DNA from: an uncultured Clostridia bacterium
GTDB lineage: Bacteria > Bacillota > Clostridia > Oscillospirales > Oscillospiraceae
DNA length: 64,000 nt
Direction of reading: 5' to 3'
NCBI GenBank assembly: GCA_947365965.1
Contig: CANAZG010000004.1
Location: 2,919 to 66,918, forward strand
In this document: piece after piece, positions 1-64,000 of the stretch
How the letters are laid out: each line of letters starts with the position of its first letter
How positions within the stretch are numbered: position 1 is the stretch's first letter
Notes under the pieces: model-generated
What the model was told of the DNA's origin: nothing
Database searches by the model: none
The model's input: the letters and a program-made list of their open reading frames with translations, nothing else
Translations under genes and position numbers: made by a program

Positions 1-673
1 TGTACTCCCTGTCCCCGGTCTCTGTCCCCTCCAGCCGGAACCGGCGCTGAAAGGCCAGGATCCGGGACTCCGGCGGCAGCAGCTCCCTCAGCTCCGGGGC
101 CAGCAGCCAGGAGCGGCACAGATAGGGCCGTCCGGCCCAGGCCGGGAAGCGGTCCGCGAAAAAGGACCGGGCCCAGTCCAGGGACCTGCCGCACCTGTCC
201 GGGGTCAGTGCCGCGTCCGAGGGGATATGGATGCTGATCCATGGCCCCCCGTCCCCGGTTCGCAGCTCGTACTCCAGCTCCCCCAGCCGGAACAGGGTCC
301 CGCTGATCTGCCGGGCCGTCCACCAGCCCCGGTCAAAGGCCGGAACGCCGGTGATCTGCCGGCACTCCTCCAGAAACCGGGGAAAACAGCCCATGGTGGC
401 GAAGTAGATCTGGTCCGGGATGCCCCGCTCCCCGTACCAGGAGTAAAGGTCCGCCCCGCAGGAGAGCATACAGGCCAGCAGCTTGTACTGCCGCCGGTCC
501 TCCCCCAGCAGGTCCTTCAGCAACGCCCGCCCCTGGGCCTCGGTGTCCATGTGCCGGAGCAGATCCAGGGCGGGGGTCAGCCGGTCCCGGTCTGTCTCCC
601 GCCAAAAGTCCAGCGCCGCCCACCGGGCCTCCTCCTGCAAGCGAATGCCTTGGCACAGCGCCGTCAGCTCCAT
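1..673 (-). CDS. Conserved hypothetical protein, possibly acyltransferase-like; 3' end lies beyond the window start
   Basis: ATG at 673 preceded by SD GAGGGAGGGGAG, 14 nt after the upstream SDR stop. The frame stays open to position 1, so it is absent from the stop-bounded ORF track. Own translation: MELTALCQGIRLQEEARWAALDFW...WWTARQISGTLFRLGELEYEL. The family call is from memory and weak. Confidence 0.5.
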   Translation of the reverse strand, partial: MELTALCQGIRLQEEARWAALDFWRETDRDRLTPALDLLRHMDTEAQGRALLKDLLGEDRRQYKLLACMLSCGADLYSWYGERGIPDQIYFATMGCFPRFLEECRQITGVPAFDRGWWTARQISGTLFRLGELEYELRTGDGGPWISIHIPSDAALTPDRCGRSLDWARSFFADRFPAWAGRPYLCRSWLLAPELRELLPPESRILAFQRRFRLEGTETGDREY

Positions 674-687
674 GGCTCCCCTCCCTC

Positions 688-1422
688 TTACAGAATAAAG
701 CCTCCGTCCGCCGTGAGGACCTGGCCGGTGATGAATCCCGCCTTGTCCCCGGCCAGGAAGGCCACCGCCTCCGCGATCTCCTCCGGCGCGCCCAGCCGGC
801 CCATGGGTGTCTCCTCCGCCAGGGCCTCCATGGTCTCCCGGCCCAGGACCTCCACCATGTCCGTGCGGATGACCCCAGGGGCCACGCAGTTGACCCGAAT
901 GCCAGAGGGGGCCAGCTCCATGGCCAGGGAGCGGGTGAGGCCGATGAGGGCCGCCTTGGTGGCGGAGTAGGCGGTCTCGCAGGAGGCGCCCCGCTGGCCC
1001 CAGATAGAGGAGATATTCACGATGGACCCCGTCTTCTCGTGGAGCATGTGGGGCAGCACCGCCTGGATGGTGTGGAAAGCGCCGTCCACGTTCACGGCAA
1101 AAATCCGCCGCCAGAAGTCCTCCTCAATGTCCTGGAACAGAGACTGCTGGGCTGTGCCCGCGTTGTTCACCAGCAGGGAGACCGGGCCGAAGGCCGTCTC
1201 CACCCGTGTGACAGCGGCGGTGATGGCCGCCCGGTCCGCCACATCGGCCTGGACCGCCAGGGCCTCATGCCCCTGGCTCCGCAGCTCGCTCTCCAGGGCA
1301 AGGGCCTGATCCCGGGCCTGGAGGTAGTTGATGCCCACGGACCAGCCCTCCGCCGCCAAACGGCGGACAACGGCCCGTCCAATGCCCCGGTTGCCGCCGG
1401 TGACAAACGCTGTTCTGCCCAT
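688..1422 (-). CDS. SDR family oxidoreductase (FabG-like 3-oxoacyl-ACP reductase)
   Basis: ORF track gives 688..1647. Start moved to ATG 1422 (MGRTAFVTGGNRGIG, Rossmann TGxxxGIG) with a GGAGGAG SD. NNAG and YSATK catalytic motifs are present. Confidence 0.85.
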   Translation of the reverse strand: MGRTAFVTGGNRGIGRAVVRRLAAEGWSVGINYLQARDQALALESELRSQGHEALAVQADVADRAAITAAVTRVETAFGPVSLLVNNAGTAQQSLFQDIEEDFWRRIFAVNVDGAFHTIQAVLPHMLHEKTGSIVNISSIWGQRGASCETAYSATKAALIGLTRSLAMELAPSGIRVNCVAPGVIRTDMVEVLGRETMEALAEETPMGRLGAPEEIAEAVAFLAGDKAGFITGQVLTADGGFIL

Positions 1423-1452
1423 GTTCTCTCCTCCTGTGTAAAATAACCCCCT

Positions 1453-1485
1453 GGCCTGTTTTTGCAGGCTGAAGTTAAGAAGTAA
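1453..1485 (+). pseudogene. Remnant of a Hol-Tox-type toxin ORF (last 10 codons only)
   Basis: GGCCTGTTTTTGCAGGCTGAAGTTAAGAAGTAA (GLFLQAEVKK*) aligns with GLFLQVYNCKKK* of the intact copies. An in-frame TAA lies 2 codons upstream and there is no start codon. Confidence 0.6.
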
Positions 1486-1493
1486 CCGCCTCC

Positions 1494-1592
1494 AGCTCCG
1501 ACGGTTACTTTTTTCATCACATAAGGACACCAGCCGCTTACCGGCAGTGCCCTTTCTATATTCAGTATAGCCGGATGAACCGGCCTTGTCAA
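1494..1592 (-). ncRNA. Third copy of the antitoxin-sRNA promoter and body, oriented toward the SDR gene
   Basis: On the minus strand: TTGACA (1587-1592), 17-nt spacer, TATACT (1564-1569), then GAAAGGGCACTGCCGG.., similar to the 37020 and 37390 units. The hairpin at 1477-1514 lacks a U-run in this orientation. Confidence 0.45.
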
Positions 1593-1633
1593 GAACCACT
1601 CCCCAGGCCTGGGGAGTGCTGTGAAAAACAGAT

Positions 1634-1660
1634 GCAGGGGTGAGCATTGCTCACCCCTGC
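1634..1660 (-). terminator. GC-rich hairpin family copy; terminator of the xpaC-telA-TPM operon
   Basis: GCAGGGGTGAGC ATT GCTCACCCCTGC. On the minus strand it is followed by ATCTGTTTTT. It lies 20 nt after the TPM stop. Confidence 0.7.
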
Positions 1661-1679
1661 GCCGTCTGACGAAAATCGT

Positions 1680-2720
1680 CTATCGTCTGCCGCCGAAGCC
1701 GCCGCCCCGACCGCCTCCGAAGCTTCCTCCACGGGATCCGCCGCCAAATCCTCCGCTGCGGCTTCCTCCCCCAAAGCTGCCGCTTCTGGGTCCGCCGAAG
1801 CTACCGCCACGGGATCCGCCGCCGAAGCTTCCGCTGCGGGGCGGGGTGAAGCCTCCGCCCATCGGCGGACGGGGCCCTCCTCCCATGGGGGGCCTGGGTC
1901 CTCTGGGGCCGCCGCCCATGGGGGGGCGGGGACCGGGACCTCTGTGGCGCGGGGGCGGGGGCGCGTAGTGCCGCCGGTACCAGCGGCTGCCGGGCCGGTG
2001 CCACCAGAGAATGGGACGGTAGACCACCGGCGGGACCGGCATACCGCCGTAGCGGCCGTACCAGCTGCTGTAGCGCAGGCTGTCCACCATGGTGAAGAGC
2101 ACAATCAGGAAGATCAGCAGCAGGACTATGGGGATCAGGGCCGCGATGACGCCGAACACCCCGCTTCCGCCCTCTCCGCCGGAACCGTAGGGCTGGAGCA
2201 GCAGGTGGAGCTGGCCCATCAGGTTCAGCACGCCGCCGCTGTAGTCCTTCTGCTGGACATATCCGGCCATGCAGGCGTCCACAAAACTGGTGGACTGGGC
2301 GGCCAGCAGGTCGTAGAAGCTGCCGCTGGCCACCAGCCGGTAGTCCTCCGCGCCGGCGTCGATGAGGAGGATGGCGTCATTCTCCCCCAGCAGCAGGTCC
2401 TCCGCCCAGGTCCAGGCGGCCTCCTCAATGCCGCCCAGAGAGGCGGTCCCTTGGGTGGTGACCACGGCCAGAATGCCCCGGTTGCTTTTATCCCAGTTGG
2501 CGTTGTAGAGCAGGATGCTCTTCTCCGCACCGGCGGAGAGGGCGTTGGCCTCGTCCACCAGGTAGGCGCTGAGGTAGGCGGTGCTCAGGCTGTCGTCCAG
2601 GGCTGCGCCGCCCTCCGGCACCTCCACCTGGGGCCGCTTGGAGAGGCCGTAGAGGGAGGAGAGGGCGATGGCCGCGATAAGGACAAAGGCCGCGAATGCT
2701 TTGTTTTTCAATAGCTTCAT
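1680..2720 (-). CDS. TPM-domain membrane protein with a Pro/Gly/Arg-rich C-terminal tail
   Basis: 346-aa ORF with an N-terminal signal/TM segment, a TPM (TLP18.3/Psb32-like) core, a TM helix, then a ~110-aa tail of PPMGGGPRG and GGSRGGSFGG repeats. Confidence 0.75.
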   Translation of the reverse strand: MKLLKNKAFAAFVLIAAIALSSLYGLSKRPQVEVPEGGAALDDSLSTAYLSAYLVDEANALSAGAEKSILLYNANWDKSNRGILAVVTTQGTASLGGIEEAAWTWAEDLLLGENDAILLIDAGAEDYRLVASGSFYDLLAAQSTSFVDACMAGYVQQKDYSGGVLNLMGQLHLLLQPYGSGGEGGSGVFGVIAALIPIVLLLIFLIVLFTMVDSLRYSSWYGRYGGMPVPPVVYRPILWWHRPGSRWYRRHYAPPPPRHRGPGPRPPMGGGPRGPRPPMGGGPRPPMGGGFTPPRSGSFGGGSRGGSFGGPRSGSFGGGSRSGGFGGGSRGGSFGGGRGGGFGGRR

Positions 2721-2737
2721 ATGATTACAACTCCTAT

Positions 2738-2788
2738 CTTCTTTTCTTTATGAACCAAGAAAAGAAGCAAAAGAAACACTTGTTAGAC
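2738..2788 (+). repeat. AT-rich hairpin repeat, copy 1 (F orientation)
   Basis: CTTCTTTTCTT tatgaacc AAGAAAAGAAG, then CAAAAGAAACACTTGTTAGAC. Lies between telA and the TPM gene. Confidence 0.75.
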
Positions 2789-2803
2789 AGTTCTGACGGC
2801 AGA

Positions 2804-3976
2804 TTATCCCCGCAGCTCCATGAGCTTCTGCTTCAGCTCGCCCTCAATGCGGCCCAGCTCCACCTCGGCCTCTCGGCGCTTCTGGGCGCCGTCCCGCTGG
2901 ATCTGGATCACCTCGTCCAGGGTGGAGATGAGCTGCTGATTGGTGTGCTGGAGGGTCTCAATGTCGATGATGGCCCGCTCGGCCTCCTTGGCGGTGGCGA
3001 TGGTGCCCATCTTGAGCATGTCCGCGTTCTTCTTGAGCAGCTCGTTGGTGGCGTTGGTCACGGCGGTCTGGGCGGCAGTGGCCTTGCGGCTGTTCTCCAG
3101 GCCCAGGGCCAGCACCATCTGGCTCTTCCACAGGGGGATGGTGTTGACCAGGGAGGACTGGATCTTCTCCACCATCAGGGTGTCGTTATTCTGGAGCATC
3201 CTGGTCTGGGGCCCCATCTGGATGGACACCATGCGGGTCAGCTCCAGGTCGTGGAGCTTCTTGTCAAATCGGTCGCACATCTGAGTCAGATCGTTGTAGG
3301 CCTGGGCGTCCTCCTGCCGGCCGGAGGCCTCCGCCTTTTTGCGCAGCTCCTCCAGCTGTCCGGAGCGGACCTCCGCCAGCCGCTTCTTGCCGGCGATGAT
3401 ATACATGGTCAGCTCCTTGTAGTACTTCAGGTTCAGCTCATACATCTGGTCGAACATGGCGATGTCCTTCATGAGCACCACCTGATGCTGCTCCAGCTCC
3501 CGGGCGATCTTCTCCACATTGGCCTCGGCCTTGCCGTACTGGGCTTTCATGGCCTCCATCTTGTTTCCGGCCTTTTTGAAGAAGCCGAACAGGCCCTTTT
3601 CCTCCTCCTCCTGGCCGAAGCTCTTCAGCTCCACCACCAGACTGGAGAGGGTGTCGCCCACCTCCCCCAGATCCTTGGTGCGCACCTTGCTCAGGGCGCT
3701 CTCGGAGAAGGAGGCCACGCCCTTCTGGGCGGCCACGCCGTATTGCAGGATCAGCTGGGAGTCGTTGAGGTCGATCTTTTTGGAGAAGTCGTCCACCACC
3801 TTCTTCTCCTCCTCGTTGAGCATACTGTCGTCAATCACCACGGGCTCGGCCTTGGGCTTCTCCGGCTCCACGGCAGGGGCGGCGGGCTCAGCGCCCAGGG
3901 TGAGGGTGGGGATCTCCGCCTTGGCCGCGTCGGCGTTCAGGGTCAGCTGGGGCATCATGCCCTCCATGTCAGTCAT
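2804..3976 (-). CDS. TelA/YaaN family toxic-anion-resistance protein
   Basis: 390-aa ORF with an AAGGAGG SD 7 nt upstream. The sequence is coiled-coil rich and TelA-like. It is adjacent to an xpaC-like gene, as in Bacillus xpaC-yaaN. Confidence 0.8.
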   Translation of the reverse strand: MTDMEGMMPQLTLNADAAKAEIPTLTLGAEPAAPAVEPEKPKAEPVVIDDSMLNEEEKKVVDDFSKKIDLNDSQLILQYGVAAQKGVASFSESALSKVRTKDLGEVGDTLSSLVVELKSFGQEEEEKGLFGFFKKAGNKMEAMKAQYGKAEANVEKIARELEQHQVVLMKDIAMFDQMYELNLKYYKELTMYIIAGKKRLAEVRSGQLEELRKKAEASGRQEDAQAYNDLTQMCDRFDKKLHDLELTRMVSIQMGPQTRMLQNNDTLMVEKIQSSLVNTIPLWKSQMVLALGLENSRKATAAQTAVTNATNELLKKNADMLKMGTIATAKEAERAIIDIETLQHTNQQLISTLDEVIQIQRDGAQKRREAEVELGRIEGELKQKLMELRG

Positions 3977-4178
3977 TTTCTGGTCCTCCTTCTTAATTGT
4001 CAGTGAGCACGTCTCTTAGAACCTGTATTCACAACCGTTGACGCTGTCTGTCCGGCCTTTTTCCTGTCATACTGCGTCGATTTTCCTTCCAATCCGTCAG
4101 GATTACTGCGGAAAATCTTCTTGTCTGGCGGGAAAAATCCTCGCCCATCCAGCATCTCCCGGCTATGAATACAGGTTC

Positions 4179-4889
4179 TTACAGTTCAAGCTTGATGTCT
4201 GTGCCGTCGCCGTTCTTGGTGGTCTGGGCCTCCATGTGGTCCCCGGCCAGCCCCTCCCGGGCCAGCATAGTCTCCAGCACGGAGATGTCGGTGGAGATAT
4301 CCAGGGCGTCCTCGCCGAAGAGGCTGTCCAGCTGCTTCTCAAAGGCGGTGACAATCGCGCCCATGATGTTCTCCACCCGCTCCTTGGTGCCGGTGATGTT
4401 CTCCCCGGCCACGCCGGTGGAGTCCATGCGGTCGTAGGCGTTGAGGAGCTTCAGGGTGGTGGGCAGGTAGTAGTCCATAAAGCGGCGGATCTGGGGCAGC
4501 TTGGCGGGGTCCGCCTTCACCTGCTGGAAGATCTGCTGGCACACGGTCTCCAGCCGGCGGATGTCGGCGGAGATCTTCTCGTCCTCGATGGCGTCGTCCA
4601 GACGCTTCATCTCGCTGACAGCCTTCCTGCCGTCGGAGATCATTTTATCCAGCTCCGCATTGCCGGTGGGCTTCTCCTCCTCCTTGGGGGGATCGGGAAT
4701 CGCGGTTTCGATCACCTCGTCCTTGCAGATGCTCCCCAGCAGGAGGAACACCCCTGCGGACAGCAGGGCGGCAAAGACGAAATGGTTCCATCGGTAGAGG
4801 TCAAAGGCCAGGGCGTAGACCACCCAGACGGCGGCCGCACCGTAGAAGGGAGCGGCGGATTTGCGGACTTTTTTGACTGTATTTGGCAT
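4179..4889 (-). CDS. 5-bromo-4-chloroindolyl phosphate hydrolysis (XpaC-like) membrane protein
   Basis: 236-aa ORF with a GAGGAGGG SD, two N-terminal TM helices and an XpaC-like C-terminal domain. It is the first gene of the xpaC-telA-TPM cluster. Confidence 0.7.
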   Translation of the reverse strand: MPNTVKKVRKSAAPFYGAAAVWVVYALAFDLYRWNHFVFAALLSAGVFLLLGSICKDEVIETAIPDPPKEEEKPTGNAELDKMISDGRKAVSEMKRLDDAIEDEKISADIRRLETVCQQIFQQVKADPAKLPQIRRFMDYYLPTTLKLLNAYDRMDSTGVAGENITGTKERVENIMGAIVTAFEKQLDSLFGEDALDISTDISVLETMLAREGLAGDHMEAQTTKNGDGTDIKLEL

Positions 4890-5112
4890 GTAGAGCCCTC
4901 CTCGCTGTTGGTACCTTTAGAGTATACTGCGAAATGGGCGGAAGGTCAAGGAGGGGAAATGAAATTAAGAAGTTTCAGCGGGGAGAGCGCCGTTCCGGCG
5001 GGCAGCCCCGGGGCTGCCCGCCGGAACGGCATTGTCCCCAAAAACAGGATTGCCTCTTTACGAATCCGTCAATATCGTGTAGAATACCCTCAGAAGAAAA
5101 AGAAAGGAGGCG

Positions 5113-6102
5113 GTGGTCATCAGCAGCTATGTACTTCACCTGCCGGAGGATGAGAGTATTGTCCTCTCCGGCCCGGCGGCCCGGCGTCTTATCAGCGGCG
5201 GGAACGGCGACGCAGCCCTGCTCTATATCGCGGTGCTGCACAGTCACGGCTGCATTGACAACGACCAGCTGCTCCGCCAGCTGAGATGGCCGGAGGAGCG
5301 GTTCCGCCGGGGTCTGTCCGCCCTGGCGGGCCTGGGTCTTATTATGGCGCCGGCCGGCGGGAGCGCCCCGCCTCCGGCGGAGGAGGCGCCACCTGCCGCC
5401 CGGCGGGAGGACCGCCGCCCCGAGTACACCAGGACCGATATGGCCAGGGCCCTGGAGGGGCACGAGTTCGCCGGCCTCACCGGCGCGGTGGAGGACAAGC
5501 TGGGCAAGAAGCTCACCACCCCGGATCTGGAGATCCTCCTGGGCCTCTATGACCATCTGGGCCTGCCGGCGGATGTGATTTTCTCCCTGGTGGGCTTCTG
5601 CATGGAGAAAATCGCCGCCCGGTACGGCCCGGGGCGGCGGCCCACCCTGCGCCAGATCGAGCAGGAGGGCTACGCCTGGGCCCGCCACGGGATCTTTGAC
5701 CAGGAAAGCGCCTCCGCCCATATCAAGAAGTACCAGCAGACCCGGGAGGCGATTCCCCAGCTCATGGCCCTGCTGGGCCTGGAGGACCGGAAGCCCTCCC
5801 CGGGGGAGGAGAAGTACCTGACCGCCTGGAGCGAGATGGGCTTTGACCGCGACGTCATTCTCAAGGCCTACGACAGGACCGTGCTGCGGTGCAAGGAGCT
5901 GCGCTGGCCCTATATGAACAAGATTCTGGACTCCTGGCACAAGAAGGGCCTCCACACCCTGGCCCAGGTGGAGGCGGGGGACCGGCCCGCCCCGGAGCGC
6001 CGCCGGGACAGCCGAAGGAGCGCCGTTGGCACGGTCCAAGAGGACATGGCACAGATGGAGCGGTTTCGCCAGCAGCTCCGCGAGCAGAAGGAGGGACGGT
6101 AG
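5113..6102 (+). CDS. DnaD-domain replication initiation / membrane attachment protein (Firmicutes DnaB/DnaD type)
   Basis: 329 aa. GTG start with an AAAGGAGG SD. Two DnaD C-terminal-like repeats (..LRQIEQEGYAWARHGI.., ..MNKILDSWHKKGLHTL..). Confidence 0.75.
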   Translation: MVISSYVLHLPEDESIVLSGPAARRLISGGNGDAALLYIAVLHSHGCIDNDQLLRQLRWPEERFRRGLSALAGLGLIMAPAGGSAPPPAEEAPPAARREDRRPEYTRTDMARALEGHEFAGLTGAVEDKLGKKLTTPDLEILLGLYDHLGLPADVIFSLVGFCMEKIAARYGPGRRPTLRQIEQEGYAWARHGIFDQESASAHIKKYQQTREAIPQLMALLGLEDRKPSPGEEKYLTAWSEMGFDRDVILKAYDRTVLRCKELRWPYMNKILDSWHKKGLHTLAQVEAGDRPAPERRRDSRRSAVGTVQEDMAQMERFRQQLREQKEGR

Positions 6103-7098
6103 ATGGCCCAGGACGCGAAGATCATGGCGGCGGCCCTGCGCCGCTATCAGGCGGACCAGGACGCCCGAAAGAAGGAGTGGGACAACCGGGTCCGCACCCT
6201 TTACCGCCGCCTGCCCCGGCTGGCGATCATAGAGCGGGAGCTCCAGGGCACCGCCGCCAAGATCATTCTGGCCGCCTTCAGCGAGGGGAACCCGGACCAG
6301 GCCGTGGCGGAGCTGGAGCGGGAGAATCTGGAGCTCCAGCGGGAGCGGGCGGAGCTGCTGGTGGGGGCCGGGTACCCCTACGACTACCTGGATGAGAAGC
6401 CCACCTGTCCCATCTGTCAGGACGCGGGGATCCTGCCCGACGGCGGGGCCTGCCGGTGCCTGATGGCCTACTATGCCCGGGAGCAGAACCGGCGGCTGAG
6501 CCGCCTGCTGGATCTGGGCAGCCAGTCCTTTGACACCTTCTCCTTTGACTGGTACAGCAATCAGATCTGGGACCAGTTCGGCCGCAGCCCACTGGAGAAC
6601 ATGGAGATGATCCGGGAGATCTGCGGCAACTACGCCCACACCTTCGGCCCCCAGAGCGGCAACATGCTCTTCACCGGCGCGCCGGGCCTGGGCAAGACCT
6701 TTCTCTCCGCCTGCATCGCCCGGGAGGTCAGCGATCTGGGCTTCTCCGTGGTCTACGACACAGCGGCCCATATCTTCCAGCGCTTTGAGTGCGAGAAGTT
6801 CGGCCGGGAGAGCGCCCTGGAGGAGAATGCCTGGGAGGACGTGGGCCGGTACCTCCACTGCGACCTGCTGATTATGGACGACCTGGGCACGGAGATGCGC
6901 ACCGACTTCGTCCAGGCCGCCTTCTACCGGATCGTTAACGACCGGCTCCTCCACCGGCGCAAGACCGTGCTCTCCACCAACCTGGACCTCGAGGACATCG
7001 CCCGCCGGTACGGCGACGCGGTGCTGTCCCGGCTGCGGGGGGAGTACCAGCTGCTCCGGTTCTTCGGGGAGGACATCCGCCTCCTGAAGCGGAAATAG
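6103..7098 (+). CDS. DnaC/DnaI-like AAA+ helicase loader
   Basis: 331 aa. Start abuts the upstream stop (TAGATG). Cys cluster CPICQDAG..CRC, Walker A GAPGLGKTF, Walker B LLIMDDLG. Confidence 0.85.
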   Translation: MAQDAKIMAAALRRYQADQDARKKEWDNRVRTLYRRLPRLAIIERELQGTAAKIILAAFSEGNPDQAVAELERENLELQRERAELLVGAGYPYDYLDEKPTCPICQDAGILPDGGACRCLMAYYAREQNRRLSRLLDLGSQSFDTFSFDWYSNQIWDQFGRSPLENMEMIREICGNYAHTFGPQSGNMLFTGAPGLGKTFLSACIAREVSDLGFSVVYDTAAHIFQRFECEKFGRESALEENAWEDVGRYLHCDLLIMDDLGTEMRTDFVQAAFYRIVNDRLLHRRKTVLSTNLDLEDIARRYGDAVLSRLRGEYQLLRFFGEDIRLLKRK

Positions 7099-7191
7099 GA
7101 TGGAAATATTTTCCCCCTCCGACAGGATTTGCTCCCTTTTTTGGCGGACAAGCCGTAGAATGGAGAAAAGCTGCGGAAGGGGGAGTATTTT

Positions 7192-8013
7192 ATGATGGAA
7201 AGAAAGAAGAATCCGCTGTTTCAATCCAATCGCATCTACCAGATCCCCATAGACCAGATCGTGCCCAACCCCGGTCAGCCCCGCCGTCACTTTGAGGAGC
7301 AGTCCATGCGGGAGCTGGCGGAGTCGGTGCGCCAGCACGGGGTGATTCAGCCTCTGAGCGTGCAGAAGACCGGCAGCGGCTACATGCTGGTGGCCGGGGA
7401 GCGCCGCCTGCGGGCCGCAGGGATGGCGGGGCTGGCCAGGGTGCCCTGCATTCTGGTGAAGGCGTCGCCCCGGGAGAGCGCGGTGCTGGCCCTGGTGGAG
7501 AATTTGCAGCGGTGCGATCTCCACTACATGGACGAGGCGGCGGCCATTGCCCGGCTGATCTCGTCCTACGGCATGAGCCAGGAGGAGGCGGCCCGCCGTC
7601 TGGGCCGGTCCCAGCCGGCGGTGGCCAACAAGCTGCGCCTGCTGCGCCTGAGCGAGGCCTGCGTGTCCCTGCTGCGGCAGTACGGTCTCACGGAGCGCCA
7701 CGCCCGAGCCCTTCTGCGCCTGGAGGGGGAGGAGGCCCAGCTGGCGGCCCTGCGGCACATCGGGGAGCGGGGGCTGAACGTGGCGGCCAGCGAGGAGTAC
7801 ATAGACGCTCTCCTGCAGAAGCCCCAGCGGACGGACCCGCCACGGCGGCCGGTGTATGTCATCAAGGATGTGCGTCTGTTCCTCAACAGCGTCAACCGGG
7901 GCATGGAGACCATCCGCCGGGCCGGCGTCAACGCCCGGTACGACAAACAGGAGAGCGAGGAGGAGATCACCATCACCATCCAGATCCCCAAGCGCAAGGC
8001 TGCGGCGGGGTGA
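7192..8013 (+). CDS. ParB/Noc family protein (second ParB paralogue in the window)
   Basis: 273 aa with a GGGGGAG SD. It has the ParB N-terminal motif GERRLRAA and an HTH region. A Noc versus ParB assignment is not possible by eye. Confidence 0.75.
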   Translation: MMERKKNPLFQSNRIYQIPIDQIVPNPGQPRRHFEEQSMRELAESVRQHGVIQPLSVQKTGSGYMLVAGERRLRAAGMAGLARVPCILVKASPRESAVLALVENLQRCDLHYMDEAAAIARLISSYGMSQEEAARRLGRSQPAVANKLRLLRLSEACVSLLRQYGLTERHARALLRLEGEEAQLAALRHIGERGLNVAASEEYIDALLQKPQRTDPPRRPVYVIKDVRLFLNSVNRGMETIRRAGVNARYDKQESEEEITITIQIPKRKAAAG

Positions 8014-8016
8014 GGG

Positions 8017-8066
8017 GGTAATCATCCTTTTTCTTGAAAGAAAAAGGATCAAAAAGAACTTTTAAC
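8017..8066 (+). repeat. AT-rich hairpin repeat, copy 2 (F)
   Basis: GGTAATCATCCTTTTTCTTGAAAGAAAAAGGATCAAAAAGAACTTTTAAC, 4 nt after the ParB/Noc stop. Confidence 0.85.
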
Positions 8067-8483
8067 GGCGATGAAATATCTGCCGGCAGTCTATTGAGGG
8101 GTCATGTGCAAAGGTGATTTCATCATTGGGCAGGTTGGGGCGTTCCGGATATACCTGGGGCGCTCTTTTTCTTTATTCCCTGTTGTTCGGAGCGGCACAG
8201 CAGCCAAATGCGTCTGAAAAGGACCGGCGCAGATGCGCCGGTCCTTTTCAGGGGGTGGCGGCGTTCAGCCGCCAACAAGCGTCCGGTATCTATTCAGAAT
8301 GTTTGCCGCTGCGATTAAGCTTATAACTTAAATAAATGGGGGATCGAAAACCATCTGTAGTGAAGATATTGCTTGTGCATATCCATTCCAAAAAGATATT
8401 TTATAGTGATGGAAACCTCCGGCTGTTTTTTGCGACTATATAAGCGAAGGCACGCTAACGATACACTGAAAGGAGCGAAAAAG

Positions 8484-9005
8484 ATGAAAAAACGTTTGGT
8501 ATGCTGTTTTGTGATTCTCTGCATGGCGCTGTCAGGATGCGCCGGAAAACAGGGGGAGGCTCAGAAACCAGGACCGCTGGAACAGGAGGCCGGAGCATCT
8601 GCGGCCCCCTCTCAGGCAGAAGAGCCGGAGTCCTCCGAGGAGCCGGAGCCTACGCCGGAGGAGGATGCGTTCTCCGGGAGATGGCAGGCTGTTGAGAGCC
8701 CGCAATGTTATATGGACATCGCCAGAGGGGACGGGGACAGCTATACGCTTGAGATCGTCTGGGCCGGCGCTTCCCAAGGCGATGTTGTCTGGCAGGCGGC
8801 TGGGAGCTACGACAAAATCTGGGGAGGCGTCGCTTATACTGGCGCAAAATATGAGGACGTTGTCAAAGAAGACGGGACCATTGACCGGACTCTAATACCG
8901 GAGCGGGAGGAAGTGACGGGGATGGTTTACTTGGAGGATGACGGGACCCTGCGCTGGATTGACGACTTCGATCATACGGGGGATGATATGAGCTTTGAGA
9001 AATAA
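8484..9005 (+). CDS. Hypothetical lipoprotein
   Basis: ORF track gives 8373..9005. Start moved to ATG 8484 (AAAGGAG SD). Lipobox MKKRLVCCFVILCMALSGC, then an acidic Pro/Glu linker. The local region has lower GC. Confidence 0.7.
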   Translation: MKKRLVCCFVILCMALSGCAGKQGEAQKPGPLEQEAGASAAPSQAEEPESSEEPEPTPEEDAFSGRWQAVESPQCYMDIARGDGDSYTLEIVWAGASQGDVVWQAAGSYDKIWGGVAYTGAKYEDVVKEDGTIDRTLIPEREEVTGMVYLEDDGTLRWIDDFDHTGDDMSFEK

Positions 9006-9145
9006 TTACCAGTTTAGATGGGAATCTGTGGCAAATCGTAAAAAACGATATCAATATATACAAGATAGGGGGATTTCACTCTTTAGGTGAAATCCCCCTT
9101 GATAAAGGTGCTCTTTTTAGACTTACCGGCAGACCTTTGCCCGCT

Positions 9146-9418
9146 TCAGATCAGGAAAAATGCCAGGGCAATGAGCCCGGCGGCGGCCGCGCCGGCCAGA
9201 GGGAGGGACCAGCGGGGAAGCCGCCGCCAGAGGGATGGGCGGACGTTCTGGGACGCAGCGCAGCCCCGGGCAATGCGGCAGGCCTCGCCCAGGACCTGCT
9301 GAGGGGTGACGCCGTCCTGGGAGAAGGCGTCGTTGCGCACAATAAAGATGGCCTGTTCAAAGAGCTTCGGATCCGGGGAATCGACGACAATGACACGGCG
9401 GGAGGTACCTTTCACCAA
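9146..9418 (-). CDS. Small hypothetical protein with a C-terminal TM helix
   Basis: 90-aa ORF. TTG start with an AAAGGAG SD. It lies directly downstream of spoIIE on the same strand. Confidence 0.5.
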   Translation of the reverse strand: MVKGTSRRVIVVDSPDPKLFEQAIFIVRNDAFSQDGVTPQQVLGEACRIARGCAASQNVRPSLWRRLPRWSLPLAGAAAAGLIALAFFLI

Positions 9419-9506
9419 GGGGCACCGCTCCTTTCTTCCTGGAGAGATTTTCCCTTCCAGTATTTCCCGCCGGCGGCCGGTTTATACGGCCGGAGTCAAA
9501 AGAAGT

Positions 9507-11135
9507 CTATACCTCCGCCACGCCGCTGTCCCCCTTGGGCAGATAGAGACAGATCACGCTGCAGTCGTCCTCCCCCCGGCGGCGCAGGCCCGCCTCCCGC
9601 AGCACCAGGGAGGCCAGCATGTTGGGATCCTCCCCCTGCCAGCCGGCCAGCAGGTCCTGGAGCCACTGGTCATCCCCCGCGTCCGCCACCCCGTCGCTGA
9701 TCATCAGCACAAAGGTGTCCTCCTCCAGGGGGAACCGGGCCGGGGCCGGGGCGGCGGATACCTCCTGGAGCCCCGCAGGCAGGGCGGAGCCGGTGAGGCG
9801 GCGGACCGAGCCCTGGCGCTTTAAGTAAGTGGGGGCGGCCCCGTATTTATGGAGGGCCCCCTGGCCGTTTGTCAGGTCCACGGCCAGCAGATCAATGGTG
9901 GTGAAGCTGCCCTGATCGTCGCTGCGCAGGTTCAGGGCGGCGTTGAGGGTCCGCAGCGCCGGGTCCGGGTCAATGCCGGCGGTGAGCAGCTGCTCCAGAA
10001 GCCGGAGGGTCATCTGGCTCTCCCGCTGGGCCTCTCGTCCGCTGCCCATGCCGTCGCTGAGGAGGAGGTAGAGCTTCCCGGCGGTGCGGAACCAGGTGAG
10101 GCTGTCCCCGCACACCCGCTGGCCCTCCTTGGGCGCGGAGGCCAGAGCCACCTGGTGGAGCATCTCCCGCCCTGTGGCCGGAGAGGCCTCCGGGGCGGCC
10201 ATGGCCTGGGCCACCAGCTCCCCCAGCTGGACATACTGCCCCCGGGTCCGCTCCCGCTCCCGCTCCAGCTGGCGGCGGTACTGCCGGCGCAGCAGCAGGG
10301 CCGTCACCTCGGTGTTGATGGCGGAGATGAGCTGGGGGAAGTGGATGCACCGGGAGGAAAAGTGGACCGCAAAGTCCCCCGGCTCCGCCCGGCCCCGGTC
10401 CAGCAGGGCGGGGGTGGCGTCGTTGAAGGCGTTGAAGGTGGAGACGTACTCCTTGTTCCAGCACACGTCCCGCAGGGCGCAGCCCCGGCACACCACCTCC
10501 GCCGCCCGGTCAAAGATCACCGCTGGATTCTCCTCCTTTTGGGGCCCCGGGGCGGCGAAGCTCTCGCACAGGGACCGCAGGGCCTGGGCGCTCAGCCGCA
10601 GGCGTCGGCGCAGCCCGTCGCTCTCCGGCCGCTGGGCCTGCCGCCGGGGAATGGAGGTCTCCCGGAGCACCAGGGCGCAGTAGTGGCACAATATGCCGGA
10701 GAGGACCGTGCAGGCGGCCATCCGCGTCAGCCCCTGGACGCTGAAGCCCATCTGCACGGTATAGGCCAGCTCCACGGCCAGGGCGGACCCGGCGGCGGTG
10801 AGGGGACGGAAGAGGGCGTGGTGGAACCACTTGGTCTCCCGAAAGGCGGAGAGCACCGCGCACACCAGCACCAGTATGCCGCAGCACCGCAGGGCCGGTC
10901 CGAAGGGGAGGAAGACAAAGGCCCCCGTCACCCCTCCGGCCAGGGCGGCCATGGCCGCCCCCCCGGGCCGGCAGGCGGCCAGCAGACCGGCGGCCAGCGG
11001 CGCCCGCCCGTCCAGACAGCAGCCGGCGGCCAAAAAGCCCCCTGCCGCGTAGGCGGCCAGTTGAATGGTCTGGGTCCTGGCGGGCCGCTCCAAGGTAATC
11101 CCGGCGATTTTCATAGCTTGTCCCCTTCTTTTCAT
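9507..11135 (-). CDS. spoIIE: Stage II sporulation protein E (PP2C-type phosphatase)
   Basis: 542 aa with a multi-TM N-terminus and a C-terminal PP2C/SpoIIE domain (LLSDGMGSGREAQ, MISDGVADAG). The alternative start ATG 11114 (MKIAGI) has the better SD. Confidence 0.8.
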   Translation of the reverse strand: MKRRGQAMKIAGITLERPARTQTIQLAAYAAGGFLAAGCCLDGRAPLAAGLLAACRPGGAAMAALAGGVTGAFVFLPFGPALRCCGILVLVCAVLSAFRETKWFHHALFRPLTAAGSALAVELAYTVQMGFSVQGLTRMAACTVLSGILCHYCALVLRETSIPRRQAQRPESDGLRRRLRLSAQALRSLCESFAAPGPQKEENPAVIFDRAAEVVCRGCALRDVCWNKEYVSTFNAFNDATPALLDRGRAEPGDFAVHFSSRCIHFPQLISAINTEVTALLLRRQYRRQLERERERTRGQYVQLGELVAQAMAAPEASPATGREMLHQVALASAPKEGQRVCGDSLTWFRTAGKLYLLLSDGMGSGREAQRESQMTLRLLEQLLTAGIDPDPALRTLNAALNLRSDDQGSFTTIDLLAVDLTNGQGALHKYGAAPTYLKRQGSVRRLTGSALPAGLQEVSAAPAPARFPLEEDTFVLMISDGVADAGDDQWLQDLLAGWQGEDPNMLASLVLREAGLRRRGEDDCSVICLYLPKGDSGVAEV

Positions 11136-11310
11136 GGTCTTGTGGTCTATTCTAGCAGGGGAGGAGGGAAAAGCCTGTCGGGAAATATGGGGGGAAATCG
11201 GGGAAAATTATTATAAAAAGAGAAAAGTATCCCCTTAAAGCGCTCCCCGGGAATCCAAACCGACCCGGACGGAACCTTTCCGCCCGGGCCTTGGTGGACT
11301 GCTGAGGTGG

Positions 11311-11661
11311 TTATGATTTCCGCAGCCAGGGGAGGAGATGGGACACGCAGACCCCCAGCAGCAGCGCGGGGAGGATCTCCACATGGCTTGTGACAAGAAA
11401 GACCGATACCTGGGACAGGAGCTGGAAGGGAACCAGGGGGATCAGCAGAACCAGAAGCATCCCCACCCCGGCCCACAGCCAGAAGCGGCTCTCTTTCCGC
11501 CCGGCGCACCCGCCGCCCAGGACCAGACCCGTCAGGGCGTAGAGAACAACCAAAAACAGGTAGGCTCCAAGGGGGTGCCGGGACAGGGGCAATATGCCCC
11601 GCAGGAGATTTCCCGCAATGTAAATCATGACAGCGGAGAGAAAACGTTTTGCCTCGGACAT
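11311..11661 (-). CDS. Hypothetical integral membrane protein
   Basis: 116-aa ORF with about 4 hydrophobic helices. No family recognised. Confidence 0.5.
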   Translation of the reverse strand: MSEAKRFLSAVMIYIAGNLLRGILPLSRHPLGAYLFLVVLYALTGLVLGGGCAGRKESRFWLWAGVGMLLVLLIPLVPFQLLSQVSVFLVTSHVEILPALLLGVCVSHLLPWLRKS

Positions 11662-12064
11662 GGCGCACCTCCTTTCTTACATACTCCGTTCATTGCCTGG
11701 AAAAGACGGTCCCTGCTAGGGCTTGTTTGATAATTGGCGATATGCCCAACAGCAAGGAATTTTTTTGTCAGACAAGGCAAATTTTCGCAGGCATCCATAT
11801 CGTGCAATGACCCCATCGAGGGGTCATGCACGATTATTCTGCACGGGCGCTCGATGCGCCCGTTGCAGAATCTGACGGATGGCAAGAAAATTTAACGCAG
11901 TATGGCAGAAAAAGGCCTGCTGTTTGGGCGTGTTGACAATTTTCAAACATGCCCTAGTTTCCAGTCTACCGGATCTGCATTCTTTTGTCAAGAAAAGCGG
12001 GGGACAGGAGGAAAACTTTGGGGGAAATGACGTGGCAAGTTGGCTCGGGAACCGGGAAAAGCAC

Positions 12065-12093
12065 TTGTAAAAACAGCCCCGGGGCGGTATAAT
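12065..12093 (+). promoter_or_regulatory. Candidate sigma-A promoter of asnS
   Basis: TTGTAA (12065-12070), 17-nt spacer, TATAAT (12088-12093), 54 nt before the asnS ATG. Confidence 0.6.
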
Positions 12094-12146
12094 ACACCTA
12101 CTCGCTCAAAACGCGCCAATTTTAAGAGAATGCAGGTGAAAACAGA

Positions 12147-13541
<1,395 letters not shown>

Positions 13542-13568
13542 TCAAATATCCTCCGGAGAAAGTTTCTC

Positions 13569-13597
13569 TTGCATTTGCTGCGGCGGGGTGGTATACT
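13569..13597 (+). promoter_or_regulatory. Candidate promoter of an antisense sRNA (Fst-like module)
   Basis: TTGCAT (13569-13574), 17-nt spacer, TGgTATACT extended -10 (13592-13597). It points toward the small minus-strand ORF and drives no protein gene. Confidence 0.55.
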
Positions 13598-13603
13598 GTA
13601 GGT

Positions 13604-13680
13604 GGAATTGAGAAGTATTTCCAAACCTACCCCCTCAGCAAAAAAGGCCCCCGGAGAGCTGGCACTCTCCGGGGGCCTTC
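13604..13680 (+). ncRNA. Candidate antitoxin sRNA (3' end uncertain)
   Basis: Predicted transcript from the 13569-13597 promoter. It contains CCUACCCCCUC, complementary to the SD region of the convergent peptide mRNA, and runs into the shared hairpin 13644-13679. Confidence 0.4.
13644..13679 (-). terminator. Hairpin shared by convergent transcripts; canonical terminator for the minus-strand peptide mRNA
   Basis: AAGGCCCCCGGAGAG / CTCTCCGGGGGCCTT 15-bp stem. The A-run on the plus side gives a U-run on the minus transcript. It lies 16 nt after the peptide stop codon. Confidence 0.7.
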
Positions 13681-13694
13681 ATGCTGTGGCGTGC

Positions 13695-13799
13695 TTACTG
13701 TCCTTTGGGCTTTCCGCCCTGCCGGTCAAGCCACTTGCAGATGTAGCTGGCGGCTACACCCGCTATGACCGACAAAATCAAATCAAGAAGTACTTCCAA
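13695..13799 (-). CDS. Candidate Fst/PepA1-like type I toxin peptide (34 aa)
   Basis: TTG start 8 nt after GAGAGGGGG. Peptide: MEVLLDLILSVIAGVAASYICKWLDRQGGKPKGQ (hydrophobic helix, then a KWLDR basic tail). Own promoter at 13847-13875. It is part of the 87-aa track ORF 13695..13958. Confidence 0.5.
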   Translation of the reverse strand: MEVLLDLILSVIAGVAASYICKWLDRQGGKPKGQ

Positions 13800-13846
13800 C
13801 CATTCCACCCCCTCTCTGTTGCCAGAATGTAAGGGCAGCAACAGAG

Positions 13847-13875
13847 AGTATACCACCATTCGACATTTTTTGCAA
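13847..13875 (-). promoter_or_regulatory. Candidate promoter of the Fst-like peptide mRNA
   Basis: On the minus strand: TTGCAA (13870-13875), 17-nt spacer, TGgTATACT (-10 at 13847-13852). The 5' UTR begins with a 9-bp hairpin CTCTGTTGC/GCAACAGAG abutting the SD. Confidence 0.55.
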
Positions 13876-13899
13876 CATTTGGAAACCGAGGTGCAGCCG

Positions 13900-15156
13900 A
13901 TGAAAAAGCCTTTCGTGACAAAGCAGCAGCTGGACGGCATCACCGCCCAATACCCCACCCCCTTCCACCTCTACGACGAGTCCGGCGTCCGGGCCAACGC
14001 CCGCCGCCTCTGCGCCGCCTTCGCCTGGAACGGCGGCTTCAAGGAGTATTTCGCCGTCAAGGCCACCCCCACCCCCAGACTGCTGAACATCCTCCGGGAG
14101 GAGGGCTGCGGCGCGGACTGCTCCAGCCTCACCGAGCTGATGCTGGCGGAGAAATGCGGCTTCCGGGGCAGCGAGATCATGTTCACCTCCAACAACACCC
14201 TGGCCGAGGAGTACCAGCTGGCCCACCGGCTGGGGGCGGTCATCAACCTGGATGACCTCACCCACGTGGAGTTCCTCCGCCAGTCCATCGGGTGCGTACC
14301 GGAGACCCTGTTCTGCCGCTACAACCCCGGCGGCGTGTTCACCCTGGGGGAGGGCAAGGACGGCGTGCAGGTGATGGACAGCCCCGGGGAGGCCAAGTAT
14401 GGCATGACCCGGCCTCAGATCGCCCAGGCCTTCCGGCAGCTGAGGGACATGGGCGCGAAAACCTTTGGCATCCACGCCTTCCTGGCCTCCAACACCACCT
14501 CCAACGACTACTACCCCGAGCTGGCCGCCATCCTTTTCCGCCTTGCCGTGGAGCTGAGGGAGGAGACCGGCTGTCACATCCGGTATATCAACCTCTCCGG
14601 CGGCATCGGCGTGCCCTACCGCCCGGAGGAGGAGGCCGTCGACATCGCCCGCATCGGCCAGGAGGTCCGGCGGCGGTACGAGGAGATCCTGGTCCCCGCC
14701 GGCATGGGGGACGTGGTCCTGTGCAGCGAGCTGGGCCGGTTCATGATGGCCCCCTACGGCTGTCTGGTCACCAGGGTGCTCCACTTCAAGCACATCTACA
14801 AGGAGTACGCGGGGGTGGACGCCTGCGCCGCGGATCTCATGCGGCCGGCGGTGTACGGGTCCTACCACCACATTACCGTATCGGGGAAGGAGGACGCGCC
14901 CTGCGCCTGCCGGTACGATGTGACCGGCTCCCTGTGCGAGAACTGCGACAAGTTTGCCGTGGACCGGGATCTCCCGGAGCTCCAGCGGGGAGATCTGCTG
15001 ATTATCCACGACACCGGGGCCCACGGTCACTCCATGGGGTATAATTACAACGGAAAATTACGTTCCGCAGAGATTCTGCTCCGTGAGGACGGCTCGACGG
15101 AGCTCATGCGCCGTGCGGAGACTCCGGAGGACTATTTCGCCACCCTGGTGTGGTAA
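13900..15156 (+). CDS. lysA: Diaminopimelate decarboxylase family (PLP-dependent, Orn/DAP/Arg decarboxylase fold)
   Basis: ORF track gives 13765..15156. Start moved to ATG 13900 (MKKPFVTKQQL, GAGGTG SD). FAVKA PLP-lysine motif and GGGIGVPY. Confidence 0.75.
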   Translation: MKKPFVTKQQLDGITAQYPTPFHLYDESGVRANARRLCAAFAWNGGFKEYFAVKATPTPRLLNILREEGCGADCSSLTELMLAEKCGFRGSEIMFTSNNTLAEEYQLAHRLGAVINLDDLTHVEFLRQSIGCVPETLFCRYNPGGVFTLGEGKDGVQVMDSPGEAKYGMTRPQIAQAFRQLRDMGAKTFGIHAFLASNTTSNDYYPELAAILFRLAVELREETGCHIRYINLSGGIGVPYRPEEEAVDIARIGQEVRRRYEEILVPAGMGDVVLCSELGRFMMAPYGCLVTRVLHFKHIYKEYAGVDACAADLMRPAVYGSYHHITVSGKEDAPCACRYDVTGSLCENCDKFAVDRDLPELQRGDLLIIHDTGAHGHSMGYNYNGKLRSAEILLREDGSTELMRRAETPEDYFATLVW

Positions 15157-15170
15157 GACAATTAAGCCCA

Positions 15171-15211
15171 CAGCCGCACATCCCGTTTTCTGGGATGTGC
15201 GGCTGTTTTTT
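15171..15211 (+). terminator. Rho-independent terminator after lysA
   Basis: CAGCCGCACATCCC / GGGATGTGCGGCTG stem followed by TTTTTT. Confidence 0.85.
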
Positions 15212-15415
15212 GCGCTCATTCTATACTCATAGGACTTCCAATGTTGATATTAACTGTTTGTATATGTTATACCTCCTCCGGGAGATCTATTCCCCGAAAA
15301 CCGTTGGCAGATCGAGATCCTCTGCGCCCAGCTGACCCGTATCTTTCAGCAGGACGCTCCGTAAGGCGCGTTCCTCCCTGCTTTATACTCCGCCCTTAAA
15401 ATTATTTCTTTCCTC

Positions 15416-15444
15416 TTGACAACGGGGCTTTCTGCGCATATAAT
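15416..15444 (+). promoter_or_regulatory. Candidate sigma-A promoter of psuK-psuG
   Basis: TTGACA, 17-nt spacer, TATAAT. Confidence 0.65.
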
Positions 15445-15488
15445 AAGCAACAGATTATTTGATAAACTTTTACTTAGGAGGCGATGCC

Positions 15489-16562
15489 ATGACCCAGCGG
15501 GAGCGGCAAATTCTGCGCTGGATCGAGGAGGACCCCATGATCAGCCAGCAGGAGCTGGCGGACAAGGCGGGGATCACCCGGTCCTCGGCGGCTGTACACA
15601 TCTCCAACCTGATGAAAAAGGGCCACATCGCCGGCCGGGGCTACATCGTGCGCACCGCGCCCTACGCCGTGGTGGTGGGGGGTGTGAACATGGACGTGGG
15701 CGGCCGGTCCTACGAGGGGCTGATTCCCCGTGACTCCAACCCCGGCCGGGTGCGCATGAGTCTGGGCGGCGTGGGGCGGAACATCGCCCACAACATGGCA
15801 CTGATGGGGGTGGAGGTCCACCTGCTCACCGCCTTCGGGGACGACGTATCCGCCCAGAAGGTGGCCGCCTCCTGCGGCGAGCTGAACATCGACATCAGCC
15901 ACGCCCTCCAGGTGCCCGGCGGCGCCACCTCCACCTACCTCTATATTGCTGGTCCCTCCGGGGACATGGAACTGGCGGTGGCGGACATGGAGATCTATGA
16001 CCACGTGACCCCGGCCTTTCTGGCCTCCCGGGCCGCCCTCCTCAACAGCGCCCAGCTGGTGGTGGTGGACACCAACATCCCCGCCCCCTCCATCCAGTGG
16101 CTGGCGGAGAACTGCACGGTACCCCTCTTTGCGGACCCGGTCTCCACCACCAAGGCGGAGAAGCTACGGCCCGTCCTGGGCCGGCTCCACACCCTCAAGC
16201 CCAACCGGCTGGAGGCGGAGCTGCTCAGCGGCGTGGCCATCACGGACGCGGACAGCGCGGGCAGGGCGGCGGAGGCCCTGCTGGAGACCGGACTGCGGCG
16301 GGTATTCATCAGCATGGGCGGGGACGGCGTTCTGGCGGCGGACCACTCCGGGAAGCTCCACGTGCCCTGCATCCCCGGGGAGATGGTAAATACCACCGGC
16401 TGCGGGGACGCCTTTATGGCGGCCATTGCCTGGGCATACTTGGAGGGTACGGACCTGGAGGGGACGGCCCGGGCCGGTCTGGCGGCCTCCTCCATTGCCA
16501 TGGAGAGCGGGGAGACCATCAACCCCGCCATGAGCGTGGAGGGGATCAGGAGCCGGATTTAG
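15489..16562 (+). CDS. psuK: wHTH-fused PfkB-family kinase, probable pseudouridine kinase
   Basis: Start moved to ATG 15489 (AGGAGG SD). N-terminal wHTH (MTQRERQILRWIEEDPMISQQELADKAGITRSS) plus a ribokinase-like core (GGVGRN, TTGCGDAF). The adjacent psuG supports the call. Confidence 0.7.
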   Translation: MTQRERQILRWIEEDPMISQQELADKAGITRSSAAVHISNLMKKGHIAGRGYIVRTAPYAVVVGGVNMDVGGRSYEGLIPRDSNPGRVRMSLGGVGRNIAHNMALMGVEVHLLTAFGDDVSAQKVAASCGELNIDISHALQVPGGATSTYLYIAGPSGDMELAVADMEIYDHVTPAFLASRAALLNSAQLVVVDTNIPAPSIQWLAENCTVPLFADPVSTTKAEKLRPVLGRLHTLKPNRLEAELLSGVAITDADSAGRAAEALLETGLRRVFISMGGDGVLAADHSGKLHVPCIPGEMVNTTGCGDAFMAAIAWAYLEGTDLEGTARAGLAASSIAMESGETINPAMSVEGIRSRI

Positions 16563-16567
16563 ATTTT

Positions 16568-16617
16568 TGTAATCATTCTTTTTCTTGAAAGAAAAAGAAT
16601 CAAAAAGAACTTTTCAC
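16568..16617 (+). repeat. AT-rich hairpin repeat, copy 3 (F)
   Basis: TGTAATCATTCTTTTTCTTGAAAGAAAAAGAATCAAAAAGAACTTTTCAC, 6 nt after the psuK stop. Confidence 0.85.
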
Positions 16618-16696
16618 CACGGTAACGATACAGTATATTCCTATCATTTATTTACTATTTTGGTTCGCGCCCAGAGCGCGAGGAAAGGAGCGCCCC

Positions 16697-17617
16697 ATGA
16701 ACAAGTATCTGGATATTGCCCCGGAGGTAGCGGCGGCCCTGGCGGAGGGCAAGCCTGTGGTGGCCCTGGAGTCCACCATCATCTCCCACGGTATGCCCTA
16801 CCCCAAGAACGTGGAGACCGCCCTGGAGGTGGAGAAGATTATCCGCGACAACGGCGCGGTGCCCGCCACCATTGCCATCATCGGCGGCCGCCTGAAAGCC
16901 GGCCTCTCCGCTCAGGAGATTGAGTACTTCGGCAAGAAGGGCGGCGAGATCGCCAAGGCCAGCCGCCGTGACCTGCCCGTGCTCATCGCCCGGGGTCAGG
17001 ACGGCGCCTGCACCGTCACCACCACCATGATGATCGCCCACATGGCGGGTATCTCCATCTTTGCCACCGGCGGTATCGGCGGCGTCCACCGGGGCGCGGA
17101 GACCACCATGGACATCTCCGCGGACCTGGAGGAGCTGGGCCAGACCCCGGTGATGGTGGTCTGCGCGGGGGCCAAGTCCATCCTGGACCTGGGTCTGACC
17201 CTGGAGTACCTGGAGACCAAGGGCGTGCCCGTGATCGGCTACGGCACCGAGGAGCTGCCCGCCTTCTACACCCGAAAGTCCGGCTTTGGCGTTGACTATC
17301 GCCTGGACACCCCCAAGGAGCTGGCGGAGGCCTTCCATGCCCAGCGAGCCATGGGCCTCAAGGGCGGTATGCTGGTAGCCAACCCCATTCCGGAGCAGTA
17401 CGCCATGGACGCGGACGTTATCAACAAGGCCATCGATCAGGCCGTGGCGGAGAGCCGGGAGCAGGGTATCCACGGCAAGGCCACCACGCCCTTCCTCCTG
17501 GCCCGGGTGAAGGATCTCACCGGCGGGGACAGCCTGGAGAGCAATATCCAGCTGGTCTACAATAACGCCCGTGTGGCCGCCCAGGCCGCTGTCCATCTGG
17601 CCTCCATGGCGGACTAA
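16697..17617 (+). CDS. psuG: Pseudouridine-5'-phosphate glycosidase
   Basis: 306 aa. IndA/PsuG motifs ESTIISHGMPYP and GGIGGVHRG. Confidence 0.9.
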   Translation: MNKYLDIAPEVAAALAEGKPVVALESTIISHGMPYPKNVETALEVEKIIRDNGAVPATIAIIGGRLKAGLSAQEIEYFGKKGGEIAKASRRDLPVLIARGQDGACTVTTTMMIAHMAGISIFATGGIGGVHRGAETTMDISADLEELGQTPVMVVCAGAKSILDLGLTLEYLETKGVPVIGYGTEELPAFYTRKSGFGVDYRLDTPKELAEAFHAQRAMGLKGGMLVANPIPEQYAMDADVINKAIDQAVAESREQGIHGKATTPFLLARVKDLTGGDSLESNIQLVYNNARVAAQAAVHLASMAD

Positions 17618-17956
17618 GTGAAGACCCTCTTCCAACCCGAGGCCGCCGGGAGCACACTGTGGGTCCTGATGGGTTCCCCCCTGCCTCTGCTGGCGGGATA
17701 TCTGCTGCTGATTAACCTGTGGGCCTTCGGTCTGATGGGCTTTGACAAGAGCCGGGCCAGACGGCGGGGCGCGCGGCGGATCCGGGAGCGGACCCTGTTT
17801 CTCTCCGCCCTTCTGGGCGGCGGCCTGGGGGCTGTCCTGGGCATGTGGGTCTTCCGCCATAAGACCAGACACTGGTATTTCGTCTGGGGTCTGCCTTTGA
17901 TTCTCCTGGCGCAGATCGCCCTGGCGGTGTGGCTTGCCCGCTGGTTGACAGTATGA
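17618..17956 (+). CDS. DUF1294 family membrane protein
   Basis: 112 aa. GTG start abuts the psuG stop. GFDKSRARRRGARRIRERTL motif and hydrophobic helices. Confidence 0.65.
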   Translation: MKTLFQPEAAGSTLWVLMGSPLPLLAGYLLLINLWAFGLMGFDKSRARRRGARRIRERTLFLSALLGGGLGAVLGMWVFRHKTRHWYFVWGLPLILLAQIALAVWLARWLTV

Positions 17957-17971
17957 CGGTTTTGTCCGGCG

Positions 17972-17987
17972 TGTTTCACGTGAAACA
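17972..17987. other. parS site 1 (perfect TGTTTCACGTGAAACA)
   Basis: 16/16 match to the Firmicutes parS consensus TGTTnCACGTGAAACA. It is the centre of a perfect 28-bp palindrome (17966-17993) followed by a T-run. Confidence 0.85.
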
Positions 17988-18071
17988 CGCCGGACTTTTT
18001 TCGCCTCCAAGTCCGCCAGGGCCGGTCTGTGGGAGGACAGGCAGACGCTCCCCGGCAGGTCAGAACAGGGA

Positions 18072-18087
18072 TGTTTCACGTGAAACG
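18072..18087. other. parS site 2 (TGTTTCACGTGAAACG, one mismatch)
   Basis: 15/16 match to parS, 100 bp from site 1. GGG/CCC flanks and a downstream TATTTTTT. Confidence 0.75.
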
Positions 18088-18249
18088 CCCCTATTTTTTC
18101 TGCGAAAAACCTCTGTATCATCTTTATAGACGGTTTGTGCAAATTTTTTCCTATTTCCTGTTGAAATGCGGCATATTTGTGTTATACTATTTTATACTAT
18201 CTATTATTGTTTTTAACAGAGGGCCCAGTCCCTCTCCCGGAGGTGTTCA

Positions 18250-19008
18250 GTGGGCAAGATCATAACCATCGTCAATCAGAAGGGCGGCGTAGGTAAGACC
18301 ACCACCTGCGTCAGCCTCACCGCCGCCCTGGGGGAGAAGGGAAAGAAGGTCCTTCTCTGCGACTTTGATCCCCAGGCCAACGCCACGTCCGGCATGGGCG
18401 TGGACAAAACCCTATCCCAGGGGATCTACGACGTGCTGCTCAATGGCGTGGAGCCCCAGAAGCGGGTGGTCTCCACCCGATATGGGGATGTGCTCCCCTC
18501 CTCCAAGGGGCTGGCCGGAGCCGGCGTGGAGCTGGTGGGGGTCCAGGACCGGGAGCACCTGCTGCGCCGGGCTCTGGAGCAGCTGTCCCCCAGCTATGAT
18601 TACATATTCGTGGACTGCCCTCCCTCCCTGGAGCTGCTGACCCTCAACGGCCTGTGCGCCGCGGACAGCGCCCTGGTGCCGGTGCAGAGCGAGTATTTCG
18701 CCCTGGAGGGGCTCAGCGATTTGATGTACACCATCCGGGCGGTCCGGCGGGCCCTGAATCCCCAGCTGGAACTGGAGGGGGTGCTGCTGACCATGTTTGA
18801 CAGCCGGACCAATCTGGCGGTCCAGGTAGCGGAGGAGGTCAAGCGGTTCTTCCCCGGCAAGGTCTACAGCACGGTGATCCCCCGGAATGTGCGCCTCAGC
18901 GAGGCCCCCAGCCACGGAAAGCCTATCTGCGCCTATGACCGGGCCTCCCGGGGATGCGAGGCCTACGCGGCCCTGGCGGAGGAATTTCTTCGCAAAAACA
19001 ACCACTGA
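18250..19008 (+). CDS. soj: ParA/Soj chromosome partitioning ATPase
   Basis: 252 aa. GTG start. Deviant Walker A NQKGGVGKTTT. Confidence 0.9.
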   Translation: MGKIITIVNQKGGVGKTTTCVSLTAALGEKGKKVLLCDFDPQANATSGMGVDKTLSQGIYDVLLNGVEPQKRVVSTRYGDVLPSSKGLAGAGVELVGVQDREHLLRRALEQLSPSYDYIFVDCPPSLELLTLNGLCAADSALVPVQSEYFALEGLSDLMYTIRAVRRALNPQLELEGVLLTMFDSRTNLAVQVAEEVKRFFPGKVYSTVIPRNVRLSEAPSHGKPICAYDRASRGCEAYAALAEEFLRKNNH

Positions 19009-19034
19009 CCTGTCGGAAGGAGGATATAAACCCT

Positions 19035-19904
19035 ATGGCGTTAAAGGAAAAAGGCATGGGTAAGGGGCTGGGCGCCCTGCTGGGAGATGATTTCTCCGCC
19101 GACTTCTCCGCCCCTGCCTCCACCATTCCCCTGTCCCAGATCGAGAGCTGCCGGGCCCAGCCCCGGAAGAGCTTTGACCAGGAAAAGCTGGAGGAGCTGG
19201 CGGACTCCATCCGGCAGCACGGTGTGATCCAGCCCCTGACGGTGCGTAAGCTCTCCTCCGGGTATTACCAGATCATCGCCGGGGAGCGGCGGTGGCGGGC
19301 GGCCCGGATGGCGGCCCTGACGGATGTTCCTGCGGTGGTGATCGAGGCCGATGACCAGAAGGCCATGGAGCTGGCCATGATTGAGAACCTCCAGCGGGAG
19401 GACCTGAACCCCATGGAGGAGGCCGAGGGCTTTCGGGCCCTGGTCTCCAACTACGGCATGACCCAGGAGGAGGCGGCCCGGCGGGTGGGCAAGTCCCGCA
19501 GCGCTGTGGCCAACGCCATGCGGCTCCTGGATCTCTCCCCTGCCCTTCAGGAGCTGGTGACGGAGGGACAGCTCTCCGCCGGCCACGCCCGGGCCCTGCT
19601 CCCCCTCTCCCCCGCCCTGCGGGTGGAGGCGGCAAAGGCGGTCATAGACGGAGGCCTCAACGTCCGGCAGACAGAGCAGCTGGTGAAGCGGCTCCAGAGC
19701 CGGGCTGAGGAGGAGGAAGCGCCGGAGAAAAAGGACGCTCCGGCGGTGGACTATGTGGCGGAGGCGGAGAAATCCCTGTCCGCCCGGCTGGGCCGGGCCT
19801 GCCGCATCTCCCACGGCAAGAAGAAGGGCAAGGTGGAGATTGCCTACTACGGCGTGGACGATCTGAACCGTCTGCTGGATGCTCTGGAGAGCTTGGGAAA
19901 ATAG
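19035..19904 (+). CDS. spo0J: ParB/Spo0J chromosome partitioning protein
   Basis: ORF track gives 18954..19904. Start moved to ATG 19035 (GGAAGGAGG SD). GERRWRAA motif and an HTH. parS sites flank the operon. Confidence 0.9.
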   Translation: MALKEKGMGKGLGALLGDDFSADFSAPASTIPLSQIESCRAQPRKSFDQEKLEELADSIRQHGVIQPLTVRKLSSGYYQIIAGERRWRAARMAALTDVPAVVIEADDQKAMELAMIENLQREDLNPMEEAEGFRALVSNYGMTQEEAARRVGKSRSAVANAMRLLDLSPALQELVTEGQLSAGHARALLPLSPALRVEAAKAVIDGGLNVRQTEQLVKRLQSRAEEEEAPEKKDAPAVDYVAEAEKSLSARLGRACRISHGKKKGKVEIAYYGVDDLNRLLDALESLGK

Positions 19905-19941
19905 AATATCCGTATTAATCCGCTGAAAGGACGGGGAGAAT

Positions 19942-20157
19942 ATGATCTGGACGATTATCGGCGGCCTGTTCCTGCTGCTCCTTGGCGCTGCGGCCTTTCT
20001 GTGGCCGAAGACTGTGTGGGAGATCACGGAGCGGTGGAAACTCAATGGCGACGGGGAGCCCTCGGACTTCTATCTGGCTTTTACAAAGTACGGCGGCCTC
20101 TTGCTGGCCCTGCTGGGTCTGGCCGGCGTTCTGACGGCGCTCTTTGTCCATGGATGA
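19942..20157 (+). CDS. Small two-TM membrane protein
   Basis: 71-aa ORF with a GGGGAG SD and two hydrophobic helices. Confidence 0.5.
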   Translation: MIWTIIGGLFLLLLGAAAFLWPKTVWEITERWKLNGDGEPSDFYLAFTKYGGLLLALLGLAGVLTALFVHG

Positions 20158-20176
20158 TTCTCCCCTAACAGCTTTT

Positions 20177-20232
20177 CTAAAGTTTTTCTTTTTGATTCTT
20201 TTTCTTTGTTCACAAAGAAAAAGAATGATTAC
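20177..20232 (-). repeat. AT-rich hairpin repeat, copy 4 (R)
   Basis: TCTAAAGTTTTTCTTTTTGATTCTTTTTCTTTGTTCACAAAGAAAAAGAATGATTACC. Confidence 0.85.
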
Positions 20233-20251
20233 CAAACATAGAAAGACGGCA

Positions 20252-20267
20252 TGTTTCACGTGAAACA
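20252..20267. other. parS site 3 (perfect TGTTTCACGTGAAACA)
   Basis: 16/16 match. Centre of a perfect 24-bp palindrome (20248-20271), 17 nt before the serS start. Confidence 0.85.
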
Positions 20268-20283
20268 TGCCGCAGGAGGAGTT

Positions 20284-21588
20284 ATGCTGGATATCAGATT
20301 CATCCGGGAAAACCCGGACATTGTGAAGGAAAACATTAAAAAGAAGTTCCAGGAGGAGAAGCTGCCCCTGGTGGACCGGGCGCTGGCCCTGGACAGCGAA
20401 AACCGGGCCGCCATCACCGAGGCCAGCGAGCTCCGTGCACAGCGGAATACCCTCAGCAAGCAGGTGGGGATGCTCATGGGCCAGGCCAAGAAGGATCCCT
20501 CCAAGCTGGAGGAGGCCGAGGCGGTGAAGGCCCAGGTGAAGGCCAACGCCCAGCGGCTGGCGGAGCTGGAGGCCCGGGAGGCGGAGCTGGAGGCGGAGCT
20601 CCACAAGCTGCTGCTGGTGATCCCCAATATCATTGATCCCTCTGTGCCCATTGGGCCCGACGACAGCGCCAACGTGGAGGTGGAGCGGTTCGGCGAGCCC
20701 GCTGTGCCGGACTTTGACATCCCCTACCACACGGAGATCATGGAGCGATTTGCCGGCATTGATATGGACGCCGCCGGCCGGGTGTCCGGCAACGGATTCT
20801 ATTACCTTATGGGGGACATCGCCCGGCTCCACGAGGCTGTACTGGCCTATGCTCGGGACTTTATGATTGACAAGGGGTTCACCTTCTGCATCCCCCCCTT
20901 CATGATCCACGGCAATGTGGTAGAGGGGGTCATGAGCCAGACGGACATGGACAGCATGATGTACAAGATCGAGGGAGAGGACCTGTACCTCATCGGCACC
21001 AGCGAGCACTCCATGATCGGCAAGTTCATTGACCAGATCCTCTCGGAGAGCCAGCTGCCCCAGACCCTGACCTCCTACTCTCCCTGCTTCCGGAAGGAGA
21101 AGGGGGCCCACGGCATCGAGGAACGGGGCGTGTACCGGATCCACCAGTTCGAGAAGCAGGAGATGATCGTGGTCTGCAAGCCCGAGGAGTCCATGGACTG
21201 GTATGAGAAGATGTGGCGCTACAGCGTGGAACTGTTCCGGAGTCTGGATATCCCGGTGCGGCAGCTGGAGTGCTGCTCCGGCGATCTGGCGGACCTGAAG
21301 GTAAAGAGCTGCGACATCGAGGCCTGGAGTCCCCGGCAGAAGAAGTACTTCGAGGTCTGCTCCTGCTCCAACCTGGGGGACGCCCAGGCCCGGCGGCTGA
21401 AGATCCGGGTCAAGGGGGAGGATGGAAAGAACTACCTGCCCCACACCCTGAACAACACCGTGGTGGCCCCGCCCCGGATGCTCATCGCGTTTCTGGAGAA
21501 CAACCTGCGCGCCGACGGTACTGTGCAGATCCCGGAGCCCCTCCAGCGGTACATGGGCGGCGTGACCCAGCTCACACCCAGGCAGTAA
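20284..21588 (+). CDS. serS: Serine--tRNA ligase
   Basis: Start moved to ATG 20284 (GCAGGAGGAG SD, MLDIRFIRENP) because the in-frame ATG at 20251 lies inside parS. N-terminal coiled coil and class II core. Confidence 0.92.
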   Translation: MLDIRFIRENPDIVKENIKKKFQEEKLPLVDRALALDSENRAAITEASELRAQRNTLSKQVGMLMGQAKKDPSKLEEAEAVKAQVKANAQRLAELEAREAELEAELHKLLLVIPNIIDPSVPIGPDDSANVEVERFGEPAVPDFDIPYHTEIMERFAGIDMDAAGRVSGNGFYYLMGDIARLHEAVLAYARDFMIDKGFTFCIPPFMIHGNVVEGVMSQTDMDSMMYKIEGEDLYLIGTSEHSMIGKFIDQILSESQLPQTLTSYSPCFRKEKGAHGIEERGVYRIHQFEKQEMIVVCKPEESMDWYEKMWRYSVELFRSLDIPVRQLECCSGDLADLKVKSCDIEAWSPRQKKYFEVCSCSNLGDAQARRLKIRVKGEDGKNYLPHTLNNTVVAPPRMLIAFLENNLRADGTVQIPEPLQRYMGGVTQLTPRQ

Positions 21589-21616
21589 GCCCCCTTTTCC
21601 GGAGGTCCGGACTGGC

Positions 21617-21670
21617 GTTCTTTTTGCCTCTTTTTCTCGTAAGAATAAAGAAGGTCAATGAATGATAAAG
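21617..21670 (-). repeat. AT-rich hairpin repeat, degenerate copy (R)
   Basis: GTTCTTTTTGCCTCTTTTTCTCGTAAGAATAAAGAAGGTCAATGAATGAT. The tail and the left arm are recognisable, but the stem is imperfect. It follows the serS stop. Confidence 0.5.
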
Positions 21671-21681
21671 GAGAAACGGCT

Positions 21682-22056
21682 ATGAAGAAGTTCTGGAAGG
21701 TACTGGGGATCACGGCGGCCGTGGCGGCTCTGACTCCCTACCGCATCTACAAGGACGAGGAGACTGGCGAGAAGAAGATCGAGGCCCTCCTCTGGAGAGC
21801 CACCACCGGGACCAATGACGAGGAGAAGATGACCCTGGATGTCAGCGTGGGCATCCAGTCCCCCTTCGCCCCCAAGAGCGAGGAGCCCCTCTTTGAGGAG
21901 GAACTGGTGGCGGAGTTTGAGATTACCGACGAGGACCAGAGCGCCGGCGAGGCGGAGGACGGGGAGGAACCCGCAGAGGAGCCTGCGGTGGCCCAGGAGG
22001 AGACCGAGGCCTCTGAGGAGGATCCGGCCCAGGAGACGGAGGACCCGGCTGAGTAA
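21682..22056 (+). CDS. Hypothetical membrane-anchored acidic protein
   Basis: Start moved to ATG 21682 (AAAGGAG SD, MKKFWKVLGITAAVAAL). The C-terminal half is Glu/Asp/Pro/Ala-rich. Confidence 0.5.
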   Translation: MKKFWKVLGITAAVAALTPYRIYKDEETGEKKIEALLWRATTGTNDEEKMTLDVSVGIQSPFAPKSEEPLFEEELVAEFEITDEDQSAGEAEDGEEPAEEPAVAQEETEASEEDPAQETEDPAE

Positions 22057-22082
22057 GGAAAAAAGGCGGAAAATTTGTACAA

Positions 22083-22475
22083 ATGAAGAAGTTTTTACAG
22101 GAATTCAGAGCCTTCGCCATGCGGGGGAATGTGATGGATCTGGCTGTGGGCGTGATCGTAGGCGGTGCCTTCAGCTCCATCACCACCTCCCTGATTAACG
22201 ACATCATCATGCCCATTGTGGGCATCTTCGTCAGCGAGGCCAGCTTCGCGGACCTGACCCTCAGCGTGGGGGGCGCGGTCATCACCTACGGCAGCTTTAT
22301 TCAGGCCGTCCTCAACTTTGTCATTCTGGCCTTTGTGGTCTTCTGCATGGTCAAGGCGGTAAACCGGGTGGCCCACACCCAGAAGAAGGAGGAGGCCCCC
22401 CCTCCCCCGCCGGCGCCCTCCCATGAGGAGAAGCTTCTGACGGAGATCCGGGATCTGCTCAAGGAGCGGAAATGA
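22083..22475 (+). CDS. mscL: Large-conductance mechanosensitive channel
   Basis: 130 aa. Canonical N-terminus FAMRGNVMDLAVGVIVG. Confidence 0.9.
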   Translation: MKKFLQEFRAFAMRGNVMDLAVGVIVGGAFSSITTSLINDIIMPIVGIFVSEASFADLTLSVGGAVITYGSFIQAVLNFVILAFVVFCMVKAVNRVAHTQKKEEAPPPPPAPSHEEKLLTEIRDLLKERK

Positions 22476-23161
22476 GAGCCACGCTGGAGCAGGGCCTGCC
22501 GGCCCTGGGAATGGGCCTGGAGCTGATAGAGCCCCTGGAGGCCTTCAGCCGGATGCTGCTGGAGAAAAACCAGGTGATGAACCTGACCGCCATCACGGAG
22601 CCCAGGGACGTGGCGGCCCTGCACCTGCTGGACAGTCTGGCGGGAGTGGCCGGCCTGGAGGCCGGGACGGTGGTGGACGTGGGCACCGGGGCCGGGTTTC
22701 CCGGCGTGCCCCTGGCCATCGCCCGGCCCTCCGTCCGGGTAACCCTTCTGGACAGCCTGGGCAAGCGGGTGGACTTCCTGCGGGAGAGCTGCCGGGAGCT
22801 GGGACTGGAGAACGTGGAGTGCGTCCACGGCCGGGCGGAGGAGTTCGCTGGGGAGCGGCGGGAGCGCTTTGATCTGGCCGTCAGCCGGGCAGTAGCCGCC
22901 CTGCCCATGCTGTGCGAGCTGTGCCTGCCCCTGGTGAAGGTGGGCGGAGCCTTTTGGGCCATGAAGAGCGTGGACACCGAGGAGGAGATCAGCGCCTCCA
23001 AGGCCGCTATCAAGCTGCTGGGCGGACATATTCAGACAGTCAGCGACTACACCATCCCCACCACAGAGGTGGTCCACCGGGTGGTGCGCATTCAGAAGAT
23101 CGGGCCCACACCGAAGAAATATCCCAGGCGGTTTGCCCTTATCAAGAAGCAGCCCCTTTGA
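22472..23161 (+). CDS. rsmG: 16S rRNA (guanine527-N7)-methyltransferase
   Basis: 229 aa. ATGA overlap with the mscL stop. SAM motif VVDVGTGAGFPG. Confidence 0.88.
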   Translation: MRATLEQGLPALGMGLELIEPLEAFSRMLLEKNQVMNLTAITEPRDVAALHLLDSLAGVAGLEAGTVVDVGTGAGFPGVPLAIARPSVRVTLLDSLGKRVDFLRESCRELGLENVECVHGRAEEFAGERRERFDLAVSRAVAALPMLCELCLPLVKVGGAFWAMKSVDTEEEISASKAAIKLLGGHIQTVSDYTIPTTEVVHRVVRIQKIGPTPKKYPRRFALIKKQPL

Positions 23162-23165
23162 ATTG

Positions 23166-23228
23166 TGATATTTTCTGTACTTTTTCTTTGTGAACAAAGA
23201 AAAAGTACCAAAAAGAAAAACTTTAGAG
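23166..23228 (+). repeat. AT-rich hairpin repeat, copy 5 (F)
   Basis: ..GTACTTTTTCTTTGTGAACAAAGAAAAAGTACCAAAAAGAAAAACTTTAGAG, 5 nt after the rsmG stop. Confidence 0.85.
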
Positions 23229-23327
23229 ATCTGTATAGCAACTGCTGGCGGCAGCAATATACATTCATTGAAAACGTTCTTTTTAATCTATTTTCGGAGG
23301 TGATGTTCCACGGGTCAGACAATCGCC

Positions 23328-24053
23328 GTGGTGTCCGGAAAAGGTGGCACCGGGAAAACTTCATTCGTAGCCAATGTTGGCATGGCGCTGGCCCAGCTGG
23401 GGCATCCCACCCTCTGTCTGGACTGCGACGTCGGCCTGCGGAACCTGGACATCGCTATGGCGATGACCGACAGCGCGGTGATGGACTTCACCGATGTGAT
23501 GGTGGGCCGATGCACCCTGGAGGAGGCCGCCGCCCGCCATCCCAGGCAGAAAAACCTTTACCTGCTCACCGCTCCTGCCCGGACCGGAGCGGCGGAGATT
23601 GACCGGGAGGCCTTCGGGGCCCTGTTCCCGGAGATCCGGGAACGATTCCACTACTGTCTGGTGGATGCGCCCGCCGGCCTGGGGGCCGGATTCCGGCTGG
23701 CCCTGGCCGGAGCGGATCGGGCCGTGGTGGTGACCACCACCGATGCCAGCAGCCTCCGGGACGCCCAGAGGACGGTCATGGAACTGGAGGACCTGGAGCG
23801 GGGCAGAGTCCATCTGACGGTGAATCGGTGCAAAAAAAAGCTGCTCAAAAGCCTCCACCAGACCATCGACGACGCCATTGACACCGCCGGCCTGCCTCTG
23901 CTGGGGGTGGTGCCAGAGGATGAGACCATGCCCCTCTTTGCCGGACGGGGCACCCCCCTGCTGCTGACCACCAACGACTACGCCGCCCAGGCCTATCGGA
24001 ATATCGCCCGCCGGATTGACGGACAGCGGGCCCAGGTTATGAAAATCAGGTGA
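23328..24053 (+). CDS. MinD/ParA-family P-loop ATPase (N-terminus questionable)
   Basis: 241 aa from GTG 23328 (MVSGKGGTGKTS), but this start has no SD and the usual beta-strand before the P-loop is missing. See the finding on a possible 1-nt frameshift from ATG 23303. Confidence 0.7.
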   Translation: MVSGKGGTGKTSFVANVGMALAQLGHPTLCLDCDVGLRNLDIAMAMTDSAVMDFTDVMVGRCTLEEAAARHPRQKNLYLLTAPARTGAAEIDREAFGALFPEIRERFHYCLVDAPAGLGAGFRLALAGADRAVVVTTTDASSLRDAQRTVMELEDLERGRVHLTVNRCKKKLLKSLHQTIDDAIDTAGLPLLGVVPEDETMPLFAGRGTPLLLTTNDYAAQAYRNIARRIDGQRAQVMKIR

Positions 24054-24101
24054 TTCCTCCACCGCAGCGCTGAGAGACATCACAGAAAGGAAACGATCAT
24101 C

Positions 24102-24515
24102 ATGTACATTGCTCTGATGTCCCACGATAACAAGAAGGACCTCATGGTCCAGTTCTGCACGGCCTACGCCGGCGTCCTCTCCCGCCACAACCTCTGCGCC
24201 ACCAGCACCACGGGCCAGATGGTGGCCGACGCCACAGGCCTCCATGTCCACCGATTCCTCACCTGCCAGCACGGCGGCAGCCAGCAGATCGGCGCACGCA
24301 TCGCCTATAATGAGATGGATATGGTCCTCTTCTTTGTGGACCCCAACGACTCCTCCATGGAGAAGGAGCTGCTGTATATCTCCCGGCTGTGCGATCAGAA
24401 CAACATCCCCTTTGCCTCCAACGTGGCCACGGCGGAGATGCTGGTGCTGGGTATGGACCGGGGCGATCTGGATTGGCGGATGATCGTCAACGCCAAGCAT
24501 AAGATCAGCCGGTAA
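24102..24515 (+). CDS. mgsA: Methylglyoxal synthase
   Basis: 137 aa. MGS-like domain with IALMSHDNKKDLM. Confidence 0.8.
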   Translation: MYIALMSHDNKKDLMVQFCTAYAGVLSRHNLCATSTTGQMVADATGLHVHRFLTCQHGGSQQIGARIAYNEMDMVLFFVDPNDSSMEKELLYISRLCDQNNIPFASNVATAEMLVLGMDRGDLDWRMIVNAKHKISR

Positions 24516-24540
24516 AGCGGTAAAATTCTCCCTTTTTCCA

Positions 24541-24570
24541 TTGACTTTTTCCACAACATGGGCTTATAAT
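24541..24570 (+). promoter_or_regulatory. Candidate promoter of the hisS-aspS T-box leader
   Basis: TTGACT, 18-nt spacer, TATAAT. Confidence 0.65.
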
Positions 24571-24576
24571 GACATC

Positions 24577-24835
24577 TATGGCACACCGCAAGGATGGCGA
24601 CGCAGTACCCCCGCCCACCCCACAGAGAGGGCCTCCCCCGGCTGAAAGGGGCCCGGGACCCAGGACGGGGGGAACGACAGCGCCGGAGCGGGGACGGAGA
24701 CGTCCGCGGTCAGTCCCGCCGCAGCCGGAGGGGACGAAAAGGGCGTGCATGCGCCGAATGTGGGTGGCACCACGAAGTATGACGGTTCGTCATGCTCTCG
24801 TCCCGCTAAGACAGGGGACGGGAGCATTGTTTTAT
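24577..24835 (+). promoter_or_regulatory. T-box leader (riboswitch) upstream of hisS; specifier reads as GAC (Asp)
   Basis: AGUA and AGAGAG stem I elements. T-box sequence AATGTGGGTGGCACCACGA (24757-24775). Terminator CTCGTCCC/GGGACGGG plus a T-run (24796-24835). Candidate specifier GAC-A at 24676-24679. Confidence 0.85.
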
Positions 24836-24889
24836 CAGCAGACGCCCAGGTGATTCAGATATATATTTACGATAAAGGAGAACACAGCT

Positions 24890-26242
24890 ATGAAGGTTCA
24901 GCCCAGGACCCTCTCCGGGTTCATGGAACTCCTCCCCCAGCAGCAGGTCATGATGGAGCGCATCATGGAGACCCTGCGCTCCACCTATGCCCTCTACGGC
25001 TTCACCCCCCTGGATACGCCCATCATTGAGGCCAGCGAGGTGCTCCTGGCCAAGGGCGGCGGGGAGACGGAGAAGCAGATCTACCGCTTCACCAAGGGGG
25101 ACAGCGACCTCTCCCTCCGCTTTGACCTCACCGTGCCCCTGGCCAAGTACGTGTCCATTCACTACAGCGAGCTGGCCTTCCCCTTCCGCCGCTATCAGAT
25201 CGGCAAGGTCTACCGGGGTGAGCGGGCCCAGCGGGGCCGGTTCCGGGAGTTTTATCAGGCGGATATCGACGTAATCGGGGACGGAAAGCTGGACATTGCC
25301 AACGATGCGGAGATGCCCGCCATTATCTACCAGCTGTTCAACCGGCTGGGCCTGAAGAAATTCCAAATCCACGTAAACAACCGGAAGATCCTGGGGGGCT
25401 TCTACGCCATCCTGGATCTCACCGAACAGGCCGGGGACATCATGCGCACCGTGGACAAGCTGCCCAAGATCGGCCAGGATAAGGTCTCCTCCCTGCTCAC
25501 CGGCGAGCTGGGCATCAGCCAGGACAAGGCCGGGGAGATCCTGCGGTTCATCGCCATCCAGGGCTCCAACCAGGAGGTACTCTCAGCCCTGGAGGCCTAC
25601 CGGGGCAGAAATGACCTCTTTGACCAGGGCCTGGAGGAGCTGACCACAGTGGTGAAGTGCCTCTCCGCCTTCGGTGTGCCGGAGGAGAACTTCGCCGTGG
25701 ATCTGACCATCGCCCGAGGCTTGGACTACTACACCGGCACGGTCTACGAGACCTTCATGCTGGATCACCCGGAGATTGGCTCCATCTGCTCCGGGGGCCG
25801 GTATGATAACTTAGCGGAATATTATACGGATAAACTACTGCCTGGAGTGGGCATCTCCATCGGCCTGACCCGGCTGTTCTACGTCCTCCAGGAGCAGAAG
25901 ATGCTCAACCAGGATCTCAACACCGCCCCGGCGGACCTGCTGCTGCTGCCCATGACCGACGATCTCTCCCACGCCATCGCCCTGGCAACCCGGTTCCGGC
26001 AGGCGGGGCTGCGGGTGCAGCTGTACACGGAGCAGAGGAAATTCAAGGCCAAAATGAGCTACGCGGACAAGACCGGCGTACCCTTTGTGGTGTTCCTGGG
26101 GGAGGACGAGATCCGGGAGGGCGTGGTGGCCTGCAAGGACATGGTCTCCGGGGAACAGACCAAGCTGGACTTCCAGGGGACCCTGGACAGGGTCCGGGCG
26201 GAGCTGAACCGGCGCAGTCAGGGCAGCGTGATCAAGTCATAA
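24890..26242 (+). CDS. hisS: Histidine--tRNA ligase
   Basis: 450 aa. Class IIa motifs YRFTKGDSDLSLRFDLTVPLAK and YQIGKVYRGERAQRGRFREFYQADID. Confidence 0.92.
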   Translation: MKVQPRTLSGFMELLPQQQVMMERIMETLRSTYALYGFTPLDTPIIEASEVLLAKGGGETEKQIYRFTKGDSDLSLRFDLTVPLAKYVSIHYSELAFPFRRYQIGKVYRGERAQRGRFREFYQADIDVIGDGKLDIANDAEMPAIIYQLFNRLGLKKFQIHVNNRKILGGFYAILDLTEQAGDIMRTVDKLPKIGQDKVSSLLTGELGISQDKAGEILRFIAIQGSNQEVLSALEAYRGRNDLFDQGLEELTTVVKCLSAFGVPEENFAVDLTIARGLDYYTGTVYETFMLDHPEIGSICSGGRYDNLAEYYTDKLLPGVGISIGLTRLFYVLQEQKMLNQDLNTAPADLLLLPMTDDLSHAIALATRFRQAGLRVQLYTEQRKFKAKMSYADKTGVPFVVFLGEDEIREGVVACKDMVSGEQTKLDFQGTLDRVRAELNRRSQGSVIKS

Positions 26243-26275
26243 CCCCCTGACCTGCCGGGAAAAAGAGAGGGGAGT

Positions 26276-26782
26276 ATGAGAACAAGAAAGCGCCTCATTC
26301 TGTGTATTGGAGCGCTGCTCCTGGCGGCGGCTATGTGCATATGGTACGGGCGGCCCATGACCCTGGAGGAGATCTGTCCCGGCGTGAAGCTGGACCAGTG
26401 TACCAAAATCAACGCTGTTTATTCCACGTACAGCGACAAGGGCCTGAATCAGCAGACCACTCTGCTGCCGGAGGACGAGGCCTTTCCCCGGCTGCTGGAG
26501 CTCCTCCAGGAGCGGCAGTTCTGCCGGTCTCCCCTGTGGTGGATACCCAGAGGAACCAGAACCCACAGGGTAAGCTGTGAGGATTTCAAGTGGGATCTCT
26601 CCCTGTTCTTTGAGAACGTCCCCCTGCCGGACGGCGGTGCCGGAACCGGATATATGCTGCACCTCAATAACTTCTTTGGGGACCTGGACCTGCGCTTCGA
26701 TGGAGAGACCTGGCCAATCCGCACAGCGGACCAGGAACAATGGCTGAGCGATGTGATGGCCCGGATCATGGGCCACAATTAG
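26276..26782 (+). CDS. Hypothetical membrane-anchored protein
   Basis: 168-aa ORF with a GAGAGGGGAG SD and an N-terminal TM helix. It sits between hisS and aspS. Confidence 0.55.
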   Translation: MRTRKRLILCIGALLLAAAMCIWYGRPMTLEEICPGVKLDQCTKINAVYSTYSDKGLNQQTTLLPEDEAFPRLLELLQERQFCRSPLWWIPRGTRTHRVSCEDFKWDLSLFFENVPLPDGGAGTGYMLHLNNFFGDLDLRFDGETWPIRTADQEQWLSDVMARIMGHN

Positions 26783-26833
26783 AAGGAATATTCCACTAAT
26801 ATTATACAATCTGTTTAGAAAGAGGAATGATGT

Positions 26834-28612
26834 ATGACACAGAATCGGACCCATACCTGCAACGAGCTCCGCATGGAGCACGTGGGGCAGAAGGTAAAGC
26901 TCTCCGGCTGGATGGAGAATGTGCGGGAGGTGGGGCAGAATTTCGCCTTTGTGATCCTCCGGGACTTCTACGGCACTACCCAGGTGGTCATTGAGACCGA
27001 GGAGATGATGGAGATCATCCACGGCCTGAACAAGGAGAGCGTGATCTCCGTGGAGGGCACGGTCCGGGAGCGGAGCAGCAAGAACAAGAACCTGCCCACC
27101 GGCGAAATAGAGGTGCTGCCGGAGCGGATCGAGGTGCTGGGCAAATGCCGGTATAACGAGCTCCCCTTCCAGATTGGCCGCAGCCGGGAGGCCGACGAGA
27201 CTCTGCGGCTGAAGCACCGCTATCTGGATCTCCGCAACCCAGAGGTGAAGAGCAACATTGTTCTGCGCTGCAACGTGGTCTCCGCCATCCGGCAGGCCAT
27301 GACGGACCACGGCTTCCTGGAGATCACCACCCCCATCCTCACCGCCTCCTCCCCCGAGGGGGCCCGGGACTACCTGGTGCCGGCCCGGAAGCATCCGGGC
27401 AAGTTCTACGCCCTGCCCCAGGCCCCCCAGCAGTTCAAGCAGCTGCTGATGGCCTCCGGCTTTGACAAGTACTTCCAGATCGCCCCCTGCTTCCGGGACG
27501 AGGACGCCCGGGGGGACCGCTCCCCCGGCGAGTTCTACCAGCTGGACATGGAGATGAGCTTTGCCACCCAGGACGACGTGTTCGCGGTGCTGGAGGACGT
27601 CTTCCCCCCCATCTTCGCCAAGTACGGCAAATATAACGTGGCCTCCACCGCCCCCTTCCGCCGCATCGGCTACCGGGAGGCCATGGAGACCTACGGCTCC
27701 GACAAGCCGGACCTCCGCATTGACCTGACGGTCCAGGACGCCACGGAGCTGCTGGCGGACTGCGGCTTTGAGCCCTTTGCCGGGAACACGGTGAAGGCCA
27801 TTGTGGTCACCGACTTCACCGCAGCCAGAAAGCAGATCGACAAGCTGTGCGCGGACGTGGAGGTCCAGGCGGGGAACAAGGCCTACTGGTTCCGGCTGGA
27901 CGAGAAGAGCGAGCTGGTGGGCGGCATCAGCAAGTTTGTGGCGGAGAGAAAGGACCAGGTTGTGGAGAAGCTGGGCCTGACGCCCGGGTGCTTCGTAGGC
28001 CTCACCGCCGGGAAGAAGGGCGCGGCCCAGAAGACCGCCGGCGTGCTCCGGTCCAAGCTGGGGGCCCTGTGCCCCAACCACATGGACAGGGAGCGGTACG
28101 AGTTCTGCTGGATCGTGGACTTCCCCATGTATGAGATCGGCGAAGAGAGCGGGGAGCTGGAGTTCTGCCACAACCCCTTCTCCATGCCCAACGGCGGCGC
28201 GGCCATTCTTGAAAGGGCCATTGCCGGGGAGGTGGATCCGCTGACCATCACCGCCTTCCAGTATGATCTGGTGTGCAACGGCGTGGAGCTCAGCTCCGGC
28301 GCGGTGCGCAACCACGATCCGGAGATCATGATTAAGGCCTTCCAGCTGGTGCGCCTGGGTGAGGACGACGTGAAGAGCAAGTTCCCCGCCATGTACAACG
28401 CCTTCTGCTACGGCGCACCCCCCCACGCCGGCATTGCCCCGGGCATTGACCGCATGGTCATGCTCCTGGCCGGCGAGGAGTCCATCCGGGAGATCATCCC
28501 CTTCCCCATGAACAAGAACGCCCAGGATATCATGATGGGCGCGCCCTCCGAGGTGGAGCAGCGGCAGCTGGATGAGCTGCACATTGCCGTGACCGCGGCG
28601 GAGGACCAGTAA
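26834..28612 (+). CDS. aspS: Aspartate--tRNA ligase
   Basis: 592 aa. Bacterial-type AspRS with an OB fold, FYALPQAPQQFKQLLM, an insertion domain and GIDRMVMLL. Confidence 0.92.
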   Translation: MTQNRTHTCNELRMEHVGQKVKLSGWMENVREVGQNFAFVILRDFYGTTQVVIETEEMMEIIHGLNKESVISVEGTVRERSSKNKNLPTGEIEVLPERIEVLGKCRYNELPFQIGRSREADETLRLKHRYLDLRNPEVKSNIVLRCNVVSAIRQAMTDHGFLEITTPILTASSPEGARDYLVPARKHPGKFYALPQAPQQFKQLLMASGFDKYFQIAPCFRDEDARGDRSPGEFYQLDMEMSFATQDDVFAVLEDVFPPIFAKYGKYNVASTAPFRRIGYREAMETYGSDKPDLRIDLTVQDATELLADCGFEPFAGNTVKAIVVTDFTAARKQIDKLCADVEVQAGNKAYWFRLDEKSELVGGISKFVAERKDQVVEKLGLTPGCFVGLTAGKKGAAQKTAGVLRSKLGALCPNHMDRERYEFCWIVDFPMYEIGEESGELEFCHNPFSMPNGGAAILERAIAGEVDPLTITAFQYDLVCNGVELSSGAVRNHDPEIMIKAFQLVRLGEDDVKSKFPAMYNAFCYGAPPHAGIAPGIDRMVMLLAGEESIREIIPFPMNKNAQDIMMGAPSEVEQRQLDELHIAVTAAEDQ

Positions 28613-28665
28613 GGTTATCATTCTTTTCTTTTGAAAAAGAAAAGAATCAAAAGAAAACTTTAACC
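28613..28665 (+). repeat. AT-rich hairpin repeat, copy 6 (F; left half of a doublet)
   Basis: GGTTATCATTCTTTTCTTTTGAAAAAGAAAAGAATCAAAAGAAAACTTTAACC, immediately after the aspS TAA. Confidence 0.85.
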
Positions 28666-28723
28666 GTGCTCCATCAGACTGCGGATATGCTTTCGATCAG
28701 CCTGCCGGCGGTAGGTGGACCAC

Positions 28724-28770
28724 GTCTAAAAGTTCTTTTTGCATACTTTTTCTTTCAAGAAAAAGTATGA
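28724..28770 (-). repeat. AT-rich hairpin repeat, copy 7 (R; right half of a doublet)
   Basis: GTCTAAAAGTTCTTTTTGCATACTTTTTCTTTCAAGAAAAAGTATGA. Ends 12 nt before the GH3 lipoprotein ATG. Confidence 0.85.
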
Positions 28771-28781
28771 GAGGAAAACGT

Positions 28782-30032
28782 ATGAAAAAATGGGCTTTCT
28801 TATTTCTCTGCGCCCTTCTGCTGCTGACGGGGTGCGGCAAGGAACAAATCGGAGTTTCTGTGGTGACCTATGGGGAGACTCCGCCTGGGGATACCCGCCC
28901 CGCTCCCCCGCCGGAGCCGGAACCCCCTCCGGAACCGGAGCCGCCCCCTGAGCCCGAGCCCCCGCCGGACCCCAGACAGGAGACCGTGGAGGCCCTTCTG
29001 GCGGAGATGACCCTGGAGGAGAAGGTGGGGCAGATGTTCTTTGTCCGGTGCCCGGACGTGGGAGCGGCGGAGAGGATCAGCGAGTACCATCTGGGGGGCT
29101 GTCTCCTCTTCACCAGGGATTTCAAGGACAGCGCCGGGGAGTGGCTCAGCGAGGAGGATTTTATCCAGAAGATCAGCGACTATCAGGAAATCTCCTCCCT
29201 CCCCCTGCTCATCGGCGTGGACGAGGAGGGGGGCACCGTGGCCCGGGCCAGCCGGAACCCCAACCTTTTTACAGAAAAATTCAAGTCGCCCCAGAAGGTA
29301 TTTTCCGCTGGCGGCATGGAGGCAATCGCGCTGGATGCCGTCGATAAAAACAGGGACCTGCTCCTCTATGGCATCAATGTCAACTTCGCCCCTGTGGCGG
29401 ACGTGTCCACCGATCCGGCGGACTTCATGTATGACCGGACCTTCGGCCAGGACGCCCAAGCCACGGCGGAGTACGTGGAGACCGTGGTAACGGCGGCCGG
29501 GGGCGTGTCCGTCGGCAATGGGGACGGGGTCTATAAAATCGGCGCTGTGCTCAAGCACTTCCCCGGCTACGGAGATAACCAGGACACCCACACCGGCGTG
29601 GCCATCGACGAGCGGCCCTATGAGCGGTTTCTGGAGGAGGACTTCCTCCCCTTCCAGGCCGGCATTGAGGCCGGAGCCGGGGCGGTGCTTATGAGCCACA
29701 ATGTGGTGGTGTCCATGGACCCGGACCTGCCCGCCTCCCTGTCCCCGGAGGTCCACCGGATCCTCCGGGAGGAGCTGGACTTCCAGGGGGTGATCCTCAC
29801 CGACGACATGGCTATGGACGCGGTGGAGAGCTATGCCCGGGATGGGTCCGCCGCCGTACTGGCCGTGCTGGCGGGAAACGACATGATCGTCACCAGCGAC
29901 TTTGCCCGCCAGATCCCCCAGGTAGTGGAGGCCATAAACGGCGGAACCATTGACAAGACCCTGATTGACCGGGCTGTGGAGCGTGTGCTGGGCTGGAAAT
30001 ACGATCTGGGGTTATTGGGAGGCGTAGTATGA
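28782..30032 (+). CDS. Glycoside hydrolase family 3 lipoprotein (beta-N-acetylhexosaminidase, NagZ-like)
   Basis: Start moved to ATG 28782 (MKKWAFLFLCALLLLTGC lipobox). A (PEPEPP)n linker, then a GH3 N-terminal domain with KHFPGYG. Confidence 0.8.
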   Translation: MKKWAFLFLCALLLLTGCGKEQIGVSVVTYGETPPGDTRPAPPPEPEPPPEPEPPPEPEPPPDPRQETVEALLAEMTLEEKVGQMFFVRCPDVGAAERISEYHLGGCLLFTRDFKDSAGEWLSEEDFIQKISDYQEISSLPLLIGVDEEGGTVARASRNPNLFTEKFKSPQKVFSAGGMEAIALDAVDKNRDLLLYGINVNFAPVADVSTDPADFMYDRTFGQDAQATAEYVETVVTAAGGVSVGNGDGVYKIGAVLKHFPGYGDNQDTHTGVAIDERPYERFLEEDFLPFQAGIEAGAGAVLMSHNVVVSMDPDLPASLSPEVHRILREELDFQGVILTDDMAMDAVESYARDGSAAVLAVLAGNDMIVTSDFARQIPQVVEAINGGTIDKTLIDRAVERVLGWKYDLGLLGGVV

Positions 30033-31168
30033 CAGAGAAATTATACTATAAGAACTCGTTTTTGACAGAATTTACCGGGACCGTCCTCTCCTGCCAAGAG
30101 GACAAGGGGGGCTGGGCGGTGACCCTGGACCGGACTGCCTTCTACCCCGAGGGGGGCGGCCAGCCGGCGGACCAGGGCGTCCTGGGCGGCTCTGCCGTTA
30201 CGGATGTCCGGGAGCGGGACGGGGAGATCGTCCATATCTGCGCCGGTCCCCTCCCCGTGGGGGAGAGCGTGTCCGGACAGGTGGACTTTGCCAGGCGGTT
30301 CGACTTCATGCAGCAGCACAGCGGCGAGCACATCGTCAGCGGCATCCTGTGCGGCCTGTTCCACTGCGCCAACGTGGGCTTCCACATCGGCCATGAGCTG
30401 GTGACCATCGACTTTGACGCCCAGCTGGCGCCGGAGGACGTGGAGGAGGTGGAGCGCCGGGCCAATCAGTACATCTGGGAGGACCGCGCCGTGGACATCT
30501 CCCTCCCCTCCCCTGCGGAGCTGGAGAAGCTGGCGTACCGGAGCAAGAAGGCCCTCACCGGACAGGTGCGGATTGTCTCCTGGCCCGGGGCGGACTGCTG
30601 CGCCTGCTGCGGCACCCACCTCCGGTCCAGCGGACAGGTGGGTCTGGTGAAGCTGATCTCCTGTCAGAAGTTCCGGGAGGGCGTGCGCATTGAGATGGCC
30701 GCCGGCGGCCGGGCCCTCCGTTGGGCCAACGTTGTGGCCGGCCAGAACGGCAGGATCTCCCAGCTCCTCTCCGCCAAGCCCGATGCCACCGCCCAGGCGG
30801 TGGAGCGGCTCCAGGGGGAGCTGTACGCCCTCCGGGGCCGGGTAGCGGCTCTGGAGGAGGCGGATTTTGCCCGGAAGGCGGACCAGCACAGGGACGCCGG
30901 GGATGTGCTGCTTCTAGAGGGCCCCATGGCGTCGGAGTCGGTGCGGAAGCTCTGCGGCGCGGTTCAGGCCGCCTGCGGCGGCCGGTGCGCCGTGTTCGCC
31001 GGCGCGGAGGAGAGCTGGCAGTACGCCATCAGCCAGCCCGGCGGGGACCTGCGGGAGCTGACCAAGGCGCTTAACGCCCGGCTCCAGGGCCGGGGCGGCG
31101 GCAAGCCGGCCTTTGTCCAGGGCAGCGTCCAGACCGGAGAGGAAGCAATCCGGGCCTTCTTTCAGTAG
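30029..31168 (+). CDS. Alanyl-tRNA editing protein (AlaX-L type)
   Basis: 379 aa. tRNA_SAD editing motifs HSGEH and CCACCGTH, plus a DHHA1-like C-terminus. Start overlaps the upstream stop. Confidence 0.8.
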   Translation: MTEKLYYKNSFLTEFTGTVLSCQEDKGGWAVTLDRTAFYPEGGGQPADQGVLGGSAVTDVRERDGEIVHICAGPLPVGESVSGQVDFARRFDFMQQHSGEHIVSGILCGLFHCANVGFHIGHELVTIDFDAQLAPEDVEEVERRANQYIWEDRAVDISLPSPAELEKLAYRSKKALTGQVRIVSWPGADCCACCGTHLRSSGQVGLVKLISCQKFREGVRIEMAAGGRALRWANVVAGQNGRISQLLSAKPDATAQAVERLQGELYALRGRVAALEEADFARKADQHRDAGDVLLLEGPMASESVRKLCGAVQAACGGRCAVFAGAEESWQYAISQPGGDLRELTKALNARLQGRGGGKPAFVQGSVQTGEEAIRAFFQ

Positions 31169-31187
31169 TGTTGTCAGGAAGAGAGAT

Positions 31188-31550
31188 ATGAGATATTTAC
31201 TACAGGCGGTCATTATTGCCGCCGTCACCTTTGCCGCAGAGATCATCAAGTACTTTGTGCCCCTGCCGGTGCCGGCCAGCATCTACGGTCTGCTGCTCCT
31301 CTTCGCCCTGCTGAAAAGCGGGATCCTGAAGCTGGAACAGATCGAGGACGTGGGGAACCTTCTGCTGGAGCTGATGCCCCTGCTGCTGGTACCCGCCTCG
31401 GTCAGCGTCCTCACCGCCCTGGACACCATTCAGAGGATGCTCCTGCCGGTGCTGGTGATGGGCTTCCTCGGCACCATAGCGGTGATGGCGGTCACGGGCC
31501 TGCTGTCCCAGTGGATGATCCGGAGAAAGGGGGAAAAGAGCCATGAGTGA
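31188..31550 (+). CDS. lrgA: CidA/LrgA family holin-like protein
   Basis: Start moved to ATG 31188. 120 aa with 4 TM helices, followed by an overlapping lrgB. Confidence 0.8.
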   Translation: MRYLLQAVIIAAVTFAAEIIKYFVPLPVPASIYGLLLLFALLKSGILKLEQIEDVGNLLLELMPLLLVPASVSVLTALDTIQRMLLPVLVMGFLGTIAVMAVTGLLSQWMIRRKGEKSHE

Positions 31551-32241
31551 TCTCTTCGCCTCCTCCGCCTTCTTTGGCCTGCTGCTGTCCGCCGGATCTT
31601 TTGAGCTGGCCCGGGCCGTCAACCGGAGGATGGGGCGGGAGGTGTGCAGCCCCCTGCTGTTCGCCACCCTGCTCTGCTGCGCCGTGCTGCTGCTGTCGGG
31701 CACGGACTACGAGATCTACTACGAGAGCGGGGGAAAGATGCTGGAGTACCTGCTGACCCCGGCCACCATCTGTCTGGCCATCCCCCTGTACCGGCAGTTT
31801 GCGCTGATGCGGAAGCACGCCGGCGCGGTGCTGGCCGGATGTCTGGCCGGCGTGGCCGCCCACATGGCCGGGTGCGCGGCCATGCTGGTCCTGTTCCGGA
31901 TGGAGGGGCCGGAGTATATCACCCTGCTGCCCAAGTCCATCACCACCGCCATCGGCAAGGGGCTCAGCCAGGAGCTGGGGGGCTATCCCGCCATCACCAT
32001 GGTCACCATCATGCTTACGGGCCTCTTCGGCGCGGTGGCCGCGCCCGCCCTCCTCCGCCTCTTCCGGATCACCGAGCCTATGGCCCAGGGTCTGGCCATT
32101 GGCGCCTCCTCCCACGCCGCCGGCACCTCCCGGGCCGTGGAGCTGGGGGATATCCAGGGAGCGGCCAGCAGTCTGGCCATTGTGGTTACGGGCCTGCTCA
32201 CCGTGGCGGCCGCGCCCCTGTTCGCGAAATTAGGGGGCTGA
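31543..32241 (+). CDS. lrgB: LrgB family protein
   Basis: 232 aa, multi-TM. 8-nt overlap with lrgA. Confidence 0.85.
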   Translation: MSDLFASSAFFGLLLSAGSFELARAVNRRMGREVCSPLLFATLLCCAVLLLSGTDYEIYYESGGKMLEYLLTPATICLAIPLYRQFALMRKHAGAVLAGCLAGVAAHMAGCAAMLVLFRMEGPEYITLLPKSITTAIGKGLSQELGGYPAITMVTIMLTGLFGAVAAPALLRLFRITEPMAQGLAIGASSHAAGTSRAVELGDIQGAASSLAIVVTGLLTVAAAPLFAKLGG

Positions 32242-32300
32242 GAAAGAAAGGTTAGAACCTGTGTAGTTCATCAAACCTGCGGAAATAAGGAGGAATTGCT

Positions 32301-32564
32301 ATGAAACAGTATGAAAACATGATGGAGGGCATTGTGGAGGAGGAGATGGAGGCGCTGCGGGACAGCCTCGGGTGCTGCATGTGCGAACAGTGCCGGAGCG
32401 ATATCGCCGCCCATGCCCTCAACCATCTGCCGCCCCGCTATGTGGTCTCTCGGGCCGGCGGAGCGATCAGCAAGGCGGACAGCCTGCGCATCCAGCATCA
32501 CACAGATGTGCGCACGGCGATTATGCTGGCCGCCCAGGTGGTCAAGGAATTTCCCAGGCACTGA
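32301..32564 (+). CDS. Late competence development protein ComFB-like
   Basis: 87 aa. Cys motif CCMCEQCRSDIAAHALNHLPPRY typical of ComFB. Confidence 0.7.
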   Translation: MKQYENMMEGIVEEEMEALRDSLGCCMCEQCRSDIAAHALNHLPPRYVVSRAGGAISKADSLRIQHHTDVRTAIMLAAQVVKEFPRH

Positions 32565-32629
32565 GATATCTGTTTCCCCCTCATCGGGCAAAAGGTCCCT
32601 CCGGCACAGCCGGAGGGACCTTTTCCGCT

Positions 32630-34489
32630 TCATTCATACAAAAATTCATTGCGCCAGTACTGCTGGAGATAGAGAAACTCCTGAAACAGGGCCTGACGGT
32701 CCTCCGGGATGTCGGACATGAGCTGGCCGTCCACCATGGTGAGGCCGCTGACGCTGCTGACAATGGGGAACACGTTCATCATGCCGGTCATGGCCTGCAT
32801 GAAAGCCGGGCCCTCCCACCCCAGCTGCTGGAACACCAGATTCATCAGGTAGCAGGGGGAGATGTCCGGGCCCTGACCCTGGAGGTCCTGGCCCAGCAGG
32901 GCCCTGGCCGCATCGTTGGCCCAGATGAGATACCGGGTGGTGTAGTGGCGGTAGAACCCCTCCTCCGTGCCCGGATCAACGTCGATGCCCATCTCCTCAT
33001 AGAAGGCGTTGCCGTCCCCCATCCAGGGCAGGTGGTCCCCAAAGGTCACCAGCACCACCGGCTCCTCGTCGCCCCGCAGCTGGTCCATCAGCTTGGCCAG
33101 CTCCCGGTCCGTCTCCCAGATGGTGGCGAGGTAGTAGTTCATGGCGTTGCGGCAGGCCAGGGAGTAGGTCTCGCCGGCAAAGTAGTCCGGGGAGCCGGTG
33201 TCCCAGGTGGCGTAGGGGCCGTGGCTCTGGACGTTGACGGAAAAGGAGAAGTAGGGCCTGCCAGTGGCCTTGTTCTTCTGGAAATCGCTGTAGATCTCCG
33301 GGAGAAGAACAGCGTCCTCCGGGTAGATGGCGGCGGAGCGGGTCTCGTAGTCCCCCTCATAGTAGCGGTACCGCTCAAAGCCCAGATAGCAGTTGATATT
33401 CTGGCGGTTGTAGAACCACTGATAGTAGGGGTGGCTGCCCTCCACCGTGTAGCCCTGGTCCCGGAGGTACCAGAGGTAGGAGTTGGCATTGGAGCGGAAG
33501 TTTTTCAACTGGTGGTTGCCCGTGAGGAAGCACCGCTCCGTGTCCACGGTACCGCCGGCGAAGATGTTGGTCACCAGATTTCCGGTGAGGCTCTCCGCCT
33601 CCAGCTGGTGATAGAGGTCATAGCCGCTGAGGTCCAGGCCGGATACGCCATACCGTGAGAAATCCACATAGGCCTCCCGCATGAGGGCGATGATATTGAT
33701 CCGCCGGTCCGATGGAATGTCGCTGTCCTGGTAGGCGGAGAGAAGATCTCTGGCCTCCGACTTGTGGTACCCCGCCGGCGGGGTCTCGATAAAGTCGCCG
33801 ATGCTGTGGAAAAAGGGGTAGGCGAAGCCATGGGCAACATAGTTCTGGGTGGCGCTCCAGCGGTTGAGGCAGTCGTAATTTTCCACGCTGTCATAGAGCT
33901 CCGCATTCAGATACACCGGGGACAGGGCGGCGGAGACCGCCAGGGCCGCCAGTGCCGGCGCCAGACGGCGCTTCCAGCCCCGGACTTTGCCGGGCGTCAG
34001 CAGGAAGAGGAGAAGAGCCCCCAGCAGCAGGCAGAACAGGGGCGCCCCGATATTCAGGTCAAAAAACAGGCTGTAGCGGTCCCCCGAGGCCATGGCCTTG
34101 GCCTCCCGGAGGATGAGCATGTCCTCAAAGTAGAGGGGATCATCCCGGAACTGGAGCTTGTAGTAGTTGCCCAGGCTGAAGCCCAGGGCAATGCCGCCGC
34201 CGGCCAGGAAGGCGGTCCAGGCCCGGCCCAGAGCGCCGTAAAACAGCAGGACCAGCAGGGCCACGGGGACCGCGTTCAGCGTCAGGATCAGCCAGCTCCG
34301 GAGATAGCCGGAGATGATGTCGTTGGGATAGGGCCCGATGGCCAGCGCCAGCAGGACCAGCCCCATGCACAGTCCCGCCAGGACCACCATGGTCAGCCGG
34401 TAGACGGTGCGGACGGTCCGCCGCCACTGGGGCCAGTCCGGGTCCGGGTCAGCCCTCAGAAAGAAAAATCGGTCCAGAAGCTTTCTCAC
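32630..34489 (-). CDS. LTA synthase family (sulfatase-like) membrane protein
   Basis: 619 aa. GTG start with an AGGGGG SD. About 5 N-terminal TM helices and an extracellular alkaline-phosphatase/sulfatase-like domain. Confidence 0.8.
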   Translation of the reverse strand: MRKLLDRFFFLRADPDPDWPQWRRTVRTVYRLTMVVLAGLCMGLVLLALAIGPYPNDIISGYLRSWLILTLNAVPVALLVLLFYGALGRAWTAFLAGGGIALGFSLGNYYKLQFRDDPLYFEDMLILREAKAMASGDRYSLFFDLNIGAPLFCLLLGALLLFLLTPGKVRGWKRRLAPALAALAVSAALSPVYLNAELYDSVENYDCLNRWSATQNYVAHGFAYPFFHSIGDFIETPPAGYHKSEARDLLSAYQDSDIPSDRRINIIALMREAYVDFSRYGVSGLDLSGYDLYHQLEAESLTGNLVTNIFAGGTVDTERCFLTGNHQLKNFRSNANSYLWYLRDQGYTVEGSHPYYQWFYNRQNINCYLGFERYRYYEGDYETRSAAIYPEDAVLLPEIYSDFQKNKATGRPYFSFSVNVQSHGPYATWDTGSPDYFAGETYSLACRNAMNYYLATIWETDRELAKLMDQLRGDEEPVVLVTFGDHLPWMGDGNAFYEEMGIDVDPGTEEGFYRHYTTRYLIWANDAARALLGQDLQGQGPDISPCYLMNLVFQQLGWEGPAFMQAMTGMMNVFPIVSSVSGLTMVDGQLMSDIPEDRQALFQEFLYLQQYWRNEFLYE

Positions 34490-34537
34490 GCCATCAACCC
34501 CCTAAAAGGTAGACATTCCTCTTCTCTCTACGGCCTC

Positions 34538-34565
34538 AGGGGCGGACGAAAAAAGAATCAGAAGG
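34538..34565 (+). repeat. AT-rich hairpin repeat, half-copy remnant
   Basis: ACGAAAAAAGAATCAGAAGGAAC resembles the right arm plus tail (AGAAAAAGAATCAAAAAGAAC). The left arm is absent. Confidence 0.4.
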
Positions 34566-34609
34566 AACCCAGGCCGGAGCGGCCCTCGTTCCTTGTCCTA
34601 ACTCCAGAT

Positions 34610-34638
34610 ATTATAGTCCATTTTCCCCGTTTTGACAA
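34610..34638 (-). promoter_or_regulatory. Candidate promoter of the LtaS-like gene
   Basis: On the minus strand: TTGTCA (34633-34638), 17-nt spacer, TATAAT (34610-34615). Confidence 0.6.
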
Positions 34639-34780
34639 GGGGACAGACATTAGGAATTGTTTAGGTTTCTTTTACAAAGGCTTCCTTACAGGGGCGGGGA
34701 GAGGCGGAGCAGGCGCTGAGGACAGCAAAAAGCGGACAGGCGCTCTGTCCGCTTTCCCCGCAAAGGCCGCTGGAGGTCCT

Positions 34781-35101
34781 CTAGGATTTCCGGTGAAACG
34801 CGCCCCCTATGCCGGTCCCAATGAGGACGACGACGGCATAAACCGGCCCATAGATCCAGGCGGATGAATTGTAATAGATGAAAATGGTGGGGATAAACAG
34901 CAGAAGGGCTGCGGCCGGAAGGATCAGGCTAAAGCCGATGCGCATCCCGCAGACAAGGGCCGAAATAAGCGCGGCCAGGGGCATGATGCACAGCATGAGA
35001 AGCATGGCCGATCCTGTATCCCTAGCCAGAAGGGGGAGAAGATAGAAATCCAGGCCCAGTATGACCACATAGGGCAAAAGAGACTTAAGATTTGTTTTCA
35101 T
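34781..35101 (-). CDS. Hypothetical integral membrane protein
   Basis: 106-aa ORF with about 4 TM helices. Followed by the terminator hairpin AAGCGGACAG/CTGTCCGCTT plus a T-run (about 34731-34760). Confidence 0.55.
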   Translation of the reverse strand: MKTNLKSLLPYVVILGLDFYLLPLLARDTGSAMLLMLCIMPLAALISALVCGMRIGFSLILPAAALLLFIPTIFIYYNSSAWIYGPVYAVVVLIGTGIGGAFHRKS

Positions 35102-35192
35102 ATTTCATCCTCTGATATAAGAACCTGCATTCATGGCCGGCGGGGTCCGGCGCAGCGCCGGACCCCGCCGTCATCTTATCAAACGCTTGCCC

Positions 35193-36617
35193 TTAATAGG
35201 CCAGCCGCTGCTCCAGCCAGGAGCGCAGCTCGCTGATGGGGATCCGATCCTGCTGCATGGAGTCCCGCTCCCGGATGGTTACGCAGTTGTCCGCCGGAGT
35301 CTTGTCGTCCCCCACGGTCTCAAAGTCCACGGTGATGCAGTAGGGCGTGCCCACCTCGTCCTGACGGCGGTAGCGCTTGCCGATGGAGCCCGCGTCGTCA
35401 TAGTCCACCATCCAGTACTTGGCCAGCTCTCCCTGGATCTCCAGGGCCTTTTCGCTGAGCTTCTTCGACAGGGGCAGCACCGCCGCCTTGAAGGGGGCCA
35501 GGGCCGGGTGGAGACGCAGAACCGTGCGCACGTCGTTCTTCTCCGGGTCCACCACCTCCTCGTCGTAGGCGTTGCACAGGAAGGCCAGCAGCATCCGCTC
35601 CACGCCCAGGGAGGGCTCGATAACATAGGGGATATACCGCTCGTTGGCCTCCTGGTCAAAGTACGTCAGATCCTTGCCGGAGGTGGTCTGGTGGGCGGTC
35701 AGGTCAAAGCTGGTCCGGCTGGCCACGCCCCACAGCTCGCCCCACTCCGTGAAGGGGAAGGCGAACTCAAAGTCCGTGGTGGCGTTGGAGTAGTGGCTCA
35801 GCTCCTCGGGATCGTGGTCCCGCAGCCGCAGGTTCTCCTCCTTGATGCCCAGATCCAGCAGCCACTGGCGGCAGAAGTTCTTCCAGTAGGCGAACCACTC
35901 CAGCTCCGTGCCCGGCTTGCAGAAGAACTCCAGCTCCATCTGCTCAAACTCCCGGGTGCGGAAGATGAAGTTGCCCGGGGTGATCTCGTTGCGGAAGCTC
36001 TTGCCGATCTGGCACACGCCGAAGGGCAGCTTCCGGCGGGTGGACCGCTGGACGTTGAGGAAGTTGGTAAAGATGCCCTGGGCGGTCTCCGGACGGAGAT
36101 AGACCGTGTTCTTCGCATCCTCCGTGACGCCCTGGAAGGTCTTGAACATGAGGTTGAACTTGCGGATATCGGTGAAATTGTGCTTGCCGCAGGTGGGACA
36201 GGGGATCTGGTGCTCGTCAATAAAAGCCTTCATCTCCTCCTGTGAGAAGGCGTCCACCGGCTTGCCCAGGTCAAAGTCGTGCTCCTGGGCCCAGTCCTCC
36301 ATCAGCTTGTCGGCCCGGAACCGCTCCTTGCACTCCTTGCAGTCCATCAGCGGGTCGGAAAAGCCGCCCACGTGGCCCGAGGCCACCCACACCTGGGGAT
36401 TCATGAGGATAGCCGCGTCCAGGCCCACGTTGTAGGGGTTCTCCTGGACGAACTTCTTCCACCAGGCCCGCTTGACGTTGTTTTTCAGCTCCACGCCCAG
36501 GGGGCCGTAGTCCCAGGTGTTGGCGAGGCCGCCGTAGATCTCGCTTCCGGCGAAGATAAAGCCCCGGCCCTTGCACAGGGCCACGATTTTTTCCATGGTC
36601 TTTTCGGTCTTCTTCAT
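35193..36617 (-). CDS. glyQS: Glycine--tRNA ligase (alpha2 GlyQS type)
   Basis: ORF track gives 35193..36800. Start moved to ATG 36617 ([41 protein letters not shown]). A T-box leader lies upstream. Confidence 0.9.
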
Positions 36618-36674
36618 AATGTCTAACGCTCCTTTTCCATACATAATATTGGCCGGAGGGGCGGAAAATAATCG

Positions 36675-36913
36675 CTGGCCAAAAATAAAACGCCCCGAGC
36701 CAGCCGGCTCAGGGCGAACAGTGACTGTCCGTGGTTCCACCTGATTTCGGGCCCGCAGGCCCGCACTCGCTGCCGGTAACGGTGGCTCCCGGCGGGGCAT
36801 TGCCTCCCCGCAGCTCAGAGACGCCCTTCCTCCCGCGCTTCACAGGGACTTGCACCAGCCGTCCCCTCTCTGACGATCCGCCCGGAAGTACTTCTTCTCT
36901 TCAATGCCTTTAT
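36675..36913 (-). promoter_or_regulatory. T-box leader (Gly, GGC specifier) of glyQS
   Basis: On the minus strand: AGUA and AGAGA stem I elements, specifier GGC, T-box AAATCAGGTGGAACCACGG (UGGA matches discriminator U73), terminator GCCCTGAGCCGGCTGGCTCGGGGC plus TTTTATTTTT. Confidence 0.85.
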
Positions 36914-36920
36914 GGGGGAC

Positions 36921-36949
36921 ACTTTATCATTTTTTTCTATAGATGTCAA
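36921..36949 (-). promoter_or_regulatory. Candidate promoter of the glyQS T-box leader
   Basis: On the minus strand: TTGACA, 17-nt spacer, TAAAGT. Confidence 0.6.
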
Positions 36950-37054
36950 GGGAAAGATTTGTTTTTCACGGAAATCCGGGGTTTTAGAAGAGAGCCTCCC
37001 CGTGAATTTCTGTTGGCACTTGACAAACGGGACCAATCCGGCTATACTAAAAAA

Positions 37055-37143
37055 AGAAAGGGCGCTGCCGGCAGACGGTTAGCCCCTCACTTTGGTAAAA
37101 GAAGTAACCGCGTGCTTGGAGGCGTGGCGGTTACTTCTTTTTG
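37055..37143 (+). ncRNA. Candidate antitoxin sRNA 1 (~90 nt)
   Basis: Promoter TTGACA (37020)-17-TATACT (37043). 14-bp terminator stem AAAGAAGTAACCGC/GCGGTTACTTCTTT plus a T-run (37098-37142). The 3' end is antisense to the last codons and the stop of the toxin ORF. Contains CCCCUC. Confidence 0.55.
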
Positions 37144-37223
37144 CAGTTATATACCTGTAAAAACAGGCCGCAAAGGCCAATGATAACCAGACAGAACTGG
37201 AACAGCTCTGAATATGTCAACAT
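37131..37223 (-). CDS. Candidate type I toxin, holin-like-toxin (Hol-Tox)-type 30-aa peptide, copy 1
   Basis: GGGAGGGGG SD, 4 nt, ATG. Peptide MLTYSELFQFCLVIIGLCGLFLQVYNCKKK (one TM helix plus a KKK tail). Below the ORF-track size cutoff. Promoter TTGCAG-17-TGgTATTCT at 37328-37356. Confidence 0.6.
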   Translation of the reverse strand: MLTYSELFQFCLVIIGLCGLFLQVYNCKKK

Positions 37224-37327
37224 GGCACCCCCTCCCTTCTTCGGAGGGGGCAGAAGTCCCCTCCGGGCTGGAGAGACTGTCCGCCTGCCAACTGGCAGCG
37301 CTGAAAGATATTTCTTTCCTGTCTCTC

Positions 37328-37356
37328 AGAATACCACACATTTCCACAAACTGCAA
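37328..37356 (-). promoter_or_regulatory. Candidate promoter of toxin mRNA 1
   Basis: On the minus strand: TTGCAG (37351-37356), 17-nt spacer, extended -10 TGgTATTCT (37328-37333). It leaves a ~98-nt structured 5' UTR containing an anti-SD CCCCCTCC. Confidence 0.55.
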
Positions 37357-37424
37357 TCTGTTTTGTCAGGAAATTTGCTCTGCATTCCCTTGACAAATGG
37401 GACCAATCCGGCTATACTAAAAAA

Positions 37425-37511
37425 GAAGGGCGTTGCCGGCAGACGGTTAGCCCCTCGCTGTGCGATAAGAAGTAACTGTTCGCTTGGAGGCTCGGCGGTT
37501 ACTTCTTTTTG
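37425..37511 (+). ncRNA. Candidate antitoxin sRNA 2 (~87 nt)
   Basis: Promoter TTGACA (37390)-17-TATACT (37413). 12-bp terminator stem (37467-37507) plus a T-run. The 3' end overlaps toxin ORF 2. Confidence 0.55.
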
Positions 37512-37591
37512 CAGTTATATACCTGTAGGAACAGGCCGCAAAGGCCAATGATAACAAGACAGTACTGAAACAGATCTGAATATGTCAACAT
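37499..37591 (-). CDS. Candidate type I toxin, Hol-Tox-type 30-aa peptide, copy 2
   Basis: Peptide MLTYSDLFQYCLVIIGLCGLFLQVYNCKKK. It differs from copy 1 by two conservative changes (E6D, F10Y) plus synonymous changes. Same SD. Promoter TTGCAA-17-TATGCT at 37696-37724. Confidence 0.6.
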   Translation of the reverse strand: MLTYSDLFQYCLVIIGLCGLFLQVYNCKKK

Positions 37592-37745
37592 GGCACCCCC
37601 TCCCTTCTTCGGAGAGGGCAGAAGTCCCCTCCGGGATGGAGAGGCTCTCCGCCTGCCAACTGGCAGCGCTGAAAGATATTTCTTTCCTGTCTCTCAGCAT
37701 ACCACACGTTTCCACAAATTGCAATCCATTATCTGCCCAATTCGC

Positions 37746-37777
37746 CAGAAAACCCCGCCATACGGCGGGGTTTTCTG
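37746..37777 (-). terminator. Terminator hairpin after the 72-aa minus-strand gene
   Basis: CAGAAAACCCCGCC / GGCGGGGTTTTCTG 14-bp stem with a 4-nt loop. U-rich on both strands. Confidence 0.7.
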
Positions 37778-37910
37778 GTGTGTGTTGTGTGTGTTTTAGG
37801 AGGGAGAAATTGCATCGGGCGTTACCCCTTTGCTGATGCTATATTACTGCATCTTTAAGAAGAAATCATGTACTTGCTGTAAACAAACTATGAACGTTTA
37901 CAGTCCTTTA

Positions 37911-38129
37911 TCAGGTTTCAGCGTCTTTCTCCGCTGCTTCCTCCGCATCCTCCCGCTCCATTTCACGAATCATGAAATCCTCTGCCTCGTCCATTGCCGT
38001 CTGTAAGAGCTCCCGGGCCTTCCCCACCTCCAGCAGATTTTCACTGTCCAGGATCGTCAATGCCCTGTCTATCTGGCACATGAGATACGCATAGCCGCGT
38101 TTGTACTTGCTGTTTTTATTGATCGCCAT
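37911..38129 (-). CDS. Small hypothetical acidic protein (72 aa)
   Basis: AAAGGAG SD. Lower-GC island. Divergent from the RHH gene across a 25-bp perfect inverted repeat. Confidence 0.55.
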   Translation of the reverse strand: MAINKNSKYKRGYAYLMCQIDRALTILDSENLLEVGKARELLQTAMDEAEDFMIREMEREDAEEAAEKDAET

Positions 38130-38143
38130 ATTTTTTCTCCTTT

Positions 38144-38210
38144 CTTTTGACTCAATTATAGCGTCAAATTTCCCCTTTTTGTGTTTTTGACGCTATAATT
38201 GAGTCAAAAG
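38144..38210. promoter_or_regulatory. Perfect 25-bp inverted repeat (operator-like) between divergent small genes
   Basis: CTTTTGACTCAATTATAGCGTCAAA (38144-38168), 17-nt spacer, TTTGACGCTATAATTGAGTCAAAAG (38186-38210). Each arm carries an outward-facing TATAAT. Confidence 0.7.
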
Positions 38211-38231
38211 AACGTCGAAGGAGCTCAGGGT

Positions 38232-38417
38232 ATGGATATTGACAAGGCCAGATTCACATTGCGAATCCCCAAAGAGATGCTGGAGAAATTCAGTTATATT
38301 GCCGGATATAATGGCCGTACCAAAAATAAAGAGCTGGAGCGGATGATAATCTCCCGTATCAAGGGCTTTGAAAACAAGCACGGAGAGATCACCATCCCAC
38401 CTGAGCATCAGGAGTAA
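38232..38417 (+). CDS. Arc/MetJ-type ribbon-helix-helix DNA-binding protein (61 aa)
   Basis: Start moved to ATG 38232 (GAAGGAG SD). FTLRIPKEMLEKFSYIAGYNGRTKNKELERMI fits a beta-strand plus two helices as in RHH proteins. Confidence 0.55.
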   Translation: MDIDKARFTLRIPKEMLEKFSYIAGYNGRTKNKELERMIISRIKGFENKHGEITIPPEHQE

Positions 38418-38446
38418 CCAACAGGCAATGCGGCAGATGACGGTAA

Positions 38447-38487
38447 ACGAACTGTAGGGGCGAGCGCTGCTCGCCCCTACAGTTCGT
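38447..38487. repeat. GC-rich hairpin (GTAGGGGCGAGC..GCTCGCCCCTAC family) acting as a bidirectional terminator
   Basis: 19-bp perfect stem ACGAACTGTAGGGGCGAGC / GCTCGCCCCTACAGTTCGT with loop GCT. The right arm overlaps the PPTase stop codon. Confidence 0.8.
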
Positions 38488-38962
38488 CCGCCCGAACGGT
38501 CCTGATCCTGATCTCCCTGGAGGGGCAGACCGTGACCACATACCCGGGCAGAAACCCCTCCAAGCGCCGGCACAGGGGGTCCGGCTCCGGGCCGCCCCCC
38601 ACCAGGGACCCGATCCCCAGGCCCTGCCGCTTGACCGTGGCCTCCCGGGCCGTCCACAGCCAGAAGAAGGCCTCGTCCTCCAGGTCCCCCGCCAGACGCC
38701 GGGGGGCCCGGCGCAGCAGCTCCACGTCCACCCCCACCGGCTGCCGGTCCAGGGCGCACACCGCGCCCCCCCGGCTGTGGCTGATGTTGAACCAGAGGTC
38801 CGGACAGTCCGGGAAATAGGGCCTCCCCCCCGGCTCCCGGAGGATCTCCGGCGTCCGCTTCAGCCCCAGCTCCCGCTCCAGGGCCAGATCCAGCAGCGCC
38901 CAGGCCAGGGTCCGCTCCCCGCTGGGCGCGCCTATGGCGCCGTAGACCGTCAGCTCCGTCAT
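38477..38962 (-). CDS. 4'-phosphopantetheinyl transferase (short Sfp-type)
   Basis: ORF track gives 38477..39088. Start moved to ATG 38962 (GGGGAGGAG SD). Motifs FNISHSRG, GVDVE and WTAREATVK. Confidence 0.75.
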   Translation of the reverse strand: MTELTVYGAIGAPSGERTLAWALLDLALERELGLKRTPEILREPGGRPYFPDCPDLWFNISHSRGGAVCALDRQPVGVDVELLRRAPRRLAGDLEDEAFFWLWTAREATVKRQGLGIGSLVGGGPEPDPLCRRLEGFLPGYVVTVCPSREIRIRTVRADEL

Positions 38963-39248
38963 GGCTCCTCCCCCCAGATCTGTCTCCATTTTGGGCATAA
39001 AAATACCCCGCAGAAGCCGTGTGAGTCCTGTTATAACCTGCACATGACTGGCAGGTGGGTCGCCTGCATCGTCCTTCACTGCTTCCAACTTCCAACCGCA
39101 GGTGGCAGCCGGGAGGCCTGCAAACCAGACGATGAACCAGCATCCCGAATAACAAAATGTGGGTTAAAAAAGACTCATCACGCACCCCGCAGGGTACTCT
39201 TTATTGTATGCCGCCGCCGGCTCCGCCGTGCGGACGCCGGAGAGGATT

Positions 39249-39542
39249 TTACTCCTCCTCGTCCTCAAAGAGCTCCGCCATAAACAGCTCGTAGACCTCC
39301 GTCAGCTCCTCCTCGCTGTCCAGGGTGGAGAGCAGCTCCTCTCCGCCCTCCTGGATGGACTTGAGGATCACCAGTCCGTAGTCGTCGCTCTCCTGGTCCA
39401 CGTCCTCCAGCACCGCAGGGAAAAAGGCCATGTAGGTGATCCCCTTGTGCTCCAGCACGTCCACCAGCTCCAGCTCTATGTCGTTGCCTTCCTCGTCCGT
39501 CACAGTGATGAACTCCGGGCCGTATTCCTCACTCACAGCCAA
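39249..39542 (-). CDS. DUF1292 family acidic protein
   Basis: 97 aa. ITVTDEEGNDIELELVDVLEHKGITYMAF is typical of DUF1292. Confidence 0.75.
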   Translation of the reverse strand: MAVSEEYGPEFITVTDEEGNDIELELVDVLEHKGITYMAFFPAVLEDVDQESDDYGLVILKSIQEGGEELLSTLDSEEELTEVYELFMAELFEDEEE

Positions 39543-39883
39543 TCCCTCCCCTGCCGCCTCCGCACTGAGAGACGTTTTTTTCAGTAGCTATAGTGTAACC
39601 GTTTTTCTCGGAAATTGCAAGAGGGTTTCCATATGATATTTAGACAATTTCTGCACGCGGTTTTTGTATTTAATGAATAATTTTGGCGTTCTATTCAGAA
39701 TAATGAAGAATTTCGCGGATTTTTCCATCTTTTCAAGGTTGACAAGCCGTGATATACTATAAAATGGCATGGTGGATATACTTTCCGGTGAGAGTATCCT
39801 CCGCCTGCCTCGGGGCGGCCTGCGCCGCCGGGCCCGGACAACGGAAGCGGGCCCCATCACTTGAAAAGGAGGTACGTCCATCC

Positions 39884-42592
39884 ATGGATCGTGCTTATAG
39901 CGGCGCGCCTGAGAGCCCCGCCCCCCAGAGCGGCGGAACGGGCCCGCACCGCAAAAAGAAAAAGAAGAGGTTCTCCATCGGACGCCTGATCGGCAGGATC
40001 TTTCTGGTCCTGTTCACACTTTGCGTCATCGGCGTGCTGACGGCTGCCATCTTCGCCAAGATCTTCATGACCTACATCGACACCACCCTCATCCCCTCCC
40101 TGGGGGAGATCTCCTACGAGGAGATGACCATGTCCCTGGCCTCCACCATCTACGCTACAGACAAAAACGGCAACCAGGTGGTCCTCCAGACCCTCTTTGA
40201 CAACACGGAGGACTCCGGCGGCGGCAACCGGGAGCTCATCGAGTACAAGGACCTCCCGGACCACCTCATCAAGGCCCTGGTGGCCATTGAGGACCACCGC
40301 TTTTGGGAGCACAAGGGCGTGGACTGGTGGGGCACCGCCGGCGCCATCAAGTCCACCCTCACCGGCGGCAGCACCCGGGGCGGCTCCACCATCACCCAGC
40401 AGCTGCTGCGCAATATTACCGATGACACGGAGGTGACCGTCAAACGGAAGTTCCGGGAGATCTTCCGGGCCCTGGAGTTTGAGAAGACCACCAGCAAGCA
40501 GGACATCATCACCATGTATCTCAACCGGGTCTTTTTCGGCAGCGGCTACTACGGCATCCAGACCGCCGCCAAGGGCTACTTCGGCAAGGACGTATCCGAG
40601 CTGGATCTGGCGGAGAGCGCCGCCATCATCGGCATCACCAACAACCCCTCCCTCTATGATCCCTTCCGCAAGGCCGAGTTCAAGCAGGATGACGGCACCG
40701 TCAAGACCCCCCGGGACTTCAACAAGCAGCGCCAGGAAACCATTCTGGACCGGATGCTGGAGCTGGAGATCATCGACGAGGCCACCTGCAAGGCCGCCAA
40801 GGCGGAGAAGCTCCTCTTTACGGACACGGACGAGTACAAGGCCATCCACGGTCTGGAGCCGGAGGTGGAGGAGGAGGATCCGGACGAGGAGGCCGCGGAC
40901 GGCAAATTCAACTCCTGGTTTGTGGACCAGGTCATTGAGGAGGCCATTGACCTCATCGCAGAGGCCCGGGGCGTCAGCCGCAAGGAGGCCACCACCCTCC
41001 TCTACCGGGCCGGCTATCACATCTACACCACTGTGGATCTGGACATGCAGGAGATTGTGGACAGCGTGTACCTGGACGCGTCCAACTTTGACTACCCCTC
41101 CAAGAAGGGCACCCCCCTGGCCTCCGCCATCACCGTGGTGGACCCCTACACCGGGGACGTGAAGGCCGTGGCCGGCGGCGTGGGGCCCAAGACCGCCAAC
41201 CGGGAGCTGAGCCTGGCCACCTCCCGCCGGGCCTGCGGCAGCGCCATCAAGCCTGTGAGCGTCTACGCCCCGGCCATTGATTATGAAGTGGTGGGCCCGG
41301 GCTCGGTGATCGACGACTACCCGGTCCGCGTCAACGACAGCGGCACCGGCGGCTACCCCCGCAACTCCAACGGACGCTACCAGGGCCCCAAAACCGTGTC
41401 CTACAGCGTACAGTGGTCCCTCAACACTGTCTCCTCCCGCACCCTGGATAAGCTGGGCTACAGCCGCTCCTTTGACTTCATGGAGCAGAACCTGGGCTTT
41501 GACCTGGACCCCCGGGACATCGCCATGGGCCCCCTGGCCATGGGCGGCCTGACCTACGGCGTGACCACGGAGGAGATGGCCGCCGCCTTCGGCGCCTTTG
41601 CCAACGAGGGCATCTACAACCGGCCCCGCACTGTCACCCGCATTGAGAACAACGACCACACGGAGGTGGTGGTGGACAACTCTGTCCAGTCCCGGCCCGC
41701 CATGAAGGAGAGCACGGCCTACCTCATGAACAAGATGCTCAAGAGCGTGGTCAGCAGCGGCACCGGCACCTCCGCCCGCTTTGACGGCATGACCATCGCC
41801 GGCAAGACCGGCACCACCTCCGACAACTTTGACCGCTACTTTGTGGGCTACACCCCCTACTACTCCGCCGCCGTCTGGGTGGGCTACCGGGACGGCAACG
41901 AGAAGATCAACGCCAAGGGGAACCCGGCGGCCCTGGTCTGGAAGCTGGTGATGGAGCAGATCCACCAGGGTCTGGAGAACAAGGACTTCCCGGAGAACCC
42001 CGGCGGCATCACCACCACCCAGCTCTGCGCCGACTGCGGGCTGAAGGCCGGGGCCCTGTGCTCCTCCGACTACCGGGGCAGCCGGGTCATCAACGCGGAG
42101 ATGACCCCCGGCGCCGTGCCCGCGGAGACCTGCTCCTGCCACGTGGAGGTCCAGATCTGCACCATCCCGGAGACCGAGGAGGTCCATCTGGCCGGCGCCT
42201 ACTGCCCCGAGAGCACCGTCACCACCCGGGTGATGCTCTCCGGCCGGGAGCACCTGATGCTGGGTGAGACCAATCCTATCCTGGCTGAGGACAGCTCCGC
42301 CCACCAGACCTATCTGGCCATGCTGGGCAGCTGCCCGGTCCATGACGAGAACTATGTCCCTGAGCCCGAGGCTCCGGAGGAGGAGCCCCTGCCCGGAGAC
42401 CCCGACTACCAGTGGCCCGTGTCCCCCTGGACGCCGGAGCCCACCCCGGACCCGGGGGATATCACGCCCCCCAATACCGGCGGCACGGTGGACCCGCCGC
42501 CGCCCCAGGAGCCGGACCCGGATACGGTTCCTGACCCCGGGGCAAACGGTCCTTCGGAGCCCCAGCCCCCCGGCGACACCCCGCCCTTTTGA
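39884..42592 (+). CDS. Class A penicillin-binding protein (PBP1A; glycosyltransferase + transpeptidase)
   Basis: Start moved to ATG 39884 (AAAGGAGG SD). TM anchor, GT51 motifs EDHRFWEHKGVD and RKFREIFRALE, SxxK (GSAIKP), KTGTT and a Pro-rich tail. Confidence 0.9.
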   Translation: MDRAYSGAPESPAPQSGGTGPHRKKKKKRFSIGRLIGRIFLVLFTLCVIGVLTAAIFAKIFMTYIDTTLIPSLGEISYEEMTMSLASTIYATDKNGNQVVLQTLFDNTEDSGGGNRELIEYKDLPDHLIKALVAIEDHRFWEHKGVDWWGTAGAIKSTLTGGSTRGGSTITQQLLRNITDDTEVTVKRKFREIFRALEFEKTTSKQDIITMYLNRVFFGSGYYGIQTAAKGYFGKDVSELDLAESAAIIGITNNPSLYDPFRKAEFKQDDGTVKTPRDFNKQRQETILDRMLELEIIDEATCKAAKAEKLLFTDTDEYKAIHGLEPEVEEEDPDEEAADGKFNSWFVDQVIEEAIDLIAEARGVSRKEATTLLYRAGYHIYTTVDLDMQEIVDSVYLDASNFDYPSKKGTPLASAITVVDPYTGDVKAVAGGVGPKTANRELSLATSRRACGSAIKPVSVYAPAIDYEVVGPGSVIDDYPVRVNDSGTGGYPRNSNGRYQGPKTVSYSVQWSLNTVSSRTLDKLGYSRSFDFMEQNLGFDLDPRDIAMGPLAMGGLTYGVTTEEMAAAFGAFANEGIYNRPRTVTRIENNDHTEVVVDNSVQSRPAMKESTAYLMNKMLKSVVSSGTGTSARFDGMTIAGKTGTTSDNFDRYFVGYTPYYSAAVWVGYRDGNEKINAKGNPAALVWKLVMEQIHQGLENKDFPENPGGITTTQLCADCGLKAGALCSSDYRGSRVINAEMTPGAVPAETCSCHVEVQICTIPETEEVHLAGAYCPESTVTTRVMLSGREHLMLGETNPILAEDSSAHQTYLAMLGSCPVHDENYVPEPEAPEEEPLPGDPDYQWPVSPWTPEPTPDPGDITPPNTGGTVDPPPPQEPDPDTVPDPGANGPSEPQPPGDTPPF

Positions 42593-42597
42593 TTCCA

Positions 42598-42634
42598 CCG
42601 CCGCCCCCGGATCTCCGGAGGCGGCGGCTTTTTT
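42598..42634 (+). terminator. Rho-independent terminator after PBP1A
   Basis: CCGCCGCC..GGCGGCGG stem followed by CTTTTTT. Confidence 0.8.
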
Positions 42635-42676
42635 CCACAGACTGGGCGATTTTTGTGGAAAACCGCCCTCTTCCCC

Positions 42677-42705
42677 TTGAATATCCGGGGAAATTTTGGT
42701 ACAAT
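42677..42705 (+). promoter_or_regulatory. Candidate promoter of the phosphoglucomutase gene
   Basis: TTGAAT, 17-nt spacer, extended -10 TGgTACAAT. Confidence 0.6.
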
Positions 42706-42863
42706 GTATCCGATTTGATCCACGATGAGACACACAGCGGCCTCAACGTGTGGAAATCCTGGAATACTGGCGTGCCCAGCGTTCTTTTGGTTCCCCTCCC
42801 CGGAGAGGAGGAGGGACCGCCAAACGGCCTTTTATGGCCAGGATCGAGAAGGAGGAATAGGAT

Positions 42864-44591
42864 ATGGACTATCAGAAGGAGTACCGGAAGTGGCTGGACA
42901 GCGGCGTGCTGACGGCGGCGGAGCAGGCGGAGCTGGAGGCCATTGCCGGCGACGACAGGGAGATCGAGAGCCGCTTCTACGGCCCCCTGGAGTTCGGCAC
43001 CGCCGGTCTGCGGGGCACCATGGCCATGGGGCTCCACCACATGAACATCTACGTGGTCCGCCACGCCACCCAGGCCTTTGCCAACGTCATCTGCGCCGAG
43101 GGGGAGCAGGCCAAGGAGAAGGGCGTGGCCGTGTGCATGGACTGCCGCAACCACGGTATGGAGTTCGCCCGGGCCGCCGCCGAGGTGTGCGCCGGCAACG
43201 GCATCAAGGTGCGCATCTTCGAGTCCCTGCGCCCCACCCCCGAGCTCAGCTTCGCCGTGCGCCACTACGGCTGTCAGGCGGGCATCAACGTCACCGCCAG
43301 CCACAACCCCAAGGAGTACAACGGCTACAAGGTCTACTGGGAGGACGGGGCCCAGCTGCCCCCCCACCACGCCAGCGCCATTGCCCAGGAGATCGAAAAG
43401 ATCGACATCTTTACCGGCATCACCTCCATGCCCTACGACGAGGCGGTGAAGGCCGGCATGATTACCGTCATGGGTCAGGAGACCGACGAGGCCTTCCTCA
43501 AGGAGGTCATGGCCATGACCATTGACCCGGAGGCCATCCCCGCTGTGGCGGACGCCTTCAAGCTGGTCTACACCCCCTTCCACGGCTGCGGCCACCAGCT
43601 GGTGCCCGAGGCCCTGAAGCGGGCCGGGGTGAAGCACCTGCTGTGCGAGCCCCAGCAGATGGTCATCGACGGGGACTTCCCCACCGTCAAGAGCCCCAAC
43701 CCGGAGAATCCCGAGGGCTTCTATCTGGCCGTGGAGCTGGCCAGGAGCAATGATGTGGACTTCATCCTGGGCACGGACCCGGACAGCGACCGGGTGGGCA
43801 TTATGGTCCGGGACAAGGACGGGGAGTACAAGGTCATGACCGGCAACCAGACCGGCGTTGTGCTGCTGGACTACATGCTGGGGGCCATGGAGCGCACGGG
43901 CAAGCTGCCCAAGAACCCGGTGGCCCTGAAGACCATCGTTACCACCGAGATGGCCCGGACCGTGGCGGAGAGCTACGGCGCGGCCTGCTTCGACACCTTC
44001 ACCGGCTTCAAGTTCATTGCCGAGAAGAAGAACGCCCTGGAGGGATCCGGCGAGGGCAAGGTGGTGTTCTCCTACGAGGAGAGCTACGGCTACATGCTGG
44101 GGGACTATGTCCGTGACAAGGACGCGGTCACCGCCTCCCTCCTGCTCACCGAGATGGCCGCCTACTACGCCGCCAAGGGCATGACCGTGCTGGACGCCCT
44201 CCAGGCCCTCTACGAGAAGCACGGCTTCTACGGCGAGAAGACCCACAACCTGGTGATGCCCGGCCTGGACGGCCTGGCGGACATGGCCAAGCTCATGAAG
44301 CGCCTGCGGGAGGAGCCCCCGGCGGAGATCGGTGGGGTGAAGGTGGCCCAGCGCAAGGACTACGCCGACGGCAGCGTCATCGACTGCGCCACCGGCGAGA
44401 AGAGCGCCATGGAGCTGAGCGGTTCCAACGTGCTCCGCTTCGAGCTGGCCGACGGCACCTCCATCATCGTCCGCCCCTCCGGCACCGAGCCCAAGATCAA
44501 GGTCTACATCCTCACCAAGGGCGCCGACGCCGCGGAGCGGGACGCCAACGTGGCCAAGTACAGCCAGTGGGTGGAGACCCTGAAAAAGTAG
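42864..44591 (+). CDS. Phospho-sugar mutase (phosphoglucomutase/phosphomannomutase family)
   Basis: 575 aa. Phosphoserine loop TASHNPKEYNGYKVY. GAAGGAGG SD. Confidence 0.88.
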   Translation: MDYQKEYRKWLDSGVLTAAEQAELEAIAGDDREIESRFYGPLEFGTAGLRGTMAMGLHHMNIYVVRHATQAFANVICAEGEQAKEKGVAVCMDCRNHGMEFARAAAEVCAGNGIKVRIFESLRPTPELSFAVRHYGCQAGINVTASHNPKEYNGYKVYWEDGAQLPPHHASAIAQEIEKIDIFTGITSMPYDEAVKAGMITVMGQETDEAFLKEVMAMTIDPEAIPAVADAFKLVYTPFHGCGHQLVPEALKRAGVKHLLCEPQQMVIDGDFPTVKSPNPENPEGFYLAVELARSNDVDFILGTDPDSDRVGIMVRDKDGEYKVMTGNQTGVVLLDYMLGAMERTGKLPKNPVALKTIVTTEMARTVAESYGAACFDTFTGFKFIAEKKNALEGSGEGKVVFSYEESYGYMLGDYVRDKDAVTASLLLTEMAAYYAAKGMTVLDALQALYEKHGFYGEKTHNLVMPGLDGLADMAKLMKRLREEPPAEIGGVKVAQRKDYADGSVIDCATGEKSAMELSGSNVLRFELADGTSIIVRPSGTEPKIKVYILTKGADAAERDANVAKYSQWVETLKK

Positions 44592-44615
44592 CTTCCGCCT
44601 CCCGCTGAGACAGGC

Positions 44616-45746
44616 ATGAAAGAGACTTACACCTACAAATACACCCTATCCGAGAAGGAGCTGGCCGCCCTCCGCTCCCGCCGGGCCGCCGCCAGGGAGC
44701 GGCGGGAGCGGGAGCGGAGACGGCGGATTCTGCTGTGGACGCTGGCCCTTCTGGCCGCAGCGGTCCTGCTCATAGCTGCGGCCGTCTGGCTGCTGGTCCG
44801 GGGCGGCGGGGCGAATGAGCCCGTCCCCATCCCCCCTGCCGGGGAGATCGAGGACCTGACGGAGCCGGCAGAGCCGCCGGACGCACCGGATACGCCGGCC
44901 TCCGCGCCGGCCGCGGTCCCGGCGGTCTCCCCGCCCCATGAGGCGGTCCGGAGTCCGGACACGGTCCGCCTCACATCGGAGGTGAACAGCCAGTACGCCG
45001 TGCTCATCGACCTGGAAACCGGGGAGATCCTGGCCCAGAAGAAGCCCGGAGCCCTGGTGAGCCCCGCGTCCATGACCAAGATCCTCACCATCCTCACGGC
45101 GGCGGAGCACATCGGCGGCCTCAACGGCACCTATGTCATCACCCAGGAGATGGTGGACTACTGCCGCAATAACGGCTGTTCCACAGCCGGGTTCCTGCCC
45201 GGGGAGGAGGTCTCCCTCACGGATCTCTTTTACGGCACCATCCTCCCCTCCGGGGCGGACGCGGCCCTGGCCCTGGCCTGCTACGTGGCCGGGAGCCAGG
45301 AGGCCTTTGTGGAGCTGATGAACCAGAAGGCCCGGGACTTGGGCCTCTCCAGCTCCGCCCGGTTCGCCAACTGCATCGGGCTCTACGACCCGGACAACGT
45401 CTGCACGGTGTACGACATGGCCATGATCCTCTGGGCCGCCATGGAGAACGACATCTGCCGCACCTTCCTCACTGAGCGCAACCGAGTCCTGCCGGCCAAC
45501 GAGGTCCGGGAGGCGGAGCTGGACCTCTCCAACTGGTTCATCCGCCGCATTGAGGACCACATGCCCGAGGGATTGGCGGTGCTGGGCGCCAAAACGGGGT
45601 ACGTCTCCATGGCCGGCAGCTGCGCGGCCAGCTTCGCCCAGAGCCGGGACGGACGGGAGTACATCTGCGTCACCGCCAAGGCGTCCGGCGGCTGGCAGTG
45701 CATCTTCGACCAGGCGGCCATCTACGCCGCCTGGGCCGGGAAGTAG
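44616..45746 (+). CDS. D-alanyl-D-alanine carboxypeptidase (S11 serine peptidase)
   Basis: 376 aa. Arg-rich N-terminus plus a TM helix, SxxK (SMTKIL), and a low-complexity Pro/Ala linker. Confidence 0.8.
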   Translation: MKETYTYKYTLSEKELAALRSRRAAARERRERERRRRILLWTLALLAAAVLLIAAAVWLLVRGGGANEPVPIPPAGEIEDLTEPAEPPDAPDTPASAPAAVPAVSPPHEAVRSPDTVRLTSEVNSQYAVLIDLETGEILAQKKPGALVSPASMTKILTILTAAEHIGGLNGTYVITQEMVDYCRNNGCSTAGFLPGEEVSLTDLFYGTILPSGADAALALACYVAGSQEAFVELMNQKARDLGLSSSARFANCIGLYDPDNVCTVYDMAMILWAAMENDICRTFLTERNRVLPANEVREAELDLSNWFIRRIEDHMPEGLAVLGAKTGYVSMAGSCAASFAQSRDGREYICVTAKASGGWQCIFDQAAIYAAWAGK

Positions 45747-45783
45747 CGGGCAAAAAAAAGTGGAAAAAAGTTTGTGAAAGAAC

Positions 45784-45812
45784 TTGCAATCTGCCGCCGT
45801 ATGGTGTATGAT
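45784..45812 (+). promoter_or_regulatory. Candidate promoter of the THF riboswitch-folT transcript
   Basis: TTGCAA, 17-nt spacer, TATGAT. Confidence 0.6.
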
Positions 45813-45859
45813 AACCCTGTCGCCGGGGTGAGGGCTCCGGTACACAACAGAATAGGATT

Positions 45860-45964
45860 GGTAGAGTAAGCATATCGCGTAAAGTGGCAAGAGGATGGGA
45901 AGTCGCCCTTGCACGAAAGGCCCCCGCGAAATAGGGCCTACGATGGTATGCTGCGTCCGCTACC
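45860..45964 (+). ncRNA. THF (tetrahydrofolate, THF-I) riboswitch
   Basis: GGTAGAGTAAGCATATCGCGTAAAGTG..GGATGGGAAGTCG..ACGAAAGG..TGCTGCGTCCGCTACC matches my recollection of the E. siraeum THF aptamer (AGAGUAG..UCGCGUUAAGUG..AUGGGAUGUCG..ACGAAG..UCCGCU). P1 is GGTAG/CTACC. folT lies downstream. Confidence 0.85.
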
Positions 45965-45984
45965 GCACGATCTCGGATGTATTG

Positions 45985-46032
45985 CATGCCAATCCCGGCC
46001 GCAGCGGCGGTCTGGATTGGCATGTTCTGTTT
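45985..46032 (+). terminator. Expression-platform terminator of the THF riboswitch
   Basis: CATGCCAATCC / GGATTGGCATG stem followed by TTCTGTTT. Confidence 0.65.
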
Positions 46033-46111
46033 CGGGGCTCTGTGCAGCAGCTTCCGTGCCACTTTACCTCCTAAAAACGCCTCAACGGCAGAATTGAAGG
46101 AGGAGACGCGA

Positions 46112-46180
46112 ATGAAGCGTAACCAAAACACCACCCATCTCCCTCACAGCGTATCAGCACGGAAGGAGGTGAGCCGGTGA
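46112..46180 (+). CDS. Possible 22-aa leader ORF coupled to folT
   Basis: GAAGGAGGAG SD 6 nt before the ATG. Peptide MKRNQNTTHLPHSVSARKEVSR. Its TGA overlaps the folT GTG (GTGA). No homology recognised. Confidence 0.25.
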   Translation: MKRNQNTTHLPHSVSARKEVSR

Positions 46181-47208
46181 GGCCAGTCAAGACGAGCACA
46201 CTGTACGCCACCCCCTTCTCCAAGGAGTACTGGCGGGACGCCGCCGCGGAGCTGCGGGACACCCGTATGCTGGTGTTCGCGGCCCTGATGATCGCCCTGC
46301 GGGTGGCCCTGAAGAGCCTGGGCATCCCCATTGCGGCGGATCTGAAGATCAACATCGCCTTTTTTGTCAACGCTTTCGGCGCCATGGTCTTCGGCCCCGT
46401 GGTGGCCATTGTGGCCGCCGCCATCTCCGACACCCTGGGGTGTCTGCTGGTCCCCTCGGGGGCCTACTTCTTCCCCTTTATCTTCATCGAGATCGCCGGG
46501 TCCCTGATCTTCGCCCTGTTCCTCTACCGGGCCAGGGTCACCGCCACCCGGGTCATCCTGTCCCGGTTCTGCATTGACTTCTTTGTCAACATCGTGCTCA
46601 ACACCCCCATCATGTGGCTGTACTACAAGATGGTGCTGGGCAAGTCCTACGCCATCTTCCAGCTGCCCCGGATCATCAAGAATCTGGCCCTGTTCCCTCT
46701 CGAGAGCGTGCTGCTGGTCCTGTTCCTCACGGCCATGATGCCTGTGGGCGCACGCTTCGGCCTGCTCTACGACAAGGGAGAGAACCTGCGGCTGCGCAAG
46801 CGTCAGGTGGCGCTGCTGGTCACCCTGTTTGTAGTGGGCGCGGCCTGCGTGGGGGGCTACTACGTATATAATTACAACACCAGCAACCACGCCTCCAAGC
46901 TGCCCCCGGCGGAGGTGACGGCAATCAACGGCGCACTGACCCAGCTGGGGACGGACCAGGGCCTTCTCCAGGATGGTCAGGTGGTTACAGTGAACAAGGT
47001 CTACAAGAAGCTGCGGGGGGACACCACTGTGGAGTTCACGGTCTACCAAACCACGGCGGAGACGGATCTGAACGCGGTGGCCGGATATCTGGAGAAGGCG
47101 GCCAAGGAGGACGCCACCCTGACCAAGGTGGCCTCCGGCAGCGCCCTGCTGGTGGGAGACGCCGCAGCGGCAGCCACGGGGATGACTGTGAAACCGGAGG
47201 GACAGTGA
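46177..47208 (+). CDS. folT: Folate-family ECF transporter S component (FolT-like) with a C-terminal extension
   Basis: 343 aa. GTG start with a GGAAGGAGG SD. The first ~190 aa look like a multi-TM ECF S component. They are followed by an extra TM helix and a ~130-aa soluble domain. Confidence 0.7.
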   Translation: MRPVKTSTLYATPFSKEYWRDAAAELRDTRMLVFAALMIALRVALKSLGIPIAADLKINIAFFVNAFGAMVFGPVVAIVAAAISDTLGCLLVPSGAYFFPFIFIEIAGSLIFALFLYRARVTATRVILSRFCIDFFVNIVLNTPIMWLYYKMVLGKSYAIFQLPRIIKNLALFPLESVLLVLFLTAMMPVGARFGLLYDKGENLRLRKRQVALLVTLFVVGAACVGGYYVYNYNTSNHASKLPPAEVTAINGALTQLGTDQGLLQDGQVVTVNKVYKKLRGDTTVEFTVYQTTAETDLNAVAGYLEKAAKEDATLTKVASGSALLVGDAAAAATGMTVKPEGQ

Positions 47209-47218
47209 TCTCCAGCCA

Positions 47219-47270
47219 TCTCTAAAGTTTTTCTTTTGCTTCTTTTCTTTGTTCACAAAGAAAAGAAGAG
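47219..47270 (-). repeat. AT-rich hairpin repeat, copy 8 (R)
   Basis: TCTCTAAAGTTTTTCTTTTGCTTCTTTTCTTTGTTCACAAAGAAAAGAAGAG, 10 nt after the folT stop. Confidence 0.85.
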
Positions 47271-47534
47271 AAAGAGAAGATGAAATAGGAGAAAAACCGC
47301 CGTTACCTTGCATAAGTTTTTGTTAACATTTTGTCAAACTTGTCACTTGCATATTGGCGGAAAGTTTGATATTATTTTAACGAGAAATGGGACTCAGACG
47401 GACCACCCATTTTTCTGCCGCGATGGCGTGAAAGTCGCGGCAAGATACATGTTATTATTTTAGAATGCCCACCCCGCCTGGGACCAGAGCGATCCGGAAG
47501 GGCGAGGCGGGCGAAGAAAGGAAATGTGAAAGAC

Positions 47535-49208
47535 ATGAGCTTCAAATCTGACATCGAGATCGCCCAGGAGACCACTATGCAGCACATCACCGAGGTCGCC
47601 AAGACTGCCGGCGTGGACCCCAAGTATCTGGAGCAGTACGGCAACTACAAGGCCAAGGTGGACTACAACATCCTCAACGAGACCGCTGAGCGTTCCGGCA
47701 AGCTGGTTCTGGTCACCGCCATCAACCCCACCCCCGCCGGCGAGGGCAAGACCACCACTACCGTCGGTCTGGCCGACGGCATGAAGAAGCTGGGCAAGAA
47801 CGTTCTGGTCGCCCTGCGGGAGCCCTCCCTGGGACCCGTCTTCGGCGTCAAGGGCGGCGCTGCCGGCGGCGGTTATGCTCAGGTCGTTCCTATGGAGGAC
47901 ATCAACCTCCACTTTACCGGCGACTTCCACGCCATCGGCGCTGCTAACAACCTGCTGGCCGCCATGCTGGATAACCATATTTACCAGGGCAACAAGCTGG
48001 GCATTGACCCCCGCCGGATCACTTGGCGCCGCTGCGTGGACATGAATGACCGCCAGCTCCGCTTTGTCACTGACGGTCTGGGCGGCCGGGTCAACGGCGT
48101 GCCCCGTGAGGACGGCTATGACATCACCGTGGCCAGCGAGATCATGGCCGTGCTGTGCCTGGCCAGCGACATCACCGATCTGAAGAACCGTCTGGCCCGT
48201 CTGGTGGTTGGCTACACCTACGACGAGAAGCCCGTCACCGCCGGCGATCTGAACGCCCAGGGCGCTATGGCCGCCCTGCTCAAGGACGCCCTCAAGCCCA
48301 ACCTGGTCCAGACTCTGGAGCACACCCCCGCCTTTGTCCACGGCGGCCCCTTCGCCAACATCGCCCACGGGTGCAACTCCGTCACCGCCACCAAGATCGC
48401 CCTGCGCCTGAGCGACTACACCATCACCGAGGCCGGCTTCGGCGCGGACCTGGGCGCTGAGAAGTTCCTGGACATCAAGTGCCGCATGGCCGGCCTGAAG
48501 CCCAGCGCCGTTGTGGTTGTGGCCACCATCCGCGCCCTGAAGTACAACGGCGGCGTGGCCAAGGCCGATCTGGGCAATGAGAACCTGGAGGCCCTGGAGA
48601 AGGGTATGCCCAACCTGCTCAAGCACGTGAGCAACATCACCAACGTCTACAAGCTGCCCTGCGTGGTGGCCATCAACCGCTTCCCCCTGGACACCGAGGC
48701 CGAGCTGAAGCTGGTGGAGGACAAGTGCCGCGAGCTGGGCGTGAACGTGGCCCTCAGCGAGGTGTGGGCCAAGGGCGGCGAGGGCGGCATCGCTCTGGCC
48801 GAGGAGGTCATCCGCCTGTGCGAGCAGCCCAATGACTTCACCTTCGCCTATGAGCTGGACGCCACCATCGAGGAGAAGATCACCGCCATTGTCCAGAAGA
48901 TCTACGGCGGCAAGGACGTGCTCTTCACCGCCAACGCCCAGAAGCAGATCCAGCAGCTCACCGCTCTGGGCTTCGACAAGATGCCCATCTGCATGGCCAA
49001 GACCCAGTACAGCCTCACCGACGATCAGACCAAGCTGGGCGCGCCCACCGGCTTCACCGTGACGGTGCGCAACGTGAAGGTCTCCGCCGGCGCCGGCTTC
49101 CTGGTTGCCCTCACCGGCGACATCATGACCATGCCCGGCCTGCCCAAGGTGCCCGCCGCCGAGCGCATCGACGTGGACGCCACCGGCAAGATCTCCGGCC
49201 TGTTCTAA
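47535..49208 (+). CDS. fhs: Formate--tetrahydrofolate ligase
   Basis: ORF track starts at GTG 47526. ATG 47535 ([11 protein letters not shown]) is preferred. [16 protein letters not shown] nucleotide loop. Confidence 0.92.
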
Positions 49209-49228
49209 GAAAAATCTCCCCGGTCTAC

Positions 49229-49264
49229 AAAATCCCGGCGGCGTACCCCGCCGCCGGGATTTTC
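49229..49264. terminator. Bidirectional terminator between fhs and the 81-aa minus-strand gene
   Basis: ATCCCGGCGGCG / CGCCGCCGGGAT stem flanked by an A-run and a T-run. Confidence 0.8.
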
Positions 49265-49276
49265 GCTGTATCTGTC

Positions 49277-49522
49277 CTACAGCAGCTCCGTCATCAGGGA
49301 CACCCCCAGCCGGAACCCCTCCCGGAAGCTGGCATAGTTCAGAAAATTCTCCTCATCACATAGACAGTTCCAATATCTTTCCGCAAACTCCCTGCCCAGT
49401 TCTGCTTCAATTTTCTCGAAAAGACTGTAGATTTCGGCACGGAGCTTTTCGGGAGGCTTTGGCTGCGCTTCAAGGGGAGAATACTGGTCTGTATAGATAT
49501 CTTGCAGAATACTCATTTGCAT
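49277..49522 (-). CDS. Small hypothetical protein (81 aa), divergent from XRE genes
   Basis: AAAGGAGGGAC SD. Lower-GC island. No motif recognised. Confidence 0.55.
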   Translation of the reverse strand: MQMSILQDIYTDQYSPLEAQPKPPEKLRAEIYSLFEKIEAELGREFAERYWNCLCDEENFLNYASFREGFRLGVSLMTELL

Positions 49523-49537
49523 TGTCCCTCCTTTTAC

Positions 49538-49574
49538 TCGTAATATACGATTTAATTTTAATCGTATATTGCGA
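49538..49574. promoter_or_regulatory. Operator-like inverted repeat in the divergent promoter region
   Basis: TCGTAATATACGATT (49538-49552), 7-nt spacer, AATCGTATATTGCGA (49560-49574). 14/15 positions are complementary. Confidence 0.6.
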
Positions 49575-49592
49575 TTTTGTCAAGAGGTTTTT

Positions 49593-49844
49593 ATGTTTTC
49601 AAAAGAATTGTTTGGTGAAAGGGTTTCCGTAATTCGAAAACAGCATGGCGAGACGCAAAAAATGCTGGGAGACACCATCGGAATGAGCAGCAATAATGTC
49701 AGCGAGATGGAGGGAGGAAAGAAAACAACCACCTCCGAAAAGATCGCTAAGATCTGCCGCCATTACCATGTCTCCGCCGATTACCTGCTGGGTCTCTCCG
49801 ATGACATGCAGGGGGGTATATACAGCTGGACCGACGAAGAATAA
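49593..49844 (+). CDS. XRE-family HTH transcriptional regulator (copy 1)
   Basis: Start moved to ATG 49593. 83 aa: MFSKELFGERVSVIRKQHGETQKMLGD..., an HTH_3-like fold. Confidence 0.75.
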   Translation: MFSKELFGERVSVIRKQHGETQKMLGDTIGMSSNNVSEMEGGKKTTTSEKIAKICRHYHVSADYLLGLSDDMQGGIYSWTDEE

Positions 49845-49906
49845 TTTCCCTTAACCGATGGATATTTTCGTTAGAGAGCTATTCGCAAACTTGTTAAGAG
49901 GTAACT

Positions 49907-50158
49907 ATGTTTTCCAGAGAACTATTTGGTCAAAGATTGCTTGAACTCCGACAACAGCATAAAGAAAAGCAGGATGACCTAGGCACAGTTATCTCTACTG
50001 GCAGAACAGCTATCAGCGAAATGGAGAGCGGCCGAAAAACGACAACTACCGAGAAACTCTCCTTGATCTGCCGCCACTACCATGTCTCCGCCGACTATCT
50101 GCTGGGCCTCTCTGATGACATGCAGGGCGGCACAGACCGATGGACCGACGAAGAATAA
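49907..50158 (+). CDS. XRE-family HTH transcriptional regulator (copy 2, tandem paralogue)
   Basis: 83 aa. The C-terminal ICRHYHVSADYLLGLSDDMQGG..WTDEE is identical to copy 1 despite synonymous nucleotide differences. Confidence 0.75.
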   Translation: MFSRELFGQRLLELRQQHKEKQDDLGTVISTGRTAISEMESGRKTTTTEKLSLICRHYHVSADYLLGLSDDMQGGTDRWTDEE

Positions 50159-50180
50159 TCTCCGTTAATCGCTGAATCCA

Positions 50181-50207
50181 TGTAGGGGCGAGCATTGCTC
50201 GCCCGCA
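50181..50207. repeat. GC-rich hairpin family copy (left end of a MITE-like element)
   Basis: TGTAGGGGCGAGCATTGCTCGCCCGCA. Confidence 0.7.
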
Positions 50208-50292
50208 ATCCCCCACACACCCCCAGCGGTCCGATAGACGCAGTTTTGGCCCTGCAATCGTTCTTTTGATGCCTCCCTGCGTCTCGACAGCA

Positions 50293-50319
50293 TACGGGCG
50301 AGCAATGCTCGCCCCTACA
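50293..50319. repeat. GC-rich hairpin family copy (right end, inverted)
   Basis: TACGGGCGAGCAATGCTCGCCCCTACA, close to the reverse complement of the 50181 copy. Confidence 0.7.
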
Positions 50320-50390
50320 CTATCATAATTGAGGCCGTTATCAAAATCGGGGCCATCATCCAAAACCAAAAAAGAAAGGAATCACATCCT

Positions 50391-51011
50391 ATGGATTTCG
50401 CACAAGCATCCTGCACGGAATTTGTAACCGTCCTGGCCTCCAACGCCCCCGTGCCCGGCGGCGGCGGGGCCTCCGCCCTGGTGGCCGCCATCGGCACCGC
50501 CCTGGGCAACATGGTGGGCTCCCTCACCGTGGGTAAAAAGAAGTACGCCGACGTGGAGGAGGAGATCATCTCCCTCAAGGCCAAGTGCGACAAGCTTCAG
50601 GCGGATCTCCTGGCCCAGATCGAGCTGGACGCCAAGGGCTTTGAGCCCCTGTCCAAGGCCTACGGCATCCCCAGGGACAACCCGGATCGGGACCGGATCC
50701 TGGAGGAGGCCACCGTGGTGGCATGCCAAGTGCCGGTAAAGATCATGGAGCTCTGCTGCGAGGCCCTGGACGCAATCGCCGTGTTCGCCGCCAAGGGGAG
50801 CCGTCTGGCGGTGAGCGACGCGGGCTGCGGCGCTGTGTGCGTCAAGGCCGCTCTCCAGGCCGCCTCCCTCAATGTGTTCATCAACACCAAGACCCTGAAA
50901 AACCGGGAGCTGGCCGAGGAGATGAATAAGAAGTGCCTGGGCATGCTGGATAAGTACTGCGCCCTGGCGGACGAGGTGTTCAACACGGTCAAGGACGGAT
51001 TCTTCCAGTAA
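50391..51011 (+). CDS. Cyclodeaminase/cyclohydrolase family protein (FchA-like methenyl-THF cyclohydrolase / formimino-THF cyclodeaminase)
   Basis: 206 aa. NAPVPGGGGASALVAAIGTALGNMV motif. Confidence 0.8.
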   Translation: MDFAQASCTEFVTVLASNAPVPGGGGASALVAAIGTALGNMVGSLTVGKKKYADVEEEIISLKAKCDKLQADLLAQIELDAKGFEPLSKAYGIPRDNPDRDRILEEATVVACQVPVKIMELCCEALDAIAVFAAKGSRLAVSDAGCGAVCVKAALQAASLNVFINTKTLKNRELAEEMNKKCLGMLDKYCALADEVFNTVKDGFFQ

Positions 51012-51038
51012 ATCATCGAAAGAAAGAGGATAATTGAT

Positions 51039-51899
51039 ATGGCTAAACAGCTTTTAGGAAAAGAAGTCAACGCCGCCCTCAACGCCCGCATCATCGCCGA
51101 CTGCGAGGCCTGCAAGGCCAAGGGCGTCAACCCCACCATGGCCATTGTCCGCTGCGGCGAGCGGCCCGACGATCTCAGCTATGAGCGCACCGCCGTCAAG
51201 CGGGCGGAGACCCTGGGCGTGGCGGTGGAGAAGTTCGTGCTGCCCGAGGACGTGAGCAGGGAGGAGCTTCTCAAGGTCATCGACGACATCAACGCCAACG
51301 ACAAGATCCACGGCGTTCTCATGTTCCGCCCCCTGCCCAAGCACCTGAAGGCGGACCAGGACATGATCTGCAACCGTCTGGACCCCCGCAAGGACATCGA
51401 CGGCATGACCGATCTCTCCAACGCCGGCGTGTTCATGGGCAAGGATCTGGGCTTCGCCCCCTGCACCCCCGAGGCCTGCATGGCCATTCTGGACCACTAC
51501 GGCATCGACTGCACCGGCAAGAAGGCGGTGGTCATCGGCCGCAGTCTGGTGGTGGGCAAGCCCGCGGCCATGATGCTCATGGGCAAGAACGCCACGGTGA
51601 CCGTGTGCCACACCCGCACCCAGGACGTGCCCGCAGTGGCCCGTGAGGCGGATATCCTCATCTCCGCCGCCGGCGTGCTGGGGAGCCTCACCAAGGAGTA
51701 TGTGCGCCCGGGCCAGATCGTGGTGGACGTGTCCATCAACTGGGACGAGGCCAAGGGGGGCATCGCCGGCGACGCCAAGTACGACGAGGTGGAGCCCATC
51801 GTGGAGGCCATCACCCCGGTGCCGGGCGGCGTGGGCACTGTCACCACCAGCCTGTCCATCGGCCATGTGGTGGAGGCGGCCAAGCGCACCCTTGGATGA
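51039..51899 (+). CDS. folD: Bifunctional methylene-THF dehydrogenase / methenyl-THF cyclohydrolase
   Basis: 286 aa. GVLMFRPLPKH, VIGRSLVVGKPAA and TPVPGGVGTVT motifs. Confidence 0.92.
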   Translation: MAKQLLGKEVNAALNARIIADCEACKAKGVNPTMAIVRCGERPDDLSYERTAVKRAETLGVAVEKFVLPEDVSREELLKVIDDINANDKIHGVLMFRPLPKHLKADQDMICNRLDPRKDIDGMTDLSNAGVFMGKDLGFAPCTPEACMAILDHYGIDCTGKKAVVIGRSLVVGKPAAMMLMGKNATVTVCHTRTQDVPAVAREADILISAAGVLGSLTKEYVRPGQIVVDVSINWDEAKGGIAGDAKYDEVEPIVEAITPVPGGVGTVTTSLSIGHVVEAAKRTLG

Positions 51900-51914
51900 T
51901 CGGGGGCGGTTTTA

Positions 51915-53252
51915 TTGGCTAACCAGAAAAATGACCCGGCGAAGGCAGTTCGGTTCTTCCTGATGGCCTCCTCTGCGGCCTTTCTCATCGCTGCGGGGCT
52001 TGCCCCGGACCGGGGGGAGATGGTGACCGGCCTTGCCCGGATTCTCATGTTCCCCGCCCAGCTGACAAAGGACTACTTTGCCGTGGGCAGCGTATCCGGC
52101 GCATTCCTCAACGTATCCCTGGTGGGCTTTGTGTGCGCGGCCATGGCCTGCCTGCCCGGCGCGGCGGTCAACGGCGCCACCATCGCCGCCTACTTCCTCA
52201 CCACGGGGTTCTCCTTCTGGGGCATCAACTTCCTGAATATCTGGCCCTTCTTCCTGGGGGTCATGGTCCATGCCCTGGTGCGCCGGGAGAGCTTTGCCAA
52301 GTACGTCAATCTGGCCATGTTCTCCACGGCCCTGTGCCCCCTGGCCAGTGAGCTTTTGCTGCGCTATCCGGGCGGCGAGGAGGTGCGGGGCGTCACCTTC
52401 GCCGGAGCGGCGCTGATGCTGGCGGTGGGGATGCTCATCGGCTTTCTCACCCCGGCCATGGCCGCCCACTCCCCCAACGTCCACAAGGGCTATGACCTCT
52501 ACTCCGCCGCCCTGCCCGGGGTGCTGCTGGGGCTGATGGCGGTGGCGGTGCTCTACAAGAGCCTGGGCCACGATGTGCCCGCTATCACCGCCACCCTGGG
52601 GGAGAGCTTCCCGGCGGTGGTATGGACCTTCTGTGGTATATTCTTCGCGCTGTGCATCCTGGGAGGCTTCTGGCTCAACGGCAAGAGCTTCCAGGGGTAT
52701 GGAGATCTTCTCCGGGACACGGGCCGGAAGGCGGACTTTGTGGCCAAATACGGCCCCGGTCTGGCCATCATGAATGTGGGCGTATACGGTCTGATGATCG
52801 TGGCCTACTACATCGCCGTGGGCGCGTCCTTCAACGGCGTGACCCTGGGCATCATCTTCTGCATGGTGTGCTTCGGGGCAGCCGGGAGCCACCCGGGCAA
52901 CATCTGGCCCATTATGGCGGGGTATGTGCTCTTCTCCCTGTTCTTCACCCAGGTTCTGGGGGGCCCCTTCCCTGTCAACGCCCAGGCTATTCTGGTGGGG
53001 CTGTGCTTTGCCAGCGGCCTTGCGCCCATTGCCGGGGACTTCGGCTGGTGGGCGGGGATTCTGGCCGGCGGGTGCCACTACATGCTGGTGACCTCCATCC
53101 CGGCCATCCACGGCGGCTTCAGCCTCTATAACGGCGGCTTCACCGCTCTGGTGGTGGCCACCATCCTGGTCCCCCAGCTGGAGACCTTCTGCAAGACCAA
53201 GGAGCAGCGGCTGGCGGCTGGAAAAGAAACCACAAGCGTTAAGGAGAGATAG
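51915..53252 (+). CDS. DUF1576-like polytopic membrane protein
   Basis: 445-aa ORF from TTG 51915 (start uncertain; alternatives are M17 and M36). At least 10 TM helices. The family name is from memory. Confidence 0.6.
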   Translation: MANQKNDPAKAVRFFLMASSAAFLIAAGLAPDRGEMVTGLARILMFPAQLTKDYFAVGSVSGAFLNVSLVGFVCAAMACLPGAAVNGATIAAYFLTTGFSFWGINFLNIWPFFLGVMVHALVRRESFAKYVNLAMFSTALCPLASELLLRYPGGEEVRGVTFAGAALMLAVGMLIGFLTPAMAAHSPNVHKGYDLYSAALPGVLLGLMAVAVLYKSLGHDVPAITATLGESFPAVVWTFCGIFFALCILGGFWLNGKSFQGYGDLLRDTGRKADFVAKYGPGLAIMNVGVYGLMIVAYYIAVGASFNGVTLGIIFCMVCFGAAGSHPGNIWPIMAGYVLFSLFFTQVLGGPFPVNAQAILVGLCFASGLAPIAGDFGWWAGILAGGCHYMLVTSIPAIHGGFSLYNGGFTALVVATILVPQLETFCKTKEQRLAAGKETTSVKER

Positions 53253-53255
53253 ACT

Positions 53256-53819
53256 ATGACAAAACAGGCCATCCGGTCCGAGGTGGCCGCACGGGTCAAG
53301 AACCTGTCCCCGGTGTACTGCCGGGAGGCGGACGAGGCCATCTGCCGCTGCCTTCTCCAGTCCAAGCTGTATCAGAAGGCCCGGACTATTCTGTGCTACA
53401 TAGGCACATCCGCAGAGATCAACACCATGCCTCTGCTCCACGCCGCTCTCCGGGACGGCAAGATCCTGGCCCTGCCCCTGTGCAGCCAGGAGAAAGGGAT
53501 CATGGAGGCCCGGCAGATTGCGGGGCTGGGGGATCTGGTCAGCGGCCGGTTCGGCATTCTGGCGCCCAAGCTCCAGTGTCCCCTGGTGGCGCCGGAGGAC
53601 ATTGACCTTGTGGTGGTCCCCTGCGCCACAGGCAATGCCAAGGGTCTCCGGTTGGGCTACGGCGGCGGGTACTATGACCGCTATCTGCCCCAGACCCGGT
53701 GTCCGGCGGTGCTGCTGTGCCGCACCCATGTCATGCGGGAGGACATCCCCATGGAGGACCACGATGTGGTGATGGATTACCTGATTACCGAGAAGGGCAT
53801 CACTGCCTGCAAGGAATAA
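53256..53819 (+). CDS. 5-formyltetrahydrofolate cyclo-ligase
   Basis: 187 aa. GYGGGYYDRYL motif. Confidence 0.88.
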   Translation: MTKQAIRSEVAARVKNLSPVYCREADEAICRCLLQSKLYQKARTILCYIGTSAEINTMPLLHAALRDGKILALPLCSQEKGIMEARQIAGLGDLVSGRFGILAPKLQCPLVAPEDIDLVVVPCATGNAKGLRLGYGGGYYDRYLPQTRCPAVLLCRTHVMREDIPMEDHDVVMDYLITEKGITACKE

Positions 53820-53878
53820 CGCAGAGCCAGGGAACCGCCCGATAGAGCGGTTCCCTGGCTGTCGTTTGTTGCCATTTT

Positions 53879-53930
53879 TGTTATCATTCTTTTTCTTGAA
53901 AGAAAATGAATCAAAAAGAACTTTTATACC
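53879..53930 (+). repeat. AT-rich hairpin repeat, copy 9 (F; left half of a doublet)
   Basis: TGTTATCATTCTTTTTCTTGAAAGAAAATGAATCAAAAAGAACTTTTATACC. Confidence 0.85.
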
Positions 53931-53960
53931 CTCCTCGAGCGCATTCTGACGATAGAACAC

Positions 53961-54011
53961 GTCTAAAGTTTTTCTTTTGCTTCTTTTCTTTGTTCACAAA
54001 GAAAAGAAGAG
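53961..54011 (-). repeat. AT-rich hairpin repeat, copy 10 (R; right half of a doublet)
   Basis: GTCTAAAGTTTTTCTTTTGCTTCTTTTCTTTGTTCACAAAGAAAAGAAGAG. Near-identical to copy 8. Confidence 0.85.
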
Positions 54012-54039
54012 AAAAAATCCAAAAGGAACAAAACCGCTT

Positions 54040-54822
54040 ATGAAGCAGCTGCTGGCCTCCTGCGCCATTGCCTTCTCCACCTACTCACGCATTCCTATGC
54101 CCCAGGTGGCGTGGAACGAAAAAAACATGCGCTACACCCTGTCCTTCTTCCCCCTGGTGGGGATGGCGGTGGGCGCAGTCTTCTGGGCCATGGACTGGCT
54201 GTGCGGCCTTCTGGAGCTGGGCCCCATTCTCCGGGCCGCCCTGCTCACGGCGGCGCCCATTGCCGTCACCGGCGGCATCCACCTGGACGGCTACTGCGAT
54301 ACCGTGGATGCTCTGGCCTCCCACGCCTCCCGGGAACGGAAGCTGGCCATTTTGAAGGACTCCAGCGCCGGGGCCTTTGCAGTCATCTGGTGCGGGGTGT
54401 GGTTTGTCCTCAATTTCGCCCTGCTGACGGAGCTGGAGAGCGTCCCCACTGCGGCGGCGGGCTTTGTGCTCAGCCGGAACCTCAGCGCCCTGGCCATTGA
54501 GCGGCTCCCCTCCGCCCGGCCCGCCACAGGGCCCCAGGCGGGCATGGGCTCCACCCTCAAGGCGGGCAGCCGCTTTCCCTGGTGGACCGCAGCGGGCTAT
54601 CTGGTCCTCTGTGCGCTGGCGGTCCTGCTGTGGGGAAACCCGGCTGCCGGACTGGCGGCCCTGGCAGCGGCGGCGGTGTTCTACCGCGTCTACCGGGCCG
54701 TGGCACTGGGCCAGTTCGGCGGGTTCACCGGCGATCTGGCGGGCTGGTTTCTCCAGGTGTGCGAGCTGTTGATCCTTGCCTCGGTGGTATTGACGGAAAG
54801 GGTGTGTGCCATATGGTTCTGA
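54040..54822 (+). CDS. cobS: Adenosylcobinamide-GDP ribazoletransferase (cobalamin synthase)
   Basis: Start moved to ATG 54040 (MKQLLASCAIAFSTYSRIPMP). Multi-TM CobS/CobV family. Confidence 0.85.
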   Translation: MKQLLASCAIAFSTYSRIPMPQVAWNEKNMRYTLSFFPLVGMAVGAVFWAMDWLCGLLELGPILRAALLTAAPIAVTGGIHLDGYCDTVDALASHASRERKLAILKDSSAGAFAVIWCGVWFVLNFALLTELESVPTAAAGFVLSRNLSALAIERLPSARPATGPQAGMGSTLKAGSRFPWWTAAGYLVLCALAVLLWGNPAAGLAALAAAAVFYRVYRAVALGQFGGFTGDLAGWFLQVCELLILASVVLTERVCAIWF

Positions 54823-55157
54823 TCGTTGGAGGCGCGGCCCAGGGCAAGCTGCGCTTTGCCCGGGAAGCGCTGGGCGTGACTGCCTGGAGCGACGGCGCGC
54901 TGGGTCCGGAGAACTGCGTCTATAACCTCCAGAGGGCTATCCGGGACCTGCCCGACCCCCGGGAGGCCATTGACAGCTGGCTTGCGGCGCACCCGGAGGG
55001 GGTGCTCATCTGCGACGAGGTGGGCTGCGGCGTCACGCCTCTGGACCGGGGGGAGCGGGAATGGCGGGAGCTGACGGGCCGGATCTGCTGTGAGCTGGCG
55101 GAGAGGGCCCAGGCGGTGTACCGGGTGCGGTGCGGACTGGGGGTGCGGCTGAAATGA
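54813..55157 (+). CDS. Short CobU/CobP-like protein (114 aa; degenerate P-loop)
   Basis: ATG 54813 overlaps the cobS end by 10 nt. MVLIVGGAAQGKL.. and C-terminal LICDEVGCGVTPLD..GRICCELAERAQAVYRV resemble the two ends of CobU. The central ~60 aa seem to be absent. Confidence 0.6.
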   Translation: MVLIVGGAAQGKLRFAREALGVTAWSDGALGPENCVYNLQRAIRDLPDPREAIDSWLAAHPEGVLICDEVGCGVTPLDRGEREWRELTGRICCELAERAQAVYRVRCGLGVRLK

Positions 55158-55705
55158 AAACCGTCCTTCTCTTTCGCCACGGCCAGACGCCGTGGAACGC
55201 CCAGCGCCGCTACATCGGCTCCACGGACCAGTCCCTGTCCCCGGAGGGCCGGGCGGCCCTGGCGGGCAGGGCTGCGCCGCCGGTGGACCGACTCTATGTG
55301 TCCCCCCTGCGCCGGTGCCGGGAGACGGCGGAGCTCCTCTACCCGGGCATGGTCCAGCAGGTGGTGGAGGATCTGCGGGAGTGCGGCTTCGGCTCCTTTG
55401 AGGGGCACACCTATAAGGAGCTGAAGGACGACCCCGCCTACCGCCGGTGGCTGGACAGCGCCGGGGAGATCCCGCCCCCCGGCGGCGAGGGGAAGGCGGA
55501 GAGCCGGGAGCGGTCCCTGAGGGCCTTTCTGTCCCTGGTGGAGGATCCGGGCAGCGCTGCCCTGGTGATCCACGGCGGGACCATCATGACCCTGATGGAG
55601 GCCCTGGAGGACAGCCGGGAGTTTTACCGCTGGCAGGTGGGCAACGGCGAGGGTCTCCGGTGCCAGTGGGACGGCAGACAGCTGATCTATCTTGGAAGAG
55701 TATAA
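55154..55705 (+). CDS. cobC: Histidine phosphatase family protein (alpha-ribazole phosphatase CobC-like)
   Basis: ATGA overlap with the upstream gene. LLFRHGQTPWN RHG motif. Confidence 0.8.
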   Translation: MKTVLLFRHGQTPWNAQRRYIGSTDQSLSPEGRAALAGRAAPPVDRLYVSPLRRCRETAELLYPGMVQQVVEDLRECGFGSFEGHTYKELKDDPAYRRWLDSAGEIPPPGGEGKAESRERSLRAFLSLVEDPGSAALVIHGGTIMTLMEALEDSREFYRWQVGNGEGLRCQWDGRQLIYLGRV

Positions 55706-55708
55706 AGC

Positions 55709-55745
55709 AGCCCCCGGAGAATTTTCTCTCCGGGGGCCTTTTCTA
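55709..55745. terminator. Bidirectional terminator at the convergence of cobC (+) and rnhA (-)
   Basis: CCCCCGGAGA / TCTCCGGGGG stem with flanking A/T runs. Confidence 0.8.
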
Positions 55746-56180
55746 TTTTAGCTTCTGCCACTCGCTGACCGCCAGCTGGTCGCATCGGTTGTTAAAGGGG
55801 TTGGTGCTGTGGCCCTTCACCCAGTGGGTGCGCACCTGGTGGACCTCGCACAGCTCCAGCAGTCTCCCCCAGAGGTCCGGGTTCAGGGCGGGCTTCTTGT
55901 CCCCCTTGACCCAGCCCTTGGCCCGCCAGCTCCTGGCCCAGCCCTTCTCCAGCGCGTCAATGACATACTTGCTGTCCGAATACAGCTCCACCACGCAGGG
56001 CTCCGTCAGCGTCTCCAGGGCGCGAATCACCCCTGTCAGCTCCATGCGGTTGTTGGTGGTGTTCCGCTCCCCACCGGAGAGCTCCTTCCGGTGCTCCCCA
56101 TATTGCAGGATCGCCCCCCAGCCGCCGGGGCCTGGGTTGCCGGAGCAGGCCCCGTCCGTATAGATCGTCACCTGCTTCAT
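55743..56180 (-). CDS. rnhA: Ribonuclease HI
   Basis: 145 aa. [17 protein letters not shown]. Its ATG overlaps the gyrA TGA (ATGA). Confidence 0.9.
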
Positions 56181-58666
56181 ACGCTCTCGTCCTCAGGCTC
56201 CTCCGGCTCCCGGTCCGCCAGGGCAATGGAGATAACCTTGTCGTCCTCCTCCTTAAAGCGCATAACGATGACCCCCTGTGTGGACCGGCCGCAGGTCTTG
56301 ATGGTGTCCACAGCCGTGCGCAGCAGGATTCCCTTCTCGGTGAGCACCATGAGATCCTCGCTGCCGTCCACCACCTTGATGCCCACCACCTTGCCGGTCT
56401 TGTCGGTGAGGCCGTAGTTCTTGATTCCCAGTCCCCCTCTGGCGGTGATGCGGTACTCCTCCACCGGAGTCTGCTTGCCGTAGCCCTTCTCCGTGAGGGT
56501 CAGCACGGCCTTGCCGGGGATGGCCCGGGCCGCGCCCACAACGTAGTCGTCCTCCCGCAGGCGGATTCCCCGCACGCCCATGGCCTCCCGGCCCATGGAG
56601 CGCACATCCGTCTCGTGGAAGCACACCGCGGACCCGTCGTGGGTGGCGATGAGAATATTCATATCCCCGTCTGTCTCCCGGACGGAGATCAGCTCGTCCC
56701 CCTCGTCCAGCTTCAGCACCCGCAGGCCGTTGTTGCGGATGTTGCGCAGCGACTCCACCGGCAGGCGCTTCACGGTGCCGTTCCGGGTGACCATCACCAG
56801 AAAACGGTCTTCGGCGGCAACATCCCGGGTGGAGATCATGGCGCTGACGCTCTCCCCCGGCTCCACAGGCAGGATGTTGACAATATTGGTCCCCTTGGCC
56901 GTCTTTCCGGAGGATGGAATCTGGTACCCCTTCCGGCGGTAGGCCCGGCCCATGTTGGTAAAGAAGAGGACGTAGTCATGGGTGGAGGCGGTGAACACCG
57001 TGTTGACGTAGTCCTCCTCTTTGGTGGACATGGAGCGGTTGCCCTTGCCCCCCTTCCCCTGGAGGCGGTACTCGCTGGCGCTGGTGCGCTTGATGTAGCC
57101 GCCGCTGGTGAGGGTGTAGACGCACTGCTCCTCCTCAATGAGGTCTTCCACGTCCAGATCGTCCTCGTCAAAGCCGATCTCTGTCACACGGTCGTCACCG
57201 TACTTGGCGGCGATCTCCTCCAGCTCCTCCTTGAGCACGCCCCGCAGAAGGCCCTCGTCGGAGAGAAGCTTCTGGAAATAGGCGATCCGCTCCTCCAGCT
57301 CCTTGTACTCATTCTCCAGCTTCTCCCGGTCCAGGCCCTGGAGGCGGCGCAGCTGCATCTCCAGAATGGCCTGGGCCTGCACGTCGTCCAGAGAGAACCG
57401 GCTCATCAGGTTCTCCTTGGCGTCGTCGTAGCTGGTGCGGATGATGCGGATGACCTCGTCAATGTTGTCCTGGGCAATGAGCAGCCCCTCCAGCAGGTGG
57501 GCCCGCTCCTGGGCCTTACGCAGGTCGTAGCGGGTCCTGCGGAGCAGGACCTCCTCCTGGTACTTGAGATACTCGTCAATGATGTGGCGCAGGGAGAGAA
57601 TCTTGGGCTGGGACTGGTTGTCCACCAGGGCCAGCATGTTGATGGCAAAGGTGGTTTGCAGCTGGGTCTGGGCATAGAGCCGGTTGAGCACCACCTGGGC
57701 ATTGGCGTCCCGCTTGAGCTCAATGACAATACGCATCCCGTTCCGGTCCGACTCGTCCCGGATGTCGGAGATGCCCTCCAGCCGCTTATCCTCCACCTGG
57801 TCCGCCATGTTCTTGATGAGCATCCGCTTGTTGACCTGGTAGGGGATCTCCGTGACCACGATGCGGGTCCGGTTCTGGCCGAACTCCTCGAACTCCGTCC
57901 GGGCCCGGACCCGGATGTGGCCCCGGCCGGTGGCGTAGGCCTGACGGATGCCCGCCCGGCCCATGATGATGCCACAGGTTGGGAAGTCGGGACCCTTGAT
58001 GTACTCCATCAGGTCATTGAGATCCGCCTCCGGGTGGTCCAGCACGTGGACGCAGGCCCCGATCACCTCCCGCAGGTTGTGGGGGGGGATGTTGGTGGCC
58101 ATACCCACGGCGATGCCGGCGGATCCGTTGACCAGCAGGTTGGGGAACCGGCTGGGCAGGACCCTGGGCTCCTTCCGGGACTCGTCAAAGTTGGGGTCCC
58201 AGTCCACGGTGTCCTTGTCGATGTCCCGAAGCATCTCGTTGGAGAGCTTTGAGAGCCGGGCCTCGGTGTATCGGTAGGCCGCCGGGGGGTCCCCGTCCAC
58301 GGAGCCGAAGTTGCCGTGGCCGTCCACCAGCAGGTAGCGGGTGGAGAAGTCCTGGGCCAGACGGACCAGGGCGTCGTAGACCGACTGATCCCCGTGGGGG
58401 TGGTACCGGCCCAGCACGTCGCCCACGCAGGTGGCCGACTTCTTGAAGGGCTTGTCGCTGGTGAGATTGTCCTCGTACATGGCGTAGAGGATCCGGCGGT
58501 GGACCGGCTTGAGGCCGTCCCGCACGTCGGGCAGGGCCCGGCCCACGATGACCGACATGGCGTACTCAATATAGGAATTGGTCATCTCCGGCACCAGGGG
58601 AGACGCCACAATCTTCTGTTCCGGGAACCGGATCTCCTCCGGATCGTACTGTGGTTTTTTGCTCAT
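56177..58666 (-). CDS. gyrA: DNA gyrase subunit A
   Basis: 829 aa. [30 protein letters not shown] and a C-terminal beta-pinwheel. Confidence 0.95.
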
Positions 58667-58686
58667 TATGCTTCCTCGCTTTTCGT

Positions 58687-59184
58687 CTAATCCCGTTTTT
58701 CAAACACAATGCGGCTGGAATCCAGCCCGAACTCGTCCTCCCGGGCGGCCCGGAAGCCGGCTATTCTCAGCTCATACCGGGAAATCGCCTCGTCGGCAAA
58801 CGGCGCGCCGCCCTCGTACTCCTCCGCTGTGATCTCCAGGTCCTCCCGGGGCTCTATCTCAAAGACATAGGTACCGCCTATCTCCAGCTCCTGGGCCAGA
58901 TCTCCAACCTGGAGGGTGAAGGGTCCGCTCTGGAACAGGGTGACCACCGCCACCCGTGGGGTCTCGCTGTCCAGCACATAGTCCGGGATCAGATCCCGCA
59001 CCCTGGCCGCAAAGGTCCCGCTGACGGTCACCGACAGGGCCTCCGCCCCATCAGCCTCCTCCAGCCGGGCCTGGAGCGCGTCCCGCTCCGCGCATACCCT
59101 GTCGTACTCCTCCCGGGATACGCCGCCGCAGCCCGCCAGGGCCAGCAGCAGCGCCAGCAGGGAGAGGATTAATCCGCGCTTCAT
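58687..59184 (-). CDS. Hypothetical lipoprotein between gyrB and gyrA
   Basis: 165 aa. [19 protein letters not shown] lipobox. Confidence 0.65.
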
Positions 59185-59199
59185 TCCTCGTCACCCTCT

Positions 59200-61152
59200 T
59201 TAGTAGTCCAGGTTCACGGCGTACTTGGCGTTCTTCTCAATAAATTCCTTTCTGGGCTCCACCTTCTCCCCCATGAGGACCGTAAAGATGGCGTCCGCCT
59301 GGACCGCGTCGTCCAGCTCAATGCGGCGGAGGGTCCGCTTCTCCGGGTCCATGGTGGTCTCCCAGAGCTCGTGGGGGTTCATCTCGCCCAGGCCCTTGAA
59401 GCGGCTGATGTCCACCTTGGCGTTGGGGTTGTCCCCCCGGAGCTGGGAGGAGATCTGGTCCCGCTCCTCCTCCGAGAAGGCCAGACGGGTGGTCTTGCCC
59501 CGGCTGAGCTTGAAGAGGGGCGGCACGGCGGAGTAGACGTAGCCCTGCTCAATGAGTGGCCGCATGAACCGGAAGAAGAAGGTCAGGAGCAGGGTACGGA
59601 TGTGGCTGCCGTCCACGTCCGCATCGGCCATGATGATAACCTTGTGGTAGCGCAGCTTGTTGACGTCAAAGTCCTCCCCAATGCCGGCCCCCAGGGCGGT
59701 AATCACCGGCTGAAGCTTGTCGTTGCCGTACACCTTGTCCACCCGGGCCTTCTCCACGTTGAGCATCTTGCCCCACAGGGGGAGAATGGCCTGGAACCGG
59801 GAGTCCCGGCCCTGGGTGGCGGAGCCCCCTGCGGAGTCGCCCTCCACGATGTAGAGCTCCGTCAGCTCCGGGTTGTTCTCATTGCAGTCCCGCAGCTTAT
59901 CCGGCATGGCCGCGCCGCCCAGGGCGGTCTTGCGGCGGATGGACTCCTTGGCCTTCCGGGCGGCCTCCCGGGCCCGGTTGGCCATCATGGCCTTGTCCAG
60001 GATGAGCCGGGCCACCTTGGGATTCTCCTCCAGGTACTCCTCCAGCTTCTCCGACACCACAGAGGCCGTCAGGGTGCGGATGGAGGCGTTGCCCAGCTTG
60101 GCCTTTGTCTGGCCCTCGAACTGGGCGTCCGTCAGCTTCACGGAGATGACGCAGGTGATGCCCTCCCGGCAGTCCTCGCCGGAGACCTTGTCGTCCCCCT
60201 TGATGATATTGGTCTTTTTCCCGTAGGCGTTGAGGGCCGTGGTGAGGGCCCGCTTGAAGCCCTCCTCGTGCATGCCCCCCTCCGGGGTGCGCACATCGTT
60301 GGCAAAGGAGACTATGGTCTCGCTGTAGCTGTCGTTGTATTGCAGGGCCACCTCCACGGAGGAGTCGTCCTTCTGACCGGCCATGTAGACCACGTCCTCG
60401 TGGACCGGGGTCTTGTTGGCGTTAAGCCAGGTGACGTACTCCCGGATCCCCCCCTCGTAGCGCATGGAGTCGGCCTCATCCCGCCCCTCCCGTCTGTCGT
60501 AAGTGGAGATTTGCAGGCCCGCGTTCAGAAACGCCTGCTGCTGCATCCGGGTGTGGATGATGTCGTAGCTGTAGGTGGTCACGTCGAACATCTCCGGGTC
60601 CGGCTTGAAGGTGACCACGGTGCCGGTTTTCTCCGTCGTCCCCACCACCCGCATGGGCTGGGTGATCTCTCCCCGGGAGAACTTCATCTCATAGATCTGG
60701 CCGTTCTTGTGGACCTGGACCTCCAGCCACTGGCTCAAGGCGTTGACCACGCTGGCGCCCACGCCGTGGAGGCCGCCGGATACCTTGTAGCCCCCGCCGC
60801 CGAACTTGCCGCCGGCGTGGAGAACCGTAAAGACCACCTCCAGGGCGGGCAGGCCCGTCTGGGGCTGGATGTCCACGGGGATGCCCCGGCCGTTGTCGGT
60901 GACGGTGATGGTGTCGCCCTCGTTGATGGTGACGGTGATCTCATCGCAGAAGCCGGCCAGGGCTTCGTCGATGGAGTTGTCCACGATCTCGTAGACCAAG
61001 TGGTGCAGTCCCGATTCGCTGGTGGAGCCGATATACATGCCCGGCCGCTTGCGCACGGCCTCCAGGCCCTCCAGTACTTGGATCTCACTGCCGCCGTACT
61101 CGTGGGTCACCTGATTTACGGACAGCTCGCTTCTTTCCATTACTTCAGACAT
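59200..61152 (-). CDS. gyrB: DNA gyrase subunit B
   Basis: 650 aa. [24 protein letters not shown] and [10 protein letters not shown]. Confidence 0.95.
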
Positions 61153-61170
61153 CTTTTCATTGACCTCCAG

Positions 61171-61446
61171 TCAGTGTGTGGGAAACATGGCGGACAGGCC
61201 CTCCAGCCGCCCCAGAAGGGTGGCCGGCGCCAGAGGGGAGATGTAGACCCGCTGCCACGATCCCGCAGGGGAGCACACCACCAGGGACTTGGGCAGGTCG
61301 CCGCCGGCGCTCACCACCATCCCTTCCTCCTCCGCCGCCCGGAGATAAGCGCGGGTGTCCCGGGCGGTGGAGGCGTTGTCCAGATCGAATATGCCAATAA
61401 TGTCGTCCGTTGGAACGGAGACATTGTTTCCTAAATGTAAATACAT
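61171..61446 (-). CDS. remB: DUF370 / RemB (YaaB)-like protein
   Basis: 91 aa. MYLHLGNNVSVPTDDIIGIFDLD resembles B. subtilis YaaB. The position between recF and gyrB is conserved. Confidence 0.8.
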   Translation of the reverse strand: MYLHLGNNVSVPTDDIIGIFDLDNASTARDTRAYLRAAEEEGMVVSAGGDLPKSLVVCSPAGSWQRVYISPLAPATLLGRLEGLSAMFPTH

Positions 61447-61590
61447 ATATTTTTTATACAGTTCGTTGTTTTTCTTGGGGAGATCCTGCCCTTTGTCCCG
61501 GGGACTGTGGCGGTCTCTGGCGGGAGCGTCTATCTGACCGGCAGCGCCGGGCGCGGACGCCGCCTGCGGGGTTACCTGCGGGACAGGCGC

Positions 61591-62700
61591 TCACCCCGGC
61601 AAAACAACCCCTCCGCTCACCCGGTAAACATTCCCCTTCAGCAGGGAGTGCAGCCGGTCCTCCTCGCAGCAGGTGATGAACACCTGCCCGCTGCCCAGGC
61701 GGTTTAATACGTATTCCTGCCGCCGGGGATCCAGCTCGCTGAGTACGTCGTCCAGAAGCAGGACAGGATACTCCCCGATAATCTCCCGGTGGATCTCCCT
61801 GGCCGCCAGCTTCATGGACAGCGCCGCCGTCCTGGTCTGCCCCTGGGAGGCAAAGGATCTGGCGCTGACGCCGTTGAGAGACACCTCCAGATCGTCTTTG
61901 TGGGGCCCGGAGAGGCACTGACGGCTGGAGATCTCCGCGCTGTAGTGGGTCCTCTGGTGCTCCAGAAGCTGCCCCACCAGCGTCCGGTGATCCCCAAAGG
62001 GATCGGTCACCGTCTTTACCGTGGTATAGGTGATCTCCAGATCCTCCCTTCCCCCGGAGCACTCCAGATGGGCCGGCGCGGCGTACTGCCCCAGCAGGCG
62101 GGCGAAGCGGGAGCGGTAGTGGATGAGCGCCGCCCCCGCCTCCGCCATGCGCAGGTTGAAGTCCGGCAGGGTGGCCATGAGATCCGGCCGCTCAGCGCAG
62201 TCCCTGAGAAGCCGGGTCTTGTGCTCGTGGAGGCGCTGGTACTCCGCCAGGGCCGCCGCGTACCGGGGCCGCAGCTGACACAGCGACGCGTCCATGAACC
62301 GCCGCCGGGCCGCCGCCCCCTCCCGGATGAGCTGGAGATCCTCCGGGGAAAAGAAGACCGTGTTCAATACGCCGCTCAGCTCCGAGGCGGACTTGGCCGG
62401 GACCTTGTTGACGCTGATCTTCTTTTTCCGCCCCGCCCCGGCCTCGATGCGGCTGATAAACGCCCGGTCCCGGGTCCGGACCGTCCCCTCCAGCAGAAAT
62501 CCTCCCTCCCCGAACCGGATCAGCTCCCGGTCCGTGCGGGTGCGGTGGGATCTGCCGCAGGAGAGGCAGACCACGGCCTCCAGCAGGTTCGTCTTCCCCT
62601 GGGCGTTCTCCCCCCAGATCACGTTGCATACGGGGTGGAAGTCCACCTTCTGGGACTGGTAGTTGCGAAAATTCTCCAGAAAGAGGCTGTCAAGGCGCAT
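61591..62700 (-). CDS. recF: DNA replication and repair protein RecF
   Basis: ORF track gives 61591..62841. Start moved to ATG 62700 (MRLDSLFLENFRNY). Walker A GENAQGKTNLLEA. Confidence 0.92.
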   Translation of the reverse strand: MRLDSLFLENFRNYQSQKVDFHPVCNVIWGENAQGKTNLLEAVVCLSCGRSHRTRTDRELIRFGEGGFLLEGTVRTRDRAFISRIEAGAGRKKKISVNKVPAKSASELSGVLNTVFFSPEDLQLIREGAAARRRFMDASLCQLRPRYAAALAEYQRLHEHKTRLLRDCAERPDLMATLPDFNLRMAEAGAALIHYRSRFARLLGQYAAPAHLECSGGREDLEITYTTVKTVTDPFGDHRTLVGQLLEHQRTHYSAEISSRQCLSGPHKDDLEVSLNGVSARSFASQGQTRTAALSMKLAAREIHREIIGEYPVLLLDDVLSELDPRRQEYVLNRLGSGQVFITCCEEDRLHSLLKGNVYRVSGGVVLPG

Positions 62701-62905
62701 AGACCACCTGGAAAGACCGGCCCTGGAAGGACGCAACGTCCCCTTCCCGCAGTTTTCTGCCCCGCTGGAGGCAGACCTCGCCGTTGACCGCCGCCTCCCC
62801 GGCCTGTATGCGGATCTTTGCCTCGCCCCCCGTGGCCGCAAGGCCTGTGAGCTTTAAGAGATCCTGTAGACGGATATACTCCGTGGTAATGGATATTGTT
62901 TCCAT
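62690..62905 (-). CDS. yaaA: S4-domain RNA-binding protein YaaA/RlbA
   Basis: 71 aa. Its end overlaps the recF start by 11 nt. The position between dnaN and recF is conserved. Confidence 0.85.
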   Translation of the reverse strand: METISITTEYIRLQDLLKLTGLAATGGEAKIRIQAGEAAVNGEVCLQRGRKLREGDVASFQGRSFQVVYAP

Positions 62906-62921
62906 ATGCAGTATTTCCCAA

Positions 62922-64000
62922 TCATCCGTTTTTCAGCCGTACCGGCAGCACCATGTAGAGGAAGCTCTCCCCCCCCTCTGTGGGGGTGATGATACAGGGG
63001 GAGATACCCGTGTTCATCTCCAGCCGGACCTCCTCTGCCGGGGCGTACTTCAGCGCGTCCAGAAGATAGCGGTTGTTGAAGCCGATCTCCAGCCCGCCGC
63101 CGTCTCCGCTGACCGTACACACGTCCTTTGCCTCGCCGTTGGCGGTTTTGGCGGACATGTAGGCCTTGTTTTCCTTGAAGATGCACCGTACGGGGCTCTT
63201 CTGCTTGTCAGAGATCACCACGCTCACCCGGTCGATGGATTCCATCATGGCCTTGGTGGAGGTGGTGATGGAGATGGGGTTGGACCGGGGGATGGCCGCC
63301 TTGTAGTCCAAAAACTCCCCCTCCAGCCGCCGGCAGATGAGCTGGGTGTTTCCCACATCAAAAAGAAGGTGCCGGTTGCCCAGGGTGATGGAGGCGGTTT
63401 CGTCGGTGTCCTCGCAGATCCGCTCCACCTCGTTGAGGGCGCTTCCTGGGGCCACGAAGCGGAAGGAGCCGCTGATGTTCTCCAGCGGTTCCCGCCGCAG
63501 GGCCAGCCGGAAGCCGTCCACACTGACCACCGTGAGGCCCTCCTCCCCGATTTCAAAGAGGGAGCCCATGTGGACAGGGCGGATCTCATCTGTTGACACG
63601 GCGAAGGAGGTCTGGGCGATCATGGAGCGGAGGGTATTCTGTTTGATTTGGATGGAGTACTGGTCCTCCACCTCCGGGAGTTCAGGATAGTCCTCTGCGG
63701 ACAGGGCGAGGATGTCGTAGGCTGCGTCGCCGCAGGTGAGTTTTACGTTGAGCGCATTGTCAGAGGAGAAGGTGACCACGTCGTCCGGCAGACGGCGGAT
63801 GATCTCCCCGAAGAGCCGGGCGGAGAGGACCAGGGAGCCGGGCTCTGTGATGTCCGCGTCCAGCCGGGTGCGGATGCCGGTCTGCATGTTGTAGCCGGAT
63901 ACGGTGAGCTGGTGGTCCGCATGGAGCAGCAGACCCTCCAGGGCGGGGATGGAGCTCTTGGCTGCCACAGTCCTGGAGGCGGTGGTGATGGCGGATTGAA
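62922..64000 (-). CDS. dnaN: DNA polymerase III beta sliding clamp (5' end beyond the window)
   Basis: Open frame to the right edge. C-terminus ..FLYMVLPVRLKNG. Typical DnaN domains. Confidence 0.92.
   Translation of the reverse strand, partial: QSAITTASRTVAAKSSIPALEGLLLHADHQLTVSGYNMQTGIRTRLDADITEPGSLVLSARLFGEIIRRLPDDVVTFSSDNALNVKLTCGDAAYDILALSAEDYPELPEVEDQYSIQIKQNTLRSMIAQTSFAVSTDEIRPVHMGSLFEIGEEGLTVVSVDGFRLALRREPLENISGSFRFVAPGSALNEVERICEDTDETASITLGNRHLLFDVGNTQLICRRLEGEFLDYKAAIPRSNPISITTSTKAMMESIDRVSVVISDKQKSPVRCIFKENKAYMSAKTANGEAKDVCTVSGDGGGLEIGFNNRYLLDALKYAPAEEVRLEMNTGISPCIITPTEGGESFLYMVLPVRLKNG

Follow-up and report, generated by a model that had tools for sequence, protein, structure and literature searches.

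A recurrent A/T-rich hairpin module between genes

The window, that is, the whole 64,000-nucleotide stretch analyzed here, has a GC content of ~62% and carries 10 intact copies and 1 degenerate copy of an A/T-rich module of ~50 nt, all of them (11 of 11) located between genes. The module consists of GGYATAC-AT, a 4-nt clamp, the T-rich arm T(n)CT(m), a TGAA tetraloop, the A-rich arm A(m)GA(n), the complementary clamp, a C, and a tail, A(n)GA(m)C-TTT; except for the clamp and one C:G pair, the stem is made of A and T. Ten sites in the window match the pattern TTTTCTTN{2,8}AAGAAAAN{4,8}AAAAGAA (none expected, as estimated from 100 shuffles), and a profile HMM trained on 102 module copies recovers the 10 intact modules with E-values of 1e-15 to 2e-5. 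These results bear out the original prediction of at least 11 copies, occurring in both orientations and having a stem core of nearly pure A/T in GC-rich DNA. By contrast, the half copy proposed at position 34538 is not credible (profile HMM E-value of 2.2).

The modules come either with a long stem and GTGAAC (the long-loop or L type) or with a short stem (the short-loop or S type). The first, an L-type module with the variant loop ATGAACC (2736–2782, plus strand; n=4, clamp CTTC/GAAG; E-value 7e-12), sits between telA (2804–3976, minus strand) and a gene for a TPM-domain protein (1680–2720, minus strand); read along these minus-strand neighbors, its tail comes first and its hairpin ends ~17 nt before the ATG of the TPM gene. 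The S-type module at 8017–8062 (plus strand; n=5, clamp ATCC/GGAT; E-value 7e-8) begins 3 nt past the stop codon of a ParB/Noc-like gene (7192–8013) and is accompanied by a decayed partner remnant near 8160–8180 (CTCTTTTTCTTTATTCC), with a CTGCCGGCAG palindrome in the center. Another S-type module (16569–16614, plus strand; n=5, clamp ATTC/GAAT) begins 6 nt past the stop codon of a PfkB-family kinase gene (15459–16562), in an intergenic region that is empty in three related genomes. The L-type module at 20179–20233 (minus strand; n=5, clamp ATTC/GAAT) points its tail toward a DUF6199 gene (19942–20157) and its hairpin toward serS (~20284–21588). A parS site, at 20252–20267, lies next after this module.

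The degenerate S-type copy (21618–21656, minus strand; profile HMM E-value of 0.05) lies between serS and a small gene (21658–22056); the orthologous site holds an intact module in the sister species and none in a more distant relative. In the L-type module at 23175–23224 (plus strand; n=5, clamp GTAC/GTAC), the clamp starts 14 nt past the stop codon of rsmG (22472–23161), and a decayed partner tail is found near 23262–23290. The L-type module at 47223–47269 (minus strand; n=4, clamp CTTC/GAAG; E-value 2e-15) has its tail beginning ~10 nt past the stop codon of an ECF-S (folT-like) gene (46177–47208).

The remaining four modules, previously listed as separate copies at 28613 and 28724 and at 53879 and 53961, make up two composite elements rather than independent insertions; no strand is assigned to either as a whole. 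The first doublet (28613–28770) directly follows the stop codon of aspS (26834–28612) and comprises an S-variant module (28613–28661, plus strand; n=4, m=4), a 67-nt center containing CTGCCGGCGG, and an S module (28729–28770, minus strand; n=5, clamp ATAC/GTAT) that ends at the ribosome-binding site of a GH3 gene. The second (53879–54014), found in each of the 7 strains examined from the species, is located between the 5-formyl-THF cyclo-ligase gene (53256–53819), which has its own GC-rich terminator ahead of the doublet (53825–53875), and cobS; it is composed of an S module (53883–53924, plus strand; n=5, one stem mismatch), a 40-nt center and an L module (53965–54011, minus strand; n=4, clamp CTTC/GAAG).

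The complete element is an inverted doublet

Across the family, the complete element is an inverted doublet of two modules, usually one L and one S, with their tails directed inward around a GC-rich, lineage-specific center, in which lineage-specific palindromes such as CTGCCGGCAG are found. We counted 35 tails-inward pairs, spanning 124–469 bp (median of 180 bp), and no tails-outward pair. The modules form inverted termini of ~55 nt, and elements of ~450 bp bear the same termini as the shorter doublets. It is very rare for both modules of a doublet to have identical n (3 of 26; p = 3e-4).

The clamp side of a module is separated from a gene end by a median of 11 nt (101 modules) and from a gene start by a median of 26 nt (55 modules), with hairpins ending 0–30 nt ahead of ribosome-binding sites, whereas the tail is always directed into the intergenic region, with ~140–157 nt to the next gene; of the 162 modules, just 9 fall within predicted genes. 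The original prediction placed the repeat just after stop codons. Placement at gene ends is indeed regular, but the equally regular placement before start codons and the tails-inward doublet, which accounts for both, had been missed.

Covariation of the clamp and of a mirror tail

The modules are predicted to fold into hairpins of 11–14 bp, with folding energies of −11 to −16 kcal/mol and DNA z-scores of −3.7 to −4.9. For the clamp, an alignment of 41 copies has 99.6% of its cells paired and 3 pairs with double-sided changes (28 cells); the resulting covariation score was not reached by any of 500 shuffles and dropped to approximately zero in slid controls. At least 10 Watson-Crick clamp types are present among 128 copies. 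Thus, the proposal that pairing of the clamp, rather than its sequence, is conserved withstood a significance test. Mismatches of the G.U type are not in excess on the transcribed strand (4 versus 2; 18 other). As originally noted, the hairpins are not canonical terminators: no U-run follows in either orientation. Intrinsic (Rho-independent) terminators, in which a GC-rich stem leads straight into a U-run, were considered and rejected: the terminator scan flags none of the modules, and the stem is not bordered by a T-run.

The tail repeats the A-rich arm in mirror image, not as its reverse complement. Run lengths of arm and tail agree in 136 of 139 copies (shuffle maximum of 84) and in 117 of 120 copies (shuffle maximum of 74), across length states of n=4, 5 or 6 for the arm runs and m=2–6 for the distal runs. 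In a single genome, one subfamily includes both n states, and one copy has undergone a concerted 3-nt insertion in the T-rich arm, the A-rich arm and the tail alike. The earlier description of the tail as resembling the T-rich arm therefore needs recasting: it is not simply a second T-rich arm but a mirror repeat of the A-rich arm. Nor do the data fit the suggestion that the tail competes for the A-rich arm by Watson-Crick pairing, because the tail run that tracks the arm is the clamp-adjacent one, as expected under mirror symmetry, whereas an alternative hairpin would pair the distal run.

According to the accessible text of Holder et al. (2015, PMC4666352), the potential intrastrand triplex motif (ITxF / PIT class II and IV) comprises three consecutive blocks, one of pyrimidines, one of purines and one whose Hoogsteen or reverse-Hoogsteen register makes it a third strand, with stems of 6–15 nt, at most 1 mismatch, and loops of 1–6 nt. 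The succession T(n)CT(m), TGAA, A(m)GA(n), a 5-nt turn and A(n)GA(m), with stems of 8–11 nt and loops of 4 and 5 nt, falls within this definition, so that the module has the register of a potential intrastrand triplex, and its three segments co-vary exactly as would be expected of a sequence built for a triple helix plus a hairpin. There is a counterpoint to such a fold: the triplex would need the 4-bp clamp, which constitutes the turn, to be open, yet the clamp clearly covaries, and two alternative states must therefore be assumed.

Distribution and history of the family

The family far exceeds the window, as a search for enrichment demonstrated. Modules were found on more than 108 genome stretches, mainly from metagenome-assembled genomes (MAGs) of Oscillospiraceae, and genome loci totaling 741 kb contain 162 modules, compared with 174 in metagenome contigs totaling 810 kb. 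Gut metagenomes and at least 25 MAGs of related Oscillospiraceae have ~1 module per 5–10 kb, and the hosts are mouse-gut Oscillospiraceae. The module was not found on phage contigs. Rfam, searched at gathering thresholds with the window and 17 related loci, produced no match on the element, and no described repeat family matching the module by sequence was found in the searchable literature. These results support the view, included in the original prediction, that the modules represent an abundant, unnamed interspersed repeat family of the MITE/REP type.

Orthologous sites include both occupied and empty ones, and one site is polymorphic within a species although the flanking genes are 99.3–99.7% identical. 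One module extends over a gene's 3' end, with the stop codon of that gene inside the loop. The ~1.55 Mb of module-bearing loci contained no transposase of any kind and no recurrent transposase-like ORF, and a phmmer search with an approximate IS200 TnpA query gave no match; module pairs separated by 0.5–4 kb enclose only housekeeping genes. No flanking direct repeat or target-site duplication was observed in the 30 doublets examined; conservation of the module ends at position −11, and TA is weakly enriched (13–14% versus ~5%). Given that there is no target-site duplication and that no clean filled-versus-empty pair with exact boundaries was found, the evidence for mobility is indirect.

Conservation at orthologous sites in different species is seen for several copies. 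Upstream of serS, the 55-nt module has no substitutions relative to the same site in the sister-species loci L238 and L241, and one inserted base in a third such locus, L236, whereas the two species differ at 19–26% of fourfold-degenerate sites. At the rsmG site, the clamp of the sister-species ortholog is GTTC/GAAC instead of GTAC/GTAC, a compensated change in place, and most of an element has been lost in L238/L241, where a new hairpin, its clamp also new, is retained. The conservation of copies across species is explained by a function in the host or by concerted evolution no less well than by selfish spread.

Relation to known repeats

The BoxC/PIT potential intrastrand triplex repeats were reportedly described by Hoyne and colleagues in 2000. 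The accessible text of Holder et al. (2015, PMC4666352) presents BoxC/PIT/TMECO as interspersed repeats, found in E. coli and further Proteobacteria, with the potential to form intrastrand triplexes. The TMECO single strand forms a triplex in vitro, whereas for E. coli TMECO neither double-stranded DNA nor in vivo analysis revealed one. As far as that text describes them, these repeats resemble the module in being extragenic, in the order of pyrimidine stem, short loop, purine stem, short loop and a second purine block as a possible third strand, in their frequent inverted pairs on opposite strands, and in the tendency of deletions to leave the hairpin; neither has an associated function or promoter or terminator activity. 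The sequences are unrelated: the BoxC/TMECO family, with the G/C-rich block CCCTCNCCC and the consensus CCCTCNCCC-N3-6-GGGNGAGGG-N3-GGGNGAGGG, was rejected as an assignment, having no sequence in common with the A/T-rich T(n)CT(m) module. The module further differs by its hosts (Bacillota), by the extra 4-bp covarying clamp at the position of the second loop, by the defined L/S doublet and conserved GGYATACAT termini, and by a third block that is a strict mirror co-varying in length with both arms, a kind of evolutionary evidence that the accessible text does not report for TMECO. As in the original prediction, no named family matches by sequence; the structural class, which that prediction did not recognize, has already been described.

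With REP/BIME/REPIN repeats, which are accompanied by RAYT transposases in Enterobacteria and Pseudomonas, the module shares short imperfect palindromes, extragenic location, hundreds of copies, two inverted module types around a central motif (compare the Y and Z PUs of BIMEs and the REP doublet of REPINs), compensatory stem changes, lack of target duplication and long vertical persistence. It differs from REPs in the A/T-rich stem within a GC-rich genome, in the mirror tail, which is not a described REP feature, and in the 5' foot, where the outer consensus G-G-Y-A-T-A-C-A-T followed by the clamp takes the place of GT(A/G)G; in addition, no RAYT or IS200-like gene was seen in the ~1.55 Mb of module-bearing loci. 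Correia elements of Neisseria, RUP, BOX and ERIC are likewise non-coding elements of 100–500 bp with long terminal inverted repeats, and Correia and other bacterial MITEs are located at gene boundaries, are co-transcribed with their neighbors and include size variants with common termini; at 124–469 bp, the doublets are within the size range of MITEs derived from DDE transposons (<~500 bp). Unlike these elements, the doublets have no TA or other target-site duplication and no known parent IS, and each terminus is itself a self-folding hairpin with a tail.

In RNA triple-helix stability elements, such as the ENE of PAN and MALAT1 and ENE-like elements of plant and fungal transposons, two U-rich strands combine with one A-rich strand; in an ENE, a U-rich internal loop clamps the A-rich strand, which is a 3' tail. 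By analogy, a module transcribed tail-first could offer a U.A-U stack with a single C+.G-C interruption. In the module, by contrast, all strands are contiguous, with 4–5-nt turns; it has no Rfam match, and only one orientation could form the triple helix.

Discussion

The existence of the family, its anatomy and placement, the two-way covariation of the clamp and the three-way covariation of lengths are established directly from the copies. On balance, we favor as probable a non-autonomous, REP/BIME/REPIN-like repeat family of a gut Oscillospiraceae clade, which spread in a transposition-like manner and has a triplex-capable fold. Transposition-like spread is suggested by the hundreds of near-identical copies at unrelated sites, by insertions in gene 3' ends and by larger elements sharing the same termini; mobility would be conferred in trans by an enzyme. 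Copies would have survived only where insertion is tolerated, in the few bases that separate a stop codon from the following ribosome-binding site, and inheritance since the spread would have been mostly vertical. A single strand of each module could fold into the 11–14-bp A/T hairpin, with the tail as an exact Hoogsteen/reverse-Hoogsteen third strand (class IV on the T-rich strand and class II on the A-rich strand). If the machinery that mobilizes or maintains the repeat requires this folded single-stranded form, only copies with T-rich arm, A-rich arm and tail in register would propagate or persist. More tentatively, the triple-helical fold, rather than the hairpin alone, may be what is selected, either as a single-stranded DNA substrate for mobilization or as a U.A-U/C+.G-C RNA triplex capping the downstream 5' leader. 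A benefit to the host may also be involved, and the modules may, as the original prediction put forward, serve as RNA 3'-end stabilizers, processing sites or protein-binding sites.

For some E. coli REP/BIME sequences, an influence on how stable cistrons are relative to one another has been shown, and the modules could similarly act as intercistronic punctuation of mRNA, with cleavage in the A/U-rich single-stranded tails or center and with hairpins guarding the upstream 3' end against exonucleases and the new downstream 5' end; the hairpin before the ribosome-binding site would possibly be reinforced as the U-rich tail joins it in a U.A-U triple helix, and copies would be retained as tuners of the relative stability of neighboring cistrons. 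The hairpins always face genes with the tails inward and stop short of ribosome-binding sites, modules at orthologous sites are conserved far above synonymous sites, the clamp change at rsmG is compensated, the hairpin was renewed in L238/L241, and T-runs come after the inner hairpins of relatives, giving them the look of convergent terminators. We nevertheless regard this explanation as unlikely. The modules may face either way relative to transcription, and two U-rich strands result from just one of the two orientations; the transcribed strand has no excess of G.U-type mismatches, and a stability hairpin needs only structure, not a near-identical sequence at hundreds of sites. The mirror tail on the A-rich (gene-end) side would also be left unexplained, since purine-motif triplexes do not form in RNA, according to the accessible text of PMC4666352.

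Less likely still is a double-stranded site for a host protein or for DNA topology, in which a cruciform or H-DNA under negative supercoiling, or bound gyrase, IHF or nucleoid proteins, would mark the boundaries of transcription units. Binding of gyrase, IHF or other nucleoid proteins has been proposed for BIMEs. Placement of the modules is strictly at gene boundaries regardless of gene orientation, the A-rich arm, clamp and tail correspond to the homopurine mirror repeat and 4–6-nt spacer required by H-DNA, the centers carry palindromes, and the rarity of a shared n would disfavor one long cruciform and favor local structures. Yet mirror halves of 8–11 nt are short for H-DNA, a protein dimer could not read mirror symmetry on duplex DNA, and there is no known candidate protein. 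Ordinary transcription signals that merely look repetitive, namely, a bidirectional terminator or an outward promoter, are highly improbable: despite the intergenic location, the outward-facing TTGATT-N17-AAGAAT read from the sequence of the S module and the T-runs after inner hairpins in relatives, no U-run follows the A/T hairpin, a consensus scan calls no promoter or terminator in any module, a proper terminator already precedes the doublet at 53879–54014, and convergent evolution could not produce hundreds of near-identical 50-mers.

Under the favored reading, a mobile repeat family with a triplex-capable fold, the family is new by sequence and belongs to the already described structural class of potential intrastrand triplex repeats. 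The interspersed palindromic repeats of Proteobacteria have received much attention; those of gut Clostridia, to our knowledge, have hardly been studied. BoxC/PIT repeats have been known for ~25 years, and we know of no evidence that their third strand matters. The sequence variation of the module argues that it does: three segments in mirror register change length together, which is inexplicable by Watson-Crick pairing. If true, this would be the first comparative (covariation) evidence for the use of intrastrand triplexes in bacteria, and the family provides a natural series of length variants (n=4–6, m=2–6) suited to testing the idea. For uncultured mouse-gut Oscillospiraceae, the modules represent conserved, structured landmarks, ~1 per 5–10 kb, that will affect genome assembly, operon prediction and strain typing.

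Anatomy and copies of the AT-rich module

The presence of an AT-rich hairpin repeat family in the window was confirmed and the family could be extended, whereas the interpretation offered for it in the original prediction is supported in part. A pattern spanning T-arm, A-arm and tail, TTTTCTTN{2,8}AAGAAAAN{4,8}AAAAGAA, has 10 matches in the 64-kb window, compared to 0 expected by chance (100 dinucleotide-preserving shuffles of the window), and the same 10 sites were found by a profile HMM trained on 102 distinct copies (E = 1e-15 to 2e-5). The HMM also found a degenerate module at 21618-21656 (E = 0.05). With a score of E = 2.2, the half copy claimed near 34538 is to be discarded. All 11 window copies are intergenic, judging from gene calls based on third-position GC followed by a Pfam check, and lie in DNA of ~62% GC. 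They are flanked by genes for telA/TPM, ParB-like, PfkB kinase, DUF6199/serS, rsmG, aspS/GH3, an ECF-S component (downstream of a THF riboswitch) and 5-formyl-THF cyclo-ligase/cobS, and decayed partner modules were found beside copies 8017 and 23166.

Read T-arm first, the module consists of G-G-Y-A-T-A-C-A-T, a 4-nt clamp, the T-arm T(n)CT(m), a loop and the A-arm A(m)GA(n), followed by the complementary clamp, C, the tail A(n)GA(m) and C-T-T-T, where n and m are the clamp-proximal and distal run lengths. Conserved sequence ends 11 nt outside the clamp. Long-stem (L) modules fold into a 14-bp stem with a UGAA/UUCA tetraloop (...CTTTG-TGAA-CAAAG...) and short-stem (S) modules into an 11-bp stem with an identical tetraloop; thus, S corresponds to L minus three base pairs. 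Folding energies are -11 to -16 kcal/mol, with z-scores of -3.7 to -4.9 (DNA parameters).

The unit originally described corresponds to this module, but the full element is larger and comprises two inverted modules with their tails inward, as in the window doublets 28613-28770 and 53879-54014. Tails-inward pairs numbered 35 and tails-outward pairs 0, with spans of 124-469 bp (median 180 bp), and 22 of the 35 doublets combine an L with an S module. At the centre of the doublet, several relatives have two small GC hairpins with T-runs after them, and the lineage of the window has CTGCCGGCAG-like palindromes; in Oscillibacter MAGs the modules form the termini of ~450-bp inverted-repeat elements. 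No target-site duplication, TA included, flanks the element. Doublet partners are seldom equal in n (3/26 match vs 45% expected, p = 3e-4; loci L121-L228 of related genomes); the typical combination is L4+S5, and L5+S6 also occurs. The idea that the partners of a doublet pair with each other into one long hairpin was rejected, because their n differs in 23 of the 26 doublets.

Three-way covariation of arms and tail

The proposal that the clamp covaries was borne out. Clamps are perfectly complementary in ~117 of 128 copies and represent at least 10 pair types, and the metagenome set contributed further complementary types (GTCC/GGAC, TTCC/GGAA, GTGC/GCAC). Since a mixed-length MAFFT alignment placed indels inconsistently, it was set aside, and a structured parse and a single-length gap-free alignment were used. 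The gap-free alignment (41 copies) has 99.6% of its cells paired, with double-sided changes in 3 pairs (28 cells). The covariation score was reached by 0 of 500 shuffles and fell to about zero for control structures slid by 1-3 columns.

Beyond the stem, the clamp-proximal A-run of the tail equals that of the A-arm in length in 136 of 139 parsed copies (shuffle mean 63, maximum 84; 10,000 shuffles). The independent metagenome set gave the same picture, with agreement of the proximal runs in 117 of 120 copies against a shuffle maximum of 74. The runs in T-arm, A-arm and tail are 4,4,4 in 68 copies, 5,5,5 in 60 and 6,6,6 in 5. The distal runs agree as well: S-type modules with m = 2, 3, 4 or 5 carry 2, 3, 4 or 5 A's in the tail (46/50), L-type copies longer by one base pair have tails longer by one, and the copy at L193:6362 has gained 3 nt in T-arm, A-arm and tail alike, at mirrored positions. 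Both n states are found within every major clamp/loop class and even within one flank subfamily of one genome (L138 vs L182), so the concordance does not simply reflect two old lineages. This three-way covariation of T-arm, A-arm and tail is a new result, and the symmetry between arm and tail is that of a mirror, not of a reverse complement. If the tail competed for the A-arm, as suggested in the original prediction, Watson-Crick pairing would match proximal with distal runs, whereas the proximal runs match each other; the pattern thus cannot be explained by such an alternative hairpin. A third hairpin, between the tail and the T-run that follows it, was also rejected: the two could pair, but the paired length does not vary with n.

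The T-rich strand runs T(m)CT(n), 5-nt turn, T(n)CT(m), loop, A(m)GA(n). This strand can be read as Hoogsteen, pyrimidine and purine blocks in perfect T.A-T / C+.G-C register, and the A-rich strand as a pyrimidine block, a purine block and then a putative reverse-Hoogsteen block. As defined for the E. coli PIT/BoxC/TMECO repeats (PMC4666352), the two strands correspond to class IV and class II intrastrand triplex motifs, respectively, and the module stem (8-11 nt) and loop (4-5 nt) fall within the published search definition. Because motif classes and sizes fit this definition, we file the module as a new A/T-rich member of the potential intrastrand triplex class with a REP/BIME-like doublet organisation; it lies outside the BoxC sequence family. 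The hairpin with its clamp and the putative triplex would have to be alternative states, given that the clamp would serve as the triplex turn and yet is paired. For TMECO, PMC4666352 describes a stable triplex of the single strand in vitro, no triplex detected in duplex DNA or in vivo, and neither promoter nor terminator activity.

Distribution across genomes and placement relative to genes

A 20-nt core of the L form, searched against one genome per species, matched more than 108 stretches (a lower bound), nearly all in Oscillospiraceae MAGs, many of them mouse-gut genomes. Carriers include Oscillibacter sp., Candidatus Pelethomonas and MGBC/MGG assemblies, and the species of the window is itself represented by a mouse-gut MAG (GCA_948947855.1). 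A few matches in Neisseria, Polynucleobacter and others lacked the rest of the module and are due to chance. The HMM identified 162 modules in 741 kb (window and genome loci) and 174 in 810 kb of the independent metagenome contigs, that is, about 1 module per 5-10 kb allowing for how the loci were selected or, by extrapolation, a few hundred in each genome. A phage origin was rejected, as the 2 IMG/VR matches in all were chance ones without clamp and tail; matches of an early loose pattern in AT-rich viral contigs were likewise all due to chance. A known RNA family was discarded too, the module having no Rfam match. Searches of the literature by taxon, repeat type and the sequence of the module itself returned no description of the family, which we regard as a new member of an already known kind of element rather than a new kind.

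The proposed location just after stop codons holds for the 101 modules of which the clamp (outer) side adjoins a gene end (median 11 nt, one quarter at <=2 nt), but not as a full rule, because the clamp side of 55 modules adjoins a gene start, just upstream of the RBS (median 26 nt). Since clamp sides adjoin gene ends and gene starts, placement after stop codons is half of a wider rule, namely that hairpins point toward genes and tails toward the intergenic centre. From the tail side, the median distance to the next gene is 140-157 nt; 9 of the 162 modules lie inside predicted genes. The order of L and S showed no preference relative to gene direction (11 vs 7). Between the cyclo-ligase stop and the doublet at 53879 lies a canonical GC-rich intrinsic terminator (53825-53875; CCAGGGAACCGC...GCGGTTCCCTGG and a T-rich run), and the repeat is therefore dispensable for termination after this gene.

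Other elements in the window and in related genomes

Sites of the parS type (TGTTTCACGTGAAACA) were found at 17972-17987, 18072-18087 and 20252-20267; two of the three are perfect and the other has 1 mismatch. The first lies inside a terminator-like hairpin (17964-17995 and a T-run) upstream of parA, and the last belongs to the serS leader, 19 nt beyond module 20179-20233. Along with parAB, rsmG and mscL, these sites mark an origin-proximal region.

A ~300-nt tandem direct repeat at 37019-37718 (copies 37051-37350 and 37419-37718, 91% identical) contains no convincing ORF and has no Rfam match. A near-consensus promoter, TTGACA-N17-TATACT, lies ahead of each unit, and the two may be copies of a putative small RNA gene, beside T-box and 6S RNA loci. 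An AT-rich stretch at 38135-38219 forms a 34-nt inverted repeat (91% complementary, 17 nt between arms), for which the only matches were spurious ones to microRNA models. A 165-nt direct repeat (49699-49863 and 50013-50177, 79% identical) with no Rfam family sits in the long non-coding gap from the formate-THF ligase gene to the FTCD_C gene.

A second, GC-rich family of short hairpins comprises GCCGCTAAAGCGGC, GTCGCCAAAGGCGGC, GCCGCCCAACGGGCGGC and GTCGCTTCGCGAGCC. Such hairpins occur inside AT-rich modules at the same point between A-arm and tail (L200:2087, L201:3371, L212:7727), and related ones interrupt the T-arm in L130 and L143, suggesting that the repeats are nested or that breaks favour a particular point.

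Evidence on insertion and persistence

Occupied and empty sites, overlap with an ORF and polymorphism at rsmG count for insertion. In three relatives, the ORF orthologous to window 17618-17956 runs into an L module and stops at the TGA of the GTGAAC loop (L175:~2820-2870; L217:~1100-1160; L149:~4270-4330); the element has thus replaced the C-terminal codons of the ORF and supplies its stop codon. After the PfkB kinase gene, the window carries a module, whereas L175 has an empty 48-nt spacer and L149 and L217 have longer spacers, also without a module. Of four genomes, three each carry a different subtype after aspS and the fourth carries none. After rsmG, alleles differ within one species with flanking genes 99.3-99.7% identical: a 150-bp doublet (L236:4696-4870) vs a 22-nt hairpin, CCGCCTTTTTCTCTAAAAACGG (L238:4696-4760). 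The latter resembles the outcome described for TMECO inverted pairs, which, according to PMC4666352, are prone to deletions that still leave a hairpin. It is not a simple deletion product, because the new clamp (CCG/CGG) forms between flanking DNA and an altered 3' arm.

Other observations speak for vertical inheritance over long periods. The 53.9-kb doublet is fixed in 7 strains, and on both sides of serS modules are found at identical sites in the sister species (L236, L238, L241), which is 19-26% divergent at fourfold-degenerate positions. Upstream of serS, the 55-nt module shows 0 substitutions in L238 and L241 and one inserted base in L236; the probability of an unchanged module under the synonymous rate is ~1e-6. 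At the rsmG site, the clamps GTAC/GTAC and GTTC/GAAC differ by a compensated pair with the core unchanged.

Possible mechanism and alternative explanations

The explanation we prefer, and consider reasonably probable, is that the module is a REPIN/BIME/BoxC-like non-autonomous repeat, of which a folded single-stranded form is required by a putative enzyme. The single-stranded module would fold into a hairpin plus a third strand, this being the form that the enzyme requires; only copies with T-arm, A-arm and tail in register would multiply or persist, and insertions would be tolerated solely in the stretch from a stop codon to the following RBS. As for the enzyme, all-against-all ORF clustering in the ~1.55 Mb of module-bearing loci yielded housekeeping paralogues (ABC transporters, response regulators) and no transposase, and an approximate IS200 TnpA query had no phmmer match there. 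Module pairs 0.5-4 kb apart enclose housekeeping genes, such as dnaB, plsX, rnc, trmFO and cbiD.

As the main alternative, the doublet might act in host RNA as intercistronic punctuation, with the gene-proximal hairpins guarding the upstream 3' end and the downstream 5' end. Conservation of modules in place supports such a function, as do the compensated change in the clamp and the hairpin that was regenerated, but we regard it as unlikely: modules occur in two orientations, the tail on the A-rich side is unexplained, and strand-specific G.U tolerance, a sign of RNA-level selection, showed no bias, with too few mismatches. A role in duplex DNA, as a cruciform, H-DNA or a nucleoid-protein site, ranks lower still and appears doubtful. 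Plain transcription signals, also ranked below the RNA function, are highly improbable because a consensus scan placed neither promoter nor terminator in any module.

For the non-autonomous repeat proposed here, the three-way covariation is unusually clean, so that the old question whether intrastrand triplex motifs are of importance in bacteria can now be put as a set of directly testable predictions.

Follow-up and report, generated by a model that had tools for sequence, protein, structure and literature searches.

The gap between asnS and lysA in a gut Oscillospiraceae genome (a chromosome of 62% G+C) contains a candidate module that, on sequence grounds, is a divergent and so far unannotated member of the par/Fst-like type I toxin-antitoxin modules. 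In the window (the whole 64,000-nucleotide stretch of DNA analysed here) and in its relatives, we directly observed the sequence elements of this module, their conservation, the coding constraint on a 34-aa peptide and the compensatory co-evolution of two pairing segments. The par(pAD1)-type layout proposed in the earlier note recurs in relatives, with convergent promoters, an overlap limited to the terminator and a 5′ part of the sRNA that pairs with the SD and start region from elsewhere. We consider it probable that this locus works as a type I toxin-antitoxin-like module of the chromosome, built like par (Fst/RNA II), in which translation would be repressed and the peptide would be toxic to the membrane. 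The coordinates of its elements are given in Table 1.

According to the mechanism that we propose, the minus strand would give rise to an mRNA of about 200 nt encoding a 34-aa membrane peptide with a single helix, and an anti-SD located farther 5′ in the same UTR would mask the strong SD of this mRNA in part. The facing plus promoter would produce an sRNA of about 78 nt, whose 5′ 33 nt are a diverged direct-repeat copy of the SD, the start codon and the first 7–8 codons, read in the opposite direction. This sRNA would pair with the ribosome-binding site and occlude it, blocking translation and possibly triggering decay too. That both promoters are active, that translation is repressed and that the peptide is toxic to membranes are inferences.

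Table 1. Elements of the candidate toxin-antitoxin module in the asnS-lysA gap (window coordinates).
Feature	Position	Strand	Remarks
asnS	ends 13541		no terminator ahead of hairpin 13644-13679
Antitoxin sRNA promoter	13569..13597	+	-35 TTGCAT, 17-nt spacer, extended -10 TGgTATACT
Predicted antitoxin sRNA, about 78 nt	13604..13681	+	5′ single-stranded targeting segment and terminator hairpin
DR2 / anti-TIR segment	13604..13636	+	includes anti-SD CCUACCCCCUC (13626-13636)
Predicted toxin mRNA, about 200 nt	13638..13840	-	ends inferred from -10 box and terminator U-run
Shared terminator hairpin	13644..13679	both	only overlap of the two predicted RNAs
34-aa peptide ORF	13695..13799	-	TTG start, TAA stop; MEVLLDLILSVIAGVAASYICKWLDRQGGKPKGQ
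DR1, SD to about codon 8 of toxin mRNA	13776..13814	-	predicted sRNA-bound translation-initiation region
5′ UTR	13800..13840	-	internal anti-SD CUGCCCUU, predicted to pair with SD AGGGGGUG
SD GAGAGGGGG	13816-13808	-	in toxin mRNA 5′ UTR
Toxin promoter	13847..13875	-	-35 TTGCAA, 17-nt spacer, extended -10 TGgTATACT

The two facing promoters, of the form TTGCAW-N17-TGGTATACT, were found at 13569-13597 (+) and 13875-13847 (-). They had been called near-consensus, a description that holds for the extended -10 boxes but not for the -35 boxes, which match TTGACA at 3/6 (plus) and 4/6 (minus) positions. Searching the 64 kb for TTGCAW-N14-TGGTATACT returned two matches, both of them these promoters, with an expectation of 0.00 from 100 dinucleotide shuffles; the 9-mer TGGTATACT by itself would be expected 0.02 times (again in 100 dinucleotide shuffles of the 64 kb). 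Besides, the plus and the toxin promoters have in common the 11-mer GGTGGTATACT, which occurs nowhere else in the 64 kb. A generic promoter scan did not list the plus promoter. The sRNA promoter is invariant in the aligned close relatives, and the toxin promoter is nearly so among seven of them, with a single spacer substitution, in L004. Nearly all homologues are preceded by an analogous TGnTATAAT box, and the reverse complement of a -10 box is located 3′ of DR2 in most of 21 inspected loci.

Between the promoters there is, as had been claimed, one strong hairpin, formed by a 13-bp G+C stem (13646-13658/13665-13677) and two A-T pairs, and placed between the peptide stop codon (13695) and the targeting segment of the sRNA. 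It is invariant in close relatives, and an equivalent hairpin is found between the ORF and DR2 in other loci. A good U-run is present only for the minus transcript (CUUUUUUGCU); the plus side of the hairpin then reads UUCAUGCU, with no U-run, which makes it uncertain where the sRNA ends. Other loci of the family have U-runs on both sides of the hairpin. The hairpin probably doubles as the terminator of asnS. Read-through from asnS could likewise supply the antisense sequence. By inspection, the YUNR motif is absent from the toxin-strand terminator loop (UGCCAG), and the sRNA-strand loop (CUGGCA) has CUGG. Since not every Fst homologue carries a YUNR motif (Weaver 2020, PMC7472228), this motif does not strictly define par-like loci.

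The 9-bp hairpin that the earlier note placed at the start of the toxin 5′ UTR exists in the DNA (13846-13838/13822-13814) but is probably only partly transcribed, because its 5′ arm begins right after the -10 box and would therefore lie partly upstream of the transcription start. In the MFE fold of the likely transcript, CUGCCCUU is paired with AGGGGGUG, masking the SD. We scored this masking as the accessibility of the SD in each locus. The probability that the SD is unpaired was 0.22 in the window, compared with 0.39 for shuffled upstream sequence (not a significant difference for the window alone, as 23% of the shuffles mask it equally), and averaged 0.27 versus 0.38 across 20 loci (Wilcoxon p = 0.0016), a modest effect in which the entry for L031 is invalid, as its start was not found. 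No structure common to the 20 5′ UTRs was found with RNAalifold. In every homologue a strong SD is placed for the short peptide.

The toxin strand is matched at full length (13852..13633) by the Rfam family RF02442 (SpF66), classed by Rfam as a non-coding sRNA, with a sub-threshold score of 24.4 bits (GA 42, E about 5e-4). Four relatives pass the threshold (L031 with 102.9, L026 with 68.4, L013 with 43.5 and L027 with 43.3 bits), and others score from 37 down to 28 bits. Judged by these scores, the window locus is a divergent relative of RF02442 that falls below the curated threshold. In the literature, 'SpF66' retrieved only a malaria vaccine, the names used in the S. pyogenes sRNA paper differ, and no paper linking srn502 with type I toxins was found.

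The 34-aa peptide MEVLLDLILSVIAGVAASYICKWLDRQGGKPKGQ was recovered as the earlier note had read it. Its TTG lies at 13799 and its stop codon at 13697-13695, GAGAGGGGG ends 8 nt before the TTG, and the peptide is indeed the C-terminal part of the 87-aa ORF (13695-13958) that was said to hide it. In relatives the peptide ORF is kept, with wobble at the third codon position, and its TTG start is invariant in the aligned close relatives; the 87-aa ORF is not conserved. With entropies of 0.40/0.17/1.03 by codon position (peptide core, 24 copies), the peptide is, as far as its copies tell, under coding selection. The residues Y19-I-C-K-W23 are invariant in 18 aligned members; for the 16 genome loci, part of this invariance comes from the pattern used in the scan, AA[NS]YICKW. 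The plasmid and phage tblastn matches, which are free of this bias, still show [HY]Y[IL]CKWLD, and W23 is likewise invariant in the plasmid copies. [quoted passage not shown]

The proposed likeness of the peptide to the Fst/PepA1 class stands for its TM helix, S10xxxG14 motif, invariant W23 and charged tail, but not for its recognition by curated Fst HMMs. The search against Pfam Fst_toxin (PF13955) suggested in the earlier note gave no match at E <= 10 for the window peptide, and the same was true of NCBIfam NF033608 and of 22 other family peptides on both models. As a control, the same scans gave Fst 34.7 bits and PepA1 58.3 bits on NF033608, whose cut-off is 26, with E about 1e-5 on PF13955. 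The SxxxG motif of the window peptide reads S10-V-I-A-G14; S10 is nearly invariant in the family, and position 14 is S instead of G in several members and E in Enterococcus and Streptococcus copies, so not every member of the clade has the [P/D/S/T]xxxG motif. Nothing relevant to the family came from a profile search of PDB sequences. The matches of 13/18 members to DUF2158, an unrelated family, were put down to coincidence in a short C-K-W-x-D motif and discarded. An exhaustive representative search gave only 8 matches, because such peptides are rarely called as genes; no names for the protein clusters were found in public sources, nor was the motif ICKWLD in the searchable literature.

The cassette that the earlier note had proposed to look for 3′ of asnS in relatives is there, with the asnS-lysA placement in at least four related species-level genomes. 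The module layout was found in 16 species-level genomes from several Clostridia families. The same module is present in Lachnospiraceae, Ruminococcus and streptococci, as well as in 385 plasmid records, mostly from Enterococcus, with Ligilactobacillus, Mediterraneibacter and C. perfringens also among the plasmid carriers.

The predicted sRNA has a fold of -42 kcal/mol (z = -5.95) and, in agreement with the earlier note, no coding potential, its only ORF (GTG 13602, 76 aa) starting at or before the predicted TSS and crossing the terminator. No type I antitoxin family was detected by cmscan at E <= 10 over 13400-14050, where the plus-strand matches are terminator-driven noise. The pairing over 10 positions that had been claimed between the two RNAs holds, in that CCUACCCCCUC pairs with GAGGGGGUGG, but its extent had been understated: it covers about 35-40 nt, through the start codon to codon 7-8. 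At the DNA level the two segments form a direct repeat whose copies are read convergently, like DRa/DRb of par, and the repeat is present in 21/21 loci. RNAduplex gave -49.0 kcal/mol for the cognate duplex of the window (z = -7.4 relative to shuffles) and -46.7 kcal/mol for a second cognate duplex (z about -7.5 for both), compared with about -29.5 kcal/mol for swapped partners; the toxin mRNA of the window with the sRNA of L001 reached -29.6 kcal/mol.

Among five syntenic orthologues, 13 of the 24 helix positions changed in a compensatory manner, 6 on one side only, and 5 are invariant; as a whole, 111/120 cells (24 positions in five orthologues) are paired. RNAduplex on the whole 260-nt downstream region, whose z-scores are diluted because of long interior loops, was replaced by a windowed matrix of cognate and non-cognate partners. 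In this 18x18 matrix of RNA pairs, from which the SD was excluded, the cognate partner ranked first in 13/18 loci, with energies of -30 to -38 kcal/mol for cognate pairs and means of -15 to -22 kcal/mol for non-cognate ones. The cognate preference was weak in 5/18 loci, made up of the short 'DGDK' subgroup together with two loci that appear decayed, L023 and L024. The transitions between DR1 and DR2 were G·U-compatible in 43 cases and incompatible in 15 (p = 1.5e-4), and therefore selection on RNA pairing rather than on DNA identity is indicated. To judge by these substitutions, the pairing is maintained by compensatory change. Gene conversion between the DNA repeats (concerted evolution) could yield part of the covariation with no selection on each change.

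Close relatives show little or no change in the promoters, SD, TTG, terminator and anti-SD, and only two patches vary, toxin codons 2-9 and the 5′ end of the sRNA, which change together. When comparing the window with L001, whose flanks are about 93.5% identical, 21/32 intergenic substitutions fall within patches of 24 and 18 nt, with 8 of the 32 in the sRNA patch (13602-13619). Cognate pairing persists in both loci, and pairing across them is weaker by about 20 kcal/mol. In L009, which is one short, low-coverage contig, a toxin variant lies beside a poorly matching sRNA (-33 kcal/mol).

We regard as possible, if rather doubtful, a broader reading in which the toxin N-terminus/TIR and the sRNA 5′ end constitute a fast co-evolving 'address' under diversifying selection and the YICKW clade is a major Fst/Ldr branch. 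If true, the module of each lineage would be insulated from related antitoxins, such as those of gut plasmid or phage copies, the first 7-8 residues of the peptide would be shaped mainly by the needs of RNA pairing, and the clade, which lacks annotation on hundreds of Enterococcus plasmids, would form a distinct major branch spanning Bacilli and Clostridia. The natural matched and mismatched toxin and antitoxin alleles offer a test set for how specificity is encoded.

One could argue that the peptide is a regulated small membrane protein with a physiological, non-lethal role (e.g. in modulating metabolism or in membrane stress), and that the locus confers neither addiction nor an abortive phenotype. 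Its stable placement between the housekeeping genes asnS and lysA in the related genomes would fit this idea, and deletions of chromosomal Fst/Ldr loci have linked no phenotype to any of them (Weaver 2020, PMC7472228). However, conjugative plasmids, small plasmids and satellite phages commonly carry this peptide family with the same arrangement of RNAs, and on such elements the usual role is addiction. Overexpression of a streptococcal Fst homologue that apparently stems from the RF02442 locus is toxic, and SD masking together with an antisense RNA would amount to a double repression that is typical for harmful products. Such a role seems unlikely to us, and we retain a membrane-toxic peptide as the preferred reading.

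Less probable still is that the locus has no independent antitoxin gene and consists of the terminator of asnS, a fortuitous plus promoter and an antisense formed by the asnS 3′ UTR, or of a DNA-level repeat with no RNA function. This would account for the fact that asnS (ending at 13541) has no terminator before the hairpin, for a plus -35 box with 3/6 matches to TTGACA and for the omission of that promoter from the generic scan. It fits poorly with GGTGGTATACT being common to both promoters and unique in the 64 kb, with a plus promoter that is invariant in relatives, with the 43:15 bias in G·U direction, and with the convergent -10 box that follows DR2 in most non-syntenic loci and plasmids, which do not have asnS. 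The least credible option, to which we give hardly any weight, is that the real gene is the 87-aa ORF, or the 54-aa ORF of relatives, and that the peptide and sRNA have been over-interpreted. The extra N-terminal part overlaps the promoter and the 5′ UTR, and beyond the closest relatives it is not conserved, with stops 1-6 codons upstream of the SD-proximal start in L013, L015 and L025. The SD of every homologue suits the short peptide, and the longer protein matches no family, its homologue search yielding two close clusters only; this has to be set against the 54-aa products that gene callers do report in relatives (P0001 and P0002) and against a frame that is open for 87 aa in the window.

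If the toxin-antitoxin reading is right, abundant gut Oscillospiraceae have a par-type module as a fixed part of their chromosome; a large survey in 2010 had found very few such toxin-antitoxin modules in Clostridia (review PMC6563280). The peptide and RNA family is widespread, with members on hundreds of enterococcal plasmids and in Lachnospiraceae, Ruminococcus and streptococci, yet the curated Fst models miss it. As comparative evidence for an intermolecular RNA helix, the orthologue series is unusually clean.

Overlap in the terminator only, combined with pairing at a remote RBS, defines both Fst/RNAII and SprA1/SprA1as (PMC8594479; Weaver 2020, PMC7472228). In par of pAD1 (E. faecalis Fst, RNA I-RNA II), there are likewise convergent promoters, a shared intrinsic terminator as the sole overlap and direct repeats read in opposite directions, through which the sRNA pairs with the SD and the start codon. 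An intramolecular 5′ structure masks the SD there, and the fold predicted for the window pairs an anti-SD with the SD. Fst also has a TM helix, a [P/D/S/T]xxxG motif (SxxxG here), a W that ends the helix and a charged tail, and in par loci too the repeats show poor conservation and determine specificity (PMC7472228). Unlike Fst, the window peptide is missed by Pfam Fst_toxin and NF033608 (hhalign to Fst gives a 22% probability), and its family has the invariant YICKW motif. Moreover, the two separate repeats DRa and DRb of par correspond here to one near-continuous pairing of 35-40 nt with a small bulge, the toxin-side loop has no YUNR, and the host is an Oscillospiraceae chromosome.

Regarding SprA1/SprA1as of S. 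aureus, a 3′-overlapping antisense likewise acts on the RBS via a non-overlapping 5′ domain (PMC8594479). Hhalign places PepA1 in register with the family at both the G and the W (pairwise E = 6e-5, 64% probability). Sequence-family membership is not significant, and PepA1 has PxxxGC and SYWLSRR, as opposed to the SxxxG and YICKWLDR of the window peptide. Among curated protein models, the closest is that of the C. difficile type I toxins (NF047374; CD2517.1-RCd8 etc.), which are also convergent and from Clostridia. It is matched by 17/18 family members, with a best E of 3e-4 (2.4e-5 for a plasmid copy), but its cut-off of 60 bits is far above the scores of the window peptide (16.1 bits) and of the highest-scoring family member (24.6 bits). 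At 50-53 aa, the C. difficile toxins are longer than the 34-aa peptide here, and their antitoxins overlap the toxin mRNA extensively, pointing to a degradation mechanism (PMC6563280), whereas the overlap in the window is limited to the terminator and the predicted pairing with the TIR is remote from it.

Finally, SpF66 of S. pneumoniae (TIGR4 F66/srn502; RF02442) belongs to the same toxin-mRNA family, with the consensus ...DVIAG...CKWLD in the frame of the window peptide. In practical terms, the locus makes a case for a new protein HMM and for RF02442 to be re-typed as a toxin mRNA. F66 is a Northern-verified 239-nt RNA between SP2168 and SP2169. Fozo et al. 2010 described Fst-A/B between fcsR and adcA, with an Fst-B that is toxic in E. 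coli and accompanied by a 65-75-nt 3′ antisense RNA. Judging by the flanking genes, and assuming that SP2168/SP2169 are fcsR/adcA, F66 is apparently the Fst-A/B locus. Compared with the window peptide, the streptococcal peptides are of the DxxxG/TxxxE types and have a longer helix.

[quoted passage not shown] The two facing promoters and the strong hairpin described in the earlier note were all located, and the composite promoter pattern, present twice in the 64-kb window, has 0.00 expected occurrences in dinucleotide shuffles (0.02 for the 9-mer TGGTATACT taken by itself). Neither -35 box is strong (3/6 and 4/6 identity to TTGACA), and promoter strength would reside in the extended -10. The window has a G+C content of 62% and a single copy of the cassette.

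Features of the window cassette and matches to Rfam RF02442 (GA = 42 bits)
Feature	Position	Strand	Detail
Extended -10 promoter	13569-13597	+	TTGCAW-N14-TGGTATACT, pattern scan of 64 kb
Extended -10 promoter	13875-13847	-	TTGCAW-N14-TGGTATACT, pattern scan of 64 kb
Hairpin	13646-13658/13665-13677		13-bp G+C stem
Peptide MEVLLDLILSVIAGVAASYICKWLDRQGGKPKGQ	TTG 13799 to stop 13697-13695	-	TTG 8 nt 3' of GAGAGGGGG
RF02442, window locus	13633-13852	-	24.4 bits, below GA
RF02442, L031 (S. sanguinis satellite phage)	L031:541-781		102.9 bits
RF02442, L026 (E. hirae plasmid)	L026:563-779		68.4 bits
RF02442, L013 (Catonella)	L013:2957-3181		43.5 bits
RF02442, L027 (E. mundtii plasmid)	L027:562-777		43.3 bits
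RF02442, four further loci (various sources)			37-28 bits

A proper U-run accompanies the hairpin only for the minus-strand transcript, the one on the plus side being poor (UUCAUGCU). The asnS gene (12147-13541) lacks a terminator of its own ahead of the sRNA promoter, and the first hairpin 3' of it is the one common to toxin and sRNA (window 13541-13680, plus strand). Read-through RNAs from asnS would bear the entire antitoxin sequence in their 3' UTR, so antitoxin supply would be coupled to asnS expression.

The proposed peptide and its TTG start were confirmed. Two close protein clusters are known, both with the ORF called at 54 aa and both keeping the lysA-peptide-asnS order of the window, as had been suggested for checking. 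When the intergenic regions of seven genomes were aligned, the promoters differed by no more than a single spacer substitution, in L004, and the 5' hairpin DNA, SD, TTG, terminator and anti-SD showed no variation. In more distant homologues, stop codons lie 1-6 codons 5' of the SD-proximal start (L013, L015 and L025) and the sequence upstream of this start is unrelated, so the 87-aa and 54-aa ORFs appear to be artefacts. Both were rejected as the gene, since the open frame merely spans promoter and 5' UTR; the 34-aa peptide, which the earlier note saw hidden in the 87-aa ORF, is the probable gene. The ORF is conserved, with entropies by codon position of 0.40/0.17/1.03 (16-codon core, 24 copies), a third-position bias that reads as a signature of translation. 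AlphaFold2 predicts one helix (residues 2-28, pLDDT 85) and a floppy basic tail.

Read on the toxin strand, DR2 (13604-13636), in the sRNA gene, is a diverged direct repeat of DR1 (13814-13776), which spans the toxin SD, start and codons 1-8. Because these repeats are transcribed convergently, the two RNAs are complementary there. The pairing to the SD noted earlier does exist, but is far longer than the 10 positions described: the cognate duplex reaches -49.0 kcal/mol (z = -7.4, RNAduplex). At the homologous locus L001 it reaches -46.7 kcal/mol (z = -7.7), and swapping partners between both loci gives only -29.6 and -29.3 kcal/mol. Window and L001 are 93.5% identical across 3.1 kb. Their 380-nt intergenic regions differ by 32 substitutions; 13 fall within toxin codons 2-9 (13779-13802) and 8 at the sRNA 5' end (13602-13619). 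Divergence is 44-54% in the two pairing patches vs 6.5% in the flanks (~7-8-fold). Because of this clustering, peptide residues 2-8 vary (EVLLDLI, YIVISFI, EIILNLI, ELIIGFL, EMLLGFL), while residues 9-27 are almost fixed.

We tabulated the 24-bp helix position by position in five syntenic orthologues (window, L001, L010, L011 and L012). Compensatory double changes occur at 13 positions and one-sided wobble changes at 6, with 5 invariant; 111/120 cells are paired, and cognate partners form 22-23 of the 24 pairs vs 11-21 for non-cognate ones. This pattern indicates a long RNA-RNA pairing maintained by compensatory evolution. DR1-DR2 transitions run in G·U-keeping directions 43 times vs 15 against (p = 1.5e-4), a bias that speaks for selection on the RNA pairing itself, beyond homogenisation of the two repeats as DNA. 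A short contig (L009:1-723, ENA ERZ14865205, ~4x coverage) joins an L010-type toxin allele (MEIILNLI...) to an L001-type sRNA allele, with a predicted duplex of only -33 kcal/mol (-42 with a window-type sRNA); it would be a chimera assembled from strains living together or else a natural recombinant whose antitoxin does not match.

Scanning species-representative genomes gave 16 loci, in Oscillospiraceae, Butyrivibrio (cultured isolates), Catonella, Fusicatenibacter, Ruminococcus, Lachnospiraceae and unclassified Clostridia. The family peptides have 27-38 aa and the core [FIL][LI][LI]SV.A[GS][VI]AANYICKW[LF][DG], a motif partly imposed by the search pattern. Free of this bias, tblastn against plasmids returned 385 records (327 Enterococcus, 33 Streptococcus, also Ligilactobacillus, Aerococcus and others), 230 of them conjugative, and none of the matches listed had an annotated gene or feature under the copy. 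Examples are MKYLFDFVFAILAEVAAHYICKWLDCKIAKKDSKPIR, from a conjugative plasmid of E. hirae, and MSEFLSFILSVLASVVAYYICKWLDKNDW, from a Mediterraneibacter gnavus plasmid of 6.9 kb; the plasmid copies L026 and L027 lie at NZ_CP068116.1 15518-15592 and on NZ_CP018062.1. The plasmid copies inspected showed the full toxin/terminator/repeat/convergent-promoter layout. The par(pAD1)-like arrangement recognised earlier recurs across the family: a direct repeat of the locus' own TIR lies beyond the terminator, 37-100 nt past the stop, in 21/21 loci examined, and in most of them a reverse-complemented -10 box comes next. In an 18x18 toxin/sRNA energy matrix computed with the SD left out, the cognate partner ranked first in 13/18 loci (-30 to -38 kcal/mol; non-cognate mean -15 to -22) and second in one more, behind a near-identical sibling. 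Cognate preference was weak in the short 'DGDK' subgroup (L018, L019 and L021) and in L023 and L024.

The latter two (L023:2995-3165 and L024:2986-3078), from one MAG (CAKSPU01), show signs of decay. The helix of each contains a proline (SVPA); the L023 ORF, its stop lost, runs on to 56 aa and is matched by no antisense segment, and L024 lacks an SD. Some genomes carry tandem toxin-gene duplications (e.g. L018:339 and L018:693), and P0003 (100 aa) and P0005 (78 aa) are read-through ORFs holding two peptide copies, echoing the tandem Fst-A/Fst-B of S. pneumoniae. In the window, an HTH_24/PfkB-kinase gene sits downstream of lysA (15459-16562); in L001-L008 it is on the opposite flank of the cassette, past asnS (L001:6507-7580). 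The rearrangement is local, and the lysA-toxin-asnS core that it surrounds is otherwise conserved. Incidental Rfam matches were a THF riboswitch adjoining a C. perfringens plasmid copy (L030:1-91, minus strand) and a 5S rRNA gene near the L016 copy (L016:22-138, plus strand).

In the predicted transcripts, an upstream anti-SD would mask the SD, at some loci by a direct hairpin (CUCUUUCC/GGAAGGAG in L016-L018) and at others by a CCCU-type element within a GUUGYC/GRCAAC stem-loop; the window is of the second type, with CUGCCCUU opposite AGGGGGUG in the fold. P(SD unpaired) averaged 0.27 vs 0.38 for shuffled upstream sequence (p = 0.0016; 20 loci scored, the L031 entry being invalid). The effect was not significant against shuffles for the window alone, and RNAalifold found no single consensus structure among the 5' UTRs.

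Rfam RF02442 ('SpF66 sRNA') gives full-length matches on the strand of the toxin mRNA. Its consensus encodes ...DVIAG...CKWLD in the same frame as the window peptide, and the L031 phage copy encodes MSDIAIELVLTIMAEVIAGLCLHYLCKWLDSKEDDRD. This family, typed 'Gene; sRNA', is mis-typed and represents the mRNA of a small Fst/Ldr-like peptide: a strong SD followed by a conserved ORF with the ending ...CKWLD... is present in the consensus and at every matching locus. We take SP2168 and SP2169 of S. pneumoniae TIGR4 to be fcsR and adcA. F66 is a Northern-verified 239-nt RNA between SP2168 and SP2169 of TIGR4 (Mann 2012), and tandem Fst-A/Fst-B homologues lie between fcsR and adcA, Fst-B being toxic in E. 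coli, with a 65-75-nt antisense RNA detected at the 3' end (Fozo et al. 2010). If the gene pairs are the same, the flanking genes and the Rfam consensus would place F66 and Fst-A/Fst-B in one intergenic region. The SpF66 consensus peptide fits the 'DXXXG S. pneumoniae clade' (Weaver 2020, PMC7472228).

The elements, their conservation, the coding constraint and the co-evolution of the two pairing segments are direct observations, and the locus is probably an sRNA-repressed small-membrane-peptide module. Both promoters would fire; as in par, first contact between sRNA and mRNA would be made by the complementary terminator loops, after which the sRNA would zip onto the TIR of the mRNA. Pairing there would block ribosome binding, in addition to the SD masking predicted within the mRNA. 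The peptide, if made, would damage the membrane. Whether it is truly toxic in its own host is the main residual doubt, and a benign regulated peptide is an unlikely reading. The value added here lies in a clean intermolecular covariation series, in hypervariable 'address' patches, in the wide spread of a clade that lacks annotation and has members on hundreds of enterococcal plasmids, and in the mis-typed RF02442.

The likeness to Fst and PepA1 proposed earlier is supported by descriptive criteria, not by the curated Fst models. Pfam and NCBIfam scans gave no match to Fst-family models at E <= 10 for the window peptide or 22 other family peptides, while the controls Fst (PDB 2KV5) and PepA1 (PDB 4B19) matched both (34.7 and 58.3 bits on NF033608, cut-off 26). 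The nearest curated model, C. difficile toxin NF047374, matched 17/18 members at <=24.6 bits (cut-off 60). In hhalign comparisons, the alignment of the family to PepA1 is in register (64% probability), and that to Fst is weak (22%). In the field, Fst/Ldr peptides are described by a TM helix, a conserved W ahead of a charged tail (Fozo 2010) and the motif [P/D/S/T]xxxG (Weaver 2020, PMC7472228); with S10xxxG14 and W23, the predicted window peptide qualifies for the superfamily. Its locus has the layout of the published par-like definition, with convergent promoters, a bidirectional terminator and direct repeats sequestering the SD and start codon; the definition also includes a 5' structure that masks the SD (Weaver 2020, PMC7472228), which for the window is a predicted fold. 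The locus also fits the T1TAdb rule by which only Fst/RNAII and SprA1/SprA1as have an ORF-sparing 3' overlap with interaction outside it (PMC8594479). By sequence, the module belongs to the Fst/Ldr kind, as a divergent member that has escaped annotation, and does not represent a novel type of system.

Follow-up and report, generated by a model that had tools for sequence, protein, structure and literature searches.

Are the two tandem units next to glyQS modules of the type I toxin-antitoxin (TA) kind, and if so, to which family do they belong? The window, i.e., the whole 64,000-nt stretch of DNA that was analysed here, carries two units at 37019-37356 and 37389-37724, each of which contains a plus-strand promoter, a predicted sRNA of ~87 nt, a terminator hairpin, and a convergent ORF of 30 codons. 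The first-pass annotation had described two ~340-bp units of ~90% identity, and the measured identity is 91-93%: 91% between the repeats 37051-37350 and 37419-37718, 97% between the repeats 37019-37054 and 37389-37424, and 93% in the MAFFT alignment of unit 1 with unit 2. Three promoter-like sites were detected within 1.8 kb, two of which are the TTGACA-17-TATACT sites of units 1 and 2. Next to unit 2 lie a 72-aa gene and then an Arc-like gene, and glyQS is located on the other side of the array. The features of the array are as follows (SD, Shine-Dalgarno sequence).

Unit 1, 37020-37048, plus strand: promoter of the putative antitoxin sRNA (TTGACA 37020-25, 17-nt spacer, TATACT 37043-48; 11/12 consensus match)
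Unit 1, 37055-37142, plus strand: predicted antitoxin sRNA (~88 nt), its ends placed from the promoter and the T-run
Unit 1, 37097-37141, both strands: putative shared bidirectional terminator hairpin with perfect 15-nt arms (37097-37111/37127-37141)
Unit 1, 37131-37223, minus strand: putative toxin ORF of 30 aa, MLTYSELFQFCLVIIGLCGLFLQVYNCKKK
Unit 1, 37228-37236, minus strand: SD GGGAGGGGG, termed segment D, 4 nt (TGCC) ahead of the ATG
Unit 1, 37243-37251, minus strand: anti-SD segment C GCCCCCUCC, predicted partner of the SD or, alternatively, of segment B
Unit 1, 37256-37264, minus strand: G-rich segment B GGAGGGGAC of the leader fold
Unit 1, 37270-37277, minus strand: C/U-rich segment A GUCUCUCC, predicted partner of B, or of the SD in an alternative fold
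Unit 1, 37281-37302, minus strand: leader hairpin with the GCGCUGCC box, AGCGCUGCCAGUUGGCAGGCGG, similar in same-sense orientation to the 5' hairpin of the sRNA
Unit 1, 37303-37319, minus strand: first hairpin of the leader fold, GGAAAGAAAUAUCUUUC
Unit 1, 37328-37356, minus strand: putative toxin promoter (TTGCAG 37356-51, 17-nt spacer ending in TGG as an extended -10, TATTCT 37333-28)
Unit 2, 37390-37418, plus strand: promoter of the putative antitoxin sRNA, TTGACA-17-TATACT (11/12 consensus match)
Unit 2, 37425-37510, plus strand: predicted antitoxin sRNA (~86 nt; nhmmer 69.8 bits)
Unit 2, 37461-37513, both strands: putative shared terminator hairpin with 16-nt arms (37461-37476/37498-37513), 88% complementary
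Unit 2, 37499-37591, minus strand: putative toxin ORF of 30 aa, MLTYSDLFQYCLVIIGLCGLFLQVYNCKKK
Unit 2, 37596-37645, minus strand: predicted leader switch (SD 37596-37604, C 37611-37619, B 37624-37632, A 37638-37645)
Unit 2, 37696-37724, minus strand: putative toxin promoter TTGCAA-17-TATGCT with extended -10, from sequence
37743-37780: strong 17-bp hairpin that closes the array on the right, between unit 2 and the 72-aa gene

The modules had been placed next to the glyQS T-box, and the T-box was indeed found at 36707-36913 on the minus strand (119.7 bits). A functional link between the two was rejected: 20 other loci are without a T-box, and GlyRS, among the fetched loci, is a neighbour of the module only where the locus comes from the window's own species, so the adjacency is regarded as incidental.

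Both peptides quoted in the first-pass annotation were recovered exactly from the minus-strand 30-codon ORFs, and the strong SD is present as GGGAGGGGG-TGCC-ATG. The hydrophobic core of the toxin, FCLVIIGLCGLFLQV, has a Kyte-Doolittle mean of 2.59, and family peptides of 26-30 aa would, by sequence pattern, form one hydrophobic helix with a KKK tail. The ORFs of units 1 and 2 differ at six sites, four synonymous and two conservative (E6D, F10Y), in agreement with the description of only conservative or synonymous peptide changes between the copies. Across the family, pN/pS is 0.27 in the ORF frame versus 1.05 and 2.70 off-frame, the diversity at the three codon positions is 0.28/0.12/0.53, and more than 80 distinct sequences retain the start codon, SD, and stop, with the synonymous sites of AAA AAG AAG TAA (KKK-stop) frozen. 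Selection on the module, which had been argued from the two copies, is borne out by this in-frame ratio and by compensatory changes in the sRNA hairpin. Type I TA systems generally encode a hydrophobic peptide of <60 aa, and an ORF of 30 aa under purifying selection was found here. The expectation that such ORFs would be missed by standard annotation proved only partly right, because gene callers have found them in several metagenome assemblies, where they stand without a name or as 'hypothetical protein'. A protein database search with both window peptides concatenated as the query returned 15 proteins, which are over-extended ORF calls with the common core MLTYSELFQFCLVIIGI..KKK.

On the opposite strand, the proposed TTGACA-17-TATACT promoters are located at 37020-37048 and 37390-37418, each matching at 11/12 positions. 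The T-runs after the hairpins end at 37142 (unit 1) and 37510 (unit 2), and promoter, hairpin, and T-run together therefore predict sRNAs of ~88 and ~86 nt. This agrees with the ~90-nt sRNA with a strong terminator suggested earlier, apart from the stem, which is 15-16 bp rather than 12-14 bp. The predicted sRNA folds have z-scores of -3.9 (unit 1) and -3.7 (unit 2), and the unit 1 sRNA begins purine-rich with AGAAAGGG, followed by the conserved 5' hairpin (37059-37087), a linker that varies, and the terminator. In the family alignment of 79 distinct sRNA sequences (A3), the consensus structure has 19 pairs with 97.5% of cells paired, and seven of the pairs show compensatory changes; none of 500 shuffles reached the observed value, and slid controls were 27-57% paired. 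Within the terminator helix, compensatory changes were found at 6/11 pairs across the family. Its 3' arm (plus strand) is antisense to the AAA AAG AAG TAA codons of the toxin, so the KKK-stop codons form one arm of the hairpin, which confirms that the sRNA terminator lies antisense to the last codons and stop of the peptide. Searches against Rfam gave no match at E<=1 in the window region 35000-39500 and no gathering-level match on the sRNA in 20 other loci.

The convergent promoter is a constant part of the module. Each of the 88 intact ORFs that could be tested has a TTGACA-17-TATA[AC]T promoter facing it, and no testable intact toxin lacked one. In 82/88 modules the promoter is located 82-98 nt beyond the stop and matches at 11-12/12 positions, and two more match at 10/12. 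The remaining four (L014/15/16/20) were considered as modules without an antisense promoter, and this was rejected, as their promoter is present but displaced outward by ~45 nt, on the far side of an additional sRNA 5' hairpin. As a control, matches of >=11/12 occurred in 1/88 on the sense strand of the same windows and in 10/880 random windows.

Each peptide was also proposed to have its own promoter, and this could be traced to TTGCAG-17-TATTCT (37356-37328) and TTGCAA-17-TATGCT (37724-37696), both with an extended -10 (TGn) in addition. The pattern TTGnnn-16..18(TGn)-TAnnnT was found in 70/84 leaders versus 12/840 control windows. The sRNA promoters match the consensus at 11-12/12 positions versus mostly 7-8/12 plus the extended -10 for the toxin promoters, a predicted difference in strength that is suggestive of an excess of the antitoxin sRNA.

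The toxin leader is ~98 nt long, and its fold pairs the SD with CCCCCUCC in a 9-bp helix. According to the first-pass annotation, one stretch of this 5' UTR could pair either with the SD or with an upstream G-rich stretch; the SD is paired in the MFE fold, with segment B as the alternative partner. The whole toxin mRNA folds with z = -6.9 (unit 1) and -4.0 (unit 2), and the family leaders have a mean MFE z of -2.5. The SD core is paired across the family with a median probability of 0.99, and the mean of 0.92 versus 0.81 with the upstream sequence shuffled is only a modest contrast, because composition alone favours pairing. For the C:D helix, alignment-free pairing probabilities were used in place of column-based covariation, which was dropped because the register of C-run and G-run is ambiguous in alignment A6. 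The first leader hairpin is present in some subfamilies, is a hairpin of other sequence in others, and is absent in others. We also considered 5' processing of segment A as a way of freeing the SD and rejected it: truncated leaders keep the SD paired (mean P 0.85), and therefore thermodynamics do not favour release by processing.

The convergent RNAs were said to overlap at their 3' ends as in txpA/RatA and bsrG/SR4, and an overlap of ~50 nt was obtained in silico. The predicted 3' duplex has 50 intermolecular bp, with ddG of -48 and -60 kcal/mol. A cis-antisense RNA, which is expected of a type I TA system, is accordingly found in silico, with the promoter in 88/88 modules, a covarying sRNA, and this overlap. 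Another suggested contact, with the CCCCUC stretch of the sRNA acting as an anti-SD in trans, found no support, since the duplex energies of the cognate sRNA 5' domain with the leader are no better than those of shuffled or non-cognate pairs. For the sRNA 5' domain and the leader, RNAduplex gave a mean z of -0.33 versus dinucleotide shuffles and -35.6 kcal/mol for cognate versus -34.9 kcal/mol for non-cognate pairs, and the predicted site includes the SD core in only 29/79 cases. Trans pairing of these two regions was thus set aside as unsupported though not disproved, its energies being at chance level.

Regarding the origin of the peptide, the window peptides have no match to Pfam Hol_Tox (PF16935) at E<=10, and 10/51 family members match it at 14.9-19.7 bits (best E 6e-4), below the gathering cut-off of 23.3 bits. 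The family alignment (A4) was compared by hhalign with a PepG1 alignment (A5), whose members carry PF16935 and the name PepG1, and the two align with 93.7% probability (E 1.8e-7, 26 columns). The score of 31.8 exceeds the maximum of 16.3 in 200 column shuffles, and the start Met of the toxin falls on the Met inside the short form of PepG1. There is also a weak match to PDB 7NS1 (SprG1-31), the closest solved relative, which is one helix, and the sequence pattern fits a single alpha-helix with cationic C-terminal residues. The holin-like toxin type assigned earlier therefore holds as remote homology to PepG1/SprG1 and not as Pfam membership, and the toxin appears to be a relative of S. aureus PepG1/SprG1 (Pfam Hol_Tox) only in this remote sense. 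Searches of the window peptides against NCBIfam, Pfam, and PADLOC returned just weak 2TM/SLATT noise that reached no curated threshold, and no family member has an Fst/Ldr Pfam match.

A scan of 185,579 species-representative genomes led to the confirmation of 135 loci, 80 of which were kept, and a genome often holds several copies at dispersed sites. Conservation of the small ORF in relatives, which had been set as a test, is evident from these 135 loci and from the in-frame pN/pS of 0.27. Nearly all kept loci (78/80) are titled Oscillospiraceae, Oscillibacter, Dysosmobacter, Intestinimonas, Pseudoflavonifractor, Vermiculatibacterium, Clostridia or Clostridiales, and the other two are contigs from a single bin that bears the label Bacteroidaceae. 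Another 38 loci were found on IMG/VR viral contigs, 37 of which carry the sRNA. Tandem arrays occur at 15/85 loci, and one single variant is present on 677 public contigs. Vermiculatibacterium agrestimuris DSM 112226, Oscillospiraceae bacterium 50-16, and CM18GR_63 are cultured carriers.

The two halves of the module decay unequally. At least six full-length sRNA copies retain only a 5'-truncated toxin remnant, among them one in L002, a strain of the window's own species, and one in the window itself:

1477-1592, minus strand: third, orphan copy (TTGACA 1592-1587, 17-nt spacer, TATACT 1569-1564; sRNA-like sequence 1557-1477)

This copy was detected by nhmmer with 42.2 bits (E 2e-11); its terminator T-run is broken, and a toxin 3' remnant, ...GLFLQAEVKK*, is all that is left on the opposite strand. 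A short-chain dehydrogenase gene (Pfam adh_short) starts at 1422 on the same strand as the orphan sRNA, which apparently reads into it.

With coding selection, conserved promoters, a covarying sRNA, SD sequestration, complementarity, decay asymmetry, and homology to PepG1 all observed in silico, each unit is probably a type I TA module of an unnamed Oscillospiraceae-wide family, the toxin of which is remotely related to PepG1/SprG1-TxpA (Hol_Tox). Transcription, toxicity, the involvement of an RNase, and the physiological role of the module are what we infer for it. In the proposed mechanism, the weak non-consensus promoter with its extended -10 would produce a toxin mRNA of ~230 nt from the minus strand, and the ~98-nt leader would lock the SD through the adjacent C-rich segment (C:D) or the upstream one (A:D), so that the peptide would barely be translated. 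The near-consensus convergent promoter would produce the sRNA of ~87 nt, whose terminator hairpin would be the reverse complement of the last codons, the stop, and the mRNA's own terminator, so that the two RNAs would be perfectly complementary over ~50 nt at their 3' ends. Judging from SprF1/sprG1, RatA/txpA, and SR4/bsrG, the duplex may expose the toxin mRNA to degradation by a double-strand-specific RNase, and it might also reinforce the translational block. When the sRNA is lost, the peptide would be made and would damage the membrane. Several points are counted against this explanation. The modelled SD sequestration is very strong and does not open upon in silico removal of segment A, so that any translation of the peptide is hard to account for, and the overlap amounts to about one hairpin, whose intramolecular fold would compete kinetically with the duplex. 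The window peptides stay below every curated family threshold, and the best-conserved part of the sRNA, its 5' hairpin, is not within the overlap and is complementary to the leader only at chance level.

Alternatively, the sRNA may be the main functional product, as a trans-acting regulator or an SprF1-like ribosome binder via its 5' domain, and the toxin secondary and often dispensable, which we consider rather unlikely. The 5' hairpin is the part of the sRNA most conserved in sequence and is located outside the overlap with the toxin mRNA, and SprF copies too have a conserved region outside the complementary stretch (PMC6393307). The purine-rich 5' end AGAAAGGG also fits the description of SprF1 (PMC8309996), and orphan sRNAs persist with intact near-consensus promoters, one of them directly upstream of the dehydrogenase gene. 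However, the predicted duplex of 5' domain and leader is at chance level, and most copies (93 sRNA matches) still have their intact ORF, which is under purifying selection. A leading role of the sRNA is compatible with a TA module in the form of a dual function.

The same 5' domain copies, in the same sense, the 5' regulatory segment ('A') of the leader itself, and the profile of the domain was recovered in 72/83 leaders in sense, in 0/83 in antisense, and in 19/415 control windows. The domain (AGAAAGGG end, GCGCUGCC hairpin, GCCCCUC tract) might mimic segment 'A' and add a second control layer, an idea that we hold to be doubtful. The mimic could substitute for A in trans and keep the SD locked, compete with the leader for a shared protein, RNase, or DNA-binding factor, or bind ribosomes like SprF1; if true, it would explain the persistence of orphan sRNAs with perfect promoters.

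It is improbable that the peptide is a non-toxic small membrane protein, e.g., a regulator or subunit of a membrane complex, that is tuned by a cis-antisense RNA outside any addiction module. Its matches in curated libraries are only weak ones to membrane helices (SLATT_6, PetG, SPT_ssu-like), and the window copies have an ordinary chromosomal context, both as this alternative would have it. But the module is multi-copy, dispersed, tandem, and prophage-borne, which is unusual for a housekeeping subunit; its predicted repression is redundant, combining a locked SD with a near-consensus antisense promoter; the sRNA outlives the truncated ORF, and the testable intact ORFs all keep the convergent promoter; and the peptide has an order-specific similarity to PepG1, a proven toxin.

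A phage holin-type lysis protein, with the units as remnants of prophage lysis cassettes, is a very unlikely explanation. It would fit the 38 loci on predicted viral contigs and the 28/51 members that match phrog_3488 'holin' (best E 5.6e-4; window peptide E 0.011), but these matches are weak, and in length and register the profile is that of PepG1, a toxin of type I commonly mis-annotated as 'holin-like'. No phage or lysis genes were found beside the window units, blastn of one unit against plasmid and phage collections gave no match, and the antisense sRNA and shared terminator that accompany every module are foreign to lysis cassettes. Scarcely credible, finally, is a reading of the units as repeats without coding function (e.g., a miniature mobile element, or duplicated terminators/promoters) in which the ORF is fortuitous: the copies are dispersed and tandem, GC content is 0.50 in the units versus 0.62 in the window, and a similar motif recurs in inverted orientation at both unit ends, but these motifs lie within transcribed regions, no target-site duplications or terminal repeats were seen at the unit boundaries, start codon, SD, and stop are kept throughout the distinct family sequences, and the coding signature is confined to the ORF frame, the pN/pS values there and off-frame refuting this as the sole explanation.

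As a probable type I TA module, the unit is best compared with sprG/SprF of S. aureus. Both have a toxin of ~30 aa, presumably a single helix here too, that is polar at the N-terminus (M-x-T-x-S...QF) and cationic at the C-terminus, and a convergent antisense RNA (predicted here) over the toxin 3' end, with an overlap of ~50 nt here and 57-97 nt for SprG2/3 (PMC6393307, PMC8309996). Moreover, like SprF, the predicted antitoxin is purine-rich at its 5' end and is conserved in a region beyond the overlap, and either system occurs more than once in a genome, in part on prophages or islands (PMC6393307, PMC8309996). Unlike sprG/SprF, the present peptides fall below the Pfam gathering cut-off, the sRNA is without similarity to any Rfam family, the overlap is about a single shared terminator hairpin including the KKK-stop codons, the leader contains a four-segment C/G-rich switch, and the host clade is Clostridia (Oscillospiraceae). 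SprG1 itself was discovered via homology to TxpA (PMC8309996).

The txpA/RatA and bsrG/SR4 systems of B. subtilis are likewise convergent pairs with a 3' RNA overlap and a sequestered SD, often prophage-associated. TxpA has 59 aa and BsrG 38 aa, their antitoxins are ~180-220 nt and the overlaps ~75-120 nt, all longer than here. RNase III dependence has been shown for both systems, and we infer it for the present modules. The par system (fst/RNA II, E. faecalis pAD1) shares with the present modules convergent transcripts and one common bidirectional terminator. In par, both RNAs carry repeated sequence elements close to their 5' ends. These repeats are complementary and constitute the interaction site, whereas here the motif is same-sense with complementarity at chance; in addition, our peptides lack an Fst match in Pfam, so only the shared bidirectional terminator is similar. 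The Fst/RNAII interaction site is outside the overlap (T1TAdb, PMC8594479).

Among Clostridia, the CD/RCd modules of C. difficile are alike by description, with a clostridial host and small hydrophobic Lys-tailed toxins; those toxins are 30-56 aa long, hydrophobic in their N-terminal part and rich in Lys at the C-terminus, and prophages frequently carry them (PMC6563280). According to a 2019 review, homology searches until then had turned up hardly any known type I toxins in Clostridia besides C. difficile, and the present family therefore lies outside that picture (PMC6563280). A full-text literature search pairing 'type I toxin-antitoxin' with 'Oscillospiraceae', a group of abundant and poorly studied gut anaerobes, found nothing related.

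The concept of type I TA systems is unchanged by this family. What is new is an sRNA absent from Rfam, together with peptides that are unnamed or called 'hypothetical protein', at no fewer than 135 species-representative loci, which would link the staphylococcal and bacillary Hol_Tox toxins to Clostridia and gives a rule by which hundreds of genomes and prophages can readily be annotated. In these modules, the same 12 bases serve as the Lys tail and stop codon of the predicted toxin and as the terminator of the opposing RNA. Within the window's own species, strains carry one copy, one copy plus a remnant, or two copies, and these copy numbers are candidate strain-level markers.

The window carries two tandem type I toxin-antitoxin modules and an orphan antitoxin, for which we infer transcription, toxicity and the mechanism of decay. 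The core of this reading, the tandem modules proposed in the first-pass annotation, holds through a coding ORF, a conserved convergent sRNA gene, overlap of the two RNAs at their 3' ends and an asymmetry in how the modules decay. The units, earlier judged roughly 90% identical, share 93% identity by MAFFT, similarity being lost beyond ~37019-37356 and ~37389-37724, and contain a 300-nt direct repeat (37051-37350 / 37419-37718, 91%). They lie 368-370 nt apart, with a promoter-covering stretch of 36 nt that is 97% identical, and are composed of the following parts:

37020-37048 (unit 1), plus strand: sRNA promoter TTGACA-17-TATACT, present in each unit; 1.8 kb of sequence has just three promoter-like sites, these two included
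~48 nt 3' of the plus-strand promoter: hairpin and T-run, with perfect 15-nt arms in unit 1 and 16-nt arms at 88% in unit 2
37131-37223 and 37499-37591, minus strand: toxin ORFs of 30 codons
5' of the toxin ORFs, both units: SD context GGGAGGGGG-TGCC-ATG
both units: toxin promoter TTGCAG/TTGCAA-17-TATTCT/TATGCT, with an extended -10 TGn

All of these agree with the earlier description, including the plus-strand promoter followed by a strong terminator, the minus-strand ORFs with their strong SD and own promoter, and the translations, which are identical to the peptides quoted there. Folding gave z of -3.9 and -3.7 for the predicted sRNAs, 88 and 86 nt long, and of -6.9 and -4.0 for the predicted toxin mRNAs; in the latter folds, the SD is one strand of a 9-bp helix whose partner is CCCCCUCC. 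The G+C content is 50% in the module region (37015-37730) and 62% in the whole window.

Codon comparison indicates that the small ORF is coding. Among 77 distinct 20-codon segments, diversity per codon position is 0.276/0.123/0.530, and the ORF frame has a pN/pS of 0.27, the other two frames 1.05 and 2.70. The window copies differ by four synonymous and two conservative changes, the pattern noticed at first reading. The suggested holin-like-toxin type stood only as remote homology to Hol_Tox (PF16935): the window peptides matched no family in Pfam or NCBIfam, and 10 of 51 family members matched Hol_Tox at 14.9-19.7 bits, below Pfam's own criterion for membership (cut-off 23.3). Weak matches to phrog_3488 "holin" were found in 28 of the 51, and a PDB profile search gave a marginal match to 7NS1, a single alpha-helix identified in the literature as SprG1, a type I toxin of S. 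aureus, in its 31-aa form (PMC8309996). The SprG1 sequence as query retrieves database proteins named "type I toxin-antitoxin system toxin PepG1" that carry PF16935. Profile-profile comparison of the family with PepG1, the toxin of sprG1, gave 93.7% probability (E 1.8e-7, 26 columns) and a score of 31.8 against at most 16.3 in 200 column-shuffled controls; the start Met of the family pairs with the internal Met that begins the short PepG1 form. Based on this match and the sub-cut-off Pfam scores, the family is treated as a remote relative of Hol_Tox/PepG1, related at long range to SprG/TxpA.

A convergent sRNA gene accompanies the peptide throughout the family. Of 88 modules with sufficient flank, 82 have an opposite-strand TTGACA-17-TATAAT promoter matching at 11-12 of 12 positions, its -10 ending 82-98 nt past the toxin stop codon (10/12 in two more), versus 1/88 for the same windows on the sense strand and 10/880 random windows. 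The promoter lies ~45 nt farther out in four loci (L014, L015, L016 and L020), because their sRNA has an extra ~45-nt hairpin between promoter and conserved 5' domain (about 3090-3240, antisense strand). The toxin leader has a counterpart to this extra hairpin in its own optional first one. Alignment of the 79 distinct predicted sRNAs was good and brought out three shared elements: a 5' hairpin GGGCGCUGCCGG-loop-CGGUYAGCCCC, then a linker that varies, then the terminator GAAGUAACCGC...GCGGUUACUUCUUUUU. The RNAalifold consensus has 19 pairs, with 97.5% of cells paired and both-side changes at seven pairs; none of 500 shuffles reached these values, and slid controls had 27-57% of cells paired. 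The 5' hairpin is conserved chiefly in sequence, and the terminator helix shows compensatory changes at 6 of 11 pairs, in line with the earlier remark that the hairpin keeps its pairing. Rfam returned nothing for the sRNA in the window at E<=1, nor at gathering level in 20 other loci, and the antitoxin RNA is unclassified.

As had been stated, the 3' arm and U-tract of the terminator lie antisense to the toxin's final codons and stop. The ORF ends in AAA AAG AAG TAA in 71 of 83 distinct ORFs, and the minor-codon fraction at the three tail Lys codons is 0, 0 and 0.05 (0.16-0.44 at the other two-fold codons); in TGA-stop members the opposite terminator arm is altered to match. The tail bases are thus doubly constrained, by peptide and by RNA structure.

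With the inferred ends, the two RNAs are perfectly complementary over 50 nt (37093-37142 in unit 1, 37461-37510 in unit 2), and co-folding gave 50 intermolecular pairs (ddG -48 and -60 kcal/mol), with both the 5' hairpin of the sRNA and the SD helix preserved in the dimer. This is the 3'-end geometry of SprF/sprG, RatA/txpA and SR4/bsrG, the last two already named as parallels, in which binding of the antitoxin at the toxin 3' end favours decay (PMC6393307, PMC8309996). An anti-SD-like action of the sRNA CCCCUC stretch found no support: 79 cognate pairs were no better than shuffled or non-cognate controls.

The asymmetry of decay is evident from an nhmmer sRNA profile, which found full-length sRNA copies with just a 5'-truncated toxin remnant (among them L002:4707-4801, window 1477-1557 and the fetched loci L084, L028, L031, L081 and L041), while every testable intact toxin ORF has its convergent promoter. 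Loss of the toxin with the antitoxin kept, and never the reverse, is as predicted by selection against an unneutralised toxin. The window example, 35 kb from the tandem units, comprises:

1477-1592, minus strand: third, orphan sRNA copy with a perfect TTGACA-17-TATACT promoter, 5' hairpin and terminator stem
688-1422, minus strand: short-chain dehydrogenase gene (adh_short, E 1e-61), starting ~55 nt downstream of the orphan

Its opposite-strand toxin is cut down to ...GLFLQAEVKK* and its terminator T-run is interrupted (CTTCTTAACTTC); since the dehydrogenase gene follows closely on the same strand, its transcription may now start from the orphan promoter. A different strain of the window's species has a reduced unit 2 (L002:4608-4835): toxin promoter, leader and the initial nine codons are gone, and the sRNA gene and toxin 3' half are fused directly to the array-closing hairpin. 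This partial unit, together with strains having a single unit, shows that the locus varies at strain level.

The leader layout is conserved and comprises, from 5' to 3', a promoter, an optional first hairpin that varies in sequence, a GCGCUGCC-box hairpin and four alternating segments, A (C-rich), B (G-rich), C (C-rich) and D (the SD). The promoter TTGC[ATC]T-17-(TGn)TATnCT lies 82-136 nt 5' of the ATG and was found in 70/84 leaders versus 12/840 controls. Two folds recur in the family, A:B with C:D, or B:C nested within A:D, and the SD is paired in both (core pairing probability median 0.99, mean 0.92; mean 0.81 with upstream sequence shuffled). Opening of the SD by removal of segment A, with the sRNA replacing A in trans, is unsupported by thermodynamics, as truncated leaders keep the SD paired (0.85). 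The SD seems never to open, which is one of two puzzling details.

The other is that the toxin leader, in its 5' part, resembles the 5' domain of the sRNA in the same sense, which makes the motifs of these convergent RNAs inverted repeats on the DNA:

37059-37087 (plus) and 37270-37302 (minus); 37429-37457 (plus) and 37638-37670 (minus): same-sense motif GCGCUGCC..GGCAG.CGG..AG.C.CUC

The sRNA 5'-domain profile matched 72/83 leaders in sense (each weakly, median 6.7 bits), 0/83 in antisense and 19/415 control windows. Candidate explanations are a shared protein or RNase binding site, an operator downstream of both promoters, and an inverted duplication; by analogy with SprF1, the purine-rich sRNA 5' end might also bind ribosomes.

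The units are part of a large, unnamed family of Oscillospiraceae and prophages. The exact window peptides recur in metagenome contigs, flanked, as in the window, by glyQS on one side and the 72-aa and Arc-like genes on the other, in one copy (L001, L006), one plus a partial copy (L002) or two (L003-L005). A protein search with the two peptides joined gave 15 proteins sharing MLTYSELFQFCLVIIGI...KKK, all over-extended calls running through the leader. Scanning 185,579 genomes, one per species, with the trimmed peptide alignment as query yielded 135 confirmed loci, of which 80 were kept; apart from two, these carry the titles Oscillospiraceae, Oscillibacter, Dysosmobacter, Intestinimonas, Pseudoflavonifractor, Vermiculatibacterium or unclassified Clostridia/Clostridiales, the exceptions being contigs from a single bin labelled Bacteroidaceae. 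Several genomes hold at least five dispersed copies. HMM search in all reading frames of the scanned loci gave 108 peptide matches, falling into subfamilies MLTYSELF.., MITYSELF.., MTTSEFYQF..TIYYNKKK, MSTSEVLQL.. and MTTSELFQF.., across which the CLVIIG core is near-invariant and the KKK tail is shared. IMG/VR viral contigs added 38 loci, 37 with the sRNA. Tandem arrays occur in 15/85 loci at 332-433 nt spacing; according to the T1TAdb paper (PMC8594479), tandem repeats were one criterion by which Fozo et al. searched for type I loci. In public sources the peptides, one variant of which is present on 677 contigs, are unnamed or "hypothetical protein". The modules bring no new concept of type I systems, and the family is of value for annotation and study of gut Clostridia. 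In a Clostridiales MAG, a skipping-rope RNA (RF02924, 47 bits; L031:2137-2234, minus) is found within a few hundred bases of both a module and an orphan sRNA.

The neighbourhood of the units contains:

36707-36913, minus strand: glyQS T-box (RF00230, 119.7 bits)
36921-36949, minus strand: T-box promoter TTGACA-17-TAAAGT with TG
37911-38129, minus strand: 72-aa ORF, divergent from the Arc-like gene, no family match
38135-38219: 34-nt inverted repeat, 91% complementary, 17-nt gap, spanning the start of the Arc-like gene
38199-38417, plus strand: Arc-like ribbon-helix-helix gene, 72 aa (PF03869, E 1.3e-5)
39001-39198, minus strand: 6S RNA (RF00013, 82.1 bits), 1.3 kb from the modules

The mechanically listed 330-aa ORF at 38193-39185 (minus) is probably no gene, since it overlaps the 6S RNA. 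The T-box promoter diverges from the sRNA promoter of unit 1, with only ~70 nt between them. The analysis found no sign of coupling between T-box and module, and among fetched loci GlyRS adjoins the module solely where the locus comes from the window's own species. The inverted repeat is probably an autoregulated operator. In the fetched locus L008, too, the module has an Arc homologue nearby.
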